The translations under genes were made by a program, and so were the position numbers. From the sequence record SRR20825006_2477: DNA of 51,806 nt. One strand, 5' to 3'. Below the pieces are notes generated by a model that was not told the DNA's origin, ran no database searches, and saw nothing but the letters and a program-made list of their open reading frames with translations. Of the stretch, positions 1 through 51,806 are shown piece after piece (within the stretch, counting starts at the first letter, position 1; each line of letters starts with the position of its first letter).

Positions 1-39
1 CGGCTCTGAGGGTTGGGGGTTTGAATCCCTCCGGGGTCA
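1..39 (+). tRNA. 3' half of tRNA-Arg (anticodon NCG; truncated by window edge)
   Basis: Begins with ..CG-GC-TCTGA (end of anticodon loop plus 3' anticodon stem). Then short variable loop, T-arm GGGGG-TTTGAAT-CCCTC (15-31), acceptor strand CGGGGTC (32-38) and discriminator A. CCA is not encoded and the first anticodon base lies outside the window. Confidence 0.8.
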
Positions 40-63
40 CAAAAGGTCCAAATAAATGGATGC

Positions 64-102
64 AAAAACCACGTATTTTATTAAATACGTGGTTTTTTTT
101 TT
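64..102 (+). terminator. Intrinsic terminator after tRNA
   Basis: AAAAACCACGTATTT / AAATACGTGGTTTTT inverted repeat followed by a long T run. Confidence 0.85.
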
Positions 103-273
103 GCTGCTTGAGCAAAAATATCTATCTGGCTTACTCTAAGAAGGTTTGGGCCTTGCATTTAAAGGATTAGTAATGCATTTAGCAATATTGTTTGGGTCGT
201 TCACCAGGTTCTTCTTTCATACATAGTATTTTATCTATAGGTTCACAGTTATTAAACCATTAGAAAGCATACT

Positions 274-684
274 ATGAGTGCATTATTCAAGAAATACATA
301 CCCTTACCTTTTGAGGGGAATGTAGCCGTTTTACTGTTGCGAGTAGCATTATCACTTTTTTTATTTTTTGGTCACGGGATGGGCAAAATTCTAAAATTGA
401 CCAGTAACGAACCCGTACAATTTTTAGATCCAATAGGTATAGGGAAGGAGCTTTCCCTTGTTTTGGCCACTACCGCTGAGACTTTAGGGGCGCTTTTTAT
501 ACTTCTGGGTTTGTTTACCAGAGTAGCAACTATACCTGTTCTATTTACATTAGGAGTAGCCTGTTTCATAGTACATGGATCTCAAGGATTTTCAGGGATG
601 GAAACCTTACTGCTGTACCTCCTTGGTTTTATCGTGATACTCCTTATGGGGCCAGGTAAATATGCGCTTGACGCACGTATGTAG
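274..684 (+). CDS. DoxX family membrane protein
   Basis: 136 aa, ~4 hydrophobic helices; LLLRV..HG..K, E..G..ILLGLFTR and C-terminal GPGKYALD motifs typical of DoxX. Confidence 0.8.
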   Translation: MSALFKKYIPLPFEGNVAVLLLRVALSLFLFFGHGMGKILKLTSNEPVQFLDPIGIGKELSLVLATTAETLGALFILLGLFTRVATIPVLFTLGVACFIVHGSQGFSGMETLLLYLLGFIVILLMGPGKYALDARM

Positions 685-738
685 GCTGTTATAAATGTGT
701 TAGAAATGGAATGTTATCAATTTCAATTAAAAAATGCA

Positions 739-1857
739 ATGAAACCTAACAAAGAATGGTCTAGACGAAACTTTCTAAAAACTACGAGTGCCGCGGGGAC
801 ATTCGCGGTTATGAATCCGTTTTCAGCATTCGCTCAGAAAACGTATGATATAGACCCTAAGATCGCCGCTATTGTTGCTCAAAGTTTTGCTATTGACACC
901 CACAATCACATGGATGTTCCGTTTGATGGGGCTGAATTTGATGCGCAGGCAGTTCCGTTATCAAACGAACTCCATAAATCTGGGTTTAAGGCGATAAGCA
1001 TGACCTTTTGTGTTGATAGGCCTAAGCTTAACTTTGAAGGAGAAGCTTTTGAGCGCTTTATAACTTCACTCGATAAGCATGACCAGATCCTGCGAGCGAA
1101 TGGAATAAAGAGAGTTTTAAATTCCCGTGACCTGCTACGTGCTAAAAAAGCAAGTAAGCCAGTGGTGATTCAATCTGTAGAAGGAGGTCATTTTTTAGAA
1201 GGCAAATTAGAACGGCTTGAGGTCGCCTACAACCGCGGATTAAGGCATTTAGGGTTATTGCATGATGCTCAATCGGCATATCCTCTAGGTGATATTTATA
1301 CTAATCCGTCACAATTTGGAGGTTTGACACCTTTGGGGCTTGAGGTTGTAACTGCTTGTGAGAAAGCTGGGATATTGGTAGACCTGGCCCATTGTAGCGA
1401 TGAGGCTATAAATGATGCTTTAGAAAAGATGAGCAAACCGGCAATAATATCCCACACAGGTTTGAATACACAACTGGGAAATGATCAAAAAATGGCAAAA
1501 ATGATGATGCCTAGATTGATTAGTAAGCAACAGGCTGAAATCGTTGCTGAAGCCGGCGGAGTGATAGGAGTGTGGACGCATCTTGTAGAAACACCTACTG
1601 AAATGGCACAGCATATTGCCGCTTTATGCGATATAGTGGGGACACACCATGTTTCTATAGGTACTGACTCTAGGATGGCGGTTCAAAAGGGCGGAAATGC
1701 CAGAGGTTTAACCAATCAATTCTGGGATACATCTGCTCAAGGGTTCTTTTACACCTTAGTGGATGCGATGCTTAAAACGGGGTTCACAAAAGATGAAATT
1801 TTTAATATAGGAGGGGGTAATTACTGGCGTATTTTTGAAGAGGCCATCACCGTCTAG
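739..1857 (+). CDS. Tat-exported membrane-dipeptidase-like (M19) amidohydrolase
   Basis: Twin-arginine signal SRRNFLK...AFA; motifs IDTHNH, SVEGG, VDLAH, ISHT, IGTD. Start set at ATG 739 (ORF track extends to 697). Confidence 0.75.
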   Translation: MKPNKEWSRRNFLKTTSAAGTFAVMNPFSAFAQKTYDIDPKIAAIVAQSFAIDTHNHMDVPFDGAEFDAQAVPLSNELHKSGFKAISMTFCVDRPKLNFEGEAFERFITSLDKHDQILRANGIKRVLNSRDLLRAKKASKPVVIQSVEGGHFLEGKLERLEVAYNRGLRHLGLLHDAQSAYPLGDIYTNPSQFGGLTPLGLEVVTACEKAGILVDLAHCSDEAINDALEKMSKPAIISHTGLNTQLGNDQKMAKMMMPRLISKQQAEIVAEAGGVIGVWTHLVETPTEMAQHIAALCDIVGTHHVSIGTDSRMAVQKGGNARGLTNQFWDTSAQGFFYTLVDAMLKTGFTKDEIFNIGGGNYWRIFEEAITV

Positions 1858-1876
1858 CTAACATTAAAAAGCAATC

Positions 1877-2857
1877 TTACTTCGTGTTTTTTATTTTGGA
1901 TGGAAGCACTTTGTAGTATTTTTTAAAGGTCGAAGTAAAATAAGAGATACTTTGATAACCCAGTATCGAAGCTGTTTCGGAAATGGTATTTGTTTTTAAA
2001 AGCTCAAAAGCTTTCTTCATTTTCAATTCAATAATATAAGCGCGAATGGTTTTTCCGTAGGTGCTTTTAAATTCCTTTTTCAGTTGCATTTCATTCAGCA
2101 TAACGTGTCTTGAAACCTGCTGAATAGTGGGAGTGTCTAAATAATGGTGTTCAATATAATTTAATGCTTTTGTGATTCTAGCTTGAATTCCAGTATGCGC
2201 AGCAGCATTTTCATCATCATAAAGCAAGCTGTCATTTTGATAGACACGAAGAAGCAACTCTCGCAATTTAAGGCCTACAAGGTGTTTAGGTATTCTTGAA
2301 GATGCGGTAGATTGAATGATCCCAAGTATCGTTTTCTGAATGCTATGCGTAACCTGAACATCATTGGCGCGTACAGAAGTAAGACCTATGTCATTGTTGA
2401 TTAACGTATAAATAGAATTATTGTCTTTCCACTCTTCGTGCTTTAATAAATTGATCAGGTAAGAAGACCTGAGGTAAATTAAAATAGATTCTGTGGTGCA
2501 ATTGGCAGGAGTAATGACTTGATTATTGGTTTGCTGAGCAAAGACTATTCTCAGTTTGTCATTGTCTAAAAGGTATCTAAATGCCGGTTGATTGATCTCA
2601 AGTTCACCACTAATTAAATAGGCGATAAGTACAAAGGAGCCTTCCACATTAACCTGTTCGATCAAGTCCTTTTTACAGTTACGCTTGTTATGTATTATAA
2701 CTATGTCCTTGTTAAAATGAATAGTGCTGTCAACGGTATAATCTTGATTTTTAAAGGCCACCTCTTTGAACTCTAAGTAGTCAGATTGTGGAAAGGTGTC
2801 TAGATCAAAGTGATAAAACTCTTTGTTTAAGTCGGGATACGTTGAATATAACCTCAT
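1877..2857 (-). CDS. AraC-family transcriptional regulator (module 1)
   Basis: C-terminal double HTH (LKKEFKSTYGKTI...LGYQSISYFTSTFKKYY). Start moved from TTG 2905 to ATG 2857, giving 326 aa versus 325 aa for the paralog, with the same upstream motif. Confidence 0.88.
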   Translation of the reverse strand: MRLYSTYPDLNKEFYHFDLDTFPQSDYLEFKEVAFKNQDYTVDSTIHFNKDIVIIHNKRNCKKDLIEQVNVEGSFVLIAYLISGELEINQPAFRYLLDNDKLRIVFAQQTNNQVITPANCTTESILIYLRSSYLINLLKHEEWKDNNSIYTLINNDIGLTSVRANDVQVTHSIQKTILGIIQSTASSRIPKHLVGLKLRELLLRVYQNDSLLYDDENAAAHTGIQARITKALNYIEHHYLDTPTIQQVSRHVMLNEMQLKKEFKSTYGKTIRAYIIELKMKKAFELLKTNTISETASILGYQSISYFTSTFKKYYKVLPSKIKNTK

Positions 2858-2862
2858 AATTC

Positions 2863-2885
2863 CGTTTACCGTTAATTTGATTCCC
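2863..2885. promoter_or_regulatory. Conserved 23-bp motif, putative AraC operator (copy 1)
   Basis: CGTTTACCGTTAATTTGATTCCC; 19/23 identical to 13789-13811 in the paralogous intergenic region. Confidence 0.55.
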
Positions 2886-2926
2886 GATTCTATTGATGTG
2901 ATCAAGTTTCAACAAGGAAATTTGCG

Positions 2927-2934
2927 CAAATATA
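2927..2934 (-). promoter_or_regulatory. Bacteroidota -7 promoter element for the AraC gene
   Basis: TATATTTG on the minus strand matches TAnnTTTG. Confidence 0.5.
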
Positions 2935-2955
2935 ATTTAGAATTAAATTAAATAA
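2933..2955. promoter_or_regulatory. Putative iron-repressor (Fur-like) box 1
   Basis: TAATTTAGA-ATTAA-ATTAAATAA, an imperfect 9-5-9 palindrome that recurs before all three TonB receptors of the cluster. Confidence 0.6.
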
Positions 2956-2958
2956 AAA

Positions 2959-5355
2959 TTGTTTAAAACACTACTTCAATCCTGTTTGTTTTTGAGCCTT
3001 TTAGTATGCAGTACACTAGGTTACAGTCAAGAACGCTACAGTATCTCGGGTAAACTATCTGATCAAGCCGGAGCCCCTTTGACTGATGCGTATATCTATT
3101 TAGAGCATACGCAAATTTACACGATGACTAATCAAGCTGGTGAATTTAAGCTAAGCGCACCAACAGGTACATACCAGCTGGTTTGTTCTTTAATGGGATA
3201 TGAAAAAAAGACCATCTCGATTGAGTTGCACAACGATCTAAACGTAGCTTACAAATTGGGCCCAGATCGTGAGATGCAGCTTGATGAAGTACAAATAAAA
3301 GGAAAATCAGTTATTGAGAAGGTCAGAGAATCGGCTTATAATGTTGTGGCTGTAGATGCTCAGGCTATGACCAATACAACGGCCGATCTTTCAAATGCGC
3401 TGGAGCAAGCTTCCGGAGTCAAAGTACGACGTTCTGGCGGATTGGGTTCTAGGGCCTCAATTTCGTTAAACGGATTTACAGGACGCCGGGTTAAACTTTT
3501 TATGGACGGTGTGCCTATGGAAGGTTTTGGAGATGCTTTTCAGCTCAATAACATACCGGTATCCATCGCAGATCGTATTGAAGTTTATAAAGGGGTGGTT
3601 CCTATTGAATTTGGTACAGACGCTATGGGCGGGGTCATAAATATAGTGACCAACCAGCGCTCAAATACTTTTGTAGACGCTTCCTATGCTTTTGGTTCCT
3701 TTAATACGCATCGTGCCAGTGTAAGTACAGGCTTTACCTCTAAAAATGGGTTTTCTGTTTTAGTAAATGGTTTTCTTAATTATTCAGATAATAATTATAA
3801 AGTACATCTTGATAAGATGCTGGATGTGAATACAGGTACATACGTCGCCGGGGATTATGAAGTAGAGCGCTTTCACGATACGTATCAAAACAAAACGGTT
3901 ATGGCTAAGGCCGGATTTGTAAAAAAATGGTGGGCAGATCGTTTTTTTGTTGGTCTTACTGTAGGGGAGCTGGAAGCTGATGTTCAAAATGCTTATACTA
4001 TGGAAATCGTTTATGGTGCGCGTACAAGGGCATCAAAAACCTTGTTGCCGTCCCTGGAATATTATAAACGAAATTTTTTAACCAAAAACCTTACCGCCAG
4101 AGTCACCGCAAATTATAACCATAATGCTAATAAAAGTATAGATACCGTTGCGCGTCTTTACAATTGGTATGGTGATTATGCTACTACAAGAACAAGAGGA
4201 GAGAGCGGTACCAACACGCTTTCAGAATTCAAAGATAATAATGTATCAGCGACAGCAAATTTGTCTTATGACATAAACAAAAAACACTCTATAAAGCTCA
4301 ACGATGTCATCACGGGCTATGAGCGTAAATTATCAAGCGATGTACCGTTAGACCAGCTGACCTCTGCTACAGATACGATGCGCAGAGCGTCTAGAAAAAA
4401 TGTGATAGGACTTTCTTATGGGTATCGCCCTTCTAAAAAATGGAACGTCAACTTCTTCGGGAAACACTACTACCAATATGTTGTGGGGCCGGTTGATACC
4501 GTTACCGTAGGCAATAACAGTCAGTATGAAGAGCAAGAGCGTTCCTTTCAAACATCAGGTTACGGGCTGGCAGCTACCTATTTCTTTAATAATGCAATTC
4601 AGTTAAAAGCTTCAGCAGAACGGGCTTATAATTTACCTTCTGCGCAACAGCTCTTTGGCGACGAGGTACTCAATACAGCCAACACAAGCTTAAAAGCTGA
4701 AAACTCATCTAATTTCAATCTTGGCGTTTCTTCAAATAGTAGATTGAAAAATGACGATGTGTTATATGTAGATGTTAATGGTTATTACCGCTTAACAAAA
4801 GACTTTATTCAGCGGGTGCAAAGTGCACGATATGGAACGGTAGGAAATGTGAATTTTGGGCGTGTTAGAAATATTGGAGCTGACGCAGAAGTACGCTATT
4901 ATCATAAAAATAAGGTGATGGTAGGCGGTACCCTTACCTATATGGATTTGCGTAACCGGGAGCAAATACGAGATGCATCCTCTTCAGTAACATCTTCAAC
5001 TTACAATAACAGGATGCCCAATATTCCGTACTTCTTTGGTAACGCCGATGCCGCTTATTACGTACACGATATTTTCGGTAAGAATAATGTATTGAGTTTA
5101 AACTACAATTTTAATTATGTAGGTGAATTCTATCTACTATGGGAAAGCCAAGGAAGTAGTAATACCAAAGCAACCCTACCAGAACAAGTTTATCATGACT
5201 TTTCGGTGAACCTTTCCTTAGCAAAAGGAACGTACAACATCACGTTAGAGGCACTCAATTTTACAGATGCCAGGCTTTATGACAATTTCAGTCTGCAAAA
5301 ACCGGGAAGAGCATTTAACGTGAAGTTCAGATACTATTGGAACAGAAGAAAATAA
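2959..5355 (+). CDS. TonB-dependent receptor (XusA-like, module 1)
   Basis: Signal peptide, N-terminal carboxypeptidase-regulatory-like domain, plug motif DRIEVYKG...GGVINIVT, barrel ending LYDNFSLQKPGR..VKFRY. Confidence 0.92.
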   Translation: MFKTLLQSCLFLSLLVCSTLGYSQERYSISGKLSDQAGAPLTDAYIYLEHTQIYTMTNQAGEFKLSAPTGTYQLVCSLMGYEKKTISIELHNDLNVAYKLGPDREMQLDEVQIKGKSVIEKVRESAYNVVAVDAQAMTNTTADLSNALEQASGVKVRRSGGLGSRASISLNGFTGRRVKLFMDGVPMEGFGDAFQLNNIPVSIADRIEVYKGVVPIEFGTDAMGGVINIVTNQRSNTFVDASYAFGSFNTHRASVSTGFTSKNGFSVLVNGFLNYSDNNYKVHLDKMLDVNTGTYVAGDYEVERFHDTYQNKTVMAKAGFVKKWWADRFFVGLTVGELEADVQNAYTMEIVYGARTRASKTLLPSLEYYKRNFLTKNLTARVTANYNHNANKSIDTVARLYNWYGDYATTRTRGESGTNTLSEFKDNNVSATANLSYDINKKHSIKLNDVITGYERKLSSDVPLDQLTSATDTMRRASRKNVIGLSYGYRPSKKWNVNFFGKHYYQYVVGPVDTVTVGNNSQYEEQERSFQTSGYGLAATYFFNNAIQLKASAERAYNLPSAQQLFGDEVLNTANTSLKAENSSNFNLGVSSNSRLKNDDVLYVDVNGYYRLTKDFIQRVQSARYGTVGNVNFGRVRNIGADAEVRYYHKNKVMVGGTLTYMDLRNREQIRDASSSVTSSTYNNRMPNIPYFFGNADAAYYVHDIFGKNNVLSLNYNFNYVGEFYLLWESQGSSNTKATLPEQVYHDFSVNLSLAKGTYNITLEALNFTDARLYDNFSLQKPGRAFNVKFRYYWNRRK

Positions 5356-5385
5356 AATCATTTAATTCAAACAACAACAAAAATC

Positions 5386-6615
5386 ATGAATATCAATTTT
5401 AAAACAAGCACTTTAGGATTACTCCTAGCGGGAGCACTACTCACAGGGTGCAGTAACGATGATAGCAGTACCGAAGAACCAACAGAACCAGAAGTGAATC
5501 TTGAAGCCAAGTATTTTATAGCTGCAGAAAATGATAACGGTACTTATTTCTTAACTGAAGAATCGCTTAACTCAGGAACAACTACCACTACCGGAAATGG
5601 TATCGAGGATCCTAATTCGTACACTCATTATTCATATAATGGCAATGAGGCTGTTATGGGATTATGGTATCGTCAGGGAAATCCGGCGATTGGAGTAATG
5701 TATGGTTTAGATGCTTCAGGAACTTTAACTGAAATCGGTGCCGGTTTTCAGATGACTAACGGTTATTCATCAGTAGGTCCATTCGAAAACTACATTGTAG
5801 CAACCCGTGGAGGCATTACATTTGACGATGGTAGTGTAGGGCAAAACTTTTACTTTATAGATCTTGATAATAATGCCACAGTATCATCAAAGCAATTAAC
5901 TACGCTTGATCTTGTGGGTAATGGTCTAGAATGTAATCTGGTAGGCGTTGTAGACGCTGGAGATGGTTCTTTTCTTTCTGCTGTAGAGGTTCAAGACGGG
6001 GATGTAGATACCTGCTACATTGTTAAATTAGATGCAGATGCTACTGTGCTCAATATTTTAGAAGATGATCGTATAGGTCAAGCACTGGGGCAGTGGCGTT
6101 CTGCGCGCTACTCGCTTATCGCAAATGATGATGAAGGAAACACTTATGTTTTTGGAAATCCTAATGGAGGGACACTAAAAGGAGGAGCATTAAAAATTCC
6201 ACAAGGAAGCACTTCTTTTGATTCAAGTTACTATTTCAATATTCAGGATCAAGCAGATGGTTATGCTTTTAGAAAGGTTTATCACGTTACCGGAAAGTAC
6301 TTTTTACTAGAATTTTACAATGAGTATGAGCCGGGCAACGGTACAGCAGCTACCAAATATGGAATCGTAAATGTAGAAACTCAAAGTTTTTCTTGGATTA
6401 CCGGTCTTCCTAGTACAGATAATATCAACGATGTGGGCTGGCCCTATGCAAGTGATGATGTGGTGTATATACCTATTACTACTGCAGATGCAAGCCCAAC
6501 AGTATATGTTGTTAATCCCGTAACAGCATCAGCTACAGCAGGTATTATAGTAGAGTCTGCTACCGCTATTGGTGGTTTAGCAAAACTTGAATACGAACCG
6601 GAAACTACTAATTAA
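5386..6615 (+). CDS. DUF4374-type surface lipoprotein (XusB-like, module 1)
   Basis: Lipobox LTGC followed by acidic SNDD; motifs EDDRIG, FDSSYYFNI, FSWITGLP; directly downstream of the receptor. Confidence 0.75.
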   Translation: MNINFKTSTLGLLLAGALLTGCSNDDSSTEEPTEPEVNLEAKYFIAAENDNGTYFLTEESLNSGTTTTTGNGIEDPNSYTHYSYNGNEAVMGLWYRQGNPAIGVMYGLDASGTLTEIGAGFQMTNGYSSVGPFENYIVATRGGITFDDGSVGQNFYFIDLDNNATVSSKQLTTLDLVGNGLECNLVGVVDAGDGSFLSAVEVQDGDVDTCYIVKLDADATVLNILEDDRIGQALGQWRSARYSLIANDDEGNTYVFGNPNGGTLKGGALKIPQGSTSFDSSYYFNIQDQADGYAFRKVYHVTGKYFLLEFYNEYEPGNGTAATKYGIVNVETQSFSWITGLPSTDNINDVGWPYASDDVVYIPITTADASPTVYVVNPVTASATAGIIVESATAIGGLAKLEYEPETTN

Positions 6616-6623
6616 TGGCATCC

Positions 6624-6653
6624 AAGCCCAGACGTGTATACGTCTGGGCTTTT
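6624..6653 (+). terminator. Intra-operon hairpin/terminator after DUF4374 gene
   Basis: Perfect 12-bp stem AAGCCCAGACGT-gtat-ACGTCTGGGCTT plus a short T run. Confidence 0.7.
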
Positions 6654-6669
6654 ATAATTCTTATTAAGT

Positions 6670-8187
6670 ATGAAACAAAGAATAACCTTTTTATTTATTG
6701 TGCTGGGTGTACTAGGAAGTAGCTTTGCGCAATCTACGGTTTTAGCAACTGACACATTTTGGGAGTCAGATCCTGACTTAAACGCAGTAAAAGCAGAAGT
6801 CAAAAAGGGATTTGATTTTGCAAATATGGGGATCAGCGATGACCCAATAATGCTTGCCATACGCAATGAAGCAGATCTAAATATAATCACATATCTCTTA
6901 GAACAACCGGATGTTGATATTGATAAACTGGTTTTTGAAGGAAGACACTATTTGCATATCGCTGCAAACGATGGTAACGATCAATTGGTAGATTATTTGT
7001 TAGAAAATGGTTCTGACATTGATTTCTTAGATGCTAACGGGCATACCGCATTTACATTTGCCGGTTTTCAAGGCCACTTAACCAAAGTTATGATAGACGT
7101 GTTCATCAAACATGGTATAGACTTGAATAAAAAATATCCGGAAAAGGATGGTGCCAATATCCTGCTCATATCTATTCCCTATGACAAAGATTTGACTATT
7201 ACAGATTATTTAGTCTCTAAAGGAGTTTCTATCAATTCTGTGGATGATGAGGGGAATACGGCTTTCAATCACGCTGCAAAAATAGGTAGTGTACCTATGA
7301 TGAAAACGCTTCTAGAACGCGGGGTAACCTATACAGATGAAGCGCTCTTAATCGCATCACAAGGAACTTACAGGTCTGCAAATGATATCGACGTTTATTA
7401 CTATTTAGTAGATGATCTAGGTATTAGTCCAACACTTACGAGTGAGCAGGGACTAAACGTATTGCACGCAATTGCTAAGAAAAACGATCAGGATGAGGTG
7501 ATCAACTATTTTCTATCAAAAGGGGTTGATGTCAATCAACAGGATGAAGATGGGAACACTCCATTTTTAAATGCCGCAGGTGGGCGAAGTTTTAAAGCAG
7601 TAGAATTAATGTTTCCTTATTTGGCTGAAGGCGCGGTAAACGCAACTAACGCACAGGGACAAACTGCATTGATGCTTGCTGCAGGTTCTAATGCGCCCGA
7701 AGCAGTTTCATTTTTACTAGAAAATGGCGCTGAAGTAGCACTGAAGGATGAAAGGGGTAATGATGCCGGATTTTACCTTATAGACTCCTATAGAGCGCCA
7801 AGAAGGGGAAGAGGTCCCGCGACCGAAAGTAACGCACAAAACCCTGTTGAAGCAAAACTGAAAACCTTACTAGCTGCGGGTTACGCTGTTAATACCCTGC
7901 AAGAAGAAAACAACAGTTTGCTACATCTCGCTGCTGAGAAAAACGAATTAACACTAGTTAAGCCGTTGGTTGAAAACGGAATTGACCTAAATGTTGTTAA
8001 CGATAACGGAAACACAGCATTGCACATCGCAGCGATGAAGGCTGAAAATGAAAAGATTTTAGCATTACTAGTTAAGGCTGGTGCTGATACGTCAATAGAG
8101 ACACAGTTTGGAGAAACAGCCTATGACCTTGCTGGTGAAAATGAAGCTATATCAGGTAAAGCCGAAAAACTATCTTTTTTAAAATAA
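6670..8187 (+). CDS. Secreted ankyrin-repeat protein (module 1)
   Basis: Sec signal (SSFA-Q); many ankyrin repeats (GRHYLHIAA, GNTAFNHAA, GQTALMLAA, GNTALHIAA). Confidence 0.9.
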   Translation: MKQRITFLFIVLGVLGSSFAQSTVLATDTFWESDPDLNAVKAEVKKGFDFANMGISDDPIMLAIRNEADLNIITYLLEQPDVDIDKLVFEGRHYLHIAANDGNDQLVDYLLENGSDIDFLDANGHTAFTFAGFQGHLTKVMIDVFIKHGIDLNKKYPEKDGANILLISIPYDKDLTITDYLVSKGVSINSVDDEGNTAFNHAAKIGSVPMMKTLLERGVTYTDEALLIASQGTYRSANDIDVYYYLVDDLGISPTLTSEQGLNVLHAIAKKNDQDEVINYFLSKGVDVNQQDEDGNTPFLNAAGGRSFKAVELMFPYLAEGAVNATNAQGQTALMLAAGSNAPEAVSFLLENGAEVALKDERGNDAGFYLIDSYRAPRRGRGPATESNAQNPVEAKLKTLLAAGYAVNTLQEENNSLLHLAAEKNELTLVKPLVENGIDLNVVNDNGNTALHIAAMKAENEKILALLVKAGADTSIETQFGETAYDLAGENEAISGKAEKLSFLK

Positions 8188-8189
8188 CG

Positions 8190-8699
8190 ATGCTACAACA
8201 AAGAATGAAGATGAAAAGAATTTTGTGTTGCCTCGTTGCGGTACTTGTGCTAGGTGCTACCCAAGGCTGGAGATCAAAATCAGATGAGCAACTTAAGTTA
8301 AAATGTTTGATCCAATTGACTAATTATTCAGGTGAAGGTGCGTATATGGCAGCATCTCTAATCGACCAGAATGGGACATATGAGCAAACACTTTATGTGA
8401 TGGGTCAAGATGAAAAATGGTATAACGAACTCGTAAGTTGGTTTTCATTTTTTGAAAAGAAAAAAGAAGCGGTAGATGCTATTAGTGGAGCCACTATTGC
8501 TGGAGGCGAGCGCACTATTTGTGTTCTTGAAATACCTAAAGAAAAACTGGATAAGGGATACAAGCTGCGCTTTGAAACCTCTGTAGAAAGTCAGAAATAT
8601 TATGAAAACGATGTTGAGGTAGCACTCACTTCAAGCACAATTAAAGGAAACTACGAAGGTACAGGTTACATTCGCTATGTGCGATTAATCCCTAATTAG
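8190..8699 (+). CDS. DUF2271 family exported protein with DAISGAT flavinylation motif (module 1)
   Basis: Signal-like N-terminus (start could be 8205/8211); NYSGEGAY, Y..TL.V.G...KWY, VDAISGAT, GYKLRFET.VE. Confidence 0.75.
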   Translation: MLQQRMKMKRILCCLVAVLVLGATQGWRSKSDEQLKLKCLIQLTNYSGEGAYMAASLIDQNGTYEQTLYVMGQDEKWYNELVSWFSFFEKKKEAVDAISGATIAGGERTICVLEIPKEKLDKGYKLRFETSVESQKYYENDVEVALTSSTIKGNYEGTGYIRYVRLIPN

Positions 8700-8751
8700 C
8701 GGATCTAAAAACATAATTGAATTTTTAGAAATCAATTATCTTGAAAGTAGG

Positions 8752-8780
8752 CCTGATCACGAAAGTGGTCAGGTTTTTTT
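8752..8780 (+). terminator. Intrinsic terminator ending module 1
   Basis: CCTGATCAC-GAAA-GTGGTCAGG followed by T7. Confidence 0.85.
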
Positions 8781-8896
8781 ATTTGCATGAACAATGGCAA
8801 TACATCTACGAGTTGGTTTAAAAAGCTTTCATTTTTAGTATTCCGAAGTGTGATTGAAACCCTCAAGAGCATAGATTTTATTACCGATGGTGTATC

Positions 8897-8930
8897 AAAA
8901 AAAAGGTGATTAGCCTAAACTAACCACCTT
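8897..8930 (-). terminator. Intrinsic terminator of the DUF6607-like gene
   Basis: A8 then GGTGATTAG...CTAACCACC hairpin (T run on the minus strand). Confidence 0.75.
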
Positions 8931-8979
8931 AAAATTCAACAGCAATATTCTCGCTGAAACAAACACTCTTCAGGGAAGA

Positions 8980-9870
8980 TTATTCAATAAAATCAGTGAT
9001 GACTTTTTTGATATCTGCCGAAGTAGCATCAGGCTCTAGTGCAAACATCACACTGTAAAGCCGTTGACCATCTACTTTGTCTTTTAGTTTAAGACGGTCA
9101 TTTGATGCAAAAACAGCATCCCATTCTTTTCTAACTTTTGCCCATAAAGCTTCGTTTTCTTTCCACCAAGCTTGAGCTGCAGCACAGCGCTCATCGGCAA
9201 CTTGCTCGTAAATATTATAACCTTTCTCTTCGGCTATAATGCGATCGTCAGCATCTTCGGCGTGTAATACTTTTTTATTATCCTGCTCGTGAAGCCACCC
9301 GTAATCTGTAATCGCCACTTGATTATTGCGCTCCATAATGTTATAATCTCTTCTTTTAGTGTACTCTCTACGCGGTAAAGGCGCCGGCGTGGTGTTTTGC
9401 CATACTTTTTTTCCATCTACGTGAACCCAAGTGGCAGAACCCGAATACCGCGGACTGTCATCAACTTGATACACTTTTTGTGCCCATTGACCTTTAACGT
9501 CGCTAGCATCTTTTTTTACTATATCCCAAGTATTATTAGCGTCGTAGAAGAATAGATCCTGATCTTCAAATGTCCAGTCTTGACGCCAGTGCTTAATAAC
9601 CATGGTGTCTTGAATAACAAGTAAATGTTGGATGGAAATCTTGTTTTCTGCATCCTCAACAAGTTGTCCCCACTCTAAAGCAGAAGCAGTATAATCGTCG
9701 TGCTTCTCATAATTTCCGTCAGGTGAAAAGGTTTCGGCATATTTGAAGGTTACTTCATAACAGCCACACATATCTTTAATGGCTTGACGGTCAAGATCTT
9801 TTTTTGATTGCGCTTGGGCCGAAAAGGTGCTTAAAATAAGGCCGGCACTAAAAAGTAAAATAGGCTTCAT
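8980..9870 (-). CDS. Exported protein of unknown function (DUF6607-like)
   Basis: Signal peptide (AQA-Q); motifs MCGCYEVTF.YAETF, KHWRQDW, YQVDDSPRY, PLPRREY, GWLHEQDN recognised from memory of this family. Confidence 0.7.
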   Translation of the reverse strand: MKPILLFSAGLILSTFSAQAQSKKDLDRQAIKDMCGCYEVTFKYAETFSPDGNYEKHDDYTASALEWGQLVEDAENKISIQHLLVIQDTMVIKHWRQDWTFEDQDLFFYDANNTWDIVKKDASDVKGQWAQKVYQVDDSPRYSGSATWVHVDGKKVWQNTTPAPLPRREYTKRRDYNIMERNNQVAITDYGWLHEQDNKKVLHAEDADDRIIAEEKGYNIYEQVADERCAAAQAWWKENEALWAKVRKEWDAVFASNDRLKLKDKVDGQRLYSVMFALEPDATSADIKKVITDFIE

Positions 9871-9895
9871 ATAGTTTATCAGTTTTTAAGAAATT

Positions 9896-9903
9896 CAAAA
9901 TTA
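9896..9903 (-). promoter_or_regulatory. -7 promoter element for the DUF6607-like gene
   Basis: TAATTTTG on the minus strand, 26 nt upstream of the ATG. Confidence 0.5.
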
Positions 9904-9913
9904 ATCATTTTTA

Positions 9914-9936
9914 TTATTTAGATTAAATAAAAATAA
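9914..9936. promoter_or_regulatory. Putative iron-repressor (Fur-like) box 2
   Basis: TTATTTAGA-TTAAA-TAAAAATAA between two divergent -7 elements. Confidence 0.6.
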
Positions 9937-9940
9937 AATA

Positions 9941-9948
9941 TATATTTG
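9941..9948 (+). promoter_or_regulatory. -7 promoter element for the hmuR-like receptor
   Basis: TATATTTG matches TAnnTTTG, ~20 nt before ATG 9968. Confidence 0.6.
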
Positions 9949-9967
9949 CTGCGGAAAATAATTAAGA

Positions 9968-12046
9968 ATGATTCTAAACAGCAAATGTATATTATGCTTC
10001 ATCGTGGGGGTGCTCGGCGTTTATCACGGTCAGGCACAAACTTCGGTACCCGTAGAAAAGCAAACCGATTCGCTGGAAGAAGTCTTAATTACAGCAACCC
10101 GAACGCAACGACAATTGAGTTCGCTCCCCTTGCCGGCTCAAATTATTTCTAAAGAAACCATTGCTCAATCGGGATCAGTGCGCTTATCTGATATTCTTGC
10201 AGAGCAAACCGGGTTAATTACCGTTCCTGATTATGGAGGGGGCGAGGGCATTCAAATTCAAGGTTTAGATTCTCAATATATTTTGATACTTATTGATGGC
10301 GTTCCTTTGGTTGGGCGTTCGGCAGGGACACTTGACCTTAGTCGAATCACCGTAGGTAACATTAAACAAATTGAAGTGGTTAAAGGTGCATCATCAAGCC
10401 TTTACGGAAGCGATGCTTTAGGTGGTGTGATCAATATAATTACAGAAAGTCCGCAAAAGCCTTTTCAGTCAGCGATCAACTATCGAGGTGGCAGTCTTAA
10501 CAGTCACGACCTTAGTTTAAACCCGGGTGTAAAAGAAGAGCGGTTGGCCTTGAGCTTATTCGCAAATAGATACAGTTCTGATGGTTATGATCTTGATGAA
10601 TCCACTTCCTTACAAACTGTAGAACCGTTTACTAATTATACCGCACAGGTTAAAGGAAAATATGACTTTTCTGAAGCTACTTCGTTGTTGCTCTCTAGCA
10701 GATTTTATACACAAAATCAGGAGTATAGGGCTTCTGAAATTCTTTCCGGTGAAAGTGATATCACAGAGTGGAATGGTCAAGTGTTATTTTCTCAGCAGTT
10801 TACAGATAAGATCACTTCGACTTTAGAATTATATGGAACCAACTACCATACAGAATCCTATTTACAAGATGAGGAAGGTGCAGAAAACTCCCGAAGCTTT
10901 TATGATCAAACCTTATTGCGTCCAGAACTACGCACGGTTTACGCGCTTAATGATAAACACAATTTTATAGGCGGAATAGGATATACGTATGAGTCATTAG
11001 AGCGTACGGACTTCAGTCAAGATCCGGTGTTTAAAGCGCCTTACGTGTATGTGCAATACGATACCCACCTGCTGAATAATCTAAATATAATTGCCGGTGC
11101 CAGATATGATATGCACAATGTATATAGGTCCCAACTGAGTCCTAAGCTAGCTGCTCGATATAAAGTGGATAACAGCTTGGCGTTTAAAGCTTCGGTGGGT
11201 AGCGGTTTTAAAGCACCCGCATTCAGACAACTTTATTTTGACTTTACAAATGCTACGGTAGGATATACGGTTCTGGGTTATGAAGCCGTACCTACCGCAA
11301 TTGCCGAAATGCAAGCCAGAGGAGAACTAGCAAATATAATTGTGCCGGTATCTGAATTTGATGATAGCCTAAAACCCGAAACTTCAGTAAATATAAATCT
11401 GGGTGTTGATTATAAATTTTCTAAACTACTCACTACTAGCCTAAACCTGTTTAGAAATAACTTGAACAACCTTATCGACACCCGGATTATTGCTACAAAA
11501 ACCAATGGTCAAAGCGTTTTTAGCTACGTGAATGTCAACGAGTCTTTTACGCAAGGCTTAGAATTTAGCTATACCTATAATCCTTTTAAAAACATCAGGT
11601 TTTCCGGTGGCTATCAATTGTTATTTGCAAAAGATAAAGAGGCTGTCGAAGCTTTTGAAGCCGGTACGGTTTACGGAAGAACTTCGGCGAATGCTTCGGC
11701 TTTTGTGCTGGATAAAAAGGATTATTTCGGTTTATATAATCGCTCTAGACATACTGCAAATTTTAAAGTGTTTTACAACCTTCCGCAGTATAAAGCAGAT
11801 GTAAATATGCGTGCGACCTACCGCAGTAAATACGGTTTGAGTGATACCAACGGTAATGGCTATCTCGACAACTATGACACTTTTGTTGACGGCTATGCGA
11901 TCGTAGATTTTGCAGTAAACAAAGCGCTTTACAAAAATATTTCGCTGGGAGCAGGCATTGACAACCTTTTAAATTTTACCGATACGCAGAATGTTACCAA
12001 TATTCCCGGTCGGCTTTATTTCGCAAAATTAAACTTAACACTGTAA
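9968..12046 (+). CDS. TonB-dependent receptor, HmuR-like (probable heme uptake)
   Basis: TonB-box-like LEEVLITATRT, plug IEVVKGASSSLYGSDALGGVINIIT, GFKAP and LKPETS barrel motifs; followed by an HmuY gene. Confidence 0.88.
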   Translation: MILNSKCILCFIVGVLGVYHGQAQTSVPVEKQTDSLEEVLITATRTQRQLSSLPLPAQIISKETIAQSGSVRLSDILAEQTGLITVPDYGGGEGIQIQGLDSQYILILIDGVPLVGRSAGTLDLSRITVGNIKQIEVVKGASSSLYGSDALGGVINIITESPQKPFQSAINYRGGSLNSHDLSLNPGVKEERLALSLFANRYSSDGYDLDESTSLQTVEPFTNYTAQVKGKYDFSEATSLLLSSRFYTQNQEYRASEILSGESDITEWNGQVLFSQQFTDKITSTLELYGTNYHTESYLQDEEGAENSRSFYDQTLLRPELRTVYALNDKHNFIGGIGYTYESLERTDFSQDPVFKAPYVYVQYDTHLLNNLNIIAGARYDMHNVYRSQLSPKLAARYKVDNSLAFKASVGSGFKAPAFRQLYFDFTNATVGYTVLGYEAVPTAIAEMQARGELANIIVPVSEFDDSLKPETSVNINLGVDYKFSKLLTTSLNLFRNNLNNLIDTRIIATKTNGQSVFSYVNVNESFTQGLEFSYTYNPFKNIRFSGGYQLLFAKDKEAVEAFEAGTVYGRTSANASAFVLDKKDYFGLYNRSRHTANFKVFYNLPQYKADVNMRATYRSKYGLSDTNGNGYLDNYDTFVDGYAIVDFAVNKALYKNISLGAGIDNLLNFTDTQNVTNIPGRLYFAKLNLTL

Positions 12047-12052
12047 TACAAA

Positions 12053-12682
12053 ATGATGAACATGTTTAAAACTTTAGCAGCAATTGCTTTAATCCTTGGC
12101 TTTGTAAGCTGTAGTAATGATGATGATGCAACACCTTTACTTGAAGTAGAGACTGAAACGGTAGCCAATTTACACGCACCTCAATCTGGTGGACAGGGCC
12201 AACCGGTTTCTGGAGCTTTTACCCGATTTGATTTTGAAACGGGAGCAGAAACGACTAGTGAGACTGATTGGGACGTTGCCTTTAGAGGAACGACGATCAT
12301 TGTTAACGGCGGGGAGTCGCAAGGTACTACTGATGAACCTGAACGTACAGGTGACGCAGCAGTTTATATTGCAGACGGAACAATGAGTACGGTAACTGAT
12401 GTAGATGCTAGCTTATTCACTCAAGATAGTGCTTCGGGCTTTGCGATCGCAACAGGTAGCGGTAACGGATGGTATAATTACACCGGAGCTCCTTCACACT
12501 TGATCAATCCAATTCCGGGGAAAATTTTAGTTTTTAGAACCACAGCCGGACTCTACGCAAAAGTTGAAATTATCAGTTATTATGAGAACGCACCGGCAGA
12601 GCCAGACGCATTTTCAGATGCAACGCCTTACTACACGTTTAACTATGTGTATCAACCCAATGCAGGTGTTACGACCTTCTAA
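12053..12682 (+). CDS. hmuY: HmuY family heme-binding lipoprotein
   Basis: Lipobox FVSC-SNDDD; HmuY signatures WDVAF, GWYNY, RT..G.YAK.EI.SYY, YTFNY.YQ. Confidence 0.85.
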   Translation: MMNMFKTLAAIALILGFVSCSNDDDATPLLEVETETVANLHAPQSGGQGQPVSGAFTRFDFETGAETTSETDWDVAFRGTTIIVNGGESQGTTDEPERTGDAAVYIADGTMSTVTDVDASLFTQDSASGFAIATGSGNGWYNYTGAPSHLINPIPGKILVFRTTAGLYAKVEIISYYENAPAEPDAFSDATPYYTFNYVYQPNAGVTTF

Positions 12683-12719
12683 TTTGATTTAGTAAACAGT
12701 AAATTAATTGTTATCGGGG

Positions 12720-12746
12720 AAAAGCCTGCCTAGTGCAGGCTTTTTT
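12720..12746. terminator. Bidirectional terminator between hmuY and AraC copy 2
   Basis: AAAAGCCTGC-ctagt-GCAGGCTTTTTT. Confidence 0.85.
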
Positions 12747-12807
12747 AATGCCGTAAATATCCAATGAACTTAATACGCTTTCAAGGCGCAATAGATTTTA
12801 GTTGCGG

Positions 12808-13785
12808 CTATGCATTTTGCTGTATGAGTACCTGCTTGGGCGTTTGACCGTAGTATTTTTTAAAGGTTGCTATAAAGTGAGGTACGCTCTTATACCCGGT
12901 AGATTCGGCGATCTCATTGACTGATTTTGATTTCAGTAACGAATAAGCTTTTTGCATGCGTAAGTCAATCACAAACTTTTTTATCGTGGTGCCGTAAAGC
13001 TTTTTAAATCCGCTTTTTAGGTGTACTTCGTTGATCAATACAATTCGGGAAAGCTTTTTTATAGTAGGCGGATTCTTATAGTTGACCGTAAGGTAGGCTT
13101 TTGCTTTTTCGATCTTTTCTTTACTGTGTTCACTTAGATTTGCTTGCTCTTTAGATGGATTTTCTACACTAATATTAAACACGTGTAGCAGCAATTCTTT
13201 TATTTTAAGTTGAATGAATTCAAGCTGAATGTGGTGCTCCCACTTGCATTCCAATATTTCGCTAATGATCTGGTTCATCTGAAATCCTAACGGAAAACTA
13301 TAAGTGCCTAAGGGAATGCGTTTGCTGGTTTTGATCGCAGTGTAAAAGGGATCTCGTGCCACCCAGGATTCATTTTGCAGTAATTCAAGATACTTTGTAC
13401 GTGAAATAAGAAGGCAGATGTATCGTGTTTTTGATTGTGGCATCCGTACGCGTTCATTGATCTTTTTACTGTACGAAAAATGAACTTGTCCCAACTCTAG
13501 ATTTCGATCCTTTTCGAGGTTTTCGCGCACAGATTCCCCACGTACCACACAGCTGATCATTATAAAATCTCCTGATACACTAAACTTGTCAACCGTGGGC
13601 TTTATAAAATCAAAGCGGGTATCTATGATACAAAAATCGCGAGAAAGTTTTAACGATGCTTTGGCGCTTGCGGTATGCTTCGGTTGCGTTTCAATAGACT
13701 TTTCAAGCAGCTCACCTTCAGACAGCTTTGATAAGTTTTCTTCATACAGAAGGTCATCTTCGTTAAGTATAGACTGAATTTTCAT
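12808..13785 (-). CDS. AraC-family transcriptional regulator (module 2)
   Basis: C-terminal double HTH (LKSGFKKLYGTTI...GYKSVPHFIATFKKYYG); paralog of 1877-2857 (shared LL.NE.W, LK.KELLL.V, PTI...SR.V..NE). Confidence 0.9.
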   Translation of the reverse strand: MKIQSILNEDDLLYEENLSKLSEGELLEKSIETQPKHTASAKASLKLSRDFCIIDTRFDFIKPTVDKFSVSGDFIMISCVVRGESVRENLEKDRNLELGQVHFSYSKKINERVRMPQSKTRYICLLISRTKYLELLQNESWVARDPFYTAIKTSKRIPLGTYSFPLGFQMNQIISEILECKWEHHIQLEFIQLKIKELLLHVFNISVENPSKEQANLSEHSKEKIEKAKAYLTVNYKNPPTIKKLSRIVLINEVHLKSGFKKLYGTTIKKFVIDLRMQKAYSLLKSKSVNEIAESTGYKSVPHFIATFKKYYGQTPKQVLIQQNA

Positions 13786-13788
13786 ATA

Positions 13789-13811
13789 CGTTTACCGCTA
13801 CTTTTATTTCC
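13789..13811. promoter_or_regulatory. Conserved 23-bp motif, putative AraC operator (copy 2)
   Basis: CGTTTACCGCTACTTTTATTTCC; 19/23 identical to 2863-2885. Confidence 0.55.
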
Positions 13812-13843
13812 AAAACCGTATAAAGCCCCTTGAAGTCAGACGT

Positions 13844-13851
13844 TAGCTTTG
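13844..13851 (+). promoter_or_regulatory. -7 promoter element for receptor 2
   Basis: TAGCTTTG matches TAnnTTTG. Confidence 0.6.
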
Positions 13852-13857
13852 CAATTG

Positions 13858-13880
13858 TTATTTGGACTTAGTTTAAATAA
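13858..13880. promoter_or_regulatory. Putative iron-repressor (Fur-like) box 3
   Basis: TTATTTGGA-CTTAG-TTTAAATAA just downstream of the -7 element. Confidence 0.6.
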
Positions 13881-13911
13881 TGGTAATAACGAAGATACAT
13901 TATAACTAAAG

Positions 13912-16266
13912 GTGAAGCAATTTTATTTTTTTAGCATCCTTCTGCTGTCAAGTGTTTGGGCATTTGGGCAAAGCACAAAAGCAACGTTAAAGGGCCACGT
14001 GTCCAATACTACTGGAGAGAAGCTACCGGAAACTTACATTTATATAAAAGGGACAACTACCTACACGATGGCCGATGCCAACGGAGATTACCGTTTGCGT
14101 ATCGCGCCGGGAACCTATGAGCTTACAGTGAGTTTGATGGGATATTTAGACCAGACGCAAAACATTACCCTAAGCGCTGCGGAAACCAAAACCTTAAACA
14201 TTCAGCTTGAAGAAGATCCTGAGATGACTTTAGATGATGTTTTGGTTAAGGGACGATCTGCCATACGTGATGTTCAGGAGTCTTCTTATAATGTGGTAGC
14301 TTTAGACGCAGAGCCTTTACACAATACCACACTAGATGTTTCTCAAGCCCTTGAGCGCGTGTCTGGAGTACGTGTGCGTAGAACCGGTGGTGTGGGATCT
14401 GACTATAATGTGATGCTGAATGGTTTCACCGGAAGACACGTAAAATTCTTTATTGACGGAATCCCGATGGAAGGCTTTAGTTCAGCATTTCAACTGAATA
14501 ATATTCCTATAAATCTTGCTAAGCGTATAGAAGTGTATAAAGGAGTTGTGCCCATTACTTTTGGGTCTGATGCTTTAGGTGGTGCGATCAATATTGTTAC
14601 CGAAAATGGGAAACAAAACTTTGTTGACGCTTCGTATTCCTTCGGAAGCTTTAATACTCATAAGTCGTTTGTAAACGCGGCATATACCGCAGACTCCGGA
14701 TTTACCGCGCGTTTGACGGCTTTTCAAAACTATTCTGATAACGATTATAAGGTGACCACAGAGATCGTTGACCTTGAAACTTCGCAGTTTACGGGAGATG
14801 TTCGCGAGGTACGCCGTTTTCACGATATGTATCGCAATTACACGGTAATGGCTAAAGTAGGGGTGGTCAATACGTCGTATGCAGACGAATTATTACTGGG
14901 CTTTACCTACGGGGACGAGTACGATGAGCAACAGCATCCGGCTTATATGAAAATAGCCTTTGGCCAGCGCTACGGAACTTCAGAAACTTTGATGCCTACC
15001 TTATCGTATAGAAAGCGCAATTTGTTTACTGAGAATTTAAACGTTTCGCTGACGGCTAATTATAATTTTGGGGAGAGTTCAAATATTGATGATTCTTACC
15101 GAAGATACAACTGGCTGGGCGAGTTTATTGAGACCGATGCTCCGGGAGAATTCAATTATGCTAAAACCTATTTCAGAAACCGAAATGGTTCGGCAAATGC
15201 CAATGTTACTTATACATTGGCCGAAAAACACGCGTTTACCGTAAATAATGTACTCAATCTTTTTTCAAGAAAAAGCAGAAACGAAGTAGAGCCTAGTGCT
15301 GCAGATGCTTATCCTAGCGAGACCATCAAGAATATTTTAGGAGTGGGATATAAATACCAGCCTACAGATGATTTGAGTATTTCGTCTTTTTATAAATACT
15401 ATTACAACAAGGTAAATCAATATGCAGACCCTACGGGTTCTGGGGAGTTTGAAAACCTAGGTGCTTCAACAGAAGATCACGGGTACGGCCTTGCCGCTTC
15501 GTATTTTTTATTAGAAAACCTTCAGCTTAAATCCTCTTACGAAAAAGCGTATCGCTTGCCTACGGGACGCGAACTCTTTGGCGCCGGTAATGATTTTGAA
15601 TTGGGAAATCCTGATTTAAAACCTGAAAGCAGTGACAACTTTAATTTTGGTGTAAACTACAACTGGCTGATTGCTAAAAATCATCAGTTTAATATTGATG
15701 CTAGTTTTATCTACCGTGATATTAAAGACTTTATTCGTCAAGTCCCTAACCCAACAAACGGCGTAATGCAGCCTGGCAATGAGGCTTCGGTAAAAAATAG
15801 AGGTGTAGATCTAGAAATGCGCTACAACTACGCCAGTTTATTTTCTTTAGGCGGAAGTTTTACCTATCAAAACCTTCGGAACAAATTAAAATATCGCGCC
15901 GGGAGAGATGTGGTGAGTACGATTTATAACGACCGCATCCCCAATATGCCTTACCTATACGGAAACGCAGATCTTACCTTTTACTTTAGCAAGCTATGGC
16001 AAGAGCAAGACCGCATGAATGTAAGCTATAACCTGCTTTACATTCACGAGTTTGACTACAGTTATGAAAGCTACGGCGGAATTAAAGTGCCAACACAAAT
16101 CGCACACGATCTGGCGGTAAACTACAGCCTTAAAAATGGTAAATACAACATCTCTTTAGAATGCCGAAATATTCTAAACGAAGACTTATACGACAATTTT
16201 AGCCTGCAAAAACCCGGAAGAAGCTTTGCGGTTAAGCTGAGATACTTTTTAGATAAATTCAATTAA
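13912..16266 (+). CDS. TonB-dependent receptor (XusA-like, module 2)
   Basis: Signal peptide, N-terminal extension, plug RIEVYKG...GGAINIVT, GNPDLKPE, LYDNFSLQKPGR; paralog of 2959-5355. Confidence 0.92.
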   Translation: MKQFYFFSILLLSSVWAFGQSTKATLKGHVSNTTGEKLPETYIYIKGTTTYTMADANGDYRLRIAPGTYELTVSLMGYLDQTQNITLSAAETKTLNIQLEEDPEMTLDDVLVKGRSAIRDVQESSYNVVALDAEPLHNTTLDVSQALERVSGVRVRRTGGVGSDYNVMLNGFTGRHVKFFIDGIPMEGFSSAFQLNNIPINLAKRIEVYKGVVPITFGSDALGGAINIVTENGKQNFVDASYSFGSFNTHKSFVNAAYTADSGFTARLTAFQNYSDNDYKVTTEIVDLETSQFTGDVREVRRFHDMYRNYTVMAKVGVVNTSYADELLLGFTYGDEYDEQQHPAYMKIAFGQRYGTSETLMPTLSYRKRNLFTENLNVSLTANYNFGESSNIDDSYRRYNWLGEFIETDAPGEFNYAKTYFRNRNGSANANVTYTLAEKHAFTVNNVLNLFSRKSRNEVEPSAADAYPSETIKNILGVGYKYQPTDDLSISSFYKYYYNKVNQYADPTGSGEFENLGASTEDHGYGLAASYFLLENLQLKSSYEKAYRLPTGRELFGAGNDFELGNPDLKPESSDNFNFGVNYNWLIAKNHQFNIDASFIYRDIKDFIRQVPNPTNGVMQPGNEASVKNRGVDLEMRYNYASLFSLGGSFTYQNLRNKLKYRAGRDVVSTIYNDRIPNMPYLYGNADLTFYFSKLWQEQDRMNVSYNLLYIHEFDYSYESYGGIKVPTQIAHDLAVNYSLKNGKYNISLECRNILNEDLYDNFSLQKPGRSFAVKLRYFLDKFN

Positions 16267-16278
16267 AACCAAATTTCT

Positions 16279-17538
16279 ATGAAATTCAACTTTAAACAAA
16301 CCAATAGATTTTCTTTAGCCGTGCTCGCGCTAATTAGCCTTGCTGCGTGTAGTGATGATGACACCGTGGTAGATGATGGGGGAGAAACGCCTGTAGAGAC
16401 CGGAGCACAATACCTGATCGCATCAACAGACAGTGAGAACTCTTATTTGAATACCACCAGCGATATTTCACAAGGATCAGTATCTCCTTTAGGTGGTACA
16501 GCAACTCAGGTGATTGGTACACCTTCTTGGTATTTTTATAATGATATTGCTGCGTATAGCTTTGTGTATAACCAAGGTGATCCCGGTACTACACAGTCTT
16601 TTGCGCTTAACAGTGCAGGAGAGGTAGAGGCACGAAATGAGATCAATCTTAATGTTTCTATTCAGAGTAGGGGAATTGTAGATAACCTGATGTATGTGCA
16701 GTATTCTTCTCGTAATTATGAGGAGCCGGTATCTACATTTTACACCATCAACGGCGACACTCAGGTTGTAAGCGGTCCTTATACCATTGATACCGAAGCT
16801 TTAGCCGGAAATGGCGAATATGCATATGTTACAGATGTTGCGCAATGGGGAGATTATGTTTTATTAGGCTTTAGACCTATCAAAGCAGGATCTGATGATG
16901 GCGACAGTGCATTTAATAGTGATTTTAATGATCATACCTATGTGGGAGTTTTCAATAAAGCTTTAGAACTTCAAACAGTGATCGAAGATGAAGGAAGAAC
17001 CGGTGCTGTTGCTGGTCAGTCAAGATCGCAAGGAGAAACAGGAGTAGAGCCTGTTGAAAATGGGGATGTGTATGTGTTCTCTTCGGCTATTGATGCTGAA
17101 GGTGAAGTGCCTTCTGGAGTTTTAAAAATTAACAACGGAACTTTAGCCTTTGATCAGGATTATTTCTTTGATATCACCGCAGCTTCGGGAGGTTATGCTG
17201 TATACCGCAGTTTTTATGTAGGCGAAAATACTTTTGTATTACAAATGTTCACAGAGCCAGGTTCAGGTACTGCAAGCTCAAGCGCTACGCGTAATAAGTT
17301 TGCCGTAGTGAATGTTGTAGATCAAACTTTTGAATGGGTGACCGGTATTCCTGAAGGAATCACTTCAATAGGTGCGCCTTACATTGACGAAGATAACAAC
17401 GAAGTAGCTTTTCCTATCGAAACAAACCTGTATCCAACAATCTTTATTGTCAATGCAGATACTGCAACAATGAGTGAAGGTACTGAAGTAGTTGCTGAAG
17501 GAATCAGCGCTATTGGTAAACTAACGCCACAAGAATAA
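16279..17538 (+). CDS. DUF4374-type surface lipoprotein (XusB-like, module 2)
   Basis: Lipobox LAAC-SDDD; EDEGRTG, GDVYVFS, PSGVLKI, FDQDYFFDI, FEWVTGIP. Confidence 0.78.
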   Translation: MKFNFKQTNRFSLAVLALISLAACSDDDTVVDDGGETPVETGAQYLIASTDSENSYLNTTSDISQGSVSPLGGTATQVIGTPSWYFYNDIAAYSFVYNQGDPGTTQSFALNSAGEVEARNEINLNVSIQSRGIVDNLMYVQYSSRNYEEPVSTFYTINGDTQVVSGPYTIDTEALAGNGEYAYVTDVAQWGDYVLLGFRPIKAGSDDGDSAFNSDFNDHTYVGVFNKALELQTVIEDEGRTGAVAGQSRSQGETGVEPVENGDVYVFSSAIDAEGEVPSGVLKINNGTLAFDQDYFFDITAASGGYAVYRSFYVGENTFVLQMFTEPGSGTASSSATRNKFAVVNVVDQTFEWVTGIPEGITSIGAPYIDEDNNEVAFPIETNLYPTIFIVNADTATMSEGTEVVAEGISAIGKLTPQE

Positions 17539-17565
17539 TACGTTAGTCGATTTTTAGTTTCATTC

Positions 17566-17604
17566 AGGGTCTCACTTTTAATTTTAATTGTGAGACCTTT
17601 TTTT
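17566..17604 (+). terminator. Intra-operon hairpin/terminator after DUF4374 gene (module 2)
   Basis: GGTCTCAC (17568-17575) / GTGAGACC (17590-17597) followed by T7. Confidence 0.65.
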
Positions 17605-17616
17605 AATACGAAAGTG

Positions 17617-18459
17617 ATGTGCAAATCAAAAATGGTCTTGTTCCTAGTTGGTTTTTTTATGTGTGCTTTAGGCTACAGTCAGCATCACACTGAAACCAAT
17701 AAACAGCAAATTTTTAGTAATTCTTTAAATCAAGAACGGGAACTGTGGATCAAGCTTCCTTTTAATTTTGACCCGGCGGAAGCTTATGAAGTTATGATCG
17801 TGTTAGATGCTGAAAAGTATTTTGAGCTAACAAACATGCTCGTAGACAACAGAACGCGCTACGGCAAATTAAACCCCACAATCCTAGTCGGAATTCCGAA
17901 TCCAAATATGGAGGAGCGCTCCCGCAATCTAACCTTCAGTAGGTCTTCAGTAGATCAAAAGGGAAAAGCAACAACACGCTATACAAACGAGAATTCAGGA
18001 AAAGCCGAAGCGTTTGCCGCATTTTTAAATGAGGAAGTATTAAGCTTTTTATCGCAAGAGTTTCGGGTGAAGCAGTTCGGGATCATTGGGCACTCGTTTG
18101 GAGGTTACTTTGCCTTGTATAACAGTACGCTTGAAGATAATATTTCAGAATATATTTTGATCGATCCTAGTTTGTGGTACAATAATGGCGAAGCACTTCG
18201 GCAAATCGAGACCCATATAGAGCGATTAAAAGAAAGAAACGAAATACATTTTTATCTCGCTCACGAAGATGGGATCAAAAACAACAGTACAAAAATGGGG
18301 AGTCTGGTGCGTATTTTTGACAATCATGATATCACATATACCAACTTTGTGTATCGTATTGAGAATCACGGTTCGGTAATTTTACCGGCATTGGTTGATA
18401 TTCTTAGAGATAAAGGCAAAAATATTCAGCGTACCCCTAGACATAAAATCAAAAAATAA
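17617..18459 (+). CDS. Exported alpha/beta-hydrolase, IroE/Fes-like esterase
   Basis: Signal peptide; nucleophile elbow GHSFGG, VLDA, DPSLW, C-terminal ENHGSV. Start set at ATG 17617 because the upstream GTG lies inside the hairpin. Confidence 0.8.
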   Translation: MCKSKMVLFLVGFFMCALGYSQHHTETNKQQIFSNSLNQERELWIKLPFNFDPAEAYEVMIVLDAEKYFELTNMLVDNRTRYGKLNPTILVGIPNPNMEERSRNLTFSRSSVDQKGKATTRYTNENSGKAEAFAAFLNEEVLSFLSQEFRVKQFGIIGHSFGGYFALYNSTLEDNISEYILIDPSLWYNNGEALRQIETHIERLKERNEIHFYLAHEDGIKNNSTKMGSLVRIFDNHDITYTNFVYRIENHGSVILPALVDILRDKGKNIQRTPRHKIKK

Positions 18460-18504
18460 TTAAATTTACCAACTATTTATAATTAATCTAAAAAAGAATA
18501 GATA

Positions 18505-20004
18505 ATGAAATCAGCACAACATATTTTTGGTGCTCTTATGCTTTTTGTCGGTTTAACCCTTAGTGCACAAGAGTCTAACCAATTACTTTCTCGAGATTTC
18601 TGGAGCAATAACCCGTCATTAGCAGATGTTAAGGCTTCTGTTGCTGCGGGCAATGATCCTTCAGAGCCTAACGGTAGTAATTTTGATCCGGTGGTTCTTG
18701 CAATCACTAATGATGCTCCTGTTGAGATTGTAGATTATCTTTTTGAACAAGAAGGTAATTCTGTAAATAAACTTACTCACGACGGAAGAACCTATATTTT
18801 CTGGGCAGCCTATCGCGGAAACTATCCTTTAGTAAAAAAGTTTGCTGATGCAGGCGCACAGATGGACTTAGTAGACGATCACGGTTACTCTGTATTGAAC
18901 TTTGCGGCAAATGCCGGTGTGACTGATACACAAATTTTTGATTATTTGATCGCTAAGGGTTCTGATCCTAAAACGGAAAAAAACCACAACGGCGCTAACG
19001 CACTTCTGTTAAACCTTCCAAGTCAGAAGGACTTTAAAATGGTTGAGTATTTTGAATCTAAAGGCTTATCGCTTCAAGATACTGATGATGAGGGTAATAA
19101 TGCTTTTGTTTACGCGGCACGAGCAGGAAATGTGGAGTTGATGAACAAGCTTGTGGAAAAAGGAATTGACCCTAAAGTGATCAATAAAGAAGGCGGAAAT
19201 GCAATTTTAGCAGCGGCACAAGGTACACGCAGAGGTTCTAGCCCACTTTCTGTTTTTAAATATTTAGAAGGTTTAGGTATTGATCCTAATGTTACCACGA
19301 CTTCAGGAACTAACCCACTTCATATACTTGCCGGAAGAAATAAAGATATGGACATCTTCTCTTATTTCTTAGCGCAAGGTGTTGACCCTACTGCGGTTGA
19401 TGGGGAAGGTAATACACCGCTGATGTATGCATCTATGCGTAATGACTTAGAAGTAGTAAAATTATTTGAAGCAAAAACTAAGGATATCAATCACACAAAT
19501 AAGGAAGGTGCTTCAGCTTTGAGTATGGCCGTTGCAGGAAATTCTCCTGAAGTAATTAGTTATTTGTTAGCCGAAGGTGCAGATGCAAGTATTGTTGATG
19601 AAAAAGGAAATACGTTAATGACCTACTTGGTTGACGCTTACAACCCACGTAGCGCGGCAGATTTTGATGCAAAAATGGCATTGCTTCAAAAAGAAGGTGT
19701 TGACTTTTCGTCAACTCAGAAGAATCAAGAAAATATGCTTTTGTTAGCGGTTAAGAAAAACAGTTTACCATTAACTAAAAAAGCTCTGGCTTTAGATATT
19801 GATGTGAATCAAGCTGATGCAGACGGAAGCACGCCACTTCAAATTGCAGCCTTACGCGCAGATGACACGGCGATTTTAGAATTGCTTGTGGCTAATGGTG
19901 CAGATACTACGGTGACTACTGATTTTGGCGAAAGCGTACTAGACTTAGCCAATGAAAACGAAATTTTAACCAGCAGCAAGGCGCGTTTAGATTTTCTAAA
20001 ATAA
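18505..20004 (+). CDS. Secreted ankyrin-repeat protein (module 2)
   Basis: Sec signal (LSA-Q); ankyrin repeats (GRTYIFWAA, GNNAFVYAA, GNTPLMYAS, GSTPLQIAA); paralog of 6670-8187. Confidence 0.9.
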   Translation: MKSAQHIFGALMLFVGLTLSAQESNQLLSRDFWSNNPSLADVKASVAAGNDPSEPNGSNFDPVVLAITNDAPVEIVDYLFEQEGNSVNKLTHDGRTYIFWAAYRGNYPLVKKFADAGAQMDLVDDHGYSVLNFAANAGVTDTQIFDYLIAKGSDPKTEKNHNGANALLLNLPSQKDFKMVEYFESKGLSLQDTDDEGNNAFVYAARAGNVELMNKLVEKGIDPKVINKEGGNAILAAAQGTRRGSSPLSVFKYLEGLGIDPNVTTTSGTNPLHILAGRNKDMDIFSYFLAQGVDPTAVDGEGNTPLMYASMRNDLEVVKLFEAKTKDINHTNKEGASALSMAVAGNSPEVISYLLAEGADASIVDEKGNTLMTYLVDAYNPRSAADFDAKMALLQKEGVDFSSTQKNQENMLLLAVKKNSLPLTKKALALDIDVNQADADGSTPLQIAALRADDTAILELLVANGADTTVTTDFGESVLDLANENEILTSSKARLDFLK

Positions 20005-20025
20005 GCCTGTATTTCAATCAAAATT

Positions 20026-20511
20026 ATGAGACTTAAAACTTTAATATTAGGACTGTTCTGTTTTACACTTTTTTCTTTTGTGAAAAATGATTCGGCAGAA
20101 ACTACATTCAAGTGTCTGATTCAGATCACTAATTATAGTGGTGAAGGTGCTTATGTTGTGGTGTCGCTCATCAATCCGCAGGGAGAATATGAGAAAACGC
20201 TTTTGGTGCAAGGAGATGACGAGGAGTGGTATCCTGACCTTACCGGATGGTGGGAGCAACAAAAGGTAAAAAATGAGAATATAGACGGAATCGCCGGTGC
20301 TACTGTAGGTGCTGGAGGCCGTGGCATAGGTTCCTTTAAAATTGCTCAGGATAAACTAGATAGTGGTTACAAACTGAGATTTGAGACTGCTGTTGAAGAT
20401 CAAAAGTATTATCAGGATGATCTTATGATTCCGCTTGATCAGGCAAGCCTTAACGGGAAATTTGCAGGTAAAGGATACATAAGATATGTACGATTGATGG
20501 CAAGTAATTAA
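20026..20511 (+). CDS. DUF2271 family exported protein (module 2), DGIAGAT motif
   Basis: KCLIQ.TNYSGEGAY, GYKLRFET.VE, G.GYIRYVRL shared with 8190-8699. Confidence 0.75.
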   Translation: MRLKTLILGLFCFTLFSFVKNDSAETTFKCLIQITNYSGEGAYVVVSLINPQGEYEKTLLVQGDDEEWYPDLTGWWEQQKVKNENIDGIAGATVGAGGRGIGSFKIAQDKLDSGYKLRFETAVEDQKYYQDDLMIPLDQASLNGKFAGKGYIRYVRLMASN

Positions 20512-20514
20512 TTT

Positions 20515-22716
20515 ATGATATTATCCATCTGGAGATACAGTCATTTAGTTTTGGCTGTATCTTCTTTTTTATTTATACTTCTCGCCGCGCTTACAGGTAT
20601 TGTTTTAGCCTTTGAACCTATTGATCACGCTGCTCTAAATTACAGTGAAGGTCAAAAAGATCTGCCGGTAACTCAATTGATAGATACGCTTAAGTCAACT
20701 TATGATGAAGTGCTGAGCGTAGAGATTGATGAAGCAGGTTTTGTAAAGGCTTCCGTGCTAAGTATGGATGGCGATAGCGGTGATTTTTATATCAATCCGC
20801 TAAGCGGAAAAAAAGTAGGCGAAATTGAAAAGCAAGCTGAAGTTTTTCAATTTGCCACCAGTTTGCACCGAAGCTTATTTCTTAAAAGCACCGGGCGTTT
20901 TTTTGTAGGACTGGCATCTTTCTTACTTTTTCTTATCAGCATTACCGGGTTGATTCTGATTATCAAACGTCAGCAAGGTATCAAGGCCTTCTTCAACCGA
21001 ATAATCAAAGATAATTTTTACTCCTATTATCATATTTATCTTGGCAGGTTATTGCTTCTGCCAATCATCATCATTACGCTTACCGGAGTTTATCTCTCCC
21101 TGCAACGTTTTGAGATCTTACCCAATATCGTGCTCAGTCACGATGTAGATTATGCTGCGATTACCGATGATCCGCAGCGGCCTCTTGCAGAGTTTCCAGC
21201 ATTACAAAATATTACACTCCGCGATGTGCGATACATCGAGTTTCCTTTTAGTCCTGATGTAGAAGATCCGTATAAAATAAGTCTTACCGATAAAGAAATT
21301 TTAATTAACCAAGTTACGGGTGAGATCATTAGTGAGATGCCATATCCTTTTGTGAATATGATGTCACATTATAGCACGGTCTTACACACCGGTAGAGGAA
21401 GTGTTCTGTGGTCAATAGTGCTTGCGGCGGCTTGTATAAGTATTTTGTTTTTTATCTATTCTGGATTTAAAATGACCTTTATGCGACGTAAAGGCCGTAT
21501 CAAGAATAAATTCAAAGCAGCTCAATGCGAAATCGTGATTTTGGTGGGTTCAGAGACGGGAAGTACGATGTCTTTTGCAGGATTGTTTTATAACGAATTG
21601 CTCAATAAAGGGAAAAAGGTTTTCCTAACCCAAATGGATAAGTACCAGAAGTTCCCTAAAATGGAGCATTTGGTAATTTTTACTTCGACTTATGGTGATG
21701 GCGAACCGCCGGCGAATGCTACTAAATTTATGAGCCAGCTTCAGAAAATTAACCAAAATCAAGACTTTAATTACAGCGTGGTAGGTTTTGGATCCTTAGC
21801 GTACCCTAGCTACTGTAAGTTTGCCTTTGATGTTGATGATGCTTTAAAAGCTTCGCCTGATGCTCAAGAATTGCTTGGGGTGTATACAATAAATAATAAA
21901 TCTTGGGAGGCTTTTGATCAATGGGTAGATCAATGGGGAGAACGTTTAGGACTTGCTCTTGATGTGCCACGGGATAACGCAGTTACCAAACCTCGAAAGA
22001 AGCCTAAAAAGTTTAAAGTTATTGCTAAGACCCAAGCGCAAGACAGTGCGGATGATACGTTTTTAGTAACGCTTCAGTCTGAAAAATCGTTGAAATTTAA
22101 ATCAGGAGACTTATTGGCAATTTATCCCGAAAAGGATGCGCACGAGCGCTTATATTCTATAGGAAAGAATTTAAAAGGCGAATTGCTTTTGAGTGTTAAG
22201 CGGCACGAATTCGGACTTTGTTCTAATTTCCTTAATGATCTTTCGGTGGGTTCTACCCTGAATGCTGTACGCGTTAAGAATCCGGAGTTTCACCTTAAGT
22301 CATCCCAAAAAGCAATTATGATTGCTACAGGTACCGGGATCGCACCGTTTTTAGGCATGTTTGCCGACAATCACAAAAGGAAAGAACGCATACTCTATTG
22401 GGGAGCCCGAAACGAAGCAAGTTTTGAACTCTATAAAGCGCAAATTGATACAGCAGTAGATCAAGGGCAACTTTCTAAATTCATTCCCGCATATTCCCGT
22501 GTTGGTAATGATAAAATCTACGTGCAGCACCTAATAGCAAGCGATCATCTTAGGTTTGCAAACGCGTTAAAAGATGGTGTCGTGTTGATGATCTGCGGTT
22601 CGATAAGTATGCAAAAGGAAGTGATCGCCGCACTTCAGGAAATTTGCCAAACCTATGAGTTGAAGCCGTTGAGCTACTACCAAAACCGCGATCAAGTAAA
22701 AATGGATTGTTACTAA
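20515..22716 (+). CDS. PepSY-TM domain fused to flavodoxin and FAD/NAD(P)H-binding (CysJ/PiuB-like) oxidoreductase
   Basis: Four TM helices with His motifs (YSHL, SLHRSL, YYHIYLG, VLHTG); flavodoxin GSETGST, TSTYGDGEPP, GFGS..Y; FNR RLYSI, GLCS, ATGTGIAPF, YWGARN, YVQH, ICGS. Confidence 0.88.
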   Translation: MILSIWRYSHLVLAVSSFLFILLAALTGIVLAFEPIDHAALNYSEGQKDLPVTQLIDTLKSTYDEVLSVEIDEAGFVKASVLSMDGDSGDFYINPLSGKKVGEIEKQAEVFQFATSLHRSLFLKSTGRFFVGLASFLLFLISITGLILIIKRQQGIKAFFNRIIKDNFYSYYHIYLGRLLLLPIIIITLTGVYLSLQRFEILPNIVLSHDVDYAAITDDPQRPLAEFPALQNITLRDVRYIEFPFSPDVEDPYKISLTDKEILINQVTGEIISEMPYPFVNMMSHYSTVLHTGRGSVLWSIVLAAACISILFFIYSGFKMTFMRRKGRIKNKFKAAQCEIVILVGSETGSTMSFAGLFYNELLNKGKKVFLTQMDKYQKFPKMEHLVIFTSTYGDGEPPANATKFMSQLQKINQNQDFNYSVVGFGSLAYPSYCKFAFDVDDALKASPDAQELLGVYTINNKSWEAFDQWVDQWGERLGLALDVPRDNAVTKPRKKPKKFKVIAKTQAQDSADDTFLVTLQSEKSLKFKSGDLLAIYPEKDAHERLYSIGKNLKGELLLSVKRHEFGLCSNFLNDLSVGSTLNAVRVKNPEFHLKSSQKAIMIATGTGIAPFLGMFADNHKRKERILYWGARNEASFELYKAQIDTAVDQGQLSKFIPAYSRVGNDKIYVQHLIASDHLRFANALKDGVVLMICGSISMQKEVIAALQEICQTYELKPLSYYQNRDQVKMDCY

Positions 22717-22933
22717 GTTACTGATTTAGATTCCACAGCTGTACTTAGCGCTAATTAAGAGTCGATAGTGGGAGACTAGTTTGAATATAATCATAATTTT
22801 AAAGTAGTTTTAGCGACTGTCTCAGTTTCGATTAATGAATAAAGTCATTACGGACTTACGATATTTTTCTCTAAAGTGTTAATTTTTAGATATTAATGCT
22901 ATTTTTATTGCATTAAATTTAAAATATGCCCAA

Positions 22934-23650
22934 TTGAGGCCTTCTCCACAACGCGTCGTAAAACTTGAATGGCTTACAGTTATATTGCTGATAGTCAACT
23001 TTTTTGCAACCTATTCATTTGAACTGGAAACCTTTCGGTTAACCCGAATGATCTCCTTAGCAGTCTTAGTACTCTATTTTCTGTTTCATAAACGAGTAAA
23101 GGGTTTATTGCTGGTTATGGCCTTTGCATTTTTTATGAGCAGAGAGGTGGGCTACCAATTTTTTGAAAGCCTGTGGGGAACCGAATGGTATATGGCTTCG
23201 GCAATGCTTGGCTATCTCTTTCTTTTTTTAGATCGTTTGCCTTTCATCAAATATGGCTTTAGCATTTGGATCATAGTTCTGGCGCTGATTTTAATAGCAG
23301 CCACACTTACTATTTTAGTGACCTTGGGAGAATTAGCCCGGCCGAATTTAAATTCACACGCTGAACTGATTTTCTTCTATGGCTATGGTATTGCATTGAT
23401 ATTTCTCATTCTGGCCGCCTTTTATTATAATCACGTGCTCAATAGTACGCGTTCTTTACTGTATACTTTTATGGTTTTTGGTTTTATGATGTCTGATATC
23501 GCAGCGTGTTTAGCTTACTACAATAAAGTCACAAGTCTATATTATGTAGATCGTGGATTTTTCATTTTAAGCATGGCGATGTTGACGCATTTTGGGTTAA
23601 ATCTTCATGGTGCTAAACGCGAACGGAAGGATTTAAAAATGCTTCGGTGA
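22934..23650 (+). CDS. Polytopic membrane protein of unknown function (paralog A)
   Basis: 238 aa, ~7-8 hydrophobic segments; colinear with 23812-24546; start uncertain (TTG). Confidence 0.7.
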   Translation: MRPSPQRVVKLEWLTVILLIVNFFATYSFELETFRLTRMISLAVLVLYFLFHKRVKGLLLVMAFAFFMSREVGYQFFESLWGTEWYMASAMLGYLFLFLDRLPFIKYGFSIWIIVLALILIAATLTILVTLGELARPNLNSHAELIFFYGYGIALIFLILAAFYYNHVLNSTRSLLYTFMVFGFMMSDIAACLAYYNKVTSLYYVDRGFFILSMAMLTHFGLNLHGAKRERKDLKMLR

Positions 23651-23811
23651 TTTTTATTTTTCTGATTATCAGAAAATTGTATATTTAATACGTTTTTCAG
23701 CGTTATTAAAAGTTCACGGAATACAATTCAGCGGTATTCTTAGGATGTCGCCCCAGATGTTTCCAAGCTTATCTGAGATAACTGAAAAACAATTCCCCGA
23801 AAAATGATATT

Positions 23812-24546
23812 ATGAGTAATTCTCGTGTACACCATTCCATTGTTCGGCAAGACCTACAGCTCAATAAACTCTTGTACTACGCACTTTTGCTGGCGGCCCT
23901 AAACTTTTTGGCCATTAGTTTTTTGCCTACGATTCCTATGCGTAGCATCAGGTTGCTAACTACAGTGTTCTTTTTGACCTACTATAGTTTTTTCATCGTA
24001 GGTAGAAACAGATATGTACTGGCGATCTTACTTTTACTTCTTGTTAGAGATGTATTCTATGTGTTTTATTGGCAAGGAAATGCTGCTTATTACTTTTTTC
24101 TGTTCAGCATTCTGAGTTACGGCGTTTTGTTGTTGAAACAATGGCGGCGATTAGCTAAAATCGAATTTATAAGTCCGTCTCTTCTTGTAGGGTTATTATT
24201 GGCAATGGCGTTTATATACTTAATAACCTGTCTTAAAGATATTATCGCCCCGGGATTGGAATCCACAGGCGTTCTGTTGATATTTTATGTTTTTGGATCA
24301 TTTATAGTGGTTACTTTACTTTCGGCACTTTACTATTATTATCGAGTGGGAAGCCGGCGCTCTATTTGCTTTGGGTTTTTAGTCTTCAACCTGATGGTTA
24401 CCGATGTGGCTTTCACCGTTGCATACTATACAGCATCCTACAACATGTATTATCTTGAGCGCTTGACTTACATTGGCGCGCTAGTGCTCTTATTACACTA
24501 CGGATTAAACACCAAACTCCTCAATCGCGAACTTCAGAACAGCTGA
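23812..24546 (+). CDS. Polytopic membrane protein of unknown function (paralog B)
   Basis: 244 aa, ~7-8 hydrophobic segments; shares R[DE]V.Y, S.RS, [ST]D.A, AYY...YY.[DE]R and H[FY]GLN with paralog A. Confidence 0.72.
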   Translation: MSNSRVHHSIVRQDLQLNKLLYYALLLAALNFLAISFLPTIPMRSIRLLTTVFFLTYYSFFIVGRNRYVLAILLLLLVRDVFYVFYWQGNAAYYFFLFSILSYGVLLLKQWRRLAKIEFISPSLLVGLLLAMAFIYLITCLKDIIAPGLESTGVLLIFYVFGSFIVVTLLSALYYYYRVGSRRSICFGFLVFNLMVTDVAFTVAYYTASYNMYYLERLTYIGALVLLLHYGLNTKLLNRELQNS

Positions 24547-24671
24547 TAAACGATTTAAAATCCAGCAAGAACAGTCCGTGAATTCTCAAAATATTTTGTG
24601 ACTTTTTCAGAAATAGAAAAAAAGTAAAACGCTTTTTTTTTATGTAAATTCGCAAGCAATTAAAAATGCTC

Positions 24672-25748
24672 ATGCTAGAACGATTAAACTTTATAAAACA
24701 ACGCTTTGACGAAGTAAGCGACCTTATAATTCAGCCAGATATCATCAGTGATCAAAAACGCTATGTAGAGCTGAATAAAGAATACAAAGACTTACGCGCA
24801 CTTATGGATGAGCGCGAAAACTATATTAAGCATACGCAGCGTATTGAAGAAGCCGAAGAAATTATTGCCGATGGGAGTGATCCTGAAATGACCGAAATGG
24901 CAAAACTTCAGCTTGAAGAAGCTAAAGAGGCTATGCCGGCTTTGGAAGAAAAAATACGTTTTATGCTGGTTCCTAAGGATCCTGAAGATGCTAAAAATGC
25001 CGTTATGGAAATTAGAGCAGGAACCGGTGGGGACGAGGCAAGTATTTTTGCCGGGGACCTGTATCGTATGTATATGAAATATTGCGAGAGCAAAGGCTGG
25101 AGAACCAGTACGATTGACTATAGCGAAGGTACCAGTGGTGGTTATAAAGAAATACAAGTGGAGGTAACCGGTGAAGATGTTTACGGAACTTTACGTTTTG
25201 AGGCCGGAGTGCATCGCGTGCAGCGTGTACCGCAAACTGAAACGCAAGGTCGTGTACATACCAGTGCGGCTACAGTAATGGTTTTTCCGGAGGCTGAAGA
25301 GTTTGATGTAGAAATTGATCCTAAAGATGTACGTATAGATTATTTCTGTTCGTCTGGTCCAGGTGGTCAGTCGGTAAACACGACCTATTCTGCTGTGCGT
25401 TTAACACACGAACCAACCGGTTTGGTAGCGCAATGTCAAGATCAGAAATCACAGCATAAGAACAAAGAAAAAGCATTTAAAGTATTGCGTTCGCGTCTAT
25501 ATGACTTAGAGCTTGCTAAAAAGCAGGAAGAAGATGCAGCAAAGCGTGGATCGATGGTAACCAGTGGTGACCGAAGCGCAAAAATACGTACCTATAACTA
25601 CCCGCAAGGAAGGGTTACTGATCACCGTATTAACTTGACGCTTTATGATTTGGCTAATATTATTGATGGAGATATCCAGAAGATAATAGACGAACTTCAG
25701 CTTGTAAGCAACACTGAAAAATTAGCCGAAGGCGGAGATCAAATTTAA
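24672..25748 (+). CDS. prfA: Peptide chain release factor 1
   Basis: [21 protein letters not shown] (PxT motif of RF1), [24 protein letters not shown]; start 24666 or 24672. Confidence 0.97.
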
Positions 25749-25775
25749 TTTTCCAAATTACTAAAATCCATAGTT

Positions 25776-26597
25776 TTGAACATCAATACCCTTGTTGAGC
25801 AAATCAAAAAGAAACAGTCTGTTTTATGTGTAGGTCTTGATACAGATCTTGATAAAATCCCAAAACACCTGCTTAAGGAAGAAGATCCTATTTTTGCGTT
25901 CAACAAAGCGATTATTGATGCTACACATTCCTTTACCGTTGCTTATAAACCTAATACGGCGTTTTACGAGGCGTATGGTTTAAAAGGCTGGGATTCGTTA
26001 GAAAAAACGATAAATTATTTAAACGAGAAGCATCCTGATATTTTCACTATTGCTGATGCAAAACGCGGAGATATCGGGAATACTTCTAGTAGATATGCGA
26101 AAGCTTTTTTTGAAGATCTAGGTTTTGATTCAGTCACCACAGCGCCGTATATGGGAAAAGATTCCATAGAGCCTTTTCTGGCTTTTGAAGAAAAGTTTAC
26201 CATAATGCTCGCGCTTACGTCTAATCCCGGAGCTTTTGATTTTCAAACGCAGCAAATTGAGGGAACTGAGCTCTATAAAAAAGTTCTTGCGACGTCAACC
26301 ACTTGGGAGCACAGTGAGCGCTTGATGTATGTGGTAGGTGCAACAAAGGCTGAATATCTAGCGGAAATTCGTAAGATCATTCCTAATGCCTTTTTACTAG
26401 TTCCAGGCGTGGGTGCGCAAGGCGGAAGTATGGATGAGGTTTTTAAATATGGAATGAATAGTAACGCCGGACTGCTCATCAATTCTTCCCGCGGAATTAT
26501 CTATGCTTCTTCTTCGGAAGATTTTGCTCAAGCAGCAGCTGCCGAAGCGGAACGTCTTCAAAAGCAAATGGCATCGCATCTGGCAAAACTCAGCTAA
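25776..26597 (+). CDS. pyrF: Orotidine-5'-phosphate decarboxylase
   Basis: [34 protein letters not shown]. Confidence 0.95.
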
Positions 26598-26614
26598 ACC
26601 TGTATTTTTGACCT

Positions 26615-27394
26615 ATGGTAGATCAATTAGGTCGTAAAATAAATCTCAATTACACTCCTGAACGTATTGTTTGTCTCGTTCCTAGTCTCACTGAATTATT
26701 GGTAGATTTAGGTTTGAGCGATCAATTATGTGGTGTGACTAAATTTTGTGTGCATCCTGAAAATCTCAAAGATCTAAAAACTATAGTTGGCGGTACCAAG
26801 TCTATACACATAGATCGTATCACAGCCCTGAAGCCTGATTTTATTCTTTGCAATAAAGAAGAAAACACGCAGGAAATTGTTGCGGCTTGTGAACAAATCG
26901 CTCCGGTTTATGTGTCAGATATCAATGACTTTGATGCTTTTTACACTTTGGTTAGTGATCTCGGAACACTCTTGAATTGTCAACATAGAGCCGAAACTTT
27001 AAATAGCGCTGTTAAAAATCGGTTTGCTCAATTTAGAAAGCACATGGTTACTGAGCCTACTCGTAATGTGCTTTACCTTATCTGGAGAAATCCTTTAATG
27101 GCTGCCGGAAGAGCCACCTTTATAAATGTGTTGTTAGAAGCTTGTAAGTTTAATAATGTGATCATTGAGCAGGATTCACGTTATCCTGAAGTAGATTTAG
27201 AATTGCTTAAAAAAGCAGATTTTGTATTGCTCGCTTCAGAGCCATTTCCGTTTTCTGAAAAACATAAAGCTGAATTTGAAAGCGAATTAGAAGCACAAAT
27301 ACTTTGTGTAGACGGCGAATATTTCAGTTGGTATGGAAGTAGGCTTCTAAAAGCTTTTGATTATTTTGAGCGTTTGCTGCTCGAGATGCATTAA
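26615..27394 (+). CDS. BtuF/FhuD-like helical-backbone metal receptor, no signal peptide
   Basis: PERIVCLVPSLTELL..LG, VGGTK, LKPD...NKEEN, VDGEYFSWYGSR. Confidence 0.8.
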   Translation: MVDQLGRKINLNYTPERIVCLVPSLTELLVDLGLSDQLCGVTKFCVHPENLKDLKTIVGGTKSIHIDRITALKPDFILCNKEENTQEIVAACEQIAPVYVSDINDFDAFYTLVSDLGTLLNCQHRAETLNSAVKNRFAQFRKHMVTEPTRNVLYLIWRNPLMAAGRATFINVLLEACKFNNVIIEQDSRYPEVDLELLKKADFVLLASEPFPFSEKHKAEFESELEAQILCVDGEYFSWYGSRLLKAFDYFERLLLEMH

Positions 27395-27471
27395 GCCGGC
27401 TTAAAGTTTTTAGTTGAAATCAACTTAGAATTTCACAGCGAGTCTAGGATTAAACCTTAAGAAGTGCTGAT

Positions 27472-27498
27472 AAAAAAAGCCGCCCAATTGGGCGGCTT
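27472..27498 (-). terminator. Intrinsic terminator after susD
   Basis: A7-GCCGCCC-aatt-GGGCGGC-TT. Confidence 0.85.
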
Positions 27499-27521
27499 CG
27501 TGTTGTTTATAATCAAGAAGA

Positions 27522-28886
27522 TTAAGAACCGTAACCCGGGTTATTATCTCCAATTAGATCATTGGTGTCCATTTCATTTTGCGGAATAGGTAATACCAAA
27601 CTAGGATCGTTATACGGCAAGCCGTCTACGTCATTTTGTGTGCGTTTTAAATCGTGAAGCAAGAAACCTTCAAAAGCCAATTCTAGTTGACGCTCTAAAA
27701 GAATATCTTCTTGTGTTAATGGTGCACTAACAGTTTCGGCACCTGCTCTTAAACGCAATAAGTTTACATCTTCTGCAGGAGTTTGTCCTACCGCAGTATT
27801 CTCTATAATGTTACCTTCAGCACGAATTAAGTACATTTCAGCAAGTCTGAATATGGCGATGTTAGCAAACTGATTGGTGTATTTTCCGGTCAGGTTATCA
27901 CCATAATCACCTATGTAAGTAAAGTTTGCACGCTCATCATCAGCATCTGGAAATAGCGCAAAATACGCCGGATTTAACACGATGTCACCACCACGACCAC
28001 CATTGTCTTGAGAAGCATAAAAGGTGATTAGGTCACTATCTCCTGTTTGATTGGTTACTTGAAAGTCAAATAGATCTTCAGAAGAATCAGCGTCGTTGTT
28101 GAATGCGTCAGCAAAGCTTCCGGTGAGTGAAGCTCCGCTGTTTTCAATAACATCATTGGCAGCATCTCTGGCAGCGGCATAATTTTGCATTTGTAGATAG
28201 ACTCTTGCGCGTAACGCCTGAGCAGCGTATCTATCAGCAAATATGTCATTTGATGCAGGTAAATTGGTATAGGCATCTTCTAGATCGCTTAAAACTTGCG
28301 CATAAATTTCTTCTACACTAGCGCGTTCTGCAGGCAAGGGTTGAGAATAATCTTCGTAGCCAATTAAACGCAAAGGAACACCAGGCTGACTGTTTGTAGT
28401 TCCTGCTTCGTAAGGCAATCCCCAAAGTCTTACCAATTCAAAATAGCTCATCGCTCTTAAGAATTTTGCTTCGCCTTCTATTTGGGCACGATACGCATCA
28501 CTACTGGTGATCACGTCTAGATTATCGATTATCAGATTGGTTTGATTGATGGTTTCGTAATTATTAAACCACGTGTCACGCACAAAAGTATTGTCTACTA
28601 AAAGACTCTTTTGAATCAATTGGCGCGGCGCAAGAAAGGTTCCAAACCAGCTAATCTGGTCAGAAGCTCCAAGCAAATCTGCCATTATCTGTATATCTCC
28701 ACCAAAACTTACACCTTGACCTGCTTCTTCATAAACTCCTAATAAAAGAGCGGCTATATTTTGTTCAGAATTTAAGGCTTGAGATCCGTCAATGCTTTGT
28801 TCGGGATCAATTTCGAGATTGTCATCGCAGCTAAACGTAAAAACTGCGATAAACATTAATATTGAAAATTTATATAAATTATTCAT
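27522..28886 (-). CDS. SusD/RagB family lipoprotein
   Basis: Lipobox TFSC-DD; GEAKFLRAMSYFELVR.WG, RLAEMYLIRAE, ERQLELAFEG, LPIPQNE. Confidence 0.93.
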   Translation of the reverse strand: MNNLYKFSILMFIAVFTFSCDDNLEIDPEQSIDGSQALNSEQNIAALLLGVYEEAGQGVSFGGDIQIMADLLGASDQISWFGTFLAPRQLIQKSLLVDNTFVRDTWFNNYETINQTNLIIDNLDVITSSDAYRAQIEGEAKFLRAMSYFELVRLWGLPYEAGTTNSQPGVPLRLIGYEDYSQPLPAERASVEEIYAQVLSDLEDAYTNLPASNDIFADRYAAQALRARVYLQMQNYAAARDAANDVIENSGASLTGSFADAFNNDADSSEDLFDFQVTNQTGDSDLITFYASQDNGGRGGDIVLNPAYFALFPDADDERANFTYIGDYGDNLTGKYTNQFANIAIFRLAEMYLIRAEGNIIENTAVGQTPAEDVNLLRLRAGAETVSAPLTQEDILLERQLELAFEGFLLHDLKRTQNDVDGLPYNDPSLVLPIPQNEMDTNDLIGDNNPGYGS

Positions 28887-28896
28887 AGTCTGTTTT

Positions 28897-31800
28897 TTAA
28901 AATTTCACGTTAAGTCCTACAGAAAATGTTCTTGCCGGCGGTACCGAGTAAAAAGCTTGGCCTACACCACCTGCATCGCTTCGTGCTTCAGGATCGTAAC
29001 CTTCATAATCTGTGATGGTCAATAAATTAACGCCGGTAACATAAACGCGTATTTTGGTAAATCCGTAACGTTCTATCACTTCATTCGGAATGGTATATCC
29101 TAAGGTAGCATTACGTAATCTGATAAAATCATTTTCATCTAAATATCGGGTAGATTGTGCAGTTCCGTTTCCGCCAAATAAACGTGCTTGCGGAACATCT
29201 GTTATATCACCCGGTTGCTGCCATCTGTCTGTATATTGGTCCAGCGTTTGGTTGTCAAAATAATCTGCACTGGCTGATTGAAAACGACCACCACCGTTAT
29301 AAATAGCCGAACCAAATTCTCCTTGAAATGTAAATGATAAATCTACATTCATAAAGTTGATGGTGTTGGTGATACCTCCATACCATTCAGGAAACGGATT
29401 GCCCACAACCACACGATTTGCCTCGTTAGGGTTATTAGTAGTTTCTCTGTTTAAACTTCCGTCTTCGTTGGTGCTGTTGATGTAGTATAAGCCATCTCCA
29501 TTGTCAGGATCTACACCTGCGTACTCGTACATATAAAATGCATTTACGGGTTCTCCTACACGCTGAATGTTTTGACCGCTTACAATATCATTGTTGTTAT
29601 TAGGTAATGAAAGGATCTCGTTTTTGTTGTATGCAGCATTAAAACTTGTGCTCCACTGAAAACCTTCGGTCTGAATGATATCTGCATTCAATACAAATTC
29701 AAAACCTTTATTTTCAAGTTCGCCAATATTGCTACTGATGCTCGAAGCTCCAGAACTAGGGATCAGAGGAACGTTAAATAATAGCCCGTCAGTATTTTTG
29801 TGATAGTAGTCTACCTCTCCTGAAATTCTTCCATTTAAAAAGCCAAATTCGATACCGAAGTCAGTTTGAGTGGTGGTTTCCCAAGTTAAATCTGGATTAC
29901 CCGGTTGGCTTAATGAAATACCGGGACGCTGGTTATACGAAATCGCACCAAATAAATATCTAGAAGGGAAATTACCAATATCTGCGTTACCGGTTTTACC
30001 CCAGCTACCGCGTAGTTTTAAGTAAGATAAGGTTTGTGAGTCTTGCAAAAAGCTTTCTTCAGAAATCACCCATCCTGCAGAAAAAGCAGGGAATACTCCG
30101 TAGCGCTCGTTTGCGCCAAATCTAGAGGAGCCATCGCGTCTAATACTAGCCTTCAATAGGTATTTATTAGCGTAGTCATAAGTAGCTCGCGCAAATAAAG
30201 AAAAGAACGCGTTTGCCGAGCGGTTACCGCTACCAGCAACAATATCTGCCCCGCCGTCTACGGTTTGAAAATCATCAGATGGAAACTGGTTTGCAGTAAC
30301 ACTCTCATATCTTCGGGTTGTTTCATTAAGTTCTGTACCGGCAACAAGCCCTAACGTATGTAAATCTCCCAATTGCTTATCATAGCTCAAAAATCCTGAT
30401 ACAATGTAGTTTTCAGCATTTACACTGCTCGCAAATACTTCGCCATTGGTTGATTGAAATGGTGCATTTCTACCGGTAAAGTTATCTTCGGTCTGGTAAT
30501 AAAGATCGTAAGCAAAGTTTCCGTTAATCTTTAAGCCGTCTAAAATCTCGTAATCACCAAAAGTACGGCCATTTACTCTGCGTATAATGGTGTTGTAAAA
30601 TGCATTTTCTTCTTGAAGTAAGAAGTTAGGATAAATCGTGTTTGCATTAGGAGTACCATCTTCATTATACGCCGGTGAAATATGCGGTTGTGCAATGGCC
30701 TGAAGCGGTGTCACAAAAGCATTGTCATTGGCGATACGATCAATATCGGTACGCGAATAGCTCAAGTTCATACCTATATTAAAACGATCGCTAAACTTAT
30801 GAGTGATATTGGTACGACCATTAAAGCGTCTTAATTCGTTTCCGCGAACAATACCTCTGGTTTCATTTAAAGATCCTGAGAAGAAATACGAAGTTTTCGC
30901 ATTTCCGCCGCTCATTGAGAAATCGGCATCAGATACATAACCATTTTGAAAAGCAAGATCTTGCCAATCTGTATCAACGGCACCATTTCTCCAATCAGTG
31001 CCCGCAGCTAGAAAGTCAAAAGTACCTTCAATGTAGTCAATAGCAGAAGCTTCATCAGCAAAAGAAGTTCCTACTGCATTGATAGCAGCCTCTGTGAATA
31101 ACTCAATATATTGTGCTGAGCTTAACCAATCTCTCGTGTTTGTAGGTTCGCTTAAACCGTGGCTCAAATTCACCGAAAATTCAGCTTTACCTTCTTTACC
31201 GGTTTTAGTGGTGATGATTACAACACCGTTTGCTCCTCGTGAACCATAAATCGCAGCAGAAGAAGCATCCTTTAAAATTTCGATAGACTCAATTTCATTA
31301 GGGCTAATCGATAATAAGGGGTTGGTAGGAGCGCCGTTGTTGGACTCGTTAGCATTGTATAGCGGGATCCCGTCTAATACATAAAGAGGTTGTGTTCCGG
31401 CTGAAATACTGGTAGCACCTCTAACGCGTATATTTAAACCACCTTCAACTTTACCGTTAGTTTGAGTGATTTGTACACCGGCAGCTTTACCTACTAAAGC
31501 ACTCTGGAAGTTAGAAACCGGAACTTCATCAATGTCTTCAGCACTAAGCTTAACAATGTTGTCTGTTAAAGTACGCTTGCTCTGAGTACCATATCCTACC
31601 ACAAGTACTTCGTCTAGTTCATCTGTGCTAGCTGCCATCGTAACATTGTAGGTTGAGGTAGCCGTGATGATCACTTGTTGATTTTGAAAGCCTAAATAGG
31701 AAAAAACAAGGGTTTCACCTTCTGCAGCACTAATGGAATAATTTCCATCAAAATCGGTTTGTGTTCCGGTCGTGGTGCCTTGAATGGTGATGTTTACGCC

Positions 31801-31923
31801 AGGTAAGGGTAAGCCCTGATCGTCGGTTACGGTACCTGAAACTGTTTTGGACTGAGCAAAAGAAAAGTAGCAGGTAAGCATCATTAAGATGCTAAAAGAA
31901 AATAGTAATTTTCTATTCTTCAT
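28897..31923 (-). CDS. SusC/RagA family TonB-dependent transporter
   Basis: VSGTVTD, LDEVLVVGYG, IEILKDASSAAIYGSRGANGVVIITTK, RRDGSSRFG, NPDLTWETT, terminal Phe. Confidence 0.96.
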   Translation of the reverse strand: MKNRKLLFSFSILMMLTCYFSFAQSKTVSGTVTDDQGLPLPGVNITIQGTTTGTQTDFDGNYSISAAEGETLVFSYLGFQNQQVIITATSTYNVTMAASTDELDEVLVVGYGTQSKRTLTDNIVKLSAEDIDEVPVSNFQSALVGKAAGVQITQTNGKVEGGLNIRVRGATSISAGTQPLYVLDGIPLYNANESNNGAPTNPLLSISPNEIESIEILKDASSAAIYGSRGANGVVIITTKTGKEGKAEFSVNLSHGLSEPTNTRDWLSSAQYIELFTEAAINAVGTSFADEASAIDYIEGTFDFLAAGTDWRNGAVDTDWQDLAFQNGYVSDADFSMSGGNAKTSYFFSGSLNETRGIVRGNELRRFNGRTNITHKFSDRFNIGMNLSYSRTDIDRIANDNAFVTPLQAIAQPHISPAYNEDGTPNANTIYPNFLLQEENAFYNTIIRRVNGRTFGDYEILDGLKINGNFAYDLYYQTEDNFTGRNAPFQSTNGEVFASSVNAENYIVSGFLSYDKQLGDLHTLGLVAGTELNETTRRYESVTANQFPSDDFQTVDGGADIVAGSGNRSANAFFSLFARATYDYANKYLLKASIRRDGSSRFGANERYGVFPAFSAGWVISEESFLQDSQTLSYLKLRGSWGKTGNADIGNFPSRYLFGAISYNQRPGISLSQPGNPDLTWETTTQTDFGIEFGFLNGRISGEVDYYHKNTDGLLFNVPLIPSSGASSISSNIGELENKGFEFVLNADIIQTEGFQWSTSFNAAYNKNEILSLPNNNNDIVSGQNIQRVGEPVNAFYMYEYAGVDPDNGDGLYYINSTNEDGSLNRETTNNPNEANRVVVGNPFPEWYGGITNTINFMNVDLSFTFQGEFGSAIYNGGGRFQSASADYFDNQTLDQYTDRWQQPGDITDVPQARLFGGNGTAQSTRYLDENDFIRLRNATLGYTIPNEVIERYGFTKIRVYVTGVNLLTITDYEGYDPEARSDAGGVGQAFYSVPPARTFSVGLNVKF

Positions 31924-32271
31924 ATTAAAGGGTTTAAGATTATAATTTCGCGTACCAAGCCTAAAAATGAAGTGAAAACTTTTAGGGGAGGAGTGAAATT
32001 GTCATTATGCGATGCTAAAATATTATAATAAGCCCCTTAAAAACGTTAAATTAGGTTAATTTAACACAGAATGCGTCAGTTTGAAATATTGTGAGAATTT
32101 GGAAATTTGCGAAAGTCTGAATTTTTATAATGGTTTGAAACCTTAAAATGAAAATTTGGTAAAAATAGATGGTTGTTATTTACTTTATAGCAAGTAGATT
32201 TTGCCGAAAACGTTAACTGTTAAAATAGCAATGTTTTTTGTGGTAAATTATGCTTCAATGGGTGTAAGGAA

Positions 32272-33252
32272 CTATTCCCCGTAATTTTGTAGTCGGATGT
32301 TCTCTGTCTCTTCAGCAGTTTTAAAAACGTCCCAGTTTTTGCCCTGTGTGCGGCGTGCGCCTAAAATATTGGCAAATTGACCCGCCTTGATGGGGTCGTC
32401 ATATTTTGCAAAACCATAGGCTAAGCCACCGGCAAAACTATCTCCACAGCCTGTAGTATCTACAACTTTGTCAACTTTAACCGAAGCGATCCAGTCTTTT
32501 TTGAGTTGGTTGTCCTGCAGAGAATAAAGAATGCATCCTCTGGAATCCATAGTGACGTAGAAATACGACACACCTTTTTTCAAAACGTGTTTGGCAAGAT
32601 CGTCGAGATGTTCTGTTGCGTTCTCGTCATAGATTGAAGGGATCTCGTGCTCATACTCATTGGCAAAAGACATGCACTGCGATTCTTCTAAATTCATTTT
32701 TAGAACATCAATATAGGGCAGCCATTCGTCACGATCTACCCAAAATTTGCGATGCCGATGCCCTTTGACATCCATTGCGGTGGTTGCTCCGTGCGCATCA
32801 AACACGATCGTTGCATCGCTGTGTTTTTTTATATGTTTTAAGGTGCTGAGGCTGATTTCAAAATCAGTGATTGGCACAAAAACGAAAACCGCCGCATCCA
32901 GATGTTTTTTAATATGTTTCGGGCGTATGGGATTCATACACGCCAATTGTTTTTCTTCCCGATTATTTTGGTCTTTAAAATCAAGAAGAATCACGGTGCC
33001 GCTGTCTTCTTTGGTATTGATTCCGCTGAGATCAATATTTTTAAAAGGAGCAAATTCCGCGGTGATTCCTGCTTCGTCTTTTTTATGCATATTACTTACA
33101 GGCACAACGACACCTTCAGCATCTAACAGTTTAGCCAACGCAATTACAGGGTGTGTAACACAACCGTAGCGCATAATTATATCGTTTTCGTAAGTCGAAA
33201 TCGTATCTCTGGGAATAGGTCCGGCGACAACTATTTTTAGCGGATTTGCCAT
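32272..33252 (-). CDS. PfkB/ribokinase family carbohydrate kinase
   Basis: PfkB signature VDTTGCGDSFAGG; KMNLEE. Confidence 0.88.
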   Translation of the reverse strand: MANPLKIVVAGPIPRDTISTYENDIIMRYGCVTHPVIALAKLLDAEGVVVPVSNMHKKDEAGITAEFAPFKNIDLSGINTKEDSGTVILLDFKDQNNREEKQLACMNPIRPKHIKKHLDAAVFVFVPITDFEISLSTLKHIKKHSDATIVFDAHGATTAMDVKGHRHRKFWVDRDEWLPYIDVLKMNLEESQCMSFANEYEHEIPSIYDENATEHLDDLAKHVLKKGVSYFYVTMDSRGCILYSLQDNQLKKDWIASVKVDKVVDTTGCGDSFAGGLAYGFAKYDDPIKAGQFANILGARRTQGKNWDVFKTAEETENIRLQNYGE

Positions 33253-33258
33253 AAGCTT

Positions 33259-33960
33259 TTAATCTTGTAGTGCGAATACTTTTTTAAGCAGCGTAGTGGT
33301 GCGGGCAGAAAAATCAGTTCTTATTTCTTTTTCTTCTACAGCGATCATCGTATAAACCCCTTTTAAAGCTTCTTGTGTGACATAATCGGTAAGGTCAGGA
33401 TTTACGTCATTCGTTAAGGGTAATGCATTATATTTAGTGATGAGATTACTCCAGATTTGATCTGCACCTACTTTTCTGAAAGATGATTTGATCACAGGAT
33501 TAAACTTATCATACAGTTGCGTGCTAGTTTTGTTTTGTAAATATGTGGTCGCCGAATCATCAGCTCCTAGAAGTATTGTTTTTGCATCGGCAAAAGTGAT
33601 GCCCTTTACCGCGTCAACAAAAATGGGGGTCGCTTCACTCACGGCATCTTCAGCGGCGCGATTAAGAACTTTTAAACCTTCATCGGCAAGACTGCTAAGA
33701 CCCACATTTCTCAAGGTTTGATCCACTTTTTGCAATTCTTCCGGGAGTAGGATCTTTACTAAGCTATTTCCGTAGAAACCGTCTTTTTGGGTGAGCTTGG
33801 TCACTTGTTTTTCAATACCAAAATCTAAAGCTTGACGCAAACCACTGGCGATGGTGGCATTGTCAATACCCGTTTGATTGGGTAGATTATCAACTACAGA
33901 TTGTAATTCGGCACAACTGCTCAATATTAATATCGAAAGTAGAGCAACTAGTTTTTTCAT
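33259..33960 (-). CDS. DUF4197 family lipoprotein
   Basis: Lipobox LSSC; GLRQAL..G, VKILLP, LNRAAEDA, AVEEKEIR. Confidence 0.8.
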   Translation of the reverse strand: MKKLVALLSILILSSCAELQSVVDNLPNQTGIDNATIASGLRQALDFGIEKQVTKLTQKDGFYGNSLVKILLPEELQKVDQTLRNVGLSSLADEGLKVLNRAAEDAVSEATPIFVDAVKGITFADAKTILLGADDSATTYLQNKTSTQLYDKFNPVIKSSFRKVGADQIWSNLITKYNALPLTNDVNPDLTDYVTQEALKGVYTMIAVEEKEIRTDFSARTTTLLKKVFALQD

Positions 33961-34002
33961 AGTGTTAAGTTAGGCTATTCTTGAAGATTTAAAAAATGTG
34001 CT

Positions 34003-34857
34003 TTAGGAGAAAATCACTGTTTTATTACCAAATACTAGTACTTTATGTTCCACATGCGCTTTGATGGCTCGAGCTAAAACAATCTTTTCTAGGTCCCTTC
34101 CTTTCAGAATAAAATCCTGAACAGAATGCACGTGAGACACACGTACGATCTCTTGCTCGATAATAGGCCCTTCATCAAGATCTGCCGTCACGTAATGGCT
34201 CGTCGCACCTATGATCTTTACCCCGCGTTCAAAAGCAGCATGATAAGGTTTAGCGCCAATAAACGCCGGTAAAAACGAATGATGAATATTGATGATCTTG
34301 TTTTTAAACTGTGCGACAAATTCATCAGAAATGATTTGCATATACCGCGCAAGTACGATCAAATCGATTTTGTGCTCTTTAATCGCTGCGATTTGTTCTG
34401 CTTCAGCTGCTGCCTTTGTTGCTTTGGTCACCGCAATATGTTTAAACGGAATTTCAAAACGCTTGGCTACGATTTCAAGATCAGGATGGTTACTGATGAT
34501 CAGCGGGATTTCAACAGGTAATTCACCCGAAGCATAACGCCCGAGTAGATCATATAAACAATGATCGTATTTAGATACAAAAAGCGCTAAGCGTGGTTTG
34601 TAATACGCATCAAAAAGTTGATAGGTCAATTGATAATCATCTACAAATTGCGCAATAAACTGCATTTCAAAATCGGCAATGCTAAATTCTTCTTGATCAA
34701 ATTCACTTTCAACACGCATAAAGAAAATGCCTTCTTGGCGATCAACGTGCTGGTCGAGATAAACGATATTTCCTTGACGTTCAAGAATAAACTGCGTGAT
34801 GGTAGTCACGATACCTTTGCGATCCGGACAATTGATTAAAAGTGTAATTTTCTGCAT
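34003..34857 (-). CDS. purU: Formyltetrahydrofolate deformylase
   Basis: N-terminal ACT domain (CPDRKGIV), VSK..HCL.DLL, LARYMQI, INIHHSFLPAF.GAKPY, LDEGPII.Q. Confidence 0.95.
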   Translation of the reverse strand: MQKITLLINCPDRKGIVTTITQFILERQGNIVYLDQHVDRQEGIFFMRVESEFDQEEFSIADFEMQFIAQFVDDYQLTYQLFDAYYKPRLALFVSKYDHCLYDLLGRYASGELPVEIPLIISNHPDLEIVAKRFEIPFKHIAVTKATKAAAEAEQIAAIKEHKIDLIVLARYMQIISDEFVAQFKNKIINIHHSFLPAFIGAKPYHAAFERGVKIIGATSHYVTADLDEGPIIEQEIVRVSHVHSVQDFILKGRDLEKIVLARAIKAHVEHKVLVFGNKTVIFS

Positions 34858-35021
34858 AATTTGAAAACTTGGTTAGTTGATTTTCAACGTACAACTTGTA
34901 GATTAACGCAACGCTAAGCTAGAAAATAAACCTTCAAATTATAATATTAATAACACAAAATAATTATCAATTAATTAGTAATTATTTAAATTAGTGGTCT
35001 TAAAAAAGCAAAAAATTACGA

Positions 35022-38000
35022 ATGAATCAAATTCAGCCTTATATCCCTAAACATAAAGTACGTATTGTAACCGCAGCTTCTCTTTTTGATGGGCACGATG
35101 CTGCAATAAATATTATGCGACGCATTATTCAAGCAACGGGGGTTGAGGTGATACACCTTGGTCACGACCGAAGTGTAGAAGAGGTTGTGAATACTGCAAT
35201 TCAAGAGGATGTTCAGGCGATAGCGATGACTTCGTATCAAGGCGGTCATACCGAATATTTTAAATATATGTATGATTTGCTTCAGGAAAAAGGAGCAGGG
35301 CATATCAAGATTTTTGGCGGTGGAGGCGGAGTAATTCTTCCGGAAGAAATTGAAGAATTAATGGATTACGGGATTACGCGTATTTATGCGCCAGACGATG
35401 GGCGTGAGATGGGATTGCAAGGAATGATCAACGATCTTGTTGAAAAAGCAGATTTTGCTCCATCCGCTGAAGCTTTGCCGCAAACTGAAAAAATTCAAAA
35501 CGCGCTTCAGGAAAAGAACGTGAATGTTTTAGCCCGACTCATCTCCATGGCTGAAAATAATCACGACGTATTTCTAGAGAAATTCAAAGAGGCTGAAGCG
35601 ATTTCTAGTGTTCCGGTATTGGGAATTACAGGAACCGGCGGTGCGGGAAAATCTTCGCTGGTAGACGAACTCGTAAGAAGATTTTTAAATGATTTTCCTG
35701 ATAAAAATCTTGGGATTATTTCGGTAGATCCTTCAAAACGTAAAACTGGCGGAGCGCTTTTAGGCGATCGTATTCGTATGAACGCGATCAATTCGCCACG
35801 TGTATATATGCGCTCGCTGGCGACTCGACAAAGTAATTTGGCACTTTCTAAACACGTGCAAGAAGCCGTTGATGTGTTGAAAGCAGCTCAATATGATCTC
35901 ATCATTCTAGAAACCAGCGGAATCGGCCAGAGCGATACCGAAATTCTTGAGCACAGCGATGTGTCTTTGTATGTGATGACTCCGGAATTTGGTGCGGCCA
36001 CCCAGCTTGAAAAAATCGATATGCTTGATTTTGCTGATCTGGTTTCCATAAATAAGTTCGACAAACGCGGGGCTCAGGACGCATTGCGTGATGTGAAAAA
36101 GCAATATATGCGCAACCATCAGTTGTGGGAGGTTGATCAAAAAGACTTGCCGGTTTATGGAACTATCGCTTCGCAGTTTAATGATCCCGGAATGAATAAA
36201 TTGTATTCTGAAATCATCAAAACACTTAATGCCAAAACCGAAGCGAATTTTGAAAGTACCTTCAGCGCTACCGATGAGTTGTCTGAGAAGATCTTTGTGA
36301 TTCCGCCGGCGCGCACCCGATATCTTTCTGAGATCGCTGAAAATAATCGCGGTTATGATGATACCGCAGCTACTCAGGCTGAAGTTGCACAAAAACTCTA
36401 CGGGATTTTTAAAACCTTAGATACGGTAACCGGCGAGTTGCCTGAACTTGACAAAACCGGACTAATCCTAGACGACGCTGCAGAAGATCAGGATTTAGCA
36501 AAACTCCTTCTAACTGAATTTGATAAAGTGAAAATGAACCTGGATCCCTATAATTGGGAAGTGATCTTAGGTTGGCAAGATAAAGTGAATCGCTATAAAG
36601 ATCCTGTATACACGTTTAAAGTTCGTGATAAGGAAATCAAGATAGAAACGCATTCAGAATCTTTGTCGCACAGTCAGATTCCTAAAGTGGCGTTGCCAAA
36701 ATATCAAGCCTGGGGTGATATTTTAAAATGGGTGTTGCAAGAAAATGTGCCGGGAGAATTTCCGTATACGGCAGGATTGTATCCGTTTAAACGTACGGGA
36801 GAAGATCCTACCCGAATGTTTGCGGGAGAAGGCGGCCCGGAACGTACCAACCGTCGTTTTCATTACGTAAGTATGGGCTTGCCTGCAAAGCGGCTTTCTA
36901 CCGCTTTTGACAGTGTCACGCTTTATGGAAACGACCCTGATCATCGCCCAGATATTTATGGAAAGATCGGAAATGCGGGTGTTTCTATCTGCTGTCTTGA
37001 TGACGCAAAAAAACTGTATTCAGGTTTTGACTTGGCAAACCCGATGACTTCGGTAAGTATGACCATTAACGGCCCGGCACCAATGTTACTTGGCTTTTTT
37101 ATGAATGCAGCCGTTGATCAGGCGTGTGAAAAATACATCACGGAGAACAATTTAGAAGACGAAGTCGAGCAAACCATTCAGTCGATTTATAAGGAAAATA
37201 GATTAGACCGACCGGTTTACAATGGCGAACTTCCCGAAGGAAATAATGGCTTGGGCTTGATGTTACTTGGCGTTACCGGAGATCAGGTTTTACCGGCGGA
37301 TGTCTATTCAAAAATTAAAGAGGAAACGATTAAGCAAGTGCGTGGTACCGTTCAGGCCGATATTCTGAAGGAAGACCAAGCGCAAAACACCTGTATTTTT
37401 TCGACTGAATTTGCACTGCGTCTTATGGGTGACGTGCAGGAGTATTTTATTGAGAATCAGGTGCGCAATTTTTATTCGGTTTCTATTTCAGGATATCATA
37501 TTGCTGAAGCAGGCGCCAATCCTATTACACAACTCGCGTTTACCTTAGCAAATGGGTTTACCTATGTGGAGTACTATCTCAGCCGTGGCATGGACATCAA
37601 TAAATTTGGTCCTAACCTGTCGTTTTTCTTCAGTAATGGTATTGATCCTGAATATGCCGTGATCGGTCGCGTGGCCCGTAGAATATGGTCAAAAGCGTTA
37701 AAGCATAAATACGGAGCCAATCCGAGAGCTCAAATGCTGAAGTATCACATACAAACTTCAGGAAGATCTTTACACGCGCAGGAAATTGATTTTAATGACA
37801 TACGTACGACGCTTCAGGCGCTGTATGCGATTTACGATAATTGCAATTCACTGCATACTAACGCCTACGACGAAGCGATCACCACGCCAACTGAAGAAAG
37901 CGTGCGTAGAGCGATGGCGATTCAGTTAATAATTAATAAAGAATTAGGTTTAGCTAAAAACGAAAATCCTATTCAGGGGGCATTTATTATTGAAGAACTT

Positions 38001-38441
38001 ACAGATTTAGTAGAGGAAGCTGTCTTGACTGAATTTGACCGACTGACTGAACGTGGCGGCGTGCTAGGTGCTATGGAAACCATGTATCAACGCAGTAAAA
38101 TACAGGAAGAAAGCTTGTATTATGAGACGCTGAAACACAACGGAGATTTCCCGATCATTGGGGTTAATACGTTTTTGAGTAGTAAAGGTTCGCCAACGGT
38201 AAAACCTGCCGAAGTCATCAGAGCAACAGAAGCAGAGAAGCAAGCACAGATCAATACGTTGACAAAGCTTCATAAAGCCTACGAAGATCAGGCGGAAAAT
38301 GCCTTGCGTAAAGTACAAGAGGCGGCGATCAATAACGACAATATTTTTGAGCAACTTATGGAAGCGACAAAAATCTGTTCGCTCGGTCAAATTACCGCAG
38401 CACTTTTTAAAGTTGGAGGTCAGTACAGACGAAATATGTAA
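35022..38441 (+). CDS. icmF: Fused isobutyryl-CoA mutase (B12-binding - MeaI GTPase - mutase barrel)
   Basis: [14 protein letters not shown]12 domain, P-loop [16 protein letters not shown] (Phe at the specificity position), [16 protein letters not shown]; 1139 aa. Confidence 0.88.
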
Positions 38442-38464
38442 GAAAGAAGCAACGCTATAATATT

Positions 38465-38492
38465 AAAAAAGCCCTTTTAAAGGGCTTTTTTT
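38465..38492. terminator. Bidirectional terminator after icmF
   Basis: AAAAAAGCCC-ttttaaa-GGGCTTTTTTT. Confidence 0.85.
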
Positions 38493-38589
38493 GGCACCGC
38501 CAAAAGGTTAAATACACCTAGGCTTGCCTCGGGTTCGAAAATTCGTTTCTATCCAAAACTAAAGGAATTACCGAGGTAGCTTACTGTTT

Positions 38590-39117
38590 TCAATCTTCAA
38601 AATCAAGATCATCAGGATCAAAGGGTAAATCGTCGTCGGGATCAGGATCGTTATAATTGATTCCCGGCGGATTAAACAGTCCCCAGCGGTCTATCATATA
38701 ATTCCACGGGTCAAAAGTCTTTACCCATTCTGCAAATAAAATCCTGAAGTCTTCAATCTCATTGCGAAGTAAGTTGAGGTATTCGGTTTCTTTAAAACCG
38801 AACATTTCCAGGCCGGTCATATGCGTGGCGAGATCGCGTGCACATTTGCGAATGATGGTGGCCTTTTCCATCTTAATGTCATAAAGGTCACAATGATAAG
38901 CTCCAGCAATCTTTGAAGGAATGATTGATGCATCTTCACGTATAAACAAGGCTTGACTACGCAAAATCTCTTGTTCATTTTTGTCTTTTGAGTCAATCTC
39001 ATAAGACGCTGCAATCTCTGCAATACGATTAGCCAACTTTAAAATTTCGGTTGCTTTTTTAAAGAGTTCGCTGTCTTGATAATCATTTTGCGAATTAAAA
39101 TCGTCTTCTGATGGCAT
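38590..39117 (-). CDS. Hypothetical four-helix-bundle-like protein with acidic tail
   Basis: 175 aa; LFKKA.EI, IREDASIIPSKIAGA, LLRNEIE.FR.LF.EW; colinear with 39209-39592. Confidence 0.72.
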   Translation of the reverse strand: MPSEDDFNSQNDYQDSELFKKATEILKLANRIAEIAASYEIDSKDKNEQEILRSQALFIREDASIIPSKIAGAYHCDLYDIKMEKATIIRKCARDLATHMTGLEMFGFKETEYLNLLRNEIEDFRILFAEWVKTFDPWNYMIDRWGLFNPPGINYNDPDPDDDLPFDPDDLDFED

Positions 39118-39208
39118 GTGTTTTCTAGCTTTAAATCTGTGCCTTAATATAGGGGTGAAAGGATTGATTTAAAAATACAAAACATTCTTTTCAAAGAAAC
39201 AGATGAGA

Positions 39209-39592
39209 CTATAAGGTCATCATCCATTTATGCTGAAGCTTTCTAAATTTGCGTATTTCGCGGCGTAAAATGCGTACAAAGTCTTTTCCGTTGCTTTCTG
39301 CACGCTCCAGCCGTTCACAAGTGCGATATAAACTAGAAGTCAGTCGTTCTATAGAAGCAGCTTGCTTTAGCCTGTCGTCTTGAAAAGCCATATTTTCAGC
39401 TTTTAAAATTTCAGGAGCCAGCGAGTCTGATTGGCGTACAATATCTCCTGTAAAATACACATAGGGATCTTCACTGCCATCTTTTTTAAGATGTGCAAGA
39501 TCATAAACCAAATAGTTAGAAACCGAGCGCGAAAGTCTCAGAATTTCAATAGCCTGGTTGTAAAGATGTGTATTTCTAGGTATATACGTCAT
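39209..39592 (-). CDS. Hypothetical four-helix-bundle-like protein
   Basis: 127 aa; LYNQA.EI, ILRREI..FR.L...W; paralog of the downstream gene. Confidence 0.72.
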   Translation of the reverse strand: MTYIPRNTHLYNQAIEILRLSRSVSNYLVYDLAHLKKDGSEDPYVYFTGDIVRQSDSLAPEILKAENMAFQDDRLKQAASIERLTSSLYRTCERLERAESNGKDFVRILRREIRKFRKLQHKWMMTL

Positions 39593-39706
39593 TGCTTTAA
39601 TAGTCGTTCAAATTTAACGGTATTCTACAACTTATATATTTTGTATTTAAAGTGTAAGTTTGTATTTACTTTAATTTTTAAAGAAATACTTCTAATTTAT
39701 TTAAAA

Positions 39707-40174
39707 ATGAATATAGATTCCGTAAACTGGAAAATCCTTCAACTATTACAGCGTAATGCACGTATGAGCGTGAGCGCTATAGGCCGTGAAATTGGTATCA
39801 CTTCGCCTGCCGTTGCAGAACGCATTCGTAAGATGGAAGACGCCGGGATACTCATTGGTTATAAGGCTGAAATCTCACATATAGAATCAGGTCATCAGCT
39901 TAAAGCGATCATCACGCTGCGTGCATTTATGGGAAGGTTAAAGCCTTTTTTAGAAAAGGTACACGATTTTAGTGAAGTGCTCAATTGCTATCGCATCACG
40001 GGTAATGAAAATATTTTTATGGAAGTGGTGCTTTTTGATCAATTCCATCTGGAAGAATTTATTGATAAATTGATTACCTACGGGGAAACCAAAACACACA
40101 TAGTTCTTTCTACAGTGATCGAAAATGCACCCATAAGAACCCGCAAAGAAGACCGAAAGAAAAAATCAGAATAG
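39707..40174 (+). CDS. Lrp/AsnC family transcriptional regulator
   Basis: IL..LQ.NARMS...IG..IG.T.PAV.ERI.KME..G.. HTH; CYRITG. True start ATG 39707 (155 aa); the longer ORF overlaps the divergent gene. Confidence 0.92.
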   Translation: MNIDSVNWKILQLLQRNARMSVSAIGREIGITSPAVAERIRKMEDAGILIGYKAEISHIESGHQLKAIITLRAFMGRLKPFLEKVHDFSEVLNCYRITGNENIFMEVVLFDQFHLEEFIDKLITYGETKTHIVLSTVIENAPIRTRKEDRKKKSE

Positions 40175-41380
40175 CGTACTCAAATACCACAAACTGAAAA
40201 GAATAAGCAAAACGATCGCAAACCAACTGAAATAATTGAGCAGTTTGCTAGGGCGGTGTTCTTTAGGTACTGCGCCGCTGTTCATCACCAGCACATTACT
40301 GATCGCAAAGAATGGAGCAGTCAAAAAAGAAAGTATGGTTGCGATTTGAACCAATGTTCCCATCTCTTTGGTTAAAAAGAACAGAATACCTACAGTGCCC
40401 AAAATGAGAATCACGATCCAGATAAAATAACTATGCTTTATCTTTTTATCAGTGATCAGGTCTAAGGTTTTTGCCATAGATCGGGGAGAAGCGTCCAGCG
40501 TTGTTAGCGTAGTGCTAAACATCGTAGTCAATGCTGCTATACCGATCAGATAAAACGCCCAGTTGCCTAAACTACTGGTGTACATGTCTATCAATTGTTT
40601 GGCAAAAGCGACGCCGCTAGAACTAAAACTGCTTCCGCTGTGAAACATAACAAAGGTCCCCAGCGCAACAAAACAAGTGCCTACGATTATAGTGCCTAAA
40701 AAGCCAATATTAAAATCAAAAACAGCAGATTTTGGGGTTATAGCTCCGCTTTTAGCTTTTTCCAAAGACCATAAGGAATGCCAGATAGAAATGTCTAAAG
40801 GTGCCGGCATCCAGCCCATAAAAGCTATCAGGAATGCAATTCCTACTGAATCTTTAGGGAGTATTTGAGTCAGGCTAACTGCTTCAGATGTTTGTGAGCC
40901 TGCCATAAATGCCGCAGCTAGTGTGCTGATCGTAAGTGTGATCACAATGACTTTCATTAAACGATCCAGCAGATTATAGCGCCCAATAATGAGTATCACA
41001 GCGCAGATCGCGGTAATGATCAAAGACCAGATTGTGATATCCCAGTTCACATCAAAGATATAGGTAGCAATACCTGCGGTTACGATGGTTACCGCAGTTT
41101 GAATTGTAAAAATGGTAAGCAGATTAATACAGAAGTATAGTATTAAAACAGCTTTACCCAGACGTTTGTAACCGTCAAGCAAACTCTGACCGGTAGCTGC
41201 CGCATAGCGTGGGCCAAATTGAAAAAACGGATATTTAATCACGTGAATCAGCACGAGTGCCCAGACCAGGCCAAAGCCATAATCAGCTCCCGCACGGGTA
41301 GATTGTACGAGGTGTGATACGCCAATGGCGGCACCGGCAAACAAAAGGCCGGGACCCAACTGTCTAAAAAAGTGCTTCAT
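40166..41380 (-). CDS. NRAMP-related (APC superfamily) membrane transporter
   Basis: LGPGLLFAGAAIGVSHLVQSTRAGADYG, ~11 TM, TMFSTT; lacks the canonical DPGN of MntH. Confidence 0.75.
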   Translation of the reverse strand: MKHFFRQLGPGLLFAGAAIGVSHLVQSTRAGADYGFGLVWALVLIHVIKYPFFQFGPRYAAATGQSLLDGYKRLGKAVLILYFCINLLTIFTIQTAVTIVTAGIATYIFDVNWDITIWSLIITAICAVILIIGRYNLLDRLMKVIVITLTISTLAAAFMAGSQTSEAVSLTQILPKDSVGIAFLIAFMGWMPAPLDISIWHSLWSLEKAKSGAITPKSAVFDFNIGFLGTIIVGTCFVALGTFVMFHSGSSFSSSGVAFAKQLIDMYTSSLGNWAFYLIGIAALTTMFSTTLTTLDASPRSMAKTLDLITDKKIKHSYFIWIVILILGTVGILFFLTKEMGTLVQIATILSFLTAPFFAISNVLVMNSGAVPKEHRPSKLLNYFSWFAIVLLILFSLWYLSTLF

Positions 41381-41386
41381 GAGTAC

Positions 41387-41944
41387 TTAATGCTCTTTTT
41401 CGATCAAGTCTGAAAGAAGGCGGCGAGCTCGCAATAATTTGACCTTCACATTGCTCATAGGCTCATTTAAGGTTTGCGCCATTTCTTTGTAACTCATCTC
41501 TTGAAAGTAGCGCAAATTTATCATTTCCTGATAATGTGGTTTAAGTTTTTTAATGTGACCCTTCAGTTCAGAAAGACTTTGTTCTGTGATGAGCGCATCT
41601 TCGGCAGTAGGATTGTCGTCAGCTACTTTATTTACTTTTTCATCTTTACTGAAATGCCGCTGCCTGCTGTTTTCTTTCCGAAGCAAATCAATATGAAGAT
41701 TTTTAGAGATCGTAATAAGCCACGTACTGAATTTATACGTACTGTCGTAAGACTCCAGTTGGTTAAACGCTTTGGCAAAAGTTTGAATGGTGATTTCTTC
41801 CGCCTTAAAATCATCTTGCGTACGCTCTAGCTGAAAACGGTAAACCATATTCCAATAAGTGTTCAGCAGGTAATTAAAAGCGCTCTGACTGCCACTCTTA
41901 GCCTGTGTAATTTTATGATTTACGATGTCTTGATTTACTTCCAA
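41387..41944 (-). CDS. ECF-type RNA polymerase sigma factor
   Basis: Region 2 (TF.KAF...FSTWLITISKN) and region 4 (SYKEMA..L.EP..NVKVKL.RAR). Confidence 0.92.
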   Translation of the reverse strand: MEVNQDIVNHKITQAKSGSQSAFNYLLNTYWNMVYRFQLERTQDDFKAEEITIQTFAKAFNQLESYDSTYKFSTWLITISKNLHIDLLRKENSRQRHFSKDEKVNKVADDNPTAEDALITEQSLSELKGHIKKLKPHYQEMINLRYFQEMSYKEMAQTLNEPMSNVKVKLLRARRLLSDLIEKEH

Positions 41945-43044
41945 CGGCGGGGTTTTACCAGAGAGTTTGATATAAAGATAAGCATTTGCAGACTCACTAA
42001 AAACGGTTCTAACAAGAGGATAAAAGGAATTAAATCGCGCTCCTGAAGTTTTTTAGCGGTGGTTGCATATATGCTCCAAACATACAACTCCCGCACAACA
42101 AATAAACACAAGATTATATAAAAATGTGCAGTGGCAGTGAGTGCGGCTCCTAGAAAAAATAAAAAGAATAGTATTTGAGAGCAGTAAAAAAGAGCGAGCT
42201 GTACTTGATGTTTTGCTTGATACAAGTGTGCCACGCCAACGTGTCTTCTCTTCTGAATGAACCAACTTTTCCAAGTGGTTTTGGGTTGTGAGATCGTAAA
42301 AGCTTCCGGATTTATACAGAGTGCTACATTGGTGGGTGTTGCATTTTGATTGACAAAAAGGTCATCATCTCCCGGTTTAACGTGCTTATGGGCTTCAAAA
42401 CCGCCGCTCGTATTAAAAAGGGTTTTAGTATATGCTAGATTTCTACCAACGCCCATATAGGTGTTCTTGCGCAGGGCGTATGTAAAATATTGCAAAGCAG
42501 TCAGCAAGGTTTCAAATCTGATCAACTTATTTAAAATAGAATTCTTCAATTTGAGATAGGCACCATAACCCAAAACAATTTCAGCATTAGGCATAAAAGC
42601 TGAGTGCATTGATCTCAACCAGTGTTTTGAAGCCGGAATGCAATCTGCGTCTGTAAATACGAGACGGTCATATTGCGCCAAAGCAACAGCTGCGGTAATC
42701 CCTGCTTTTTTACCGGTTTGCTCTGTTAGATTAAGGAATTTAAAATTTTGGTGTTTTTGATCAAATTCACGCAGGAGTTCTGAACTTCCATCAGTAGAAT
42801 GGTCGTTTACGAGCAGAATTTCAAAAACAGAAAATTCCTGCTCCAGCAATTTTGGGATAAGCGTTCTGAGGTTGTTGATCTCGTTCTGAGCACAAACAAT
42901 TACAGAAATACCTTCTTCTTCAGAATTCGTATGAATGGACCGCTGTGGTCTAAAAGGGAAAATTGAAAAATACGCGAAGTAACTTATGTTGACAATGCCA
43001 ATGGCTACAAACGCATAAAAGAAAAGTGGGCTTAGCGCAACCAA
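41935..43044 (-). CDS. Family 2 glycosyltransferase with C-terminal TM helices
   Basis: ISVIVCA.NE, VNDHSTD, GKK, FTDADC, GDDD, QKRRH (Q/RxxRW-like). Confidence 0.9.
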   Translation of the reverse strand: MVALSPLFFYAFVAIGIVNISYFAYFSIFPFRPQRSIHTNSEEEGISVIVCAQNEINNLRTLIPKLLEQEFSVFEILLVNDHSTDGSSELLREFDQKHQNFKFLNLTEQTGKKAGITAAVALAQYDRLVFTDADCIPASKHWLRSMHSAFMPNAEIVLGYGAYLKLKNSILNKLIRFETLLTALQYFTYALRKNTYMGVGRNLAYTKTLFNTSGGFEAHKHVKPGDDDLFVNQNATPTNVALCINPEAFTISQPKTTWKSWFIQKRRHVGVAHLYQAKHQVQLALFYCSQILFFLFFLGAALTATAHFYIILCLFVVRELYVWSIYATTAKKLQERDLIPFILLLEPFLVSLQMLIFISNSLVKPRRWK

Positions 43045-43055
43045 GCCGGTGAAGA

Positions 43056-43259
43056 TTAAGATGCTTTACTAGTAGAGCAGTCGCCTATTTCGTCTGGCAT
43101 TTTACCACACATCCCGCAGGCTTCACCACTTTTATTCAAATATGGATTCTGACTTGCGCAGGTTCCGGCAAATTTACCGTCTTTTTTTGCCCAAATTTTA
43201 ATAGCAATTCCGGCAAATGCAAGTCCTAATAAAAGTAATGTGATTAATAGCAGTTTCAT
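43056..43259 (-). CDS. Small membrane-anchored Cys-rich protein
   Basis: 67 aa; N-terminal TM, GKFAGTCASQNP, CGMCG, terminal Cys; a TAnnTTTG element lies upstream. Confidence 0.75.
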   Translation of the reverse strand: MKLLLITLLLLGLAFAGIAIKIWAKKDGKFAGTCASQNPYLNKSGEACGMCGKMPDEIGDCSTSKAS

Positions 43260-43277
43260 AACTCAAAATATATAAGA

Positions 43278-43285
43278 CAAAGATA
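43278..43285 (-). promoter_or_regulatory. -7 promoter element of the small protein-GT2-sigma operon
   Basis: TATCTTTG on the minus strand. Confidence 0.55.
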
Positions 43286-43444
43286 CAAAATGAAGCTTTG
43301 AGCCCCAAGTTATAGCTTTGTCGTAAAGCGTTAATATTTCTAACATATCCCCAGTTTATTTAACTAAAGATTAGTAGCGCAGCCGTTTAAGTGCTTGATA
43401 TTCTGTTTAATTTGGCTTCTACATTAACCATAAATAAAATGATT

Positions 43445-44083
43445 ATGAAATTCAATAAGTTAATTATAGCTCTTGCAGTAAGCACCGGTATTTTAGTTTC
43501 TTGTAACGACGGAAAAAAGAATGATGAAGAAATAAGACTAGAGGAGCAGGAGATGCAAACCGCTGAAGCTGATCAAGCCGCGAAGGAAGCAGAAGAAGCA
43601 GAGATGAAAGCACAACAGATGAAGGAAGAAGCGCGTGCAAACAGTATTGCTTCAAAAGCAATGGCGGCAGAAGAATTAGATACCTTAGTTCTTGCCTTGA
43701 AAGCAGCAGGTTTATCTGAAATGTTGATGGCAGAAGGAGAGTATACCGTTTTTGCTCCTACAGATTACGCTTTTTCTCAATTGAAAAAAGGTACGCTTGA
43801 AGATTTGACCAAAGCTGAAAACAAAGAACAATTAGTAAGTGTGCTGCAATACCACGTAATCCCGGGAATTATGAGATCTGAAGATCTTGGTAAAGCGATA
43901 GATGCCGGCAACGGAAAAGCTAAAATTCAAACAGTAAAGGGTGAGGAACTCACCATAATGCGCGATGGAGATCAAATTGTGATCAGAGACGGAAAAGGTA
44001 AAAAAGCCCAAATCGTCCTAGGGAATATCGAAGCATCAAATGGTGTGGTACACGAAGTAAATAAAGTATTGATGTCTAAGTAA
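43445..44083 (+). CDS. Fasciclin (FAS1) domain lipoprotein
   Basis: Lipobox LVSC, charged helical linker, YTVFAPTD.AF, LQYHV, ASNGVVH; start 43439 or 43445. Confidence 0.9.
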   Translation: MKFNKLIIALAVSTGILVSCNDGKKNDEEIRLEEQEMQTAEADQAAKEAEEAEMKAQQMKEEARANSIASKAMAAEELDTLVLALKAAGLSEMLMAEGEYTVFAPTDYAFSQLKKGTLEDLTKAENKEQLVSVLQYHVIPGIMRSEDLGKAIDAGNGKAKIQTVKGEELTIMRDGDQIVIRDGKGKKAQIVLGNIEASNGVVHEVNKVLMSK

Positions 44084-44099
44084 GTTGATACACTTATAA

Positions 44100-44139
44100 A
44101 AAAACAAAAACCCCGCTTTTCTGCGGGGTTTTTGTTTTT
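44100..44139. terminator. Bidirectional terminator between fasciclin gene and murB
   Basis: AAAAACAAAAACCCCGC-ttttct-GCGGGGTTTTTGTTTTT. Confidence 0.88.
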
Positions 44140-45155
44140 TACTCAATAATATTGACTTCGGGCTGAATCTCAATTCCAAATTGCTGGTGAACTTCCTTCT
44201 GAATTCGCAGCGCCAAATCCCAGATTTCGTTGCCGCTGGCATTGCCGTAATTTACGAGAACTAAAGCTTGATTTTTATGAACGCCGGCATCGCCAAAACG
44301 CTTTCCTTTAAAACCAGCTTGCTCTATAAGCCATCCCGCGGGAATTTTGACTTTTGCTTCAGAAACTGGGTAAAAAGGCATTTCAGGATATTTCTGCTGT
44401 ATGGTCTCAAAAATAGTTTTAGGTACTACCGGATTCTTAAAGAAACTTCCGCTGTTGCCCAATTTTTTAGGGTCAGGAAGTTTAGATGATCTGATAGCAA
44501 TAACGGCTTGAGCGATATCTTTAATAGAAGGATCACTGATTTTCTTTTCATTCAAAACCTGTTGAATTGCTCCGTAGCCGGTATGCAATTGGTGCTTGTT
44601 TTTATCCAATTGAAAAGTTACCGAAGTAATCACATATTGATCTTTCAACTCATTCTTAAAAACCGAATCTCTATACCCAAAACAACAGTCTTTAAGCGAG
44701 AAGGTCTTTTGTTCTAAAGTCGTTCTGTGAATCGCCGTGCAACTGTAAAAATGATCTTTAAGTTCAACCCCATAAGCACCAATGTTTTGAACTGGCGCAG
44801 TACCCACATTACCGGGAATTAATGCCATATTCTCCACCCCACCGTAACCGTGGTTCACACAATACATCACAAACTCGTGCCAGTTTTCGCCGCCGGCAAC
44901 TTCCAGCCAAATATTGTCAGCAGTTGCCTTAACCGTTTTAATTCCTTTGAGCGCAACGTGGATTACTAAAGCATTTACATCGCTTTTTAATAGCATATTG
45001 CTTCCGCCGCCTAAAATGAATTTTTCAGGATAAGCTTTTAACTGCAATGCTTCTTTGAGCATTACAATATCAGTAACCGAAATAAACGCTTTTGCCTTTG
45101 CTGAAATACCAAAGGTGTTGTACGACTTTAAAGATGCATTATGAGTAATTTGCAT
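44139..45155 (-). CDS. murB: UDP-N-acetylmuramate dehydrogenase
   Basis: NTFGI, LGGGSN, IPGNVG..PVQNIGAYG, FGYRDS, GSFFKNP, QALVLVN. Confidence 0.96.
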   Translation of the reverse strand: MQITHNASLKSYNTFGISAKAKAFISVTDIVMLKEALQLKAYPEKFILGGGSNMLLKSDVNALVIHVALKGIKTVKATADNIWLEVAGGENWHEFVMYCVNHGYGGVENMALIPGNVGTAPVQNIGAYGVELKDHFYSCTAIHRTTLEQKTFSLKDCCFGYRDSVFKNELKDQYVITSVTFQLDKNKHQLHTGYGAIQQVLNEKKISDPSIKDIAQAVIAIRSSKLPDPKKLGNSGSFFKNPVVPKTIFETIQQKYPEMPFYPVSEAKVKIPAGWLIEQAGFKGKRFGDAGVHKNQALVLVNYGNASGNEIWDLALRIQKEVHQQFGIEIQPEVNIIE

Positions 45156-46346
45156 TTAGTCTTTATACTGGCTTAGAGCTTCTTTTAAAAGTTCTACAGC
45201 TTCAATCAAATCTTCTTTTTTAAGTACGTAAGCGATTCGCACCTGATTTAAACCTTCGCCCGGAGTTGAGTAAAAACCTGCTGCAGGCGCTACCATTACT
45301 GTCTTTTTATTGACCTCAAAAGACTCTAAAAGCCACTGCGCAAAATCATCAGAATTTTTTACCGGAAGCTCGGCAATACAGTAAAATGCACCTTTAGGCT
45401 TGGCAACACGCACACCAGGAATGGCTTCTAATCCAGCTACTAGAGTATCTCTACGATCAACATATTCTGAAATTACTTCGTCAAAATAAGACTGTGGAGT
45501 GTCAAGAGCAGCTTCACTCGCAATTTGAGCAAGTGTAGGCGGACTCAAGCGTGCCTGAGCGAATTTCATCGCTGTTGCCATAAGTTCTTTGTTGCGGCTT
45601 ACGATGCATCCTATACGCGCACCACACATAGAAAAACGCTTAGAAACCGAGTCGATCATAATCGTATGCTCGTCAATCTCACGCTGATTTAAAACAGAAT
45701 TATGTTGCAATCCATCATAAGCAAACTCGCGGTAAACTTCGTCTGCTATTAAAAACAGATCGTGTTTTTTAACCAATTCAGAAAGTTGGTCGAGTTCGTC
45801 TTTACTATACAAATAACCGGTAGGATTTCCCGGGTTACAAATGATGATCGCTTTAGTTTTAGCAGTGATCTGTTTTTCAAACTCAGCGATAGGAGGTAGT
45901 GCAAAACCGCTTTCAAATGATGAAATTACCGGTTTTACAGTCACTCCAGAAGCGGTTGCAAAACCGTTGTAGTTTGCATAAAAAGGCTCAGGAATGATAA
46001 CCTCGTCTCCAGGGTCTGTAATACTTCCCATGGCAAATAAGAGCGCTTCAGATCCGCCGGTGGTAATAATGATATCATTTGCATCCATCTCGATGCCTTG
46101 TTTACCGTAATAAGCAGCTAATTTTTGGCGATAGCTTAAAAATCCTGCTGAATGACTGTAGGACAACACCTCGATATTGGCCTCTTTTACTGCATTAAGC
46201 GCAGGTTGTGGCGTTTGAATATCAGGTTGGCCAATATTGAGTTGGTGAATTTGGACCCCTCTGGCTTCTGCTGCTTCAGCAAAGGGTACAAGTTTTCTTA
46301 TAGGAGATTGTGGCATTAATTGCCCTTTTTGCGATAACTGCGGCAT
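45156..46346 (-). CDS. PLP-dependent class I/II aminotransferase (aspartate aminotransferase-like)
   Basis: NIGQPD, NPGNPTG, ADEVY, SVSKRFSMCGARIG. Confidence 0.92.
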   Translation of the reverse strand: MPQLSQKGQLMPQSPIRKLVPFAEAAEARGVQIHQLNIGQPDIQTPQPALNAVKEANIEVLSYSHSAGFLSYRQKLAAYYGKQGIEMDANDIIITTGGSEALLFAMGSITDPGDEVIIPEPFYANYNGFATASGVTVKPVISSFESGFALPPIAEFEKQITAKTKAIIICNPGNPTGYLYSKDELDQLSELVKKHDLFLIADEVYREFAYDGLQHNSVLNQREIDEHTIMIDSVSKRFSMCGARIGCIVSRNKELMATAMKFAQARLSPPTLAQIASEAALDTPQSYFDEVISEYVDRRDTLVAGLEAIPGVRVAKPKGAFYCIAELPVKNSDDFAQWLLESFEVNKKTVMVAPAAGFYSTPGEGLNQVRIAYVLKKEDLIEAVELLKEALSQYKD

Positions 46347-46458
46347 GTCATTTAATTTAGTCTGTAAAGTTGCAAATTAAAAATGAGAAAAAAATTTAAA
46401 GAATGAACTAGCATAAATCCGGATTAATTACTAAATTAACAGTAATTGCACGTTAATT

Positions 46459-47811
46459 ATGCGTTATGTTTATTTAATATCGACACTGTTTATTTATATG
46501 ATAAATTTTGAGGTTTTTCCTCAAGGTGCATTTCTTTTGCCTGATGGTAAAAATCATATAAAAATAAAAGCTGATGTTGTAAATAATCTAATGATCATTC
46601 CTGTGCAGATCAATGGTGTTGAATTGTCTTTTTTGCTCGATACCGGTGTGCGTTCTACAATTCTTTTTGATGCCGAAGCAGATTACCCATTAAAGCTGAA
46701 TAATAAATCTACGGTCTGGCTACGCGGTTCTGGGGATGGTGAGCCTAGTAAGGCGATAAAATCTACTCAGAATATTATAAATATTGGTGCTTCGGCGGCG
46801 ATCAATCAAACGGTTTATTACATTCCGGATAGCGCCCAAAATTTCTCGCCCCGACTTGGATTTCCCGTACACGGGATCATTGGGTATGCGCTTCTAAAAG
46901 ACCTTTGTGTAGAGCTCAATTATCAGCGCGGCTTCATAAAACTATATGATCCTGAATATTTTCGCTCAAAGAAATTTCGATCCTCTACTGCGTTAACTTT
47001 CGAACTTAAAGAAGGAAAACCCTATCTAAATATTGGTCTGAATCAAAATGAAAAGGATTTTAGGGCAAAGCTTTTGCTCGATTCGGGCAGTGGCGACGCG
47101 TTGTGGTTGTTTCACAATACCCACGAGGATATTGCAGTTTCAGAGAATGCTTTTGAAGATCATTTAGGTTTGGGACTTAATGGGGAGGTAACCGGTTATC
47201 GATCTAGAATAAACAGACTTTCCCTAGGCGATTATGAGTTAGATAAGGTGAATGTCGCTTATCCTGATGATAAATCCTTAACGTATTTAAATGGAATGAA
47301 TTTTAGGAATGGAAGCATTGGTGCATCGGTGTTGCGAAGATTTACGGTATACCTTGACTATGGTAAGAAAAAGCTGTTTTTGCGAAAAAACCGCTACTTT
47401 GATGAGCCTTTTAGATACAACCGAAGCGGGCTGGTCGTAGAGCATACAGGTTTTGAGTTGGTGGCTGATATTGATTACGGAATAGCGAAATCGAGAACCA
47501 TAACCACTGCAGATGGCAGTACCCGAAGTGTTTTTCTAGAAACAAATGTCGTGCAGTTTCCGCAGTTGCGATTAAAACCCAATTTTGAGATTGCAGCAAT
47601 TCGCGAGGATTCTCCGGGAGCTGATGCGGGATTGGCAGTAGGCGATAAGCTACTGAAGATTAATGGTCGCGATGTGCGTAAATTAGAGCTGAGCGATATT
47701 ACTAAACACTTTTTTAAAGATGAGGGAGCAGTCTTACGCCTAAGAATTGAGCGTAATGGAGTTGAATTTAATAGGAGACTGAAATTAAAAAAGCTACTAG
47801 TAGAGGAGTAA
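46459..47811 (+). CDS. Double retropepsin-like aspartyl protease with C-terminal PDZ domain
   Basis: FLLDTG...GIIG and LLDSG...GSIG; PDZ SPG..AGL.VGD.LLKING. Confidence 0.85.
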   Translation: MRYVYLISTLFIYMINFEVFPQGAFLLPDGKNHIKIKADVVNNLMIIPVQINGVELSFLLDTGVRSTILFDAEADYPLKLNNKSTVWLRGSGDGEPSKAIKSTQNIINIGASAAINQTVYYIPDSAQNFSPRLGFPVHGIIGYALLKDLCVELNYQRGFIKLYDPEYFRSKKFRSSTALTFELKEGKPYLNIGLNQNEKDFRAKLLLDSGSGDALWLFHNTHEDIAVSENAFEDHLGLGLNGEVTGYRSRINRLSLGDYELDKVNVAYPDDKSLTYLNGMNFRNGSIGASVLRRFTVYLDYGKKKLFLRKNRYFDEPFRYNRSGLVVEHTGFELVADIDYGIAKSRTITTADGSTRSVFLETNVVQFPQLRLKPNFEIAAIREDSPGADAGLAVGDKLLKINGRDVRKLELSDITKHFFKDEGAVLRLRIERNGVEFNRRLKLKKLLVEE

Positions 47812-47944
47812 ATTGCTTCAAGATTTTAAATCGATTGACTTCCTAAGATGCCGATTTAAGAGGCACTAAATGGAAGCAAATTTTCAATTTAGAAGTTTCC
47901 CGATAGTCATTGAGACAGTGTGTTAAACCTATCTGCGAGCCAAT

Positions 47945-47971
47945 AAAAAAAGCGACCACTAGGTCGCTTTT
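47945..47971. terminator. Bidirectional terminator
   Basis: AAAAAAAGCGACC-acta-GGTCGCTTTT. Confidence 0.82.
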
Positions 47972-47992
47972 GCTTTAATATATTTTCCGGTC

Positions 47993-48379
47993 TTAATTGG
48001 TTGCCGGTAATAAGGTTCCCTTGATTTTTAAGGTATATGGTTCTGCCGAAGCATTAGTATATACCGTAATGGTTTTGCGTATTGGTCCGGGAGAGCGGTT
48101 GGTGTCATATTTTACTTTGATCACGCCGGTATCGCCGGGAGCAATAGGATCTTTAGGTGGGCTAGGTACTGTACAGCCGCAAGTAGAGTAGGCTTTAGAA
48201 ATTACTAGCGGGGCATCACCGGTATTTGTAAATTTAAACTCACGGGTGCCATCACTTCCGTGTGCAACGTCACCGTAATCGATTACGTCGGTTTCAAAAG
48301 TAATTGCAGCTTTCTTATCCTGAGCTTGCAGGCCTAAAGTCATTAGACCAACAGCAAGAATCAAAACAATTTTTTTCAT
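47993..48379 (-). CDS. DUF1573 family exported Ig-like protein
   Basis: Signal peptide; F.FTNTG..PL.I, CGCTVP, PI.PG. Confidence 0.85.
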   Translation of the reverse strand: MKKIVLILAVGLMTLGLQAQDKKAAITFETDVIDYGDVAHGSDGTREFKFTNTGDAPLVISKAYSTCGCTVPSPPKDPIAPGDTGVIKVKYDTNRSPGPIRKTITVYTNASAEPYTLKIKGTLLPATN

Positions 48380-48540
48380 AATTCTAAGTGTTAATGAGAT
48401 ATAAAAGTAAGCTTATTCTAAAGTATGTGCAAAAAGTAGCTGTTATTTAATTAAATCTTAAGTATTTTCTTACAGCATAACTTTTCGAAAACCCTACGTT
48501 TTAATCGGTCGGATTTTTTCAGAATACTTACTATTATAAG

Positions 48541-48548
48541 TACTTTTG
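48541..48548 (+). promoter_or_regulatory. -7 promoter element of valS
   Basis: TACTTTTG, 30 nt upstream of the ATG. Confidence 0.55.
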
Positions 48549-48577
48549 CACTCTTAAAGACAAAAATTAGACCAATA

Positions 48578-51211
48578 ATGGCATTAGCTTCAAAATATAG
48601 CTCTAAAGATGTGGAGCAAAAGTGGTATGACTACTGGATGGAACATAACTATTTTCATTCAGAACCTAATGAAAAAGAGCCTTATACGATTGTAATTCCG
48701 CCACCTAACGTAACCGGAATATTGCATATGGGGCATATGCTGAACAACACCATCCAAGATGTACTCATAAGACGCGCGCGTCTTAAAGGGTTTAATGCGT
48801 GCTGGGTTCCGGGAACTGATCACGCCTCTATTGCTACTGAAGCTAAGGTGGTTGCTAAACTAAAAGCCGAAGGAGTCAATAAAAGCGAACTTACTCGCGA
48901 GGAGTTTTTAAAACACGCTTGGGAGTGGACCGATAAATATGGCGGAACCATCTTAGAACAGCTTAAAAAACTGGGTGCTTCGTGCGACTGGGAGCGCTTA
49001 CGTTTTACGATGGATGACACCATGTCAGCGAGCGTTATTCAATCTTTTGTTGATTTATATAACAAAGGCCTTATTTATCGCGGTCATCGTATGGTGAATT
49101 GGGATCCCGAAGCGCAAACCACACTTTCTGATGAAGAGGTGATTCACGAAGAGCGTCAAGGCTTTTTGTACTATTTAAATTATAAGTTGGTTGGCAGTGA
49201 TGAAACGTTAACCATTGCCACTACACGACCGGAAACTATTTTTGGGGATACTGCGATCTGCATCAATCCTAACGACGAGCGATTTACCCATTTAAAGGGT
49301 AAGAAAGCCATTGTGCCTATTGCAAATAGAGAAGTGCCTATAATTGAAGATGAATATGTAGATCTTGAGTTTGGTACCGGGTGTTTAAAAGTGACACCGG
49401 CGCATGATGAAAATGATAAAATGTTAGGCGACAAGCATCAACTTGAAGTAATCGACATTTTTAACGATGATGCTTCTTTAAATGAGCACGGTCTGCATTA
49501 CAAAGGGAAAGATCGTTTTGTAGTTCGTGAAGAAATTGTTGCAGAACTCAAAGCCGCTGGGGTTTTAGTAAAAACTGAAAAGCATACGAATAAAGTTGGT
49601 ACTTCAGAGCGTACTAAGGCGGTAATAGAACCTAAACTTTCTGATCAGTGGTTTTTAAAGATGAAAGAACTTGCTGAGCCCGCAATCAAAGCAGTTTTAG
49701 ATACAGACGAGGTAAACTTGTTTCCGAAGAAATTTGAGAATACGTATCGCCATTGGATGGAGAACATCAGAGACTGGAATATTTCTAGACAGCTTTGGTG
49801 GGGGCAGCAAATTCCCGCGTATTACTACGGTAATGGGCGTGAGGATTTTGTAGTTGCTAAATCTCGTGAAGAAGCACTTGAAGCGGCTAAAGTAAAAACC
49901 GGAAATGCACAACTCACTGATGCAGATTTGCGTCAGGATGAGGACGCATTAGATACTTGGTTTTCTTCCTGGTTATGGCCTATGAGTGTGTTTGATGGGG
50001 TTGCAAATCCTGATAATGCAGATTTTAAATATTACTACCCTACCAATGATTTGGTGACCGGTCCTGATATCTTATTTTTCTGGGTGGCGCGTATGATTAT
50101 GGCAGGTTATGAATATACCGGTGAAAAGCCATTTACCAATGTGTACTTAACCGGACTCGTGCGTGATGCTGAGCGTCGTAAGATGTCTAAATCTTTGGGA
50201 AATTCCCCAGATGCCATGAAGCTTATTGATGATTACGGTGCAGATGGTGTGCGTGTAGGTCTTTTGTTGAGTGCTTCGGCAGGAAATGATCTTCTTTTTG
50301 ATGAAGATTTGTGTCAGCAAGGAAAAGGCTTTATAAATAAGATCTGGAATGCCTTTAGATTGATTAAAGGTTGGGAGGTTGATGACACCATTCCGCAGCC
50401 GGAATCGAGCATGAAGGGATTGGCTTGGTATAACGAGCGCTTTAAGCAGGCTACGGTTGAGATCGAGGATCACTTCAGTAAATACCGTATAAGTGATGCG
50501 TTGATGACTACTTATAAGTTGGTTTGGGATGATTTCTGTAGTTGGTTGCTAGAAATCGTAAAACCTGAGTATGGTAAGCCTATCGATAAAGTCACTTTTG
50601 ATGCGGTGATTGAAGCTTTAGAAAATAATCTTAGAATTTTACATCCATTTACTCCTTTTGCTTCGGAAGAGATCTGGCAGAATATCGCTGACCGTACTCC
50701 TGAAGAAGCTTTGATCATCAATGAATGGCCAAAGATTACTGAACCTGATGAAGCGATTTTAGCAGATTTTGATCTGGCAGCTCAGACGATCACGGGAGTG
50801 CGCGCGATTCGTAAAGAAAAGAATATTTCGTTCAAAGATGAATTAGAGCTCTTTGTTTTGAATACCGAAGGTTTTTCAGATAGTTTCGATACAGTAATTA
50901 CTAAGTTATGTAACCTATCTAAAATAGAAAGTACAGACGCTAGTGTAGACGGTGCACTTTCTTTCCGTGTAAAAGCAAATGAATATTTTATTCCGCTTAC
51001 GGGAGCTATTGATGTAGAAGCTGAGTTAGCTAAAATCAATGAAGAGTTGAAATACACCAAAGGCTTCTTGAAATCAGTTTCCGGGAAACTTTCTAACGAG
51101 CGTTTTGTAAATAATGCTCCAGAAAAAGTTGTGGCTATAGAGCGCCAAAAACAGGCTGATGCTGAAGCAAAGATCGAAGCACTCGAAAAGCGCTTGGCGG
51201 CGTTAAGTTAA
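48578..51211 (+). CDS. valS: Valine--tRNA ligase
   Basis: PPPNVTG.LHMGH, DWNISRQLWWG, DTWFSS, KMSKS, C-terminal coiled coil. Confidence 0.98.
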   Translation: MALASKYSSKDVEQKWYDYWMEHNYFHSEPNEKEPYTIVIPPPNVTGILHMGHMLNNTIQDVLIRRARLKGFNACWVPGTDHASIATEAKVVAKLKAEGVNKSELTREEFLKHAWEWTDKYGGTILEQLKKLGASCDWERLRFTMDDTMSASVIQSFVDLYNKGLIYRGHRMVNWDPEAQTTLSDEEVIHEERQGFLYYLNYKLVGSDETLTIATTRPETIFGDTAICINPNDERFTHLKGKKAIVPIANREVPIIEDEYVDLEFGTGCLKVTPAHDENDKMLGDKHQLEVIDIFNDDASLNEHGLHYKGKDRFVVREEIVAELKAAGVLVKTEKHTNKVGTSERTKAVIEPKLSDQWFLKMKELAEPAIKAVLDTDEVNLFPKKFENTYRHWMENIRDWNISRQLWWGQQIPAYYYGNGREDFVVAKSREEALEAAKVKTGNAQLTDADLRQDEDALDTWFSSWLWPMSVFDGVANPDNADFKYYYPTNDLVTGPDILFFWVARMIMAGYEYTGEKPFTNVYLTGLVRDAERRKMSKSLGNSPDAMKLIDDYGADGVRVGLLLSASAGNDLLFDEDLCQQGKGFINKIWNAFRLIKGWEVDDTIPQPESSMKGLAWYNERFKQATVEIEDHFSKYRISDALMTTYKLVWDDFCSWLLEIVKPEYGKPIDKVTFDAVIEALENNLRILHPFTPFASEEIWQNIADRTPEEALIINEWPKITEPDEAILADFDLAAQTITGVRAIRKEKNISFKDELELFVLNTEGFSDSFDTVITKLCNLSKIESTDASVDGALSFRVKANEYFIPLTGAIDVEAELAKINEELKYTKGFLKSVSGKLSNERFVNNAPEKVVAIERQKQADAEAKIEALEKRLAALS

Positions 51212-51238
51212 TTCTGAAAGAAAATAGAAATTCTAAAA

Positions 51239-51508
51239 CTAAGGAATATGTTGAGCGACCAGCTTAATGTATTCCTTTTTTGCTTCTGTGGCAGAAAGAC
51301 CTTTAATCTGTATGAGCGCGTTGTATTTAAATGCGCTTCGCAGGTCGTTTTCTTTTATATTTTCAAGAGGAATAAGTTTGCTTTTGTGATTGCCTTGTTT
51401 GTAGTAGGCGTAAAGCAAAAGTTGAATGTCTTGTGGTAAGGCAACGGTTGTGGCGCTTGCCTTCTCGTATGCCGCCTGAAATGCTTTATCTAACTCTTCT
51501 TTTGTCAA
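51239..51508 (-). CDS. Acyl-CoA-binding protein (ACBP family)
   Basis: L...F..A, LLLYAYYKQG, K.NA....KG.S..EAK..YI.LV. Confidence 0.8.
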   Translation of the reverse strand: MTKEELDKAFQAAYEKASATTVALPQDIQLLLYAYYKQGNHKSKLIPLENIKENDLRSAFKYNALIQIKGLSATEAKKEYIKLVAQHIP

Positions 51509-51514
51509 ACCAAA

Positions 51515-51806
51515 TTACTTAAGGGTTGCTATCACGCTTTGTGCTCCTTTTACTTTTTGGTTAAGCGTAACAGCAATTGGAGTATCTAACGGCAAAAATA
51601 CGTCAACTCGAGAACCAAACTTGATAAAACCGCTATCTTCTCCCTGAAAAACTTCATCGCCCTCTTTAGCATAGTTCACAATACGTTTTGCGAGAGCACC
51701 GGCAATCTGGCGATAAAGGACATCGCCAAAGCTTGTAGAACGAACAACCACAGTAGTGCGCTCGTTTTCTTCAGAGGCTTTAGGGTGCCAGGCAACCAGG
51801 TATTTT
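51515..51806 (-). CDS. psd: Phosphatidylserine decarboxylase proenzyme (5' part outside window)
   Basis: Frame is open to the window edge: KYLVAWHPKASEENERTT...RQIAGALAKRIV...GFIKFGSRVD (FGS self-cleavage site). Confidence 0.9.
   Translation of the reverse strand, partial: KYLVAWHPKASEENERTTVVVRSTSFGDVLYRQIAGALAKRIVNYAKEGDEVFQGEDSGFIKFGSRVDVFLPLDTPIAVTLNQKVKGAQSVIATLK

Follow-up and report, generated by a model that had tools for sequence, protein, structure and literature searches.

The XusABC system of Bacteroides (PMC13142918; PDB 9GBC, 9GCY) combines a TonB-dependent receptor, XusA, with a DUF4374 surface lipoprotein, XusB, and an inner-membrane protein with a PepSY domain, XusC; 9GBC is the XusAB complex, and some operons (e.g. 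in P. distasonis) include an esterase. A second described group is the PepSY-like flavinylation system of Meheust et al. 2021 (PMC8238504). In its gene clusters, DUF2271 with an [S/T]GA[S/T] site accompanies a PepSY_TM membrane protein; fusions of the PepSY protein to a NAD-binding domain are described (1077 PepSY-like genes), and 231 clusters have TonB receptors close by. The secreted partner is DUF4198, and the system is proposed to reduce and assimilate iron. FoxB of Pseudomonas aeruginosa (PDB 7ABW, PMC11334425) is a PepSY-type dihaem siderophore reductase which has neither a fused NAD(P)H reductase nor a flavinylated partner. In Riemerella anatipestifer, the RhuH-RhuR-RhuA system (PMC11967795; PDB 8XJC) takes up haem. 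RhuH binds haem with a Kd of 3.4e-11 M and is reported to be secreted with vesicles.

The window analysed here is a 51,806-nt stretch of DNA. The region 1877-22716 is best explained, with fair though not high confidence, as an island for iron acquisition under Fur control in a Leeuwenhoekiella-like marine flavobacterium; it would comprise three outer-membrane uptake modules (two for catecholate xenosiderophores of Xus type and one for haem of RhuH/RhuR/RhuA type) and a reductive cassette which includes an ankyrin-repeat (Ank) protein as a probable adaptor.

Two paralogous receptor-lipoprotein-ankyrin modules

The order AraC regulator, divergent TonB-dependent receptor, DUF4374 lipoprotein, secreted ankyrin protein and DUF2271 protein is present twice, at 1877-8699 and 12808-20511. 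ORF calls and Pfam matches confirm the original prediction in this respect, and also its statement that only copy 2 runs on into a PepSY_TM/flavodoxin/FNR fusion. Every pair was said to be paralogous, and paired BLASTP agrees (28-53% identity): 29% for the AraC regulators (E 9e-40), 43% for the receptors (E 0), 28% for the DUF4374 lipoproteins (E 1e-36), 37% for Ank1 and Ank2 (E 1e-100) and 53% for the DUF2271 proteins (E 7e-53). Ank1 and Ank2 are found in separate deep clades of the Ank tree; this indicates that the copies are old paralogues and not a recent duplication. Every exported protein begins with a signal-peptide-like N-terminus, and a lipobox Cys is present in each of the two DUF4374 proteins.

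In copy 1, AraC-family regulator 1 (1877-2905, minus strand; Pfam HTH_18 1.6e-13, HTH_AraC, ExsA_N) is divergent from XusA-like receptor 1 (2959-5355, plus strand; Pfam CarboxypepD_reg and Plug). In NCBIfam this receptor is closest to the MxcH myxochelin receptor (449 bits, under the 925-bit cut-off). The XusB-like surface lipoprotein DUF4374_1 (5386-6615, plus; Pfam DUF4374 4.2e-51; lipobox ...LTGC) is followed by a hairpin (6627-6648, plus) with an 8-bp G+C-rich stem, a 6-nt loop and then CTTTTAT; this is a possible partial terminator. Ank1 (6670-8187, plus; Pfam Ank_2 6.9e-53) has 505 residues in about 13 repeats, a signal-peptide-like N-terminus, the clade signature THDxR[TI]Y[ILV][FH]W and an AF2 model with a pLDDT of 93.5. 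DUF2271_1 (8190-8699, plus; Pfam DUF2271 1.5e-34; motif DAISGAT), a predicted ApbE-flavinylated periplasmic protein, starts 2 nt past the Ank1 stop. Copy 1 contains no reductase gene, and the hairpin lies between its lipoprotein and ankyrin genes; expression and function of this copy are less certain.

Copy 2 starts with AraC-family regulator 2 (12808-13785, minus; Pfam HTH_18 3.8e-17). Receptor 2 (13912-16266, plus) is a XusA homologue (PDB 9gbc_A, E 3.5e-194, residues 4-779), and DUF4374_2 (16279-17538, plus; Pfam 1.7e-46) matches the XusB chains 8gex, 9gcy and 9gbc_B at about E 1e-21; the earlier reading of the receptor/DUF4374 pairs as Xus-type is upheld by these matches. Ank2 (18505-20004, plus; 499 aa; Pfam Ank_2 5.8e-51) precedes DUF2271_2 (20026-20511, plus; Pfam 9.7e-36). 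The last gene encodes the PepSY_TM/flavodoxin/FNR fusion (20515-22716, plus; Pfam PepSY_TM 5e-32, Flavodoxin_1 1.5e-16, NAD_binding_1 1.2e-10), a predicted inner-membrane dihaem and diflavin NAD(P)H reductase. The modules differ from XusABC (PMC13142918) in several respects: XusC is a plain PepSY_TM protein, whereas here a diflavin-reductase fusion, Ank and DUF2271 are found; the regulators are of the AraC family; and copy 1 is without any PepSY protein.

Copy 2 also contains a gene overlooked in the original prediction, located between the lipoprotein and ankyrin genes (17590-18459, plus). It encodes an exported siderophore-esterase-like hydrolase (Pfam Esterase, PF00756, 1.9e-15) with a GHSFG nucleophile elbow; PDB matches are BES (2qm0, 1.7e-12), an IroE-like protein (3gff, 6.8e-12) and ferric enterobactin esterase (6gi0, 1.3e-5). 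The product is predicted to be an IroE/BES-like, trilactone-esterase-like enzyme.

The haem locus and iron control

The block between the copies (8980-12682) was likewise overlooked and is not filler; its matches identify it as a RhuH/RhuR/RhuA-type haem-uptake locus. The RhuH-type haemophore (8980-9870, minus; Pfam DUF6607 3.1e-110) matches the PDB entry 8xjc, 'haemophore' (RhuH), over residues 11-293 (E 1.9e-88). The RhuR-like TonB-dependent receptor (9968-12046, plus; Pfam Plug and barrel) has NCBIfam matches to TonB-hemin (162 bits) and TonB-B12 (166 bits), both under cut-offs. The RhuA/HmuY-like lipoprotein (12053-12682, plus) is supported by Pfam HmuY (4.1e-8; 33.9 bits, cut-off 27) and has no match among PDB sequences. 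As in R. anatipestifer (PMC11967795), rhuH is divergent from a receptor and HmuY-like pair, and the shared promoter holds Fur-box-like sites. In the window, rhuH stands alone and is convergent with copy 1, whereas in most sampled Flavobacteriaceae it heads an Ank-DUF2271-reductase operon; PMC11967795 is silent on genes downstream of rhuH and does not contain the word 'ankyrin'.

Five sites in the window, and no others, match the published Riemerella Fur box ATTTAGAATTATTCTAAAT at 15 or more of 19 positions; shuffled windows (n=30) have 0-3 matches (mean 0.6). They are located in the promoters of receptor 1 (AraC1/receptor-1 intergenic region, 2935-2953, 16/19), rhuH/rhuR (9916-9979, with two sites: 9916-9934, 15/19, and 9961-9979, 16/19), receptor 2 (AraC2/receptor-2 intergenic region, 13860-13878, 15/19) and, directly upstream of the gene, Ank2 (18475-18493, 16/19). 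With our own PWM, the receptor-1 site is within the top four regions, and the receptor-2 and Ank2 sites (scores 18.7 and 20.0) each exceed all 20 shuffles. The Ank2 site is likely to be an internal iron-regulated promoter. Site 9916-9934 lies inside a 23-nt motif kept in 11 of the 12 rhuH-rhuR intergenic regions examined.

Fur-box matches also precede 133 of 161 related operon heads, compared with 12 of 746 control upstream regions. R. anatipestifer has loci of the order receptor-XusB-like-Ank-DUF2271-reductase-ApbE (L192, L193). Its counterpart genes B739_0173-0177 are up under iron limitation (log2 3.3, 3.6, 2.4, 3.1 and 1.0; PMC5429918), and the B739_0173 promoter is bound by Fur (PMC7976709). 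Iron control of the modules, as the original prediction implied, is well supported by Fur-box placement in window and relatives together with these published data. RNA-library contigs from three marine studies cover rhuH, rhuR, rhuA and Ank2-DUF2271_2-reductase, bridging both gene junctions; the evidence is weak, since such libraries can contain DNA.

The probable reductive cassette

Ank, DUF2271 and the PepSY-diflavin reductase, in this order, form the conserved unit. The 163 related Bacteroidota loci contain 164 Ank genes: DUF2271 comes directly after 162 of them and the reductase comes next in 148, while ApbE is within four genes in 90; these loci come from related, not independent, genomes, and at least three places are counted twice (L093/L120, L096/L140, L184/L192). 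Genes in the relatives were called with our own ORF script and labelled by BLASTP (E<=1e-6) against the window proteins; divergent members are missed. The Ank-DUF2271 adjacency spans several orders, with a spacing of a few bases or overlapping genes. Of the 58 strong DUF2271 places in a Flavobacteriaceae sample (201 genomes), 55 have an Ank gene beside them.

An electron chain from NAD(P)H through flavins, PepSY haems and DUF2271-FMN to Fe(III), with TonB receptors nearby, is not new; it was already put forward by Meheust et al. 2021 (PMC8238504). The cassette shares with that system the clustering of PepSY_TM and DUF2271, the [S/T]GA[S/T] site, the fused NAD-binding domain, nearby TonB receptors, the proposed role and, in many relatives, an ApbE gene beside the cassette; the window itself contains no ApbE gene, by Pfam and by a further check. 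The nearest genome has a single ApbE, an exported lipoprotein. We take the ORF preceding it to be NqrF.

Flavinylation of DUF2271 is reported in print for relatives, as are XusAB function and haem binding by RhuH. The [ST]GA[ST] motif is present in 155 of 162 DUF2271 proteins of the related loci, and the flavinylated Thr is retained in both window proteins, in line with their original assignment as ApbE substrates. In DUF2271_2 (motif DGIAGAT) the final Thr is retained and the first S/T is Ala; AGAT in place of [ST]GAT counts against an explanation based on flavinylation. In the reductase, H10, H118, H173 and H291 (TM), RxYS and GTGxxP are at least 95% conserved (n=150 sequences). The four histidines are positioned for two bis-His haems, as in FoxB, which is also a Pfam PepSY_TM protein (PMC11334425); at sequence level the reductase has no FoxB match in the PDB at E<=0.001, and all 76 matches at this threshold are to the CPR/NOS/CysJ reductase part.

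The cassette probably frees iron by reduction. On the C-terminal domains of the reductase, in the cytoplasm, NAD(P)H would reduce first FAD and next FMN; electrons would cross the inner membrane through the two haems of the PepSY_TM domain and be accepted in the periplasm by DUF2271, flavinylated by the exported ApbE. Fe(III) of the imported ligand would be reduced and hence released for ferrous uptake. We infer the direction and end-point of this flow, and also that one reductase is shared: the cassette would serve all three uptake modules from the periplasmic side, with copy 1 relying on the reductase from copy 2 or from a third locus. A single FeoB and a single FecCD permease are present in the nearest genome; the latter means that some ferric ligand may be imported intact.

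The ankyrin protein and alternative explanations

The cassette differs from the published system in its secreted partner, a 13-repeat ankyrin protein in place of DUF4198. None of 29 family-level DUF4198 matches in the 201 Flavobacteriaceae genomes is at or near an Ank place, and most are on other contigs. The word 'ankyrin' is absent from the main text of PMC8238504 and from its 2024 follow-up; in line with the original prediction, the papers searched contain no functional description of this component.

Small-molecule binding by ankyrin repeats is rare. The original prediction had the ankyrin protein hold the Fe(III)-chelate; this is not supported. In five protein clusters (779-785 aa) a RhuH domain is fused to Ank proteins of this clade, and the fusions lack an internal signal peptide; three MAG loci have DUF2271 and the reductase after the fusion gene. 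In addition, Ank1, Ank2 and the nearest genome's third copy belong to three clades, each matching its Xus or Rhu context. These natural fusions and the tracking of uptake systems by clades make it more likely that Ank docks a carrier of the cargo than that it binds the chelate directly. It would be an obligate, probably stoichiometric partner of DUF2271 and a protein-protein adaptor which docks the flavoprotein to cargo or cargo carrier, with separate lineages matched to separate uptake systems.

The proposal that the Xus core is extended by these proteins stands in part: the Xus context is present in the window, but it is only one of several, and the commonest neighbour in the Flavobacteriaceae sample is the haem system, in the arrangement rhuA<-rhuR<- ->rhuH-Ank-DUF2271-reductase. 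The cassette could be mainly a haem system which reduces RhuH-bound ferric haem in the periplasm, either to unload a very tight haemophore or to free haem iron outside the cytoplasm, with Xus placement a secondary recruitment. We consider this unlikely, though it is the strongest alternative. RhuH is immediately upstream of 32 of 164 pooled Ank genes, the nearest genome has a canonical third locus of this type (L034), and both the RhuH::Ank fusions and the Kd of RhuH fit; however, 43 Ank genes directly follow a gene for a XusB-like lipoprotein, esterase, periplasmic binding protein or stand-alone PepSY_TM protein, and 78 have no recognised uptake gene immediately upstream. Moreover, the iron-induced Riemerella cluster has a receptor and XusB-like protein and not RhuH, both window Ank copies are in Xus-context clades, and periplasmic action of RhuH is assumed, whereas PMC11967795 describes secretion with vesicles.

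A receptor, RhuH, HmuY-like or XusB-like gene is within four genes of 104 of the 164 Ank genes; adding to this iron context, the lipoprotein family c10, which is unnamed, is distantly related to DUF4374 (hhalign probability 98.9%, E 2e-17). The other 60 Ank genes have no recognised uptake gene within this distance. As the cassette often stands by itself, it need not act on a siderophore. A more general role, as a periplasmic reductase for ferric iron or redox maintenance which, for example, holds released iron in the ferrous state for FeoB under oxic conditions, with Ank as a DUF2271 stabiliser or assembly chaperone without cargo recognition, is improbable, more so than the haem alternative. 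The frequent stand-alone occurrence, the single FeoB, the lack of a reductase in copy 1, which suggests shared parts, and the position of Ank in the place of DUF4198 in published proteobacterial clusters are consistent with such a role; against it, Ank clades follow the neighbouring uptake type even among three paralogues of one genome, three diverged Ank-DUF2271 pairs are retained there, and the RhuH fusion is hard to square with a mere chaperone. That Ank is a passenger in two ordinary Xus-type loci, with no tie to iron release, is very improbable and already disfavoured: its NCBIfam matches are unrelated effector families below cut-off and a fold search yields generic ankyrin solenoids only, but adjacency to DUF2271 across several orders, Fur boxes in common, joint induction in Riemerella (PMC5429918) and the RhuH::Ank fusions all argue against it.

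The reading of Ank as an adaptor in a shared reductive cassette is preferred. Some relatives (L094, L105 and others) hold a plain PepSY_TM gene plus the cassette.

Gene content of the two modules and the block between them

The original prediction described two modules of the same gene order, with a single reductase following the second, and ORF listing and Pfam searches agree with this. In copy 1, an AraC gene (1877-2905, minus strand) precedes four plus-strand genes: the TonB-dependent receptor 1 (2959-5355), a DUF4374 lipoprotein (5386-6615; Pfam DUF4374 4.2e-51, lipobox Cys), the secreted ankyrin-repeat protein Ank1 (6670-8187, 505 aa) and DUF2271_1 (8190-8699). Copy 2 consists of AraC 2 (12808-13785, minus strand) and, on the plus strand, receptor 2 (13912-16266), the second DUF4374 lipoprotein (16279-17538; Pfam DUF4374 1.7e-46, lipobox Cys), an esterase (17590-18459), Ank2 (18505-20004, 499 aa), DUF2271_2 (20026-20511) and the reductase, a 733-aa protein with PepSY_TM, Flavodoxin_1 and NAD_binding_1 domains (20515-22716; Pfam 5e-32, 1.5e-16 and 1.2e-10). 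Each module pair is paralogous, as had been claimed: identities are 29% for AraC, 43% for the receptors, 28% for DUF4374, 37% for the ankyrin proteins and 53% for DUF2271 (E 9e-40 to 0). The inventory was incomplete in two respects; the esterase in copy 2 and a probable haem-uptake block between the copies had been overlooked. The closest named record is that of Leeuwenhoekiella palythoae (L002), in which Ank1 is 96% identical and the gene order is the same. Genome-wide statements are based on the nearest genome, G001, which has 44% of sampled words in common with the window and an Ank1 that is 96% identical.

The modules had been likened to the Bacteroides xenosiderophore system XusABC. This holds for the receptor/DUF4374 pairs, which are XusA- and XusB-like; a possible PepSY counterpart of XusC is found only at copy 2, fused to flavodoxin/FNR, and copy 1 has no PepSY protein. 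Receptor 2 matches chain A of structure 9GBC across its entire length (E 3.5e-194), and the copy 2 lipoprotein matches XusB chains including 9gbc_B (E 7e-22 to 1e-19). 9GBC is the B. thetaiotaomicron XusAB complex; XusC is regarded as a presumed siderophore reductase (PMC13142918). For both receptors the best NCBIfam model is the myxochelin (catecholate) receptor, under its cut-off in each case (receptor 1, MxcH, 449 bits). The esterase fits the IroE/BES/PfeE type: it is a PF00756 alpha/beta hydrolase (1.9e-15) with a GHSFG nucleophile elbow and a hydrophobic N-terminus, is predicted to be exported, and has as its best solved relatives BES (1.7e-12), an IroE-like hydrolase (6.8e-12) and the ferric enterobactin esterase PfeE (1.3e-5). 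Given the Xus-type matches, the myxochelin-model scores and this trilactone-esterase-like enzyme, catecholate xenosiderophores would be the likeliest cargo of copy 2. G001 carries one FecCD permease, so some ferric ligand may also be imported intact.

The block between the copies has the order of a haem-uptake system. On the minus strand, 8980-9870 encodes a DUF6607 protein that aligns with the solved structure of RhuH, the haemophore of Riemerella (8xjc_A, E 1.9e-88 over 283 residues); divergent from it lie a RhuR-type receptor (9968-12046, plus strand) and an HmuY-like, RhuA-type protein (12053-12682, plus strand; Pfam HmuY 33.9 bits) that has no PDB match at sequence level. The same arrangement of rhuH divergent from rhuR-rhuA has been described (PMC11967795), and the divergent promoter contains two Fur-like sites. 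The receptor scores 162 bits against the hemin family, for which the cut-off is 317, and a B12 model scores equally. The HmuY-like protein of the window is a short lipoprotein without a type IX sorting domain; in many related loci (cluster c0, including L056, L190 and L191), the product of the HmuY-like gene adjoining rhuR ends in such a domain for type IX secretion (Por_Secre_tail 9.4e-15).

Hairpins are present at 6627-6648 and ~17560-17597, each between the DUF4374 gene and the following gene; that of copy 1 has an 8-bp G+C-rich stem followed by CTTTTAT. They may attenuate read-through, resulting in an excess of receptor and lipoprotein over Ank-DUF2271. Downstream of the reductase are two neighbouring hydrophobic ORFs (22934-23650 and 23812-24546; 238 and 244 aa) with no Pfam or NCBIfam match, and among related loci no such conserved neighbours of the cassette were seen. 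Elsewhere, a lone Peripla_BP_2 periplasmic binding protein of the siderophore/haem/B12 type (26615-27394, E 1.4e-22) follows pyrF; in the related locus L088 a protein of this type lies between DUF4374 and Ank. The window also encodes a 1139-aa B12-binding/MeaB/methylmalonyl-CoA-mutase fusion (35022-38441), which we take to be IcmF-like, and an Nramp-family metal transporter (40166-41380).

Linkage, spread and neighbours of the cassette

Full-length relatives of Ank1 (34-53% identity) were found in 52 of 201 Flavobacteriaceae genomes, at 56 places. Regions of ~19 kb were taken around 54 of these; the two omitted are the window's own counterpart in G001. ORFs were called with our own script and labelled by BLASTP against the window proteins (E<=1e-6), and recurrent unlabelled ORFs were searched with Pfam. 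Together with phylum and order samples and two named-record scans, this gave a pool of 164 Ank genes at 163 loci.

The original prediction had proposed a gene-neighbourhood survey of the ankyrin clade, and this reveals a close linkage. The pooled genomes are related, so the counts depend on one another; at least three places entered the pool twice (L093/L120, L096/L140 and L184/L192), and some contigs end within the cassette. In this pool, DUF2271 lies directly after Ank in 162/164 cases and is followed by the PepSY-diflavin reductase in 148/164; a receptor, RhuH, HmuY-like or XusB-like gene occurs within four genes of Ank in 104/164, and ApbE in 90/164. A few bases lie between Ank and DUF2271, or the two genes overlap, a spacing compatible with coupled translation. 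The reciprocal search gives a similar picture. Strong matches to the Pfam DUF2271 model (E<=3e-26) in the same 201 genomes lie beside Ank at 55 of 58 places; the other three are a rhuH-DUF2271 pair, an ApbE-DUF2271 fusion and a receptor-DUF2271-PepSY/flavodoxin string. The fusion (L101, G152:C12; 507 aa) belongs to a flavobacterial genome that does not contain the Ank clade; this fused form has already been recorded (Meheust et al., PMC8238504).

The clade is widespread in Bacteroidota. A search of a species-genome collection with the clade signature THDxR[TI]Y[ILV][FH]W returned at least 600 stretches, of which at least 598 are confirmed relatives; Flavobacterium, Dyadobacter, Spirosoma, Adhaeribacter, Nibribacter, Mucilaginibacter and Chryseosolibacter are among the matches listed, and the named-record scan adds Riemerella, Apibacter, Arcicella and Dysgonomonas. 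Of 401 genomes sampled evenly over the phylum, 20 contain the clade, and none of these belongs to the largest family in that sample (87 genomes). In all, at least some 600 species genomes of Bacteroidota contain it, from flavobacteria of the sea and Cytophagales of soil and plants to Riemerella, a pathogen of ducks.

The gene directly upstream of Ank varies between loci. It is RhuH in 32/164 cases; an XusB-like lipoprotein, esterase, periplasmic binding protein or plain PepSY_TM gene in 43/164; a receptor or HmuY-like gene in 11/164; and no RhuH, Xus-type, receptor or HmuY-like gene in 78/164. A cluster of lipoproteins encoded between receptor and Ank (c10) is a remote DUF4374 relative (hhalign 98.9% probability, E 2e-17, 389 columns). 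Some Flavobacterium loci (L094, L154) have a complete XusA-XusB-PepSY_TM set followed by the cassette and ApbE. G001 holds three Ank-DUF2271 pairs, two of which are those of the window; the third (L034) has the canonical order rhuA<-rhuR<- ->rhuH-Ank-DUF2271-reductase. With such varied upstream genes, and with Xus, Rhu and stand-alone contexts, the cassette behaves as a module that is plugged in beside different iron-uptake systems or is free-standing. In four loci (L044, L064, L078 and L102), a string of DUF4856, imelysin, HTTM (vitamin-K-carboxylase-like) and receptor genes directly follows the cassette; imelysin, gamma-carboxylase and TonB receptor annotations are also among the Fur/iron-regulated Riemerella genes (table in PMC5609570).

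Iron control and electron path

Iron control of the modules is strongly supported. A 23-nt motif followed by the Bacteroidota -7 element is present in 11 of 12 rhuH-rhuR intergenic regions, and it opens with the half-site of the Fur box published for R. anatipestifer, ATTTAGAATTATTCTAAAT (PMC5609570, PMC10986502). When a matrix built from this motif is run over the 51.8-kb window, the top four regions are 9914 (a training site), 18473, 13858 and 2933, and all others score 9.1 or less; scores of 20.0 and 18.7 exceed those of all 20 Markov shuffles, and a score of 14.5 does not exceed all of them. Exactly five sites in the window match the Riemerella Fur box at 15/19 positions or better (2935, 9916, 9961, 13860 and 18475), compared with 0-3 (mean 0.6) in the shuffled window (n=30). 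They are located in the promoters of receptor 1, rhuH/rhuR and receptor 2, and directly upstream of Ank2. Among relatives, a Fur-like site lies within 150 nt of the operon head in 133/161 cases; the corresponding figure for regions upstream of unrelated genes from these loci is 12/746.

Named R. anatipestifer records have the order receptor-XusB-like-Ank-DUF2271-reductase-ApbE (L192, L193). In strain CH-1, the consecutive genes B739_0173-0177, equated with these loci by gene order and annotation strings and not by sequence, are annotated as TonB receptor, hypothetical, 'Ankyrin', 'Predicted periplasmic protein' and 'Nitric oxide synthase', and are up under iron limitation (log2 3.3, 3.6, 2.4, 3.1 and 1.0; PMC5429918). 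The B739_0173 promoter is bound by Fur, and mutation of fur derepresses the gene (PMC7976709). RNA libraries of three marine studies yielded contigs with 95-99% identity to the window that extend over rhuH, rhuR, rhuA and Ank2-DUF2271_2-reductase and span both gene junctions. This is weak evidence of expression, since RNA libraries can contain DNA and the contigs do not show single transcripts. The lack of cover of copy 1 and receptor 2 in runs X1, X2 and X5 is not evidence of silence.

ApbE flavinylates a DUF2271 protein at the Thr of [S/T]GA[S/T] (Meheust et al., PMC8238504). The proposal that the DUF2271 proteins are ApbE substrates is supported by their motifs: DUF2271_1 has DAISGAT (SGAT), DUF2271_2 has DGIAGAT (AGAT, with the final Thr retained), and [ST]GA[ST] is present in 155 of 162 related proteins. 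At sequence level DUF2271 has no PDB match. ApbE is absent among the window ORFs; G001 has one, which carries a lipoprotein signal (exported) and lies outside the window's counterpart. The ORF preceding it is presumably NqrF.

Four histidines of the reductase (H10, H118, H173 and H291) show at least 95% conservation in 150 sequences and are predicted to ligate haem; RxYS (545-548) and GTGxxP (606-611) are conserved to the same degree. Judged from the hydrophobic segments, the histidines would form one cytoplasm-side and one periplasm-side haem site, a pairing like that of FoxB. The diflavin part is placed after the last transmembrane helix and would therefore be cytoplasmic. Its Flavodoxin_1 and NAD_binding_1 domains follow one another as in CysJ/CPR-type diflavin reductases, with a cysJ score of 127.6 bits, under the cut-off; the connecting FAD_binding_1 domain was not reported in the Pfam scan.

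The chain of reductive iron release proposed for the modules is plausible. The chain itself was already published: Meheust et al. 2021 gave the same electron path and iron-assimilation reading for their PepSY-like flavinylation system, and recorded NAD-binding fusions and nearby TonB receptors for it (PMC8238504). The window shares with that system the PepSY_TM histidines and the DUF2271 motif and lacks ApbE and DUF4198. DUF4198 is a frequent, not obligatory, secreted partner in published proteobacterial flavinylation clusters (PMC8238504). It is not found among the window proteins (Pfam), and none of its 29 over-cut-off hits in the 201 genomes lies near Ank, most being on other contigs. In G001, a stand-alone PepSY_TM gene adjoins a DUF4198 gene (G001:C5:556491-558865), and the Ank cassettes are thus not its only PepSY system.

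The ankyrin protein

XusABC, RhuHRA and FoxB account for the uptake and membrane-haem parts of the window's system. What is new in comparison with these papers is the strictly linked, Fur-controlled secreted Ank that replaces DUF4198, its fusion to RhuH, and the attachment of the cassette to both haem and siderophore systems. The word 'ankyrin' is absent from the main texts of PMC8238504, PMC11334425, PMC13142918 and PMC11967795. The supplement text covered for Meheust et al. contains no Ank, DUF4374 or DUF6607 accession; its cluster table, which may list ankyrin genes, was outside this scope. In literature searches outside the subscription journals, none of the matches listed for ankyrin and PepSY is related by title, no paper naming DUF6607 was found, and ankyrin with iron limitation and TonB-dependent receptors in flavobacteria led only to the Riemerella RNA-seq work.

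The AF2 model of Ank1 is a solenoid of ~13 repeats (pLDDT 93.5) with a single low-confidence insertion at 373-392, and a structure search with it returned only generic ankyrin solenoids (designed and eukaryotic). Conservation across 66 sequences peaks at the signature motif (G81-A99), in the loop and helix 1 of repeat 2, and at residues T478, F480, E482 and N491 of the C-terminal cap.

Two lines of evidence bear on its role. The first is fusion. A direct search for longer fused forms of Ank1 gave 54 matches, all generic multi-ankyrin proteins (22-29% identical, mostly eukaryotic); a profile search of 1.84 billion representatives identified a 779-aa protein that joins DUF6607/RhuH (15-286) to the Ank clade (304-779); its junction has no signal peptide. 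A further search returned five 90%-identity clusters of such fusions (779-785 aa, 54-59% mutual identity at the junction). In three MAG loci, two labelled Bacteroidota and one Saprospiraceae, the fusion is followed by DUF2271 and the reductase. The second is phylogeny. In a FastTree topology of 66 proteins (midpoint root, without support values), a single large clade unites the RhuH-context proteins, the third copy of G001 among them; Ank1 groups with Xus-context proteins of a different flavobacterial genus, a different family and a Chitinophagaceae MAG, and Ank2 falls in another set, made up of Xus-context and free-standing proteins. The three Ank paralogues of one genome thus sort by neighbouring uptake system and not by host.

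Fusion and sorting together fit an Ank that would act as an adaptor recognising a cargo carrier. They do not show chelate binding by Ank, and its role probably differs from the holding of a ferric chelate suggested in the original prediction. A tentative extension, possible but on the whole doubtful, is that Ank is the subunit by which a modular 'reductive unloading station' in the periplasm docks its particular cargo. Different lineages would couple one flavin reductase (PepSY-diflavin plus DUF2271-FMN) to either RhuH-bound haem or Xus ferric catecholates, and Bacteroidota would free iron from haem/haemophore and siderophores by reduction outside the cytoplasm. If true, a periplasmic ankyrin solenoid of bacteria would for the first time have a defined function, and haem iron would have a new route of release.

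Bacterial ankyrin proteins are known mostly as effectors delivered into eukaryotic cells; here a long ankyrin solenoid is the obligate, iron-regulated, periplasmic partner of an electron-transfer system. The interest of the system lies in this component and in the connection that it makes between the unloading of haem and that of siderophores. Through the cassette, Bacteroidota may release iron from imported siderophores and haem using cytoplasmic NAD(P)H, which is a concrete and testable proposal, and the RhuH fusion ties the cassette to a newly described flavobacterial haemophore. The window is also a convenient natural experiment, with three diverged Ank-DUF2271 pairs in a single genus and one or two reductases.
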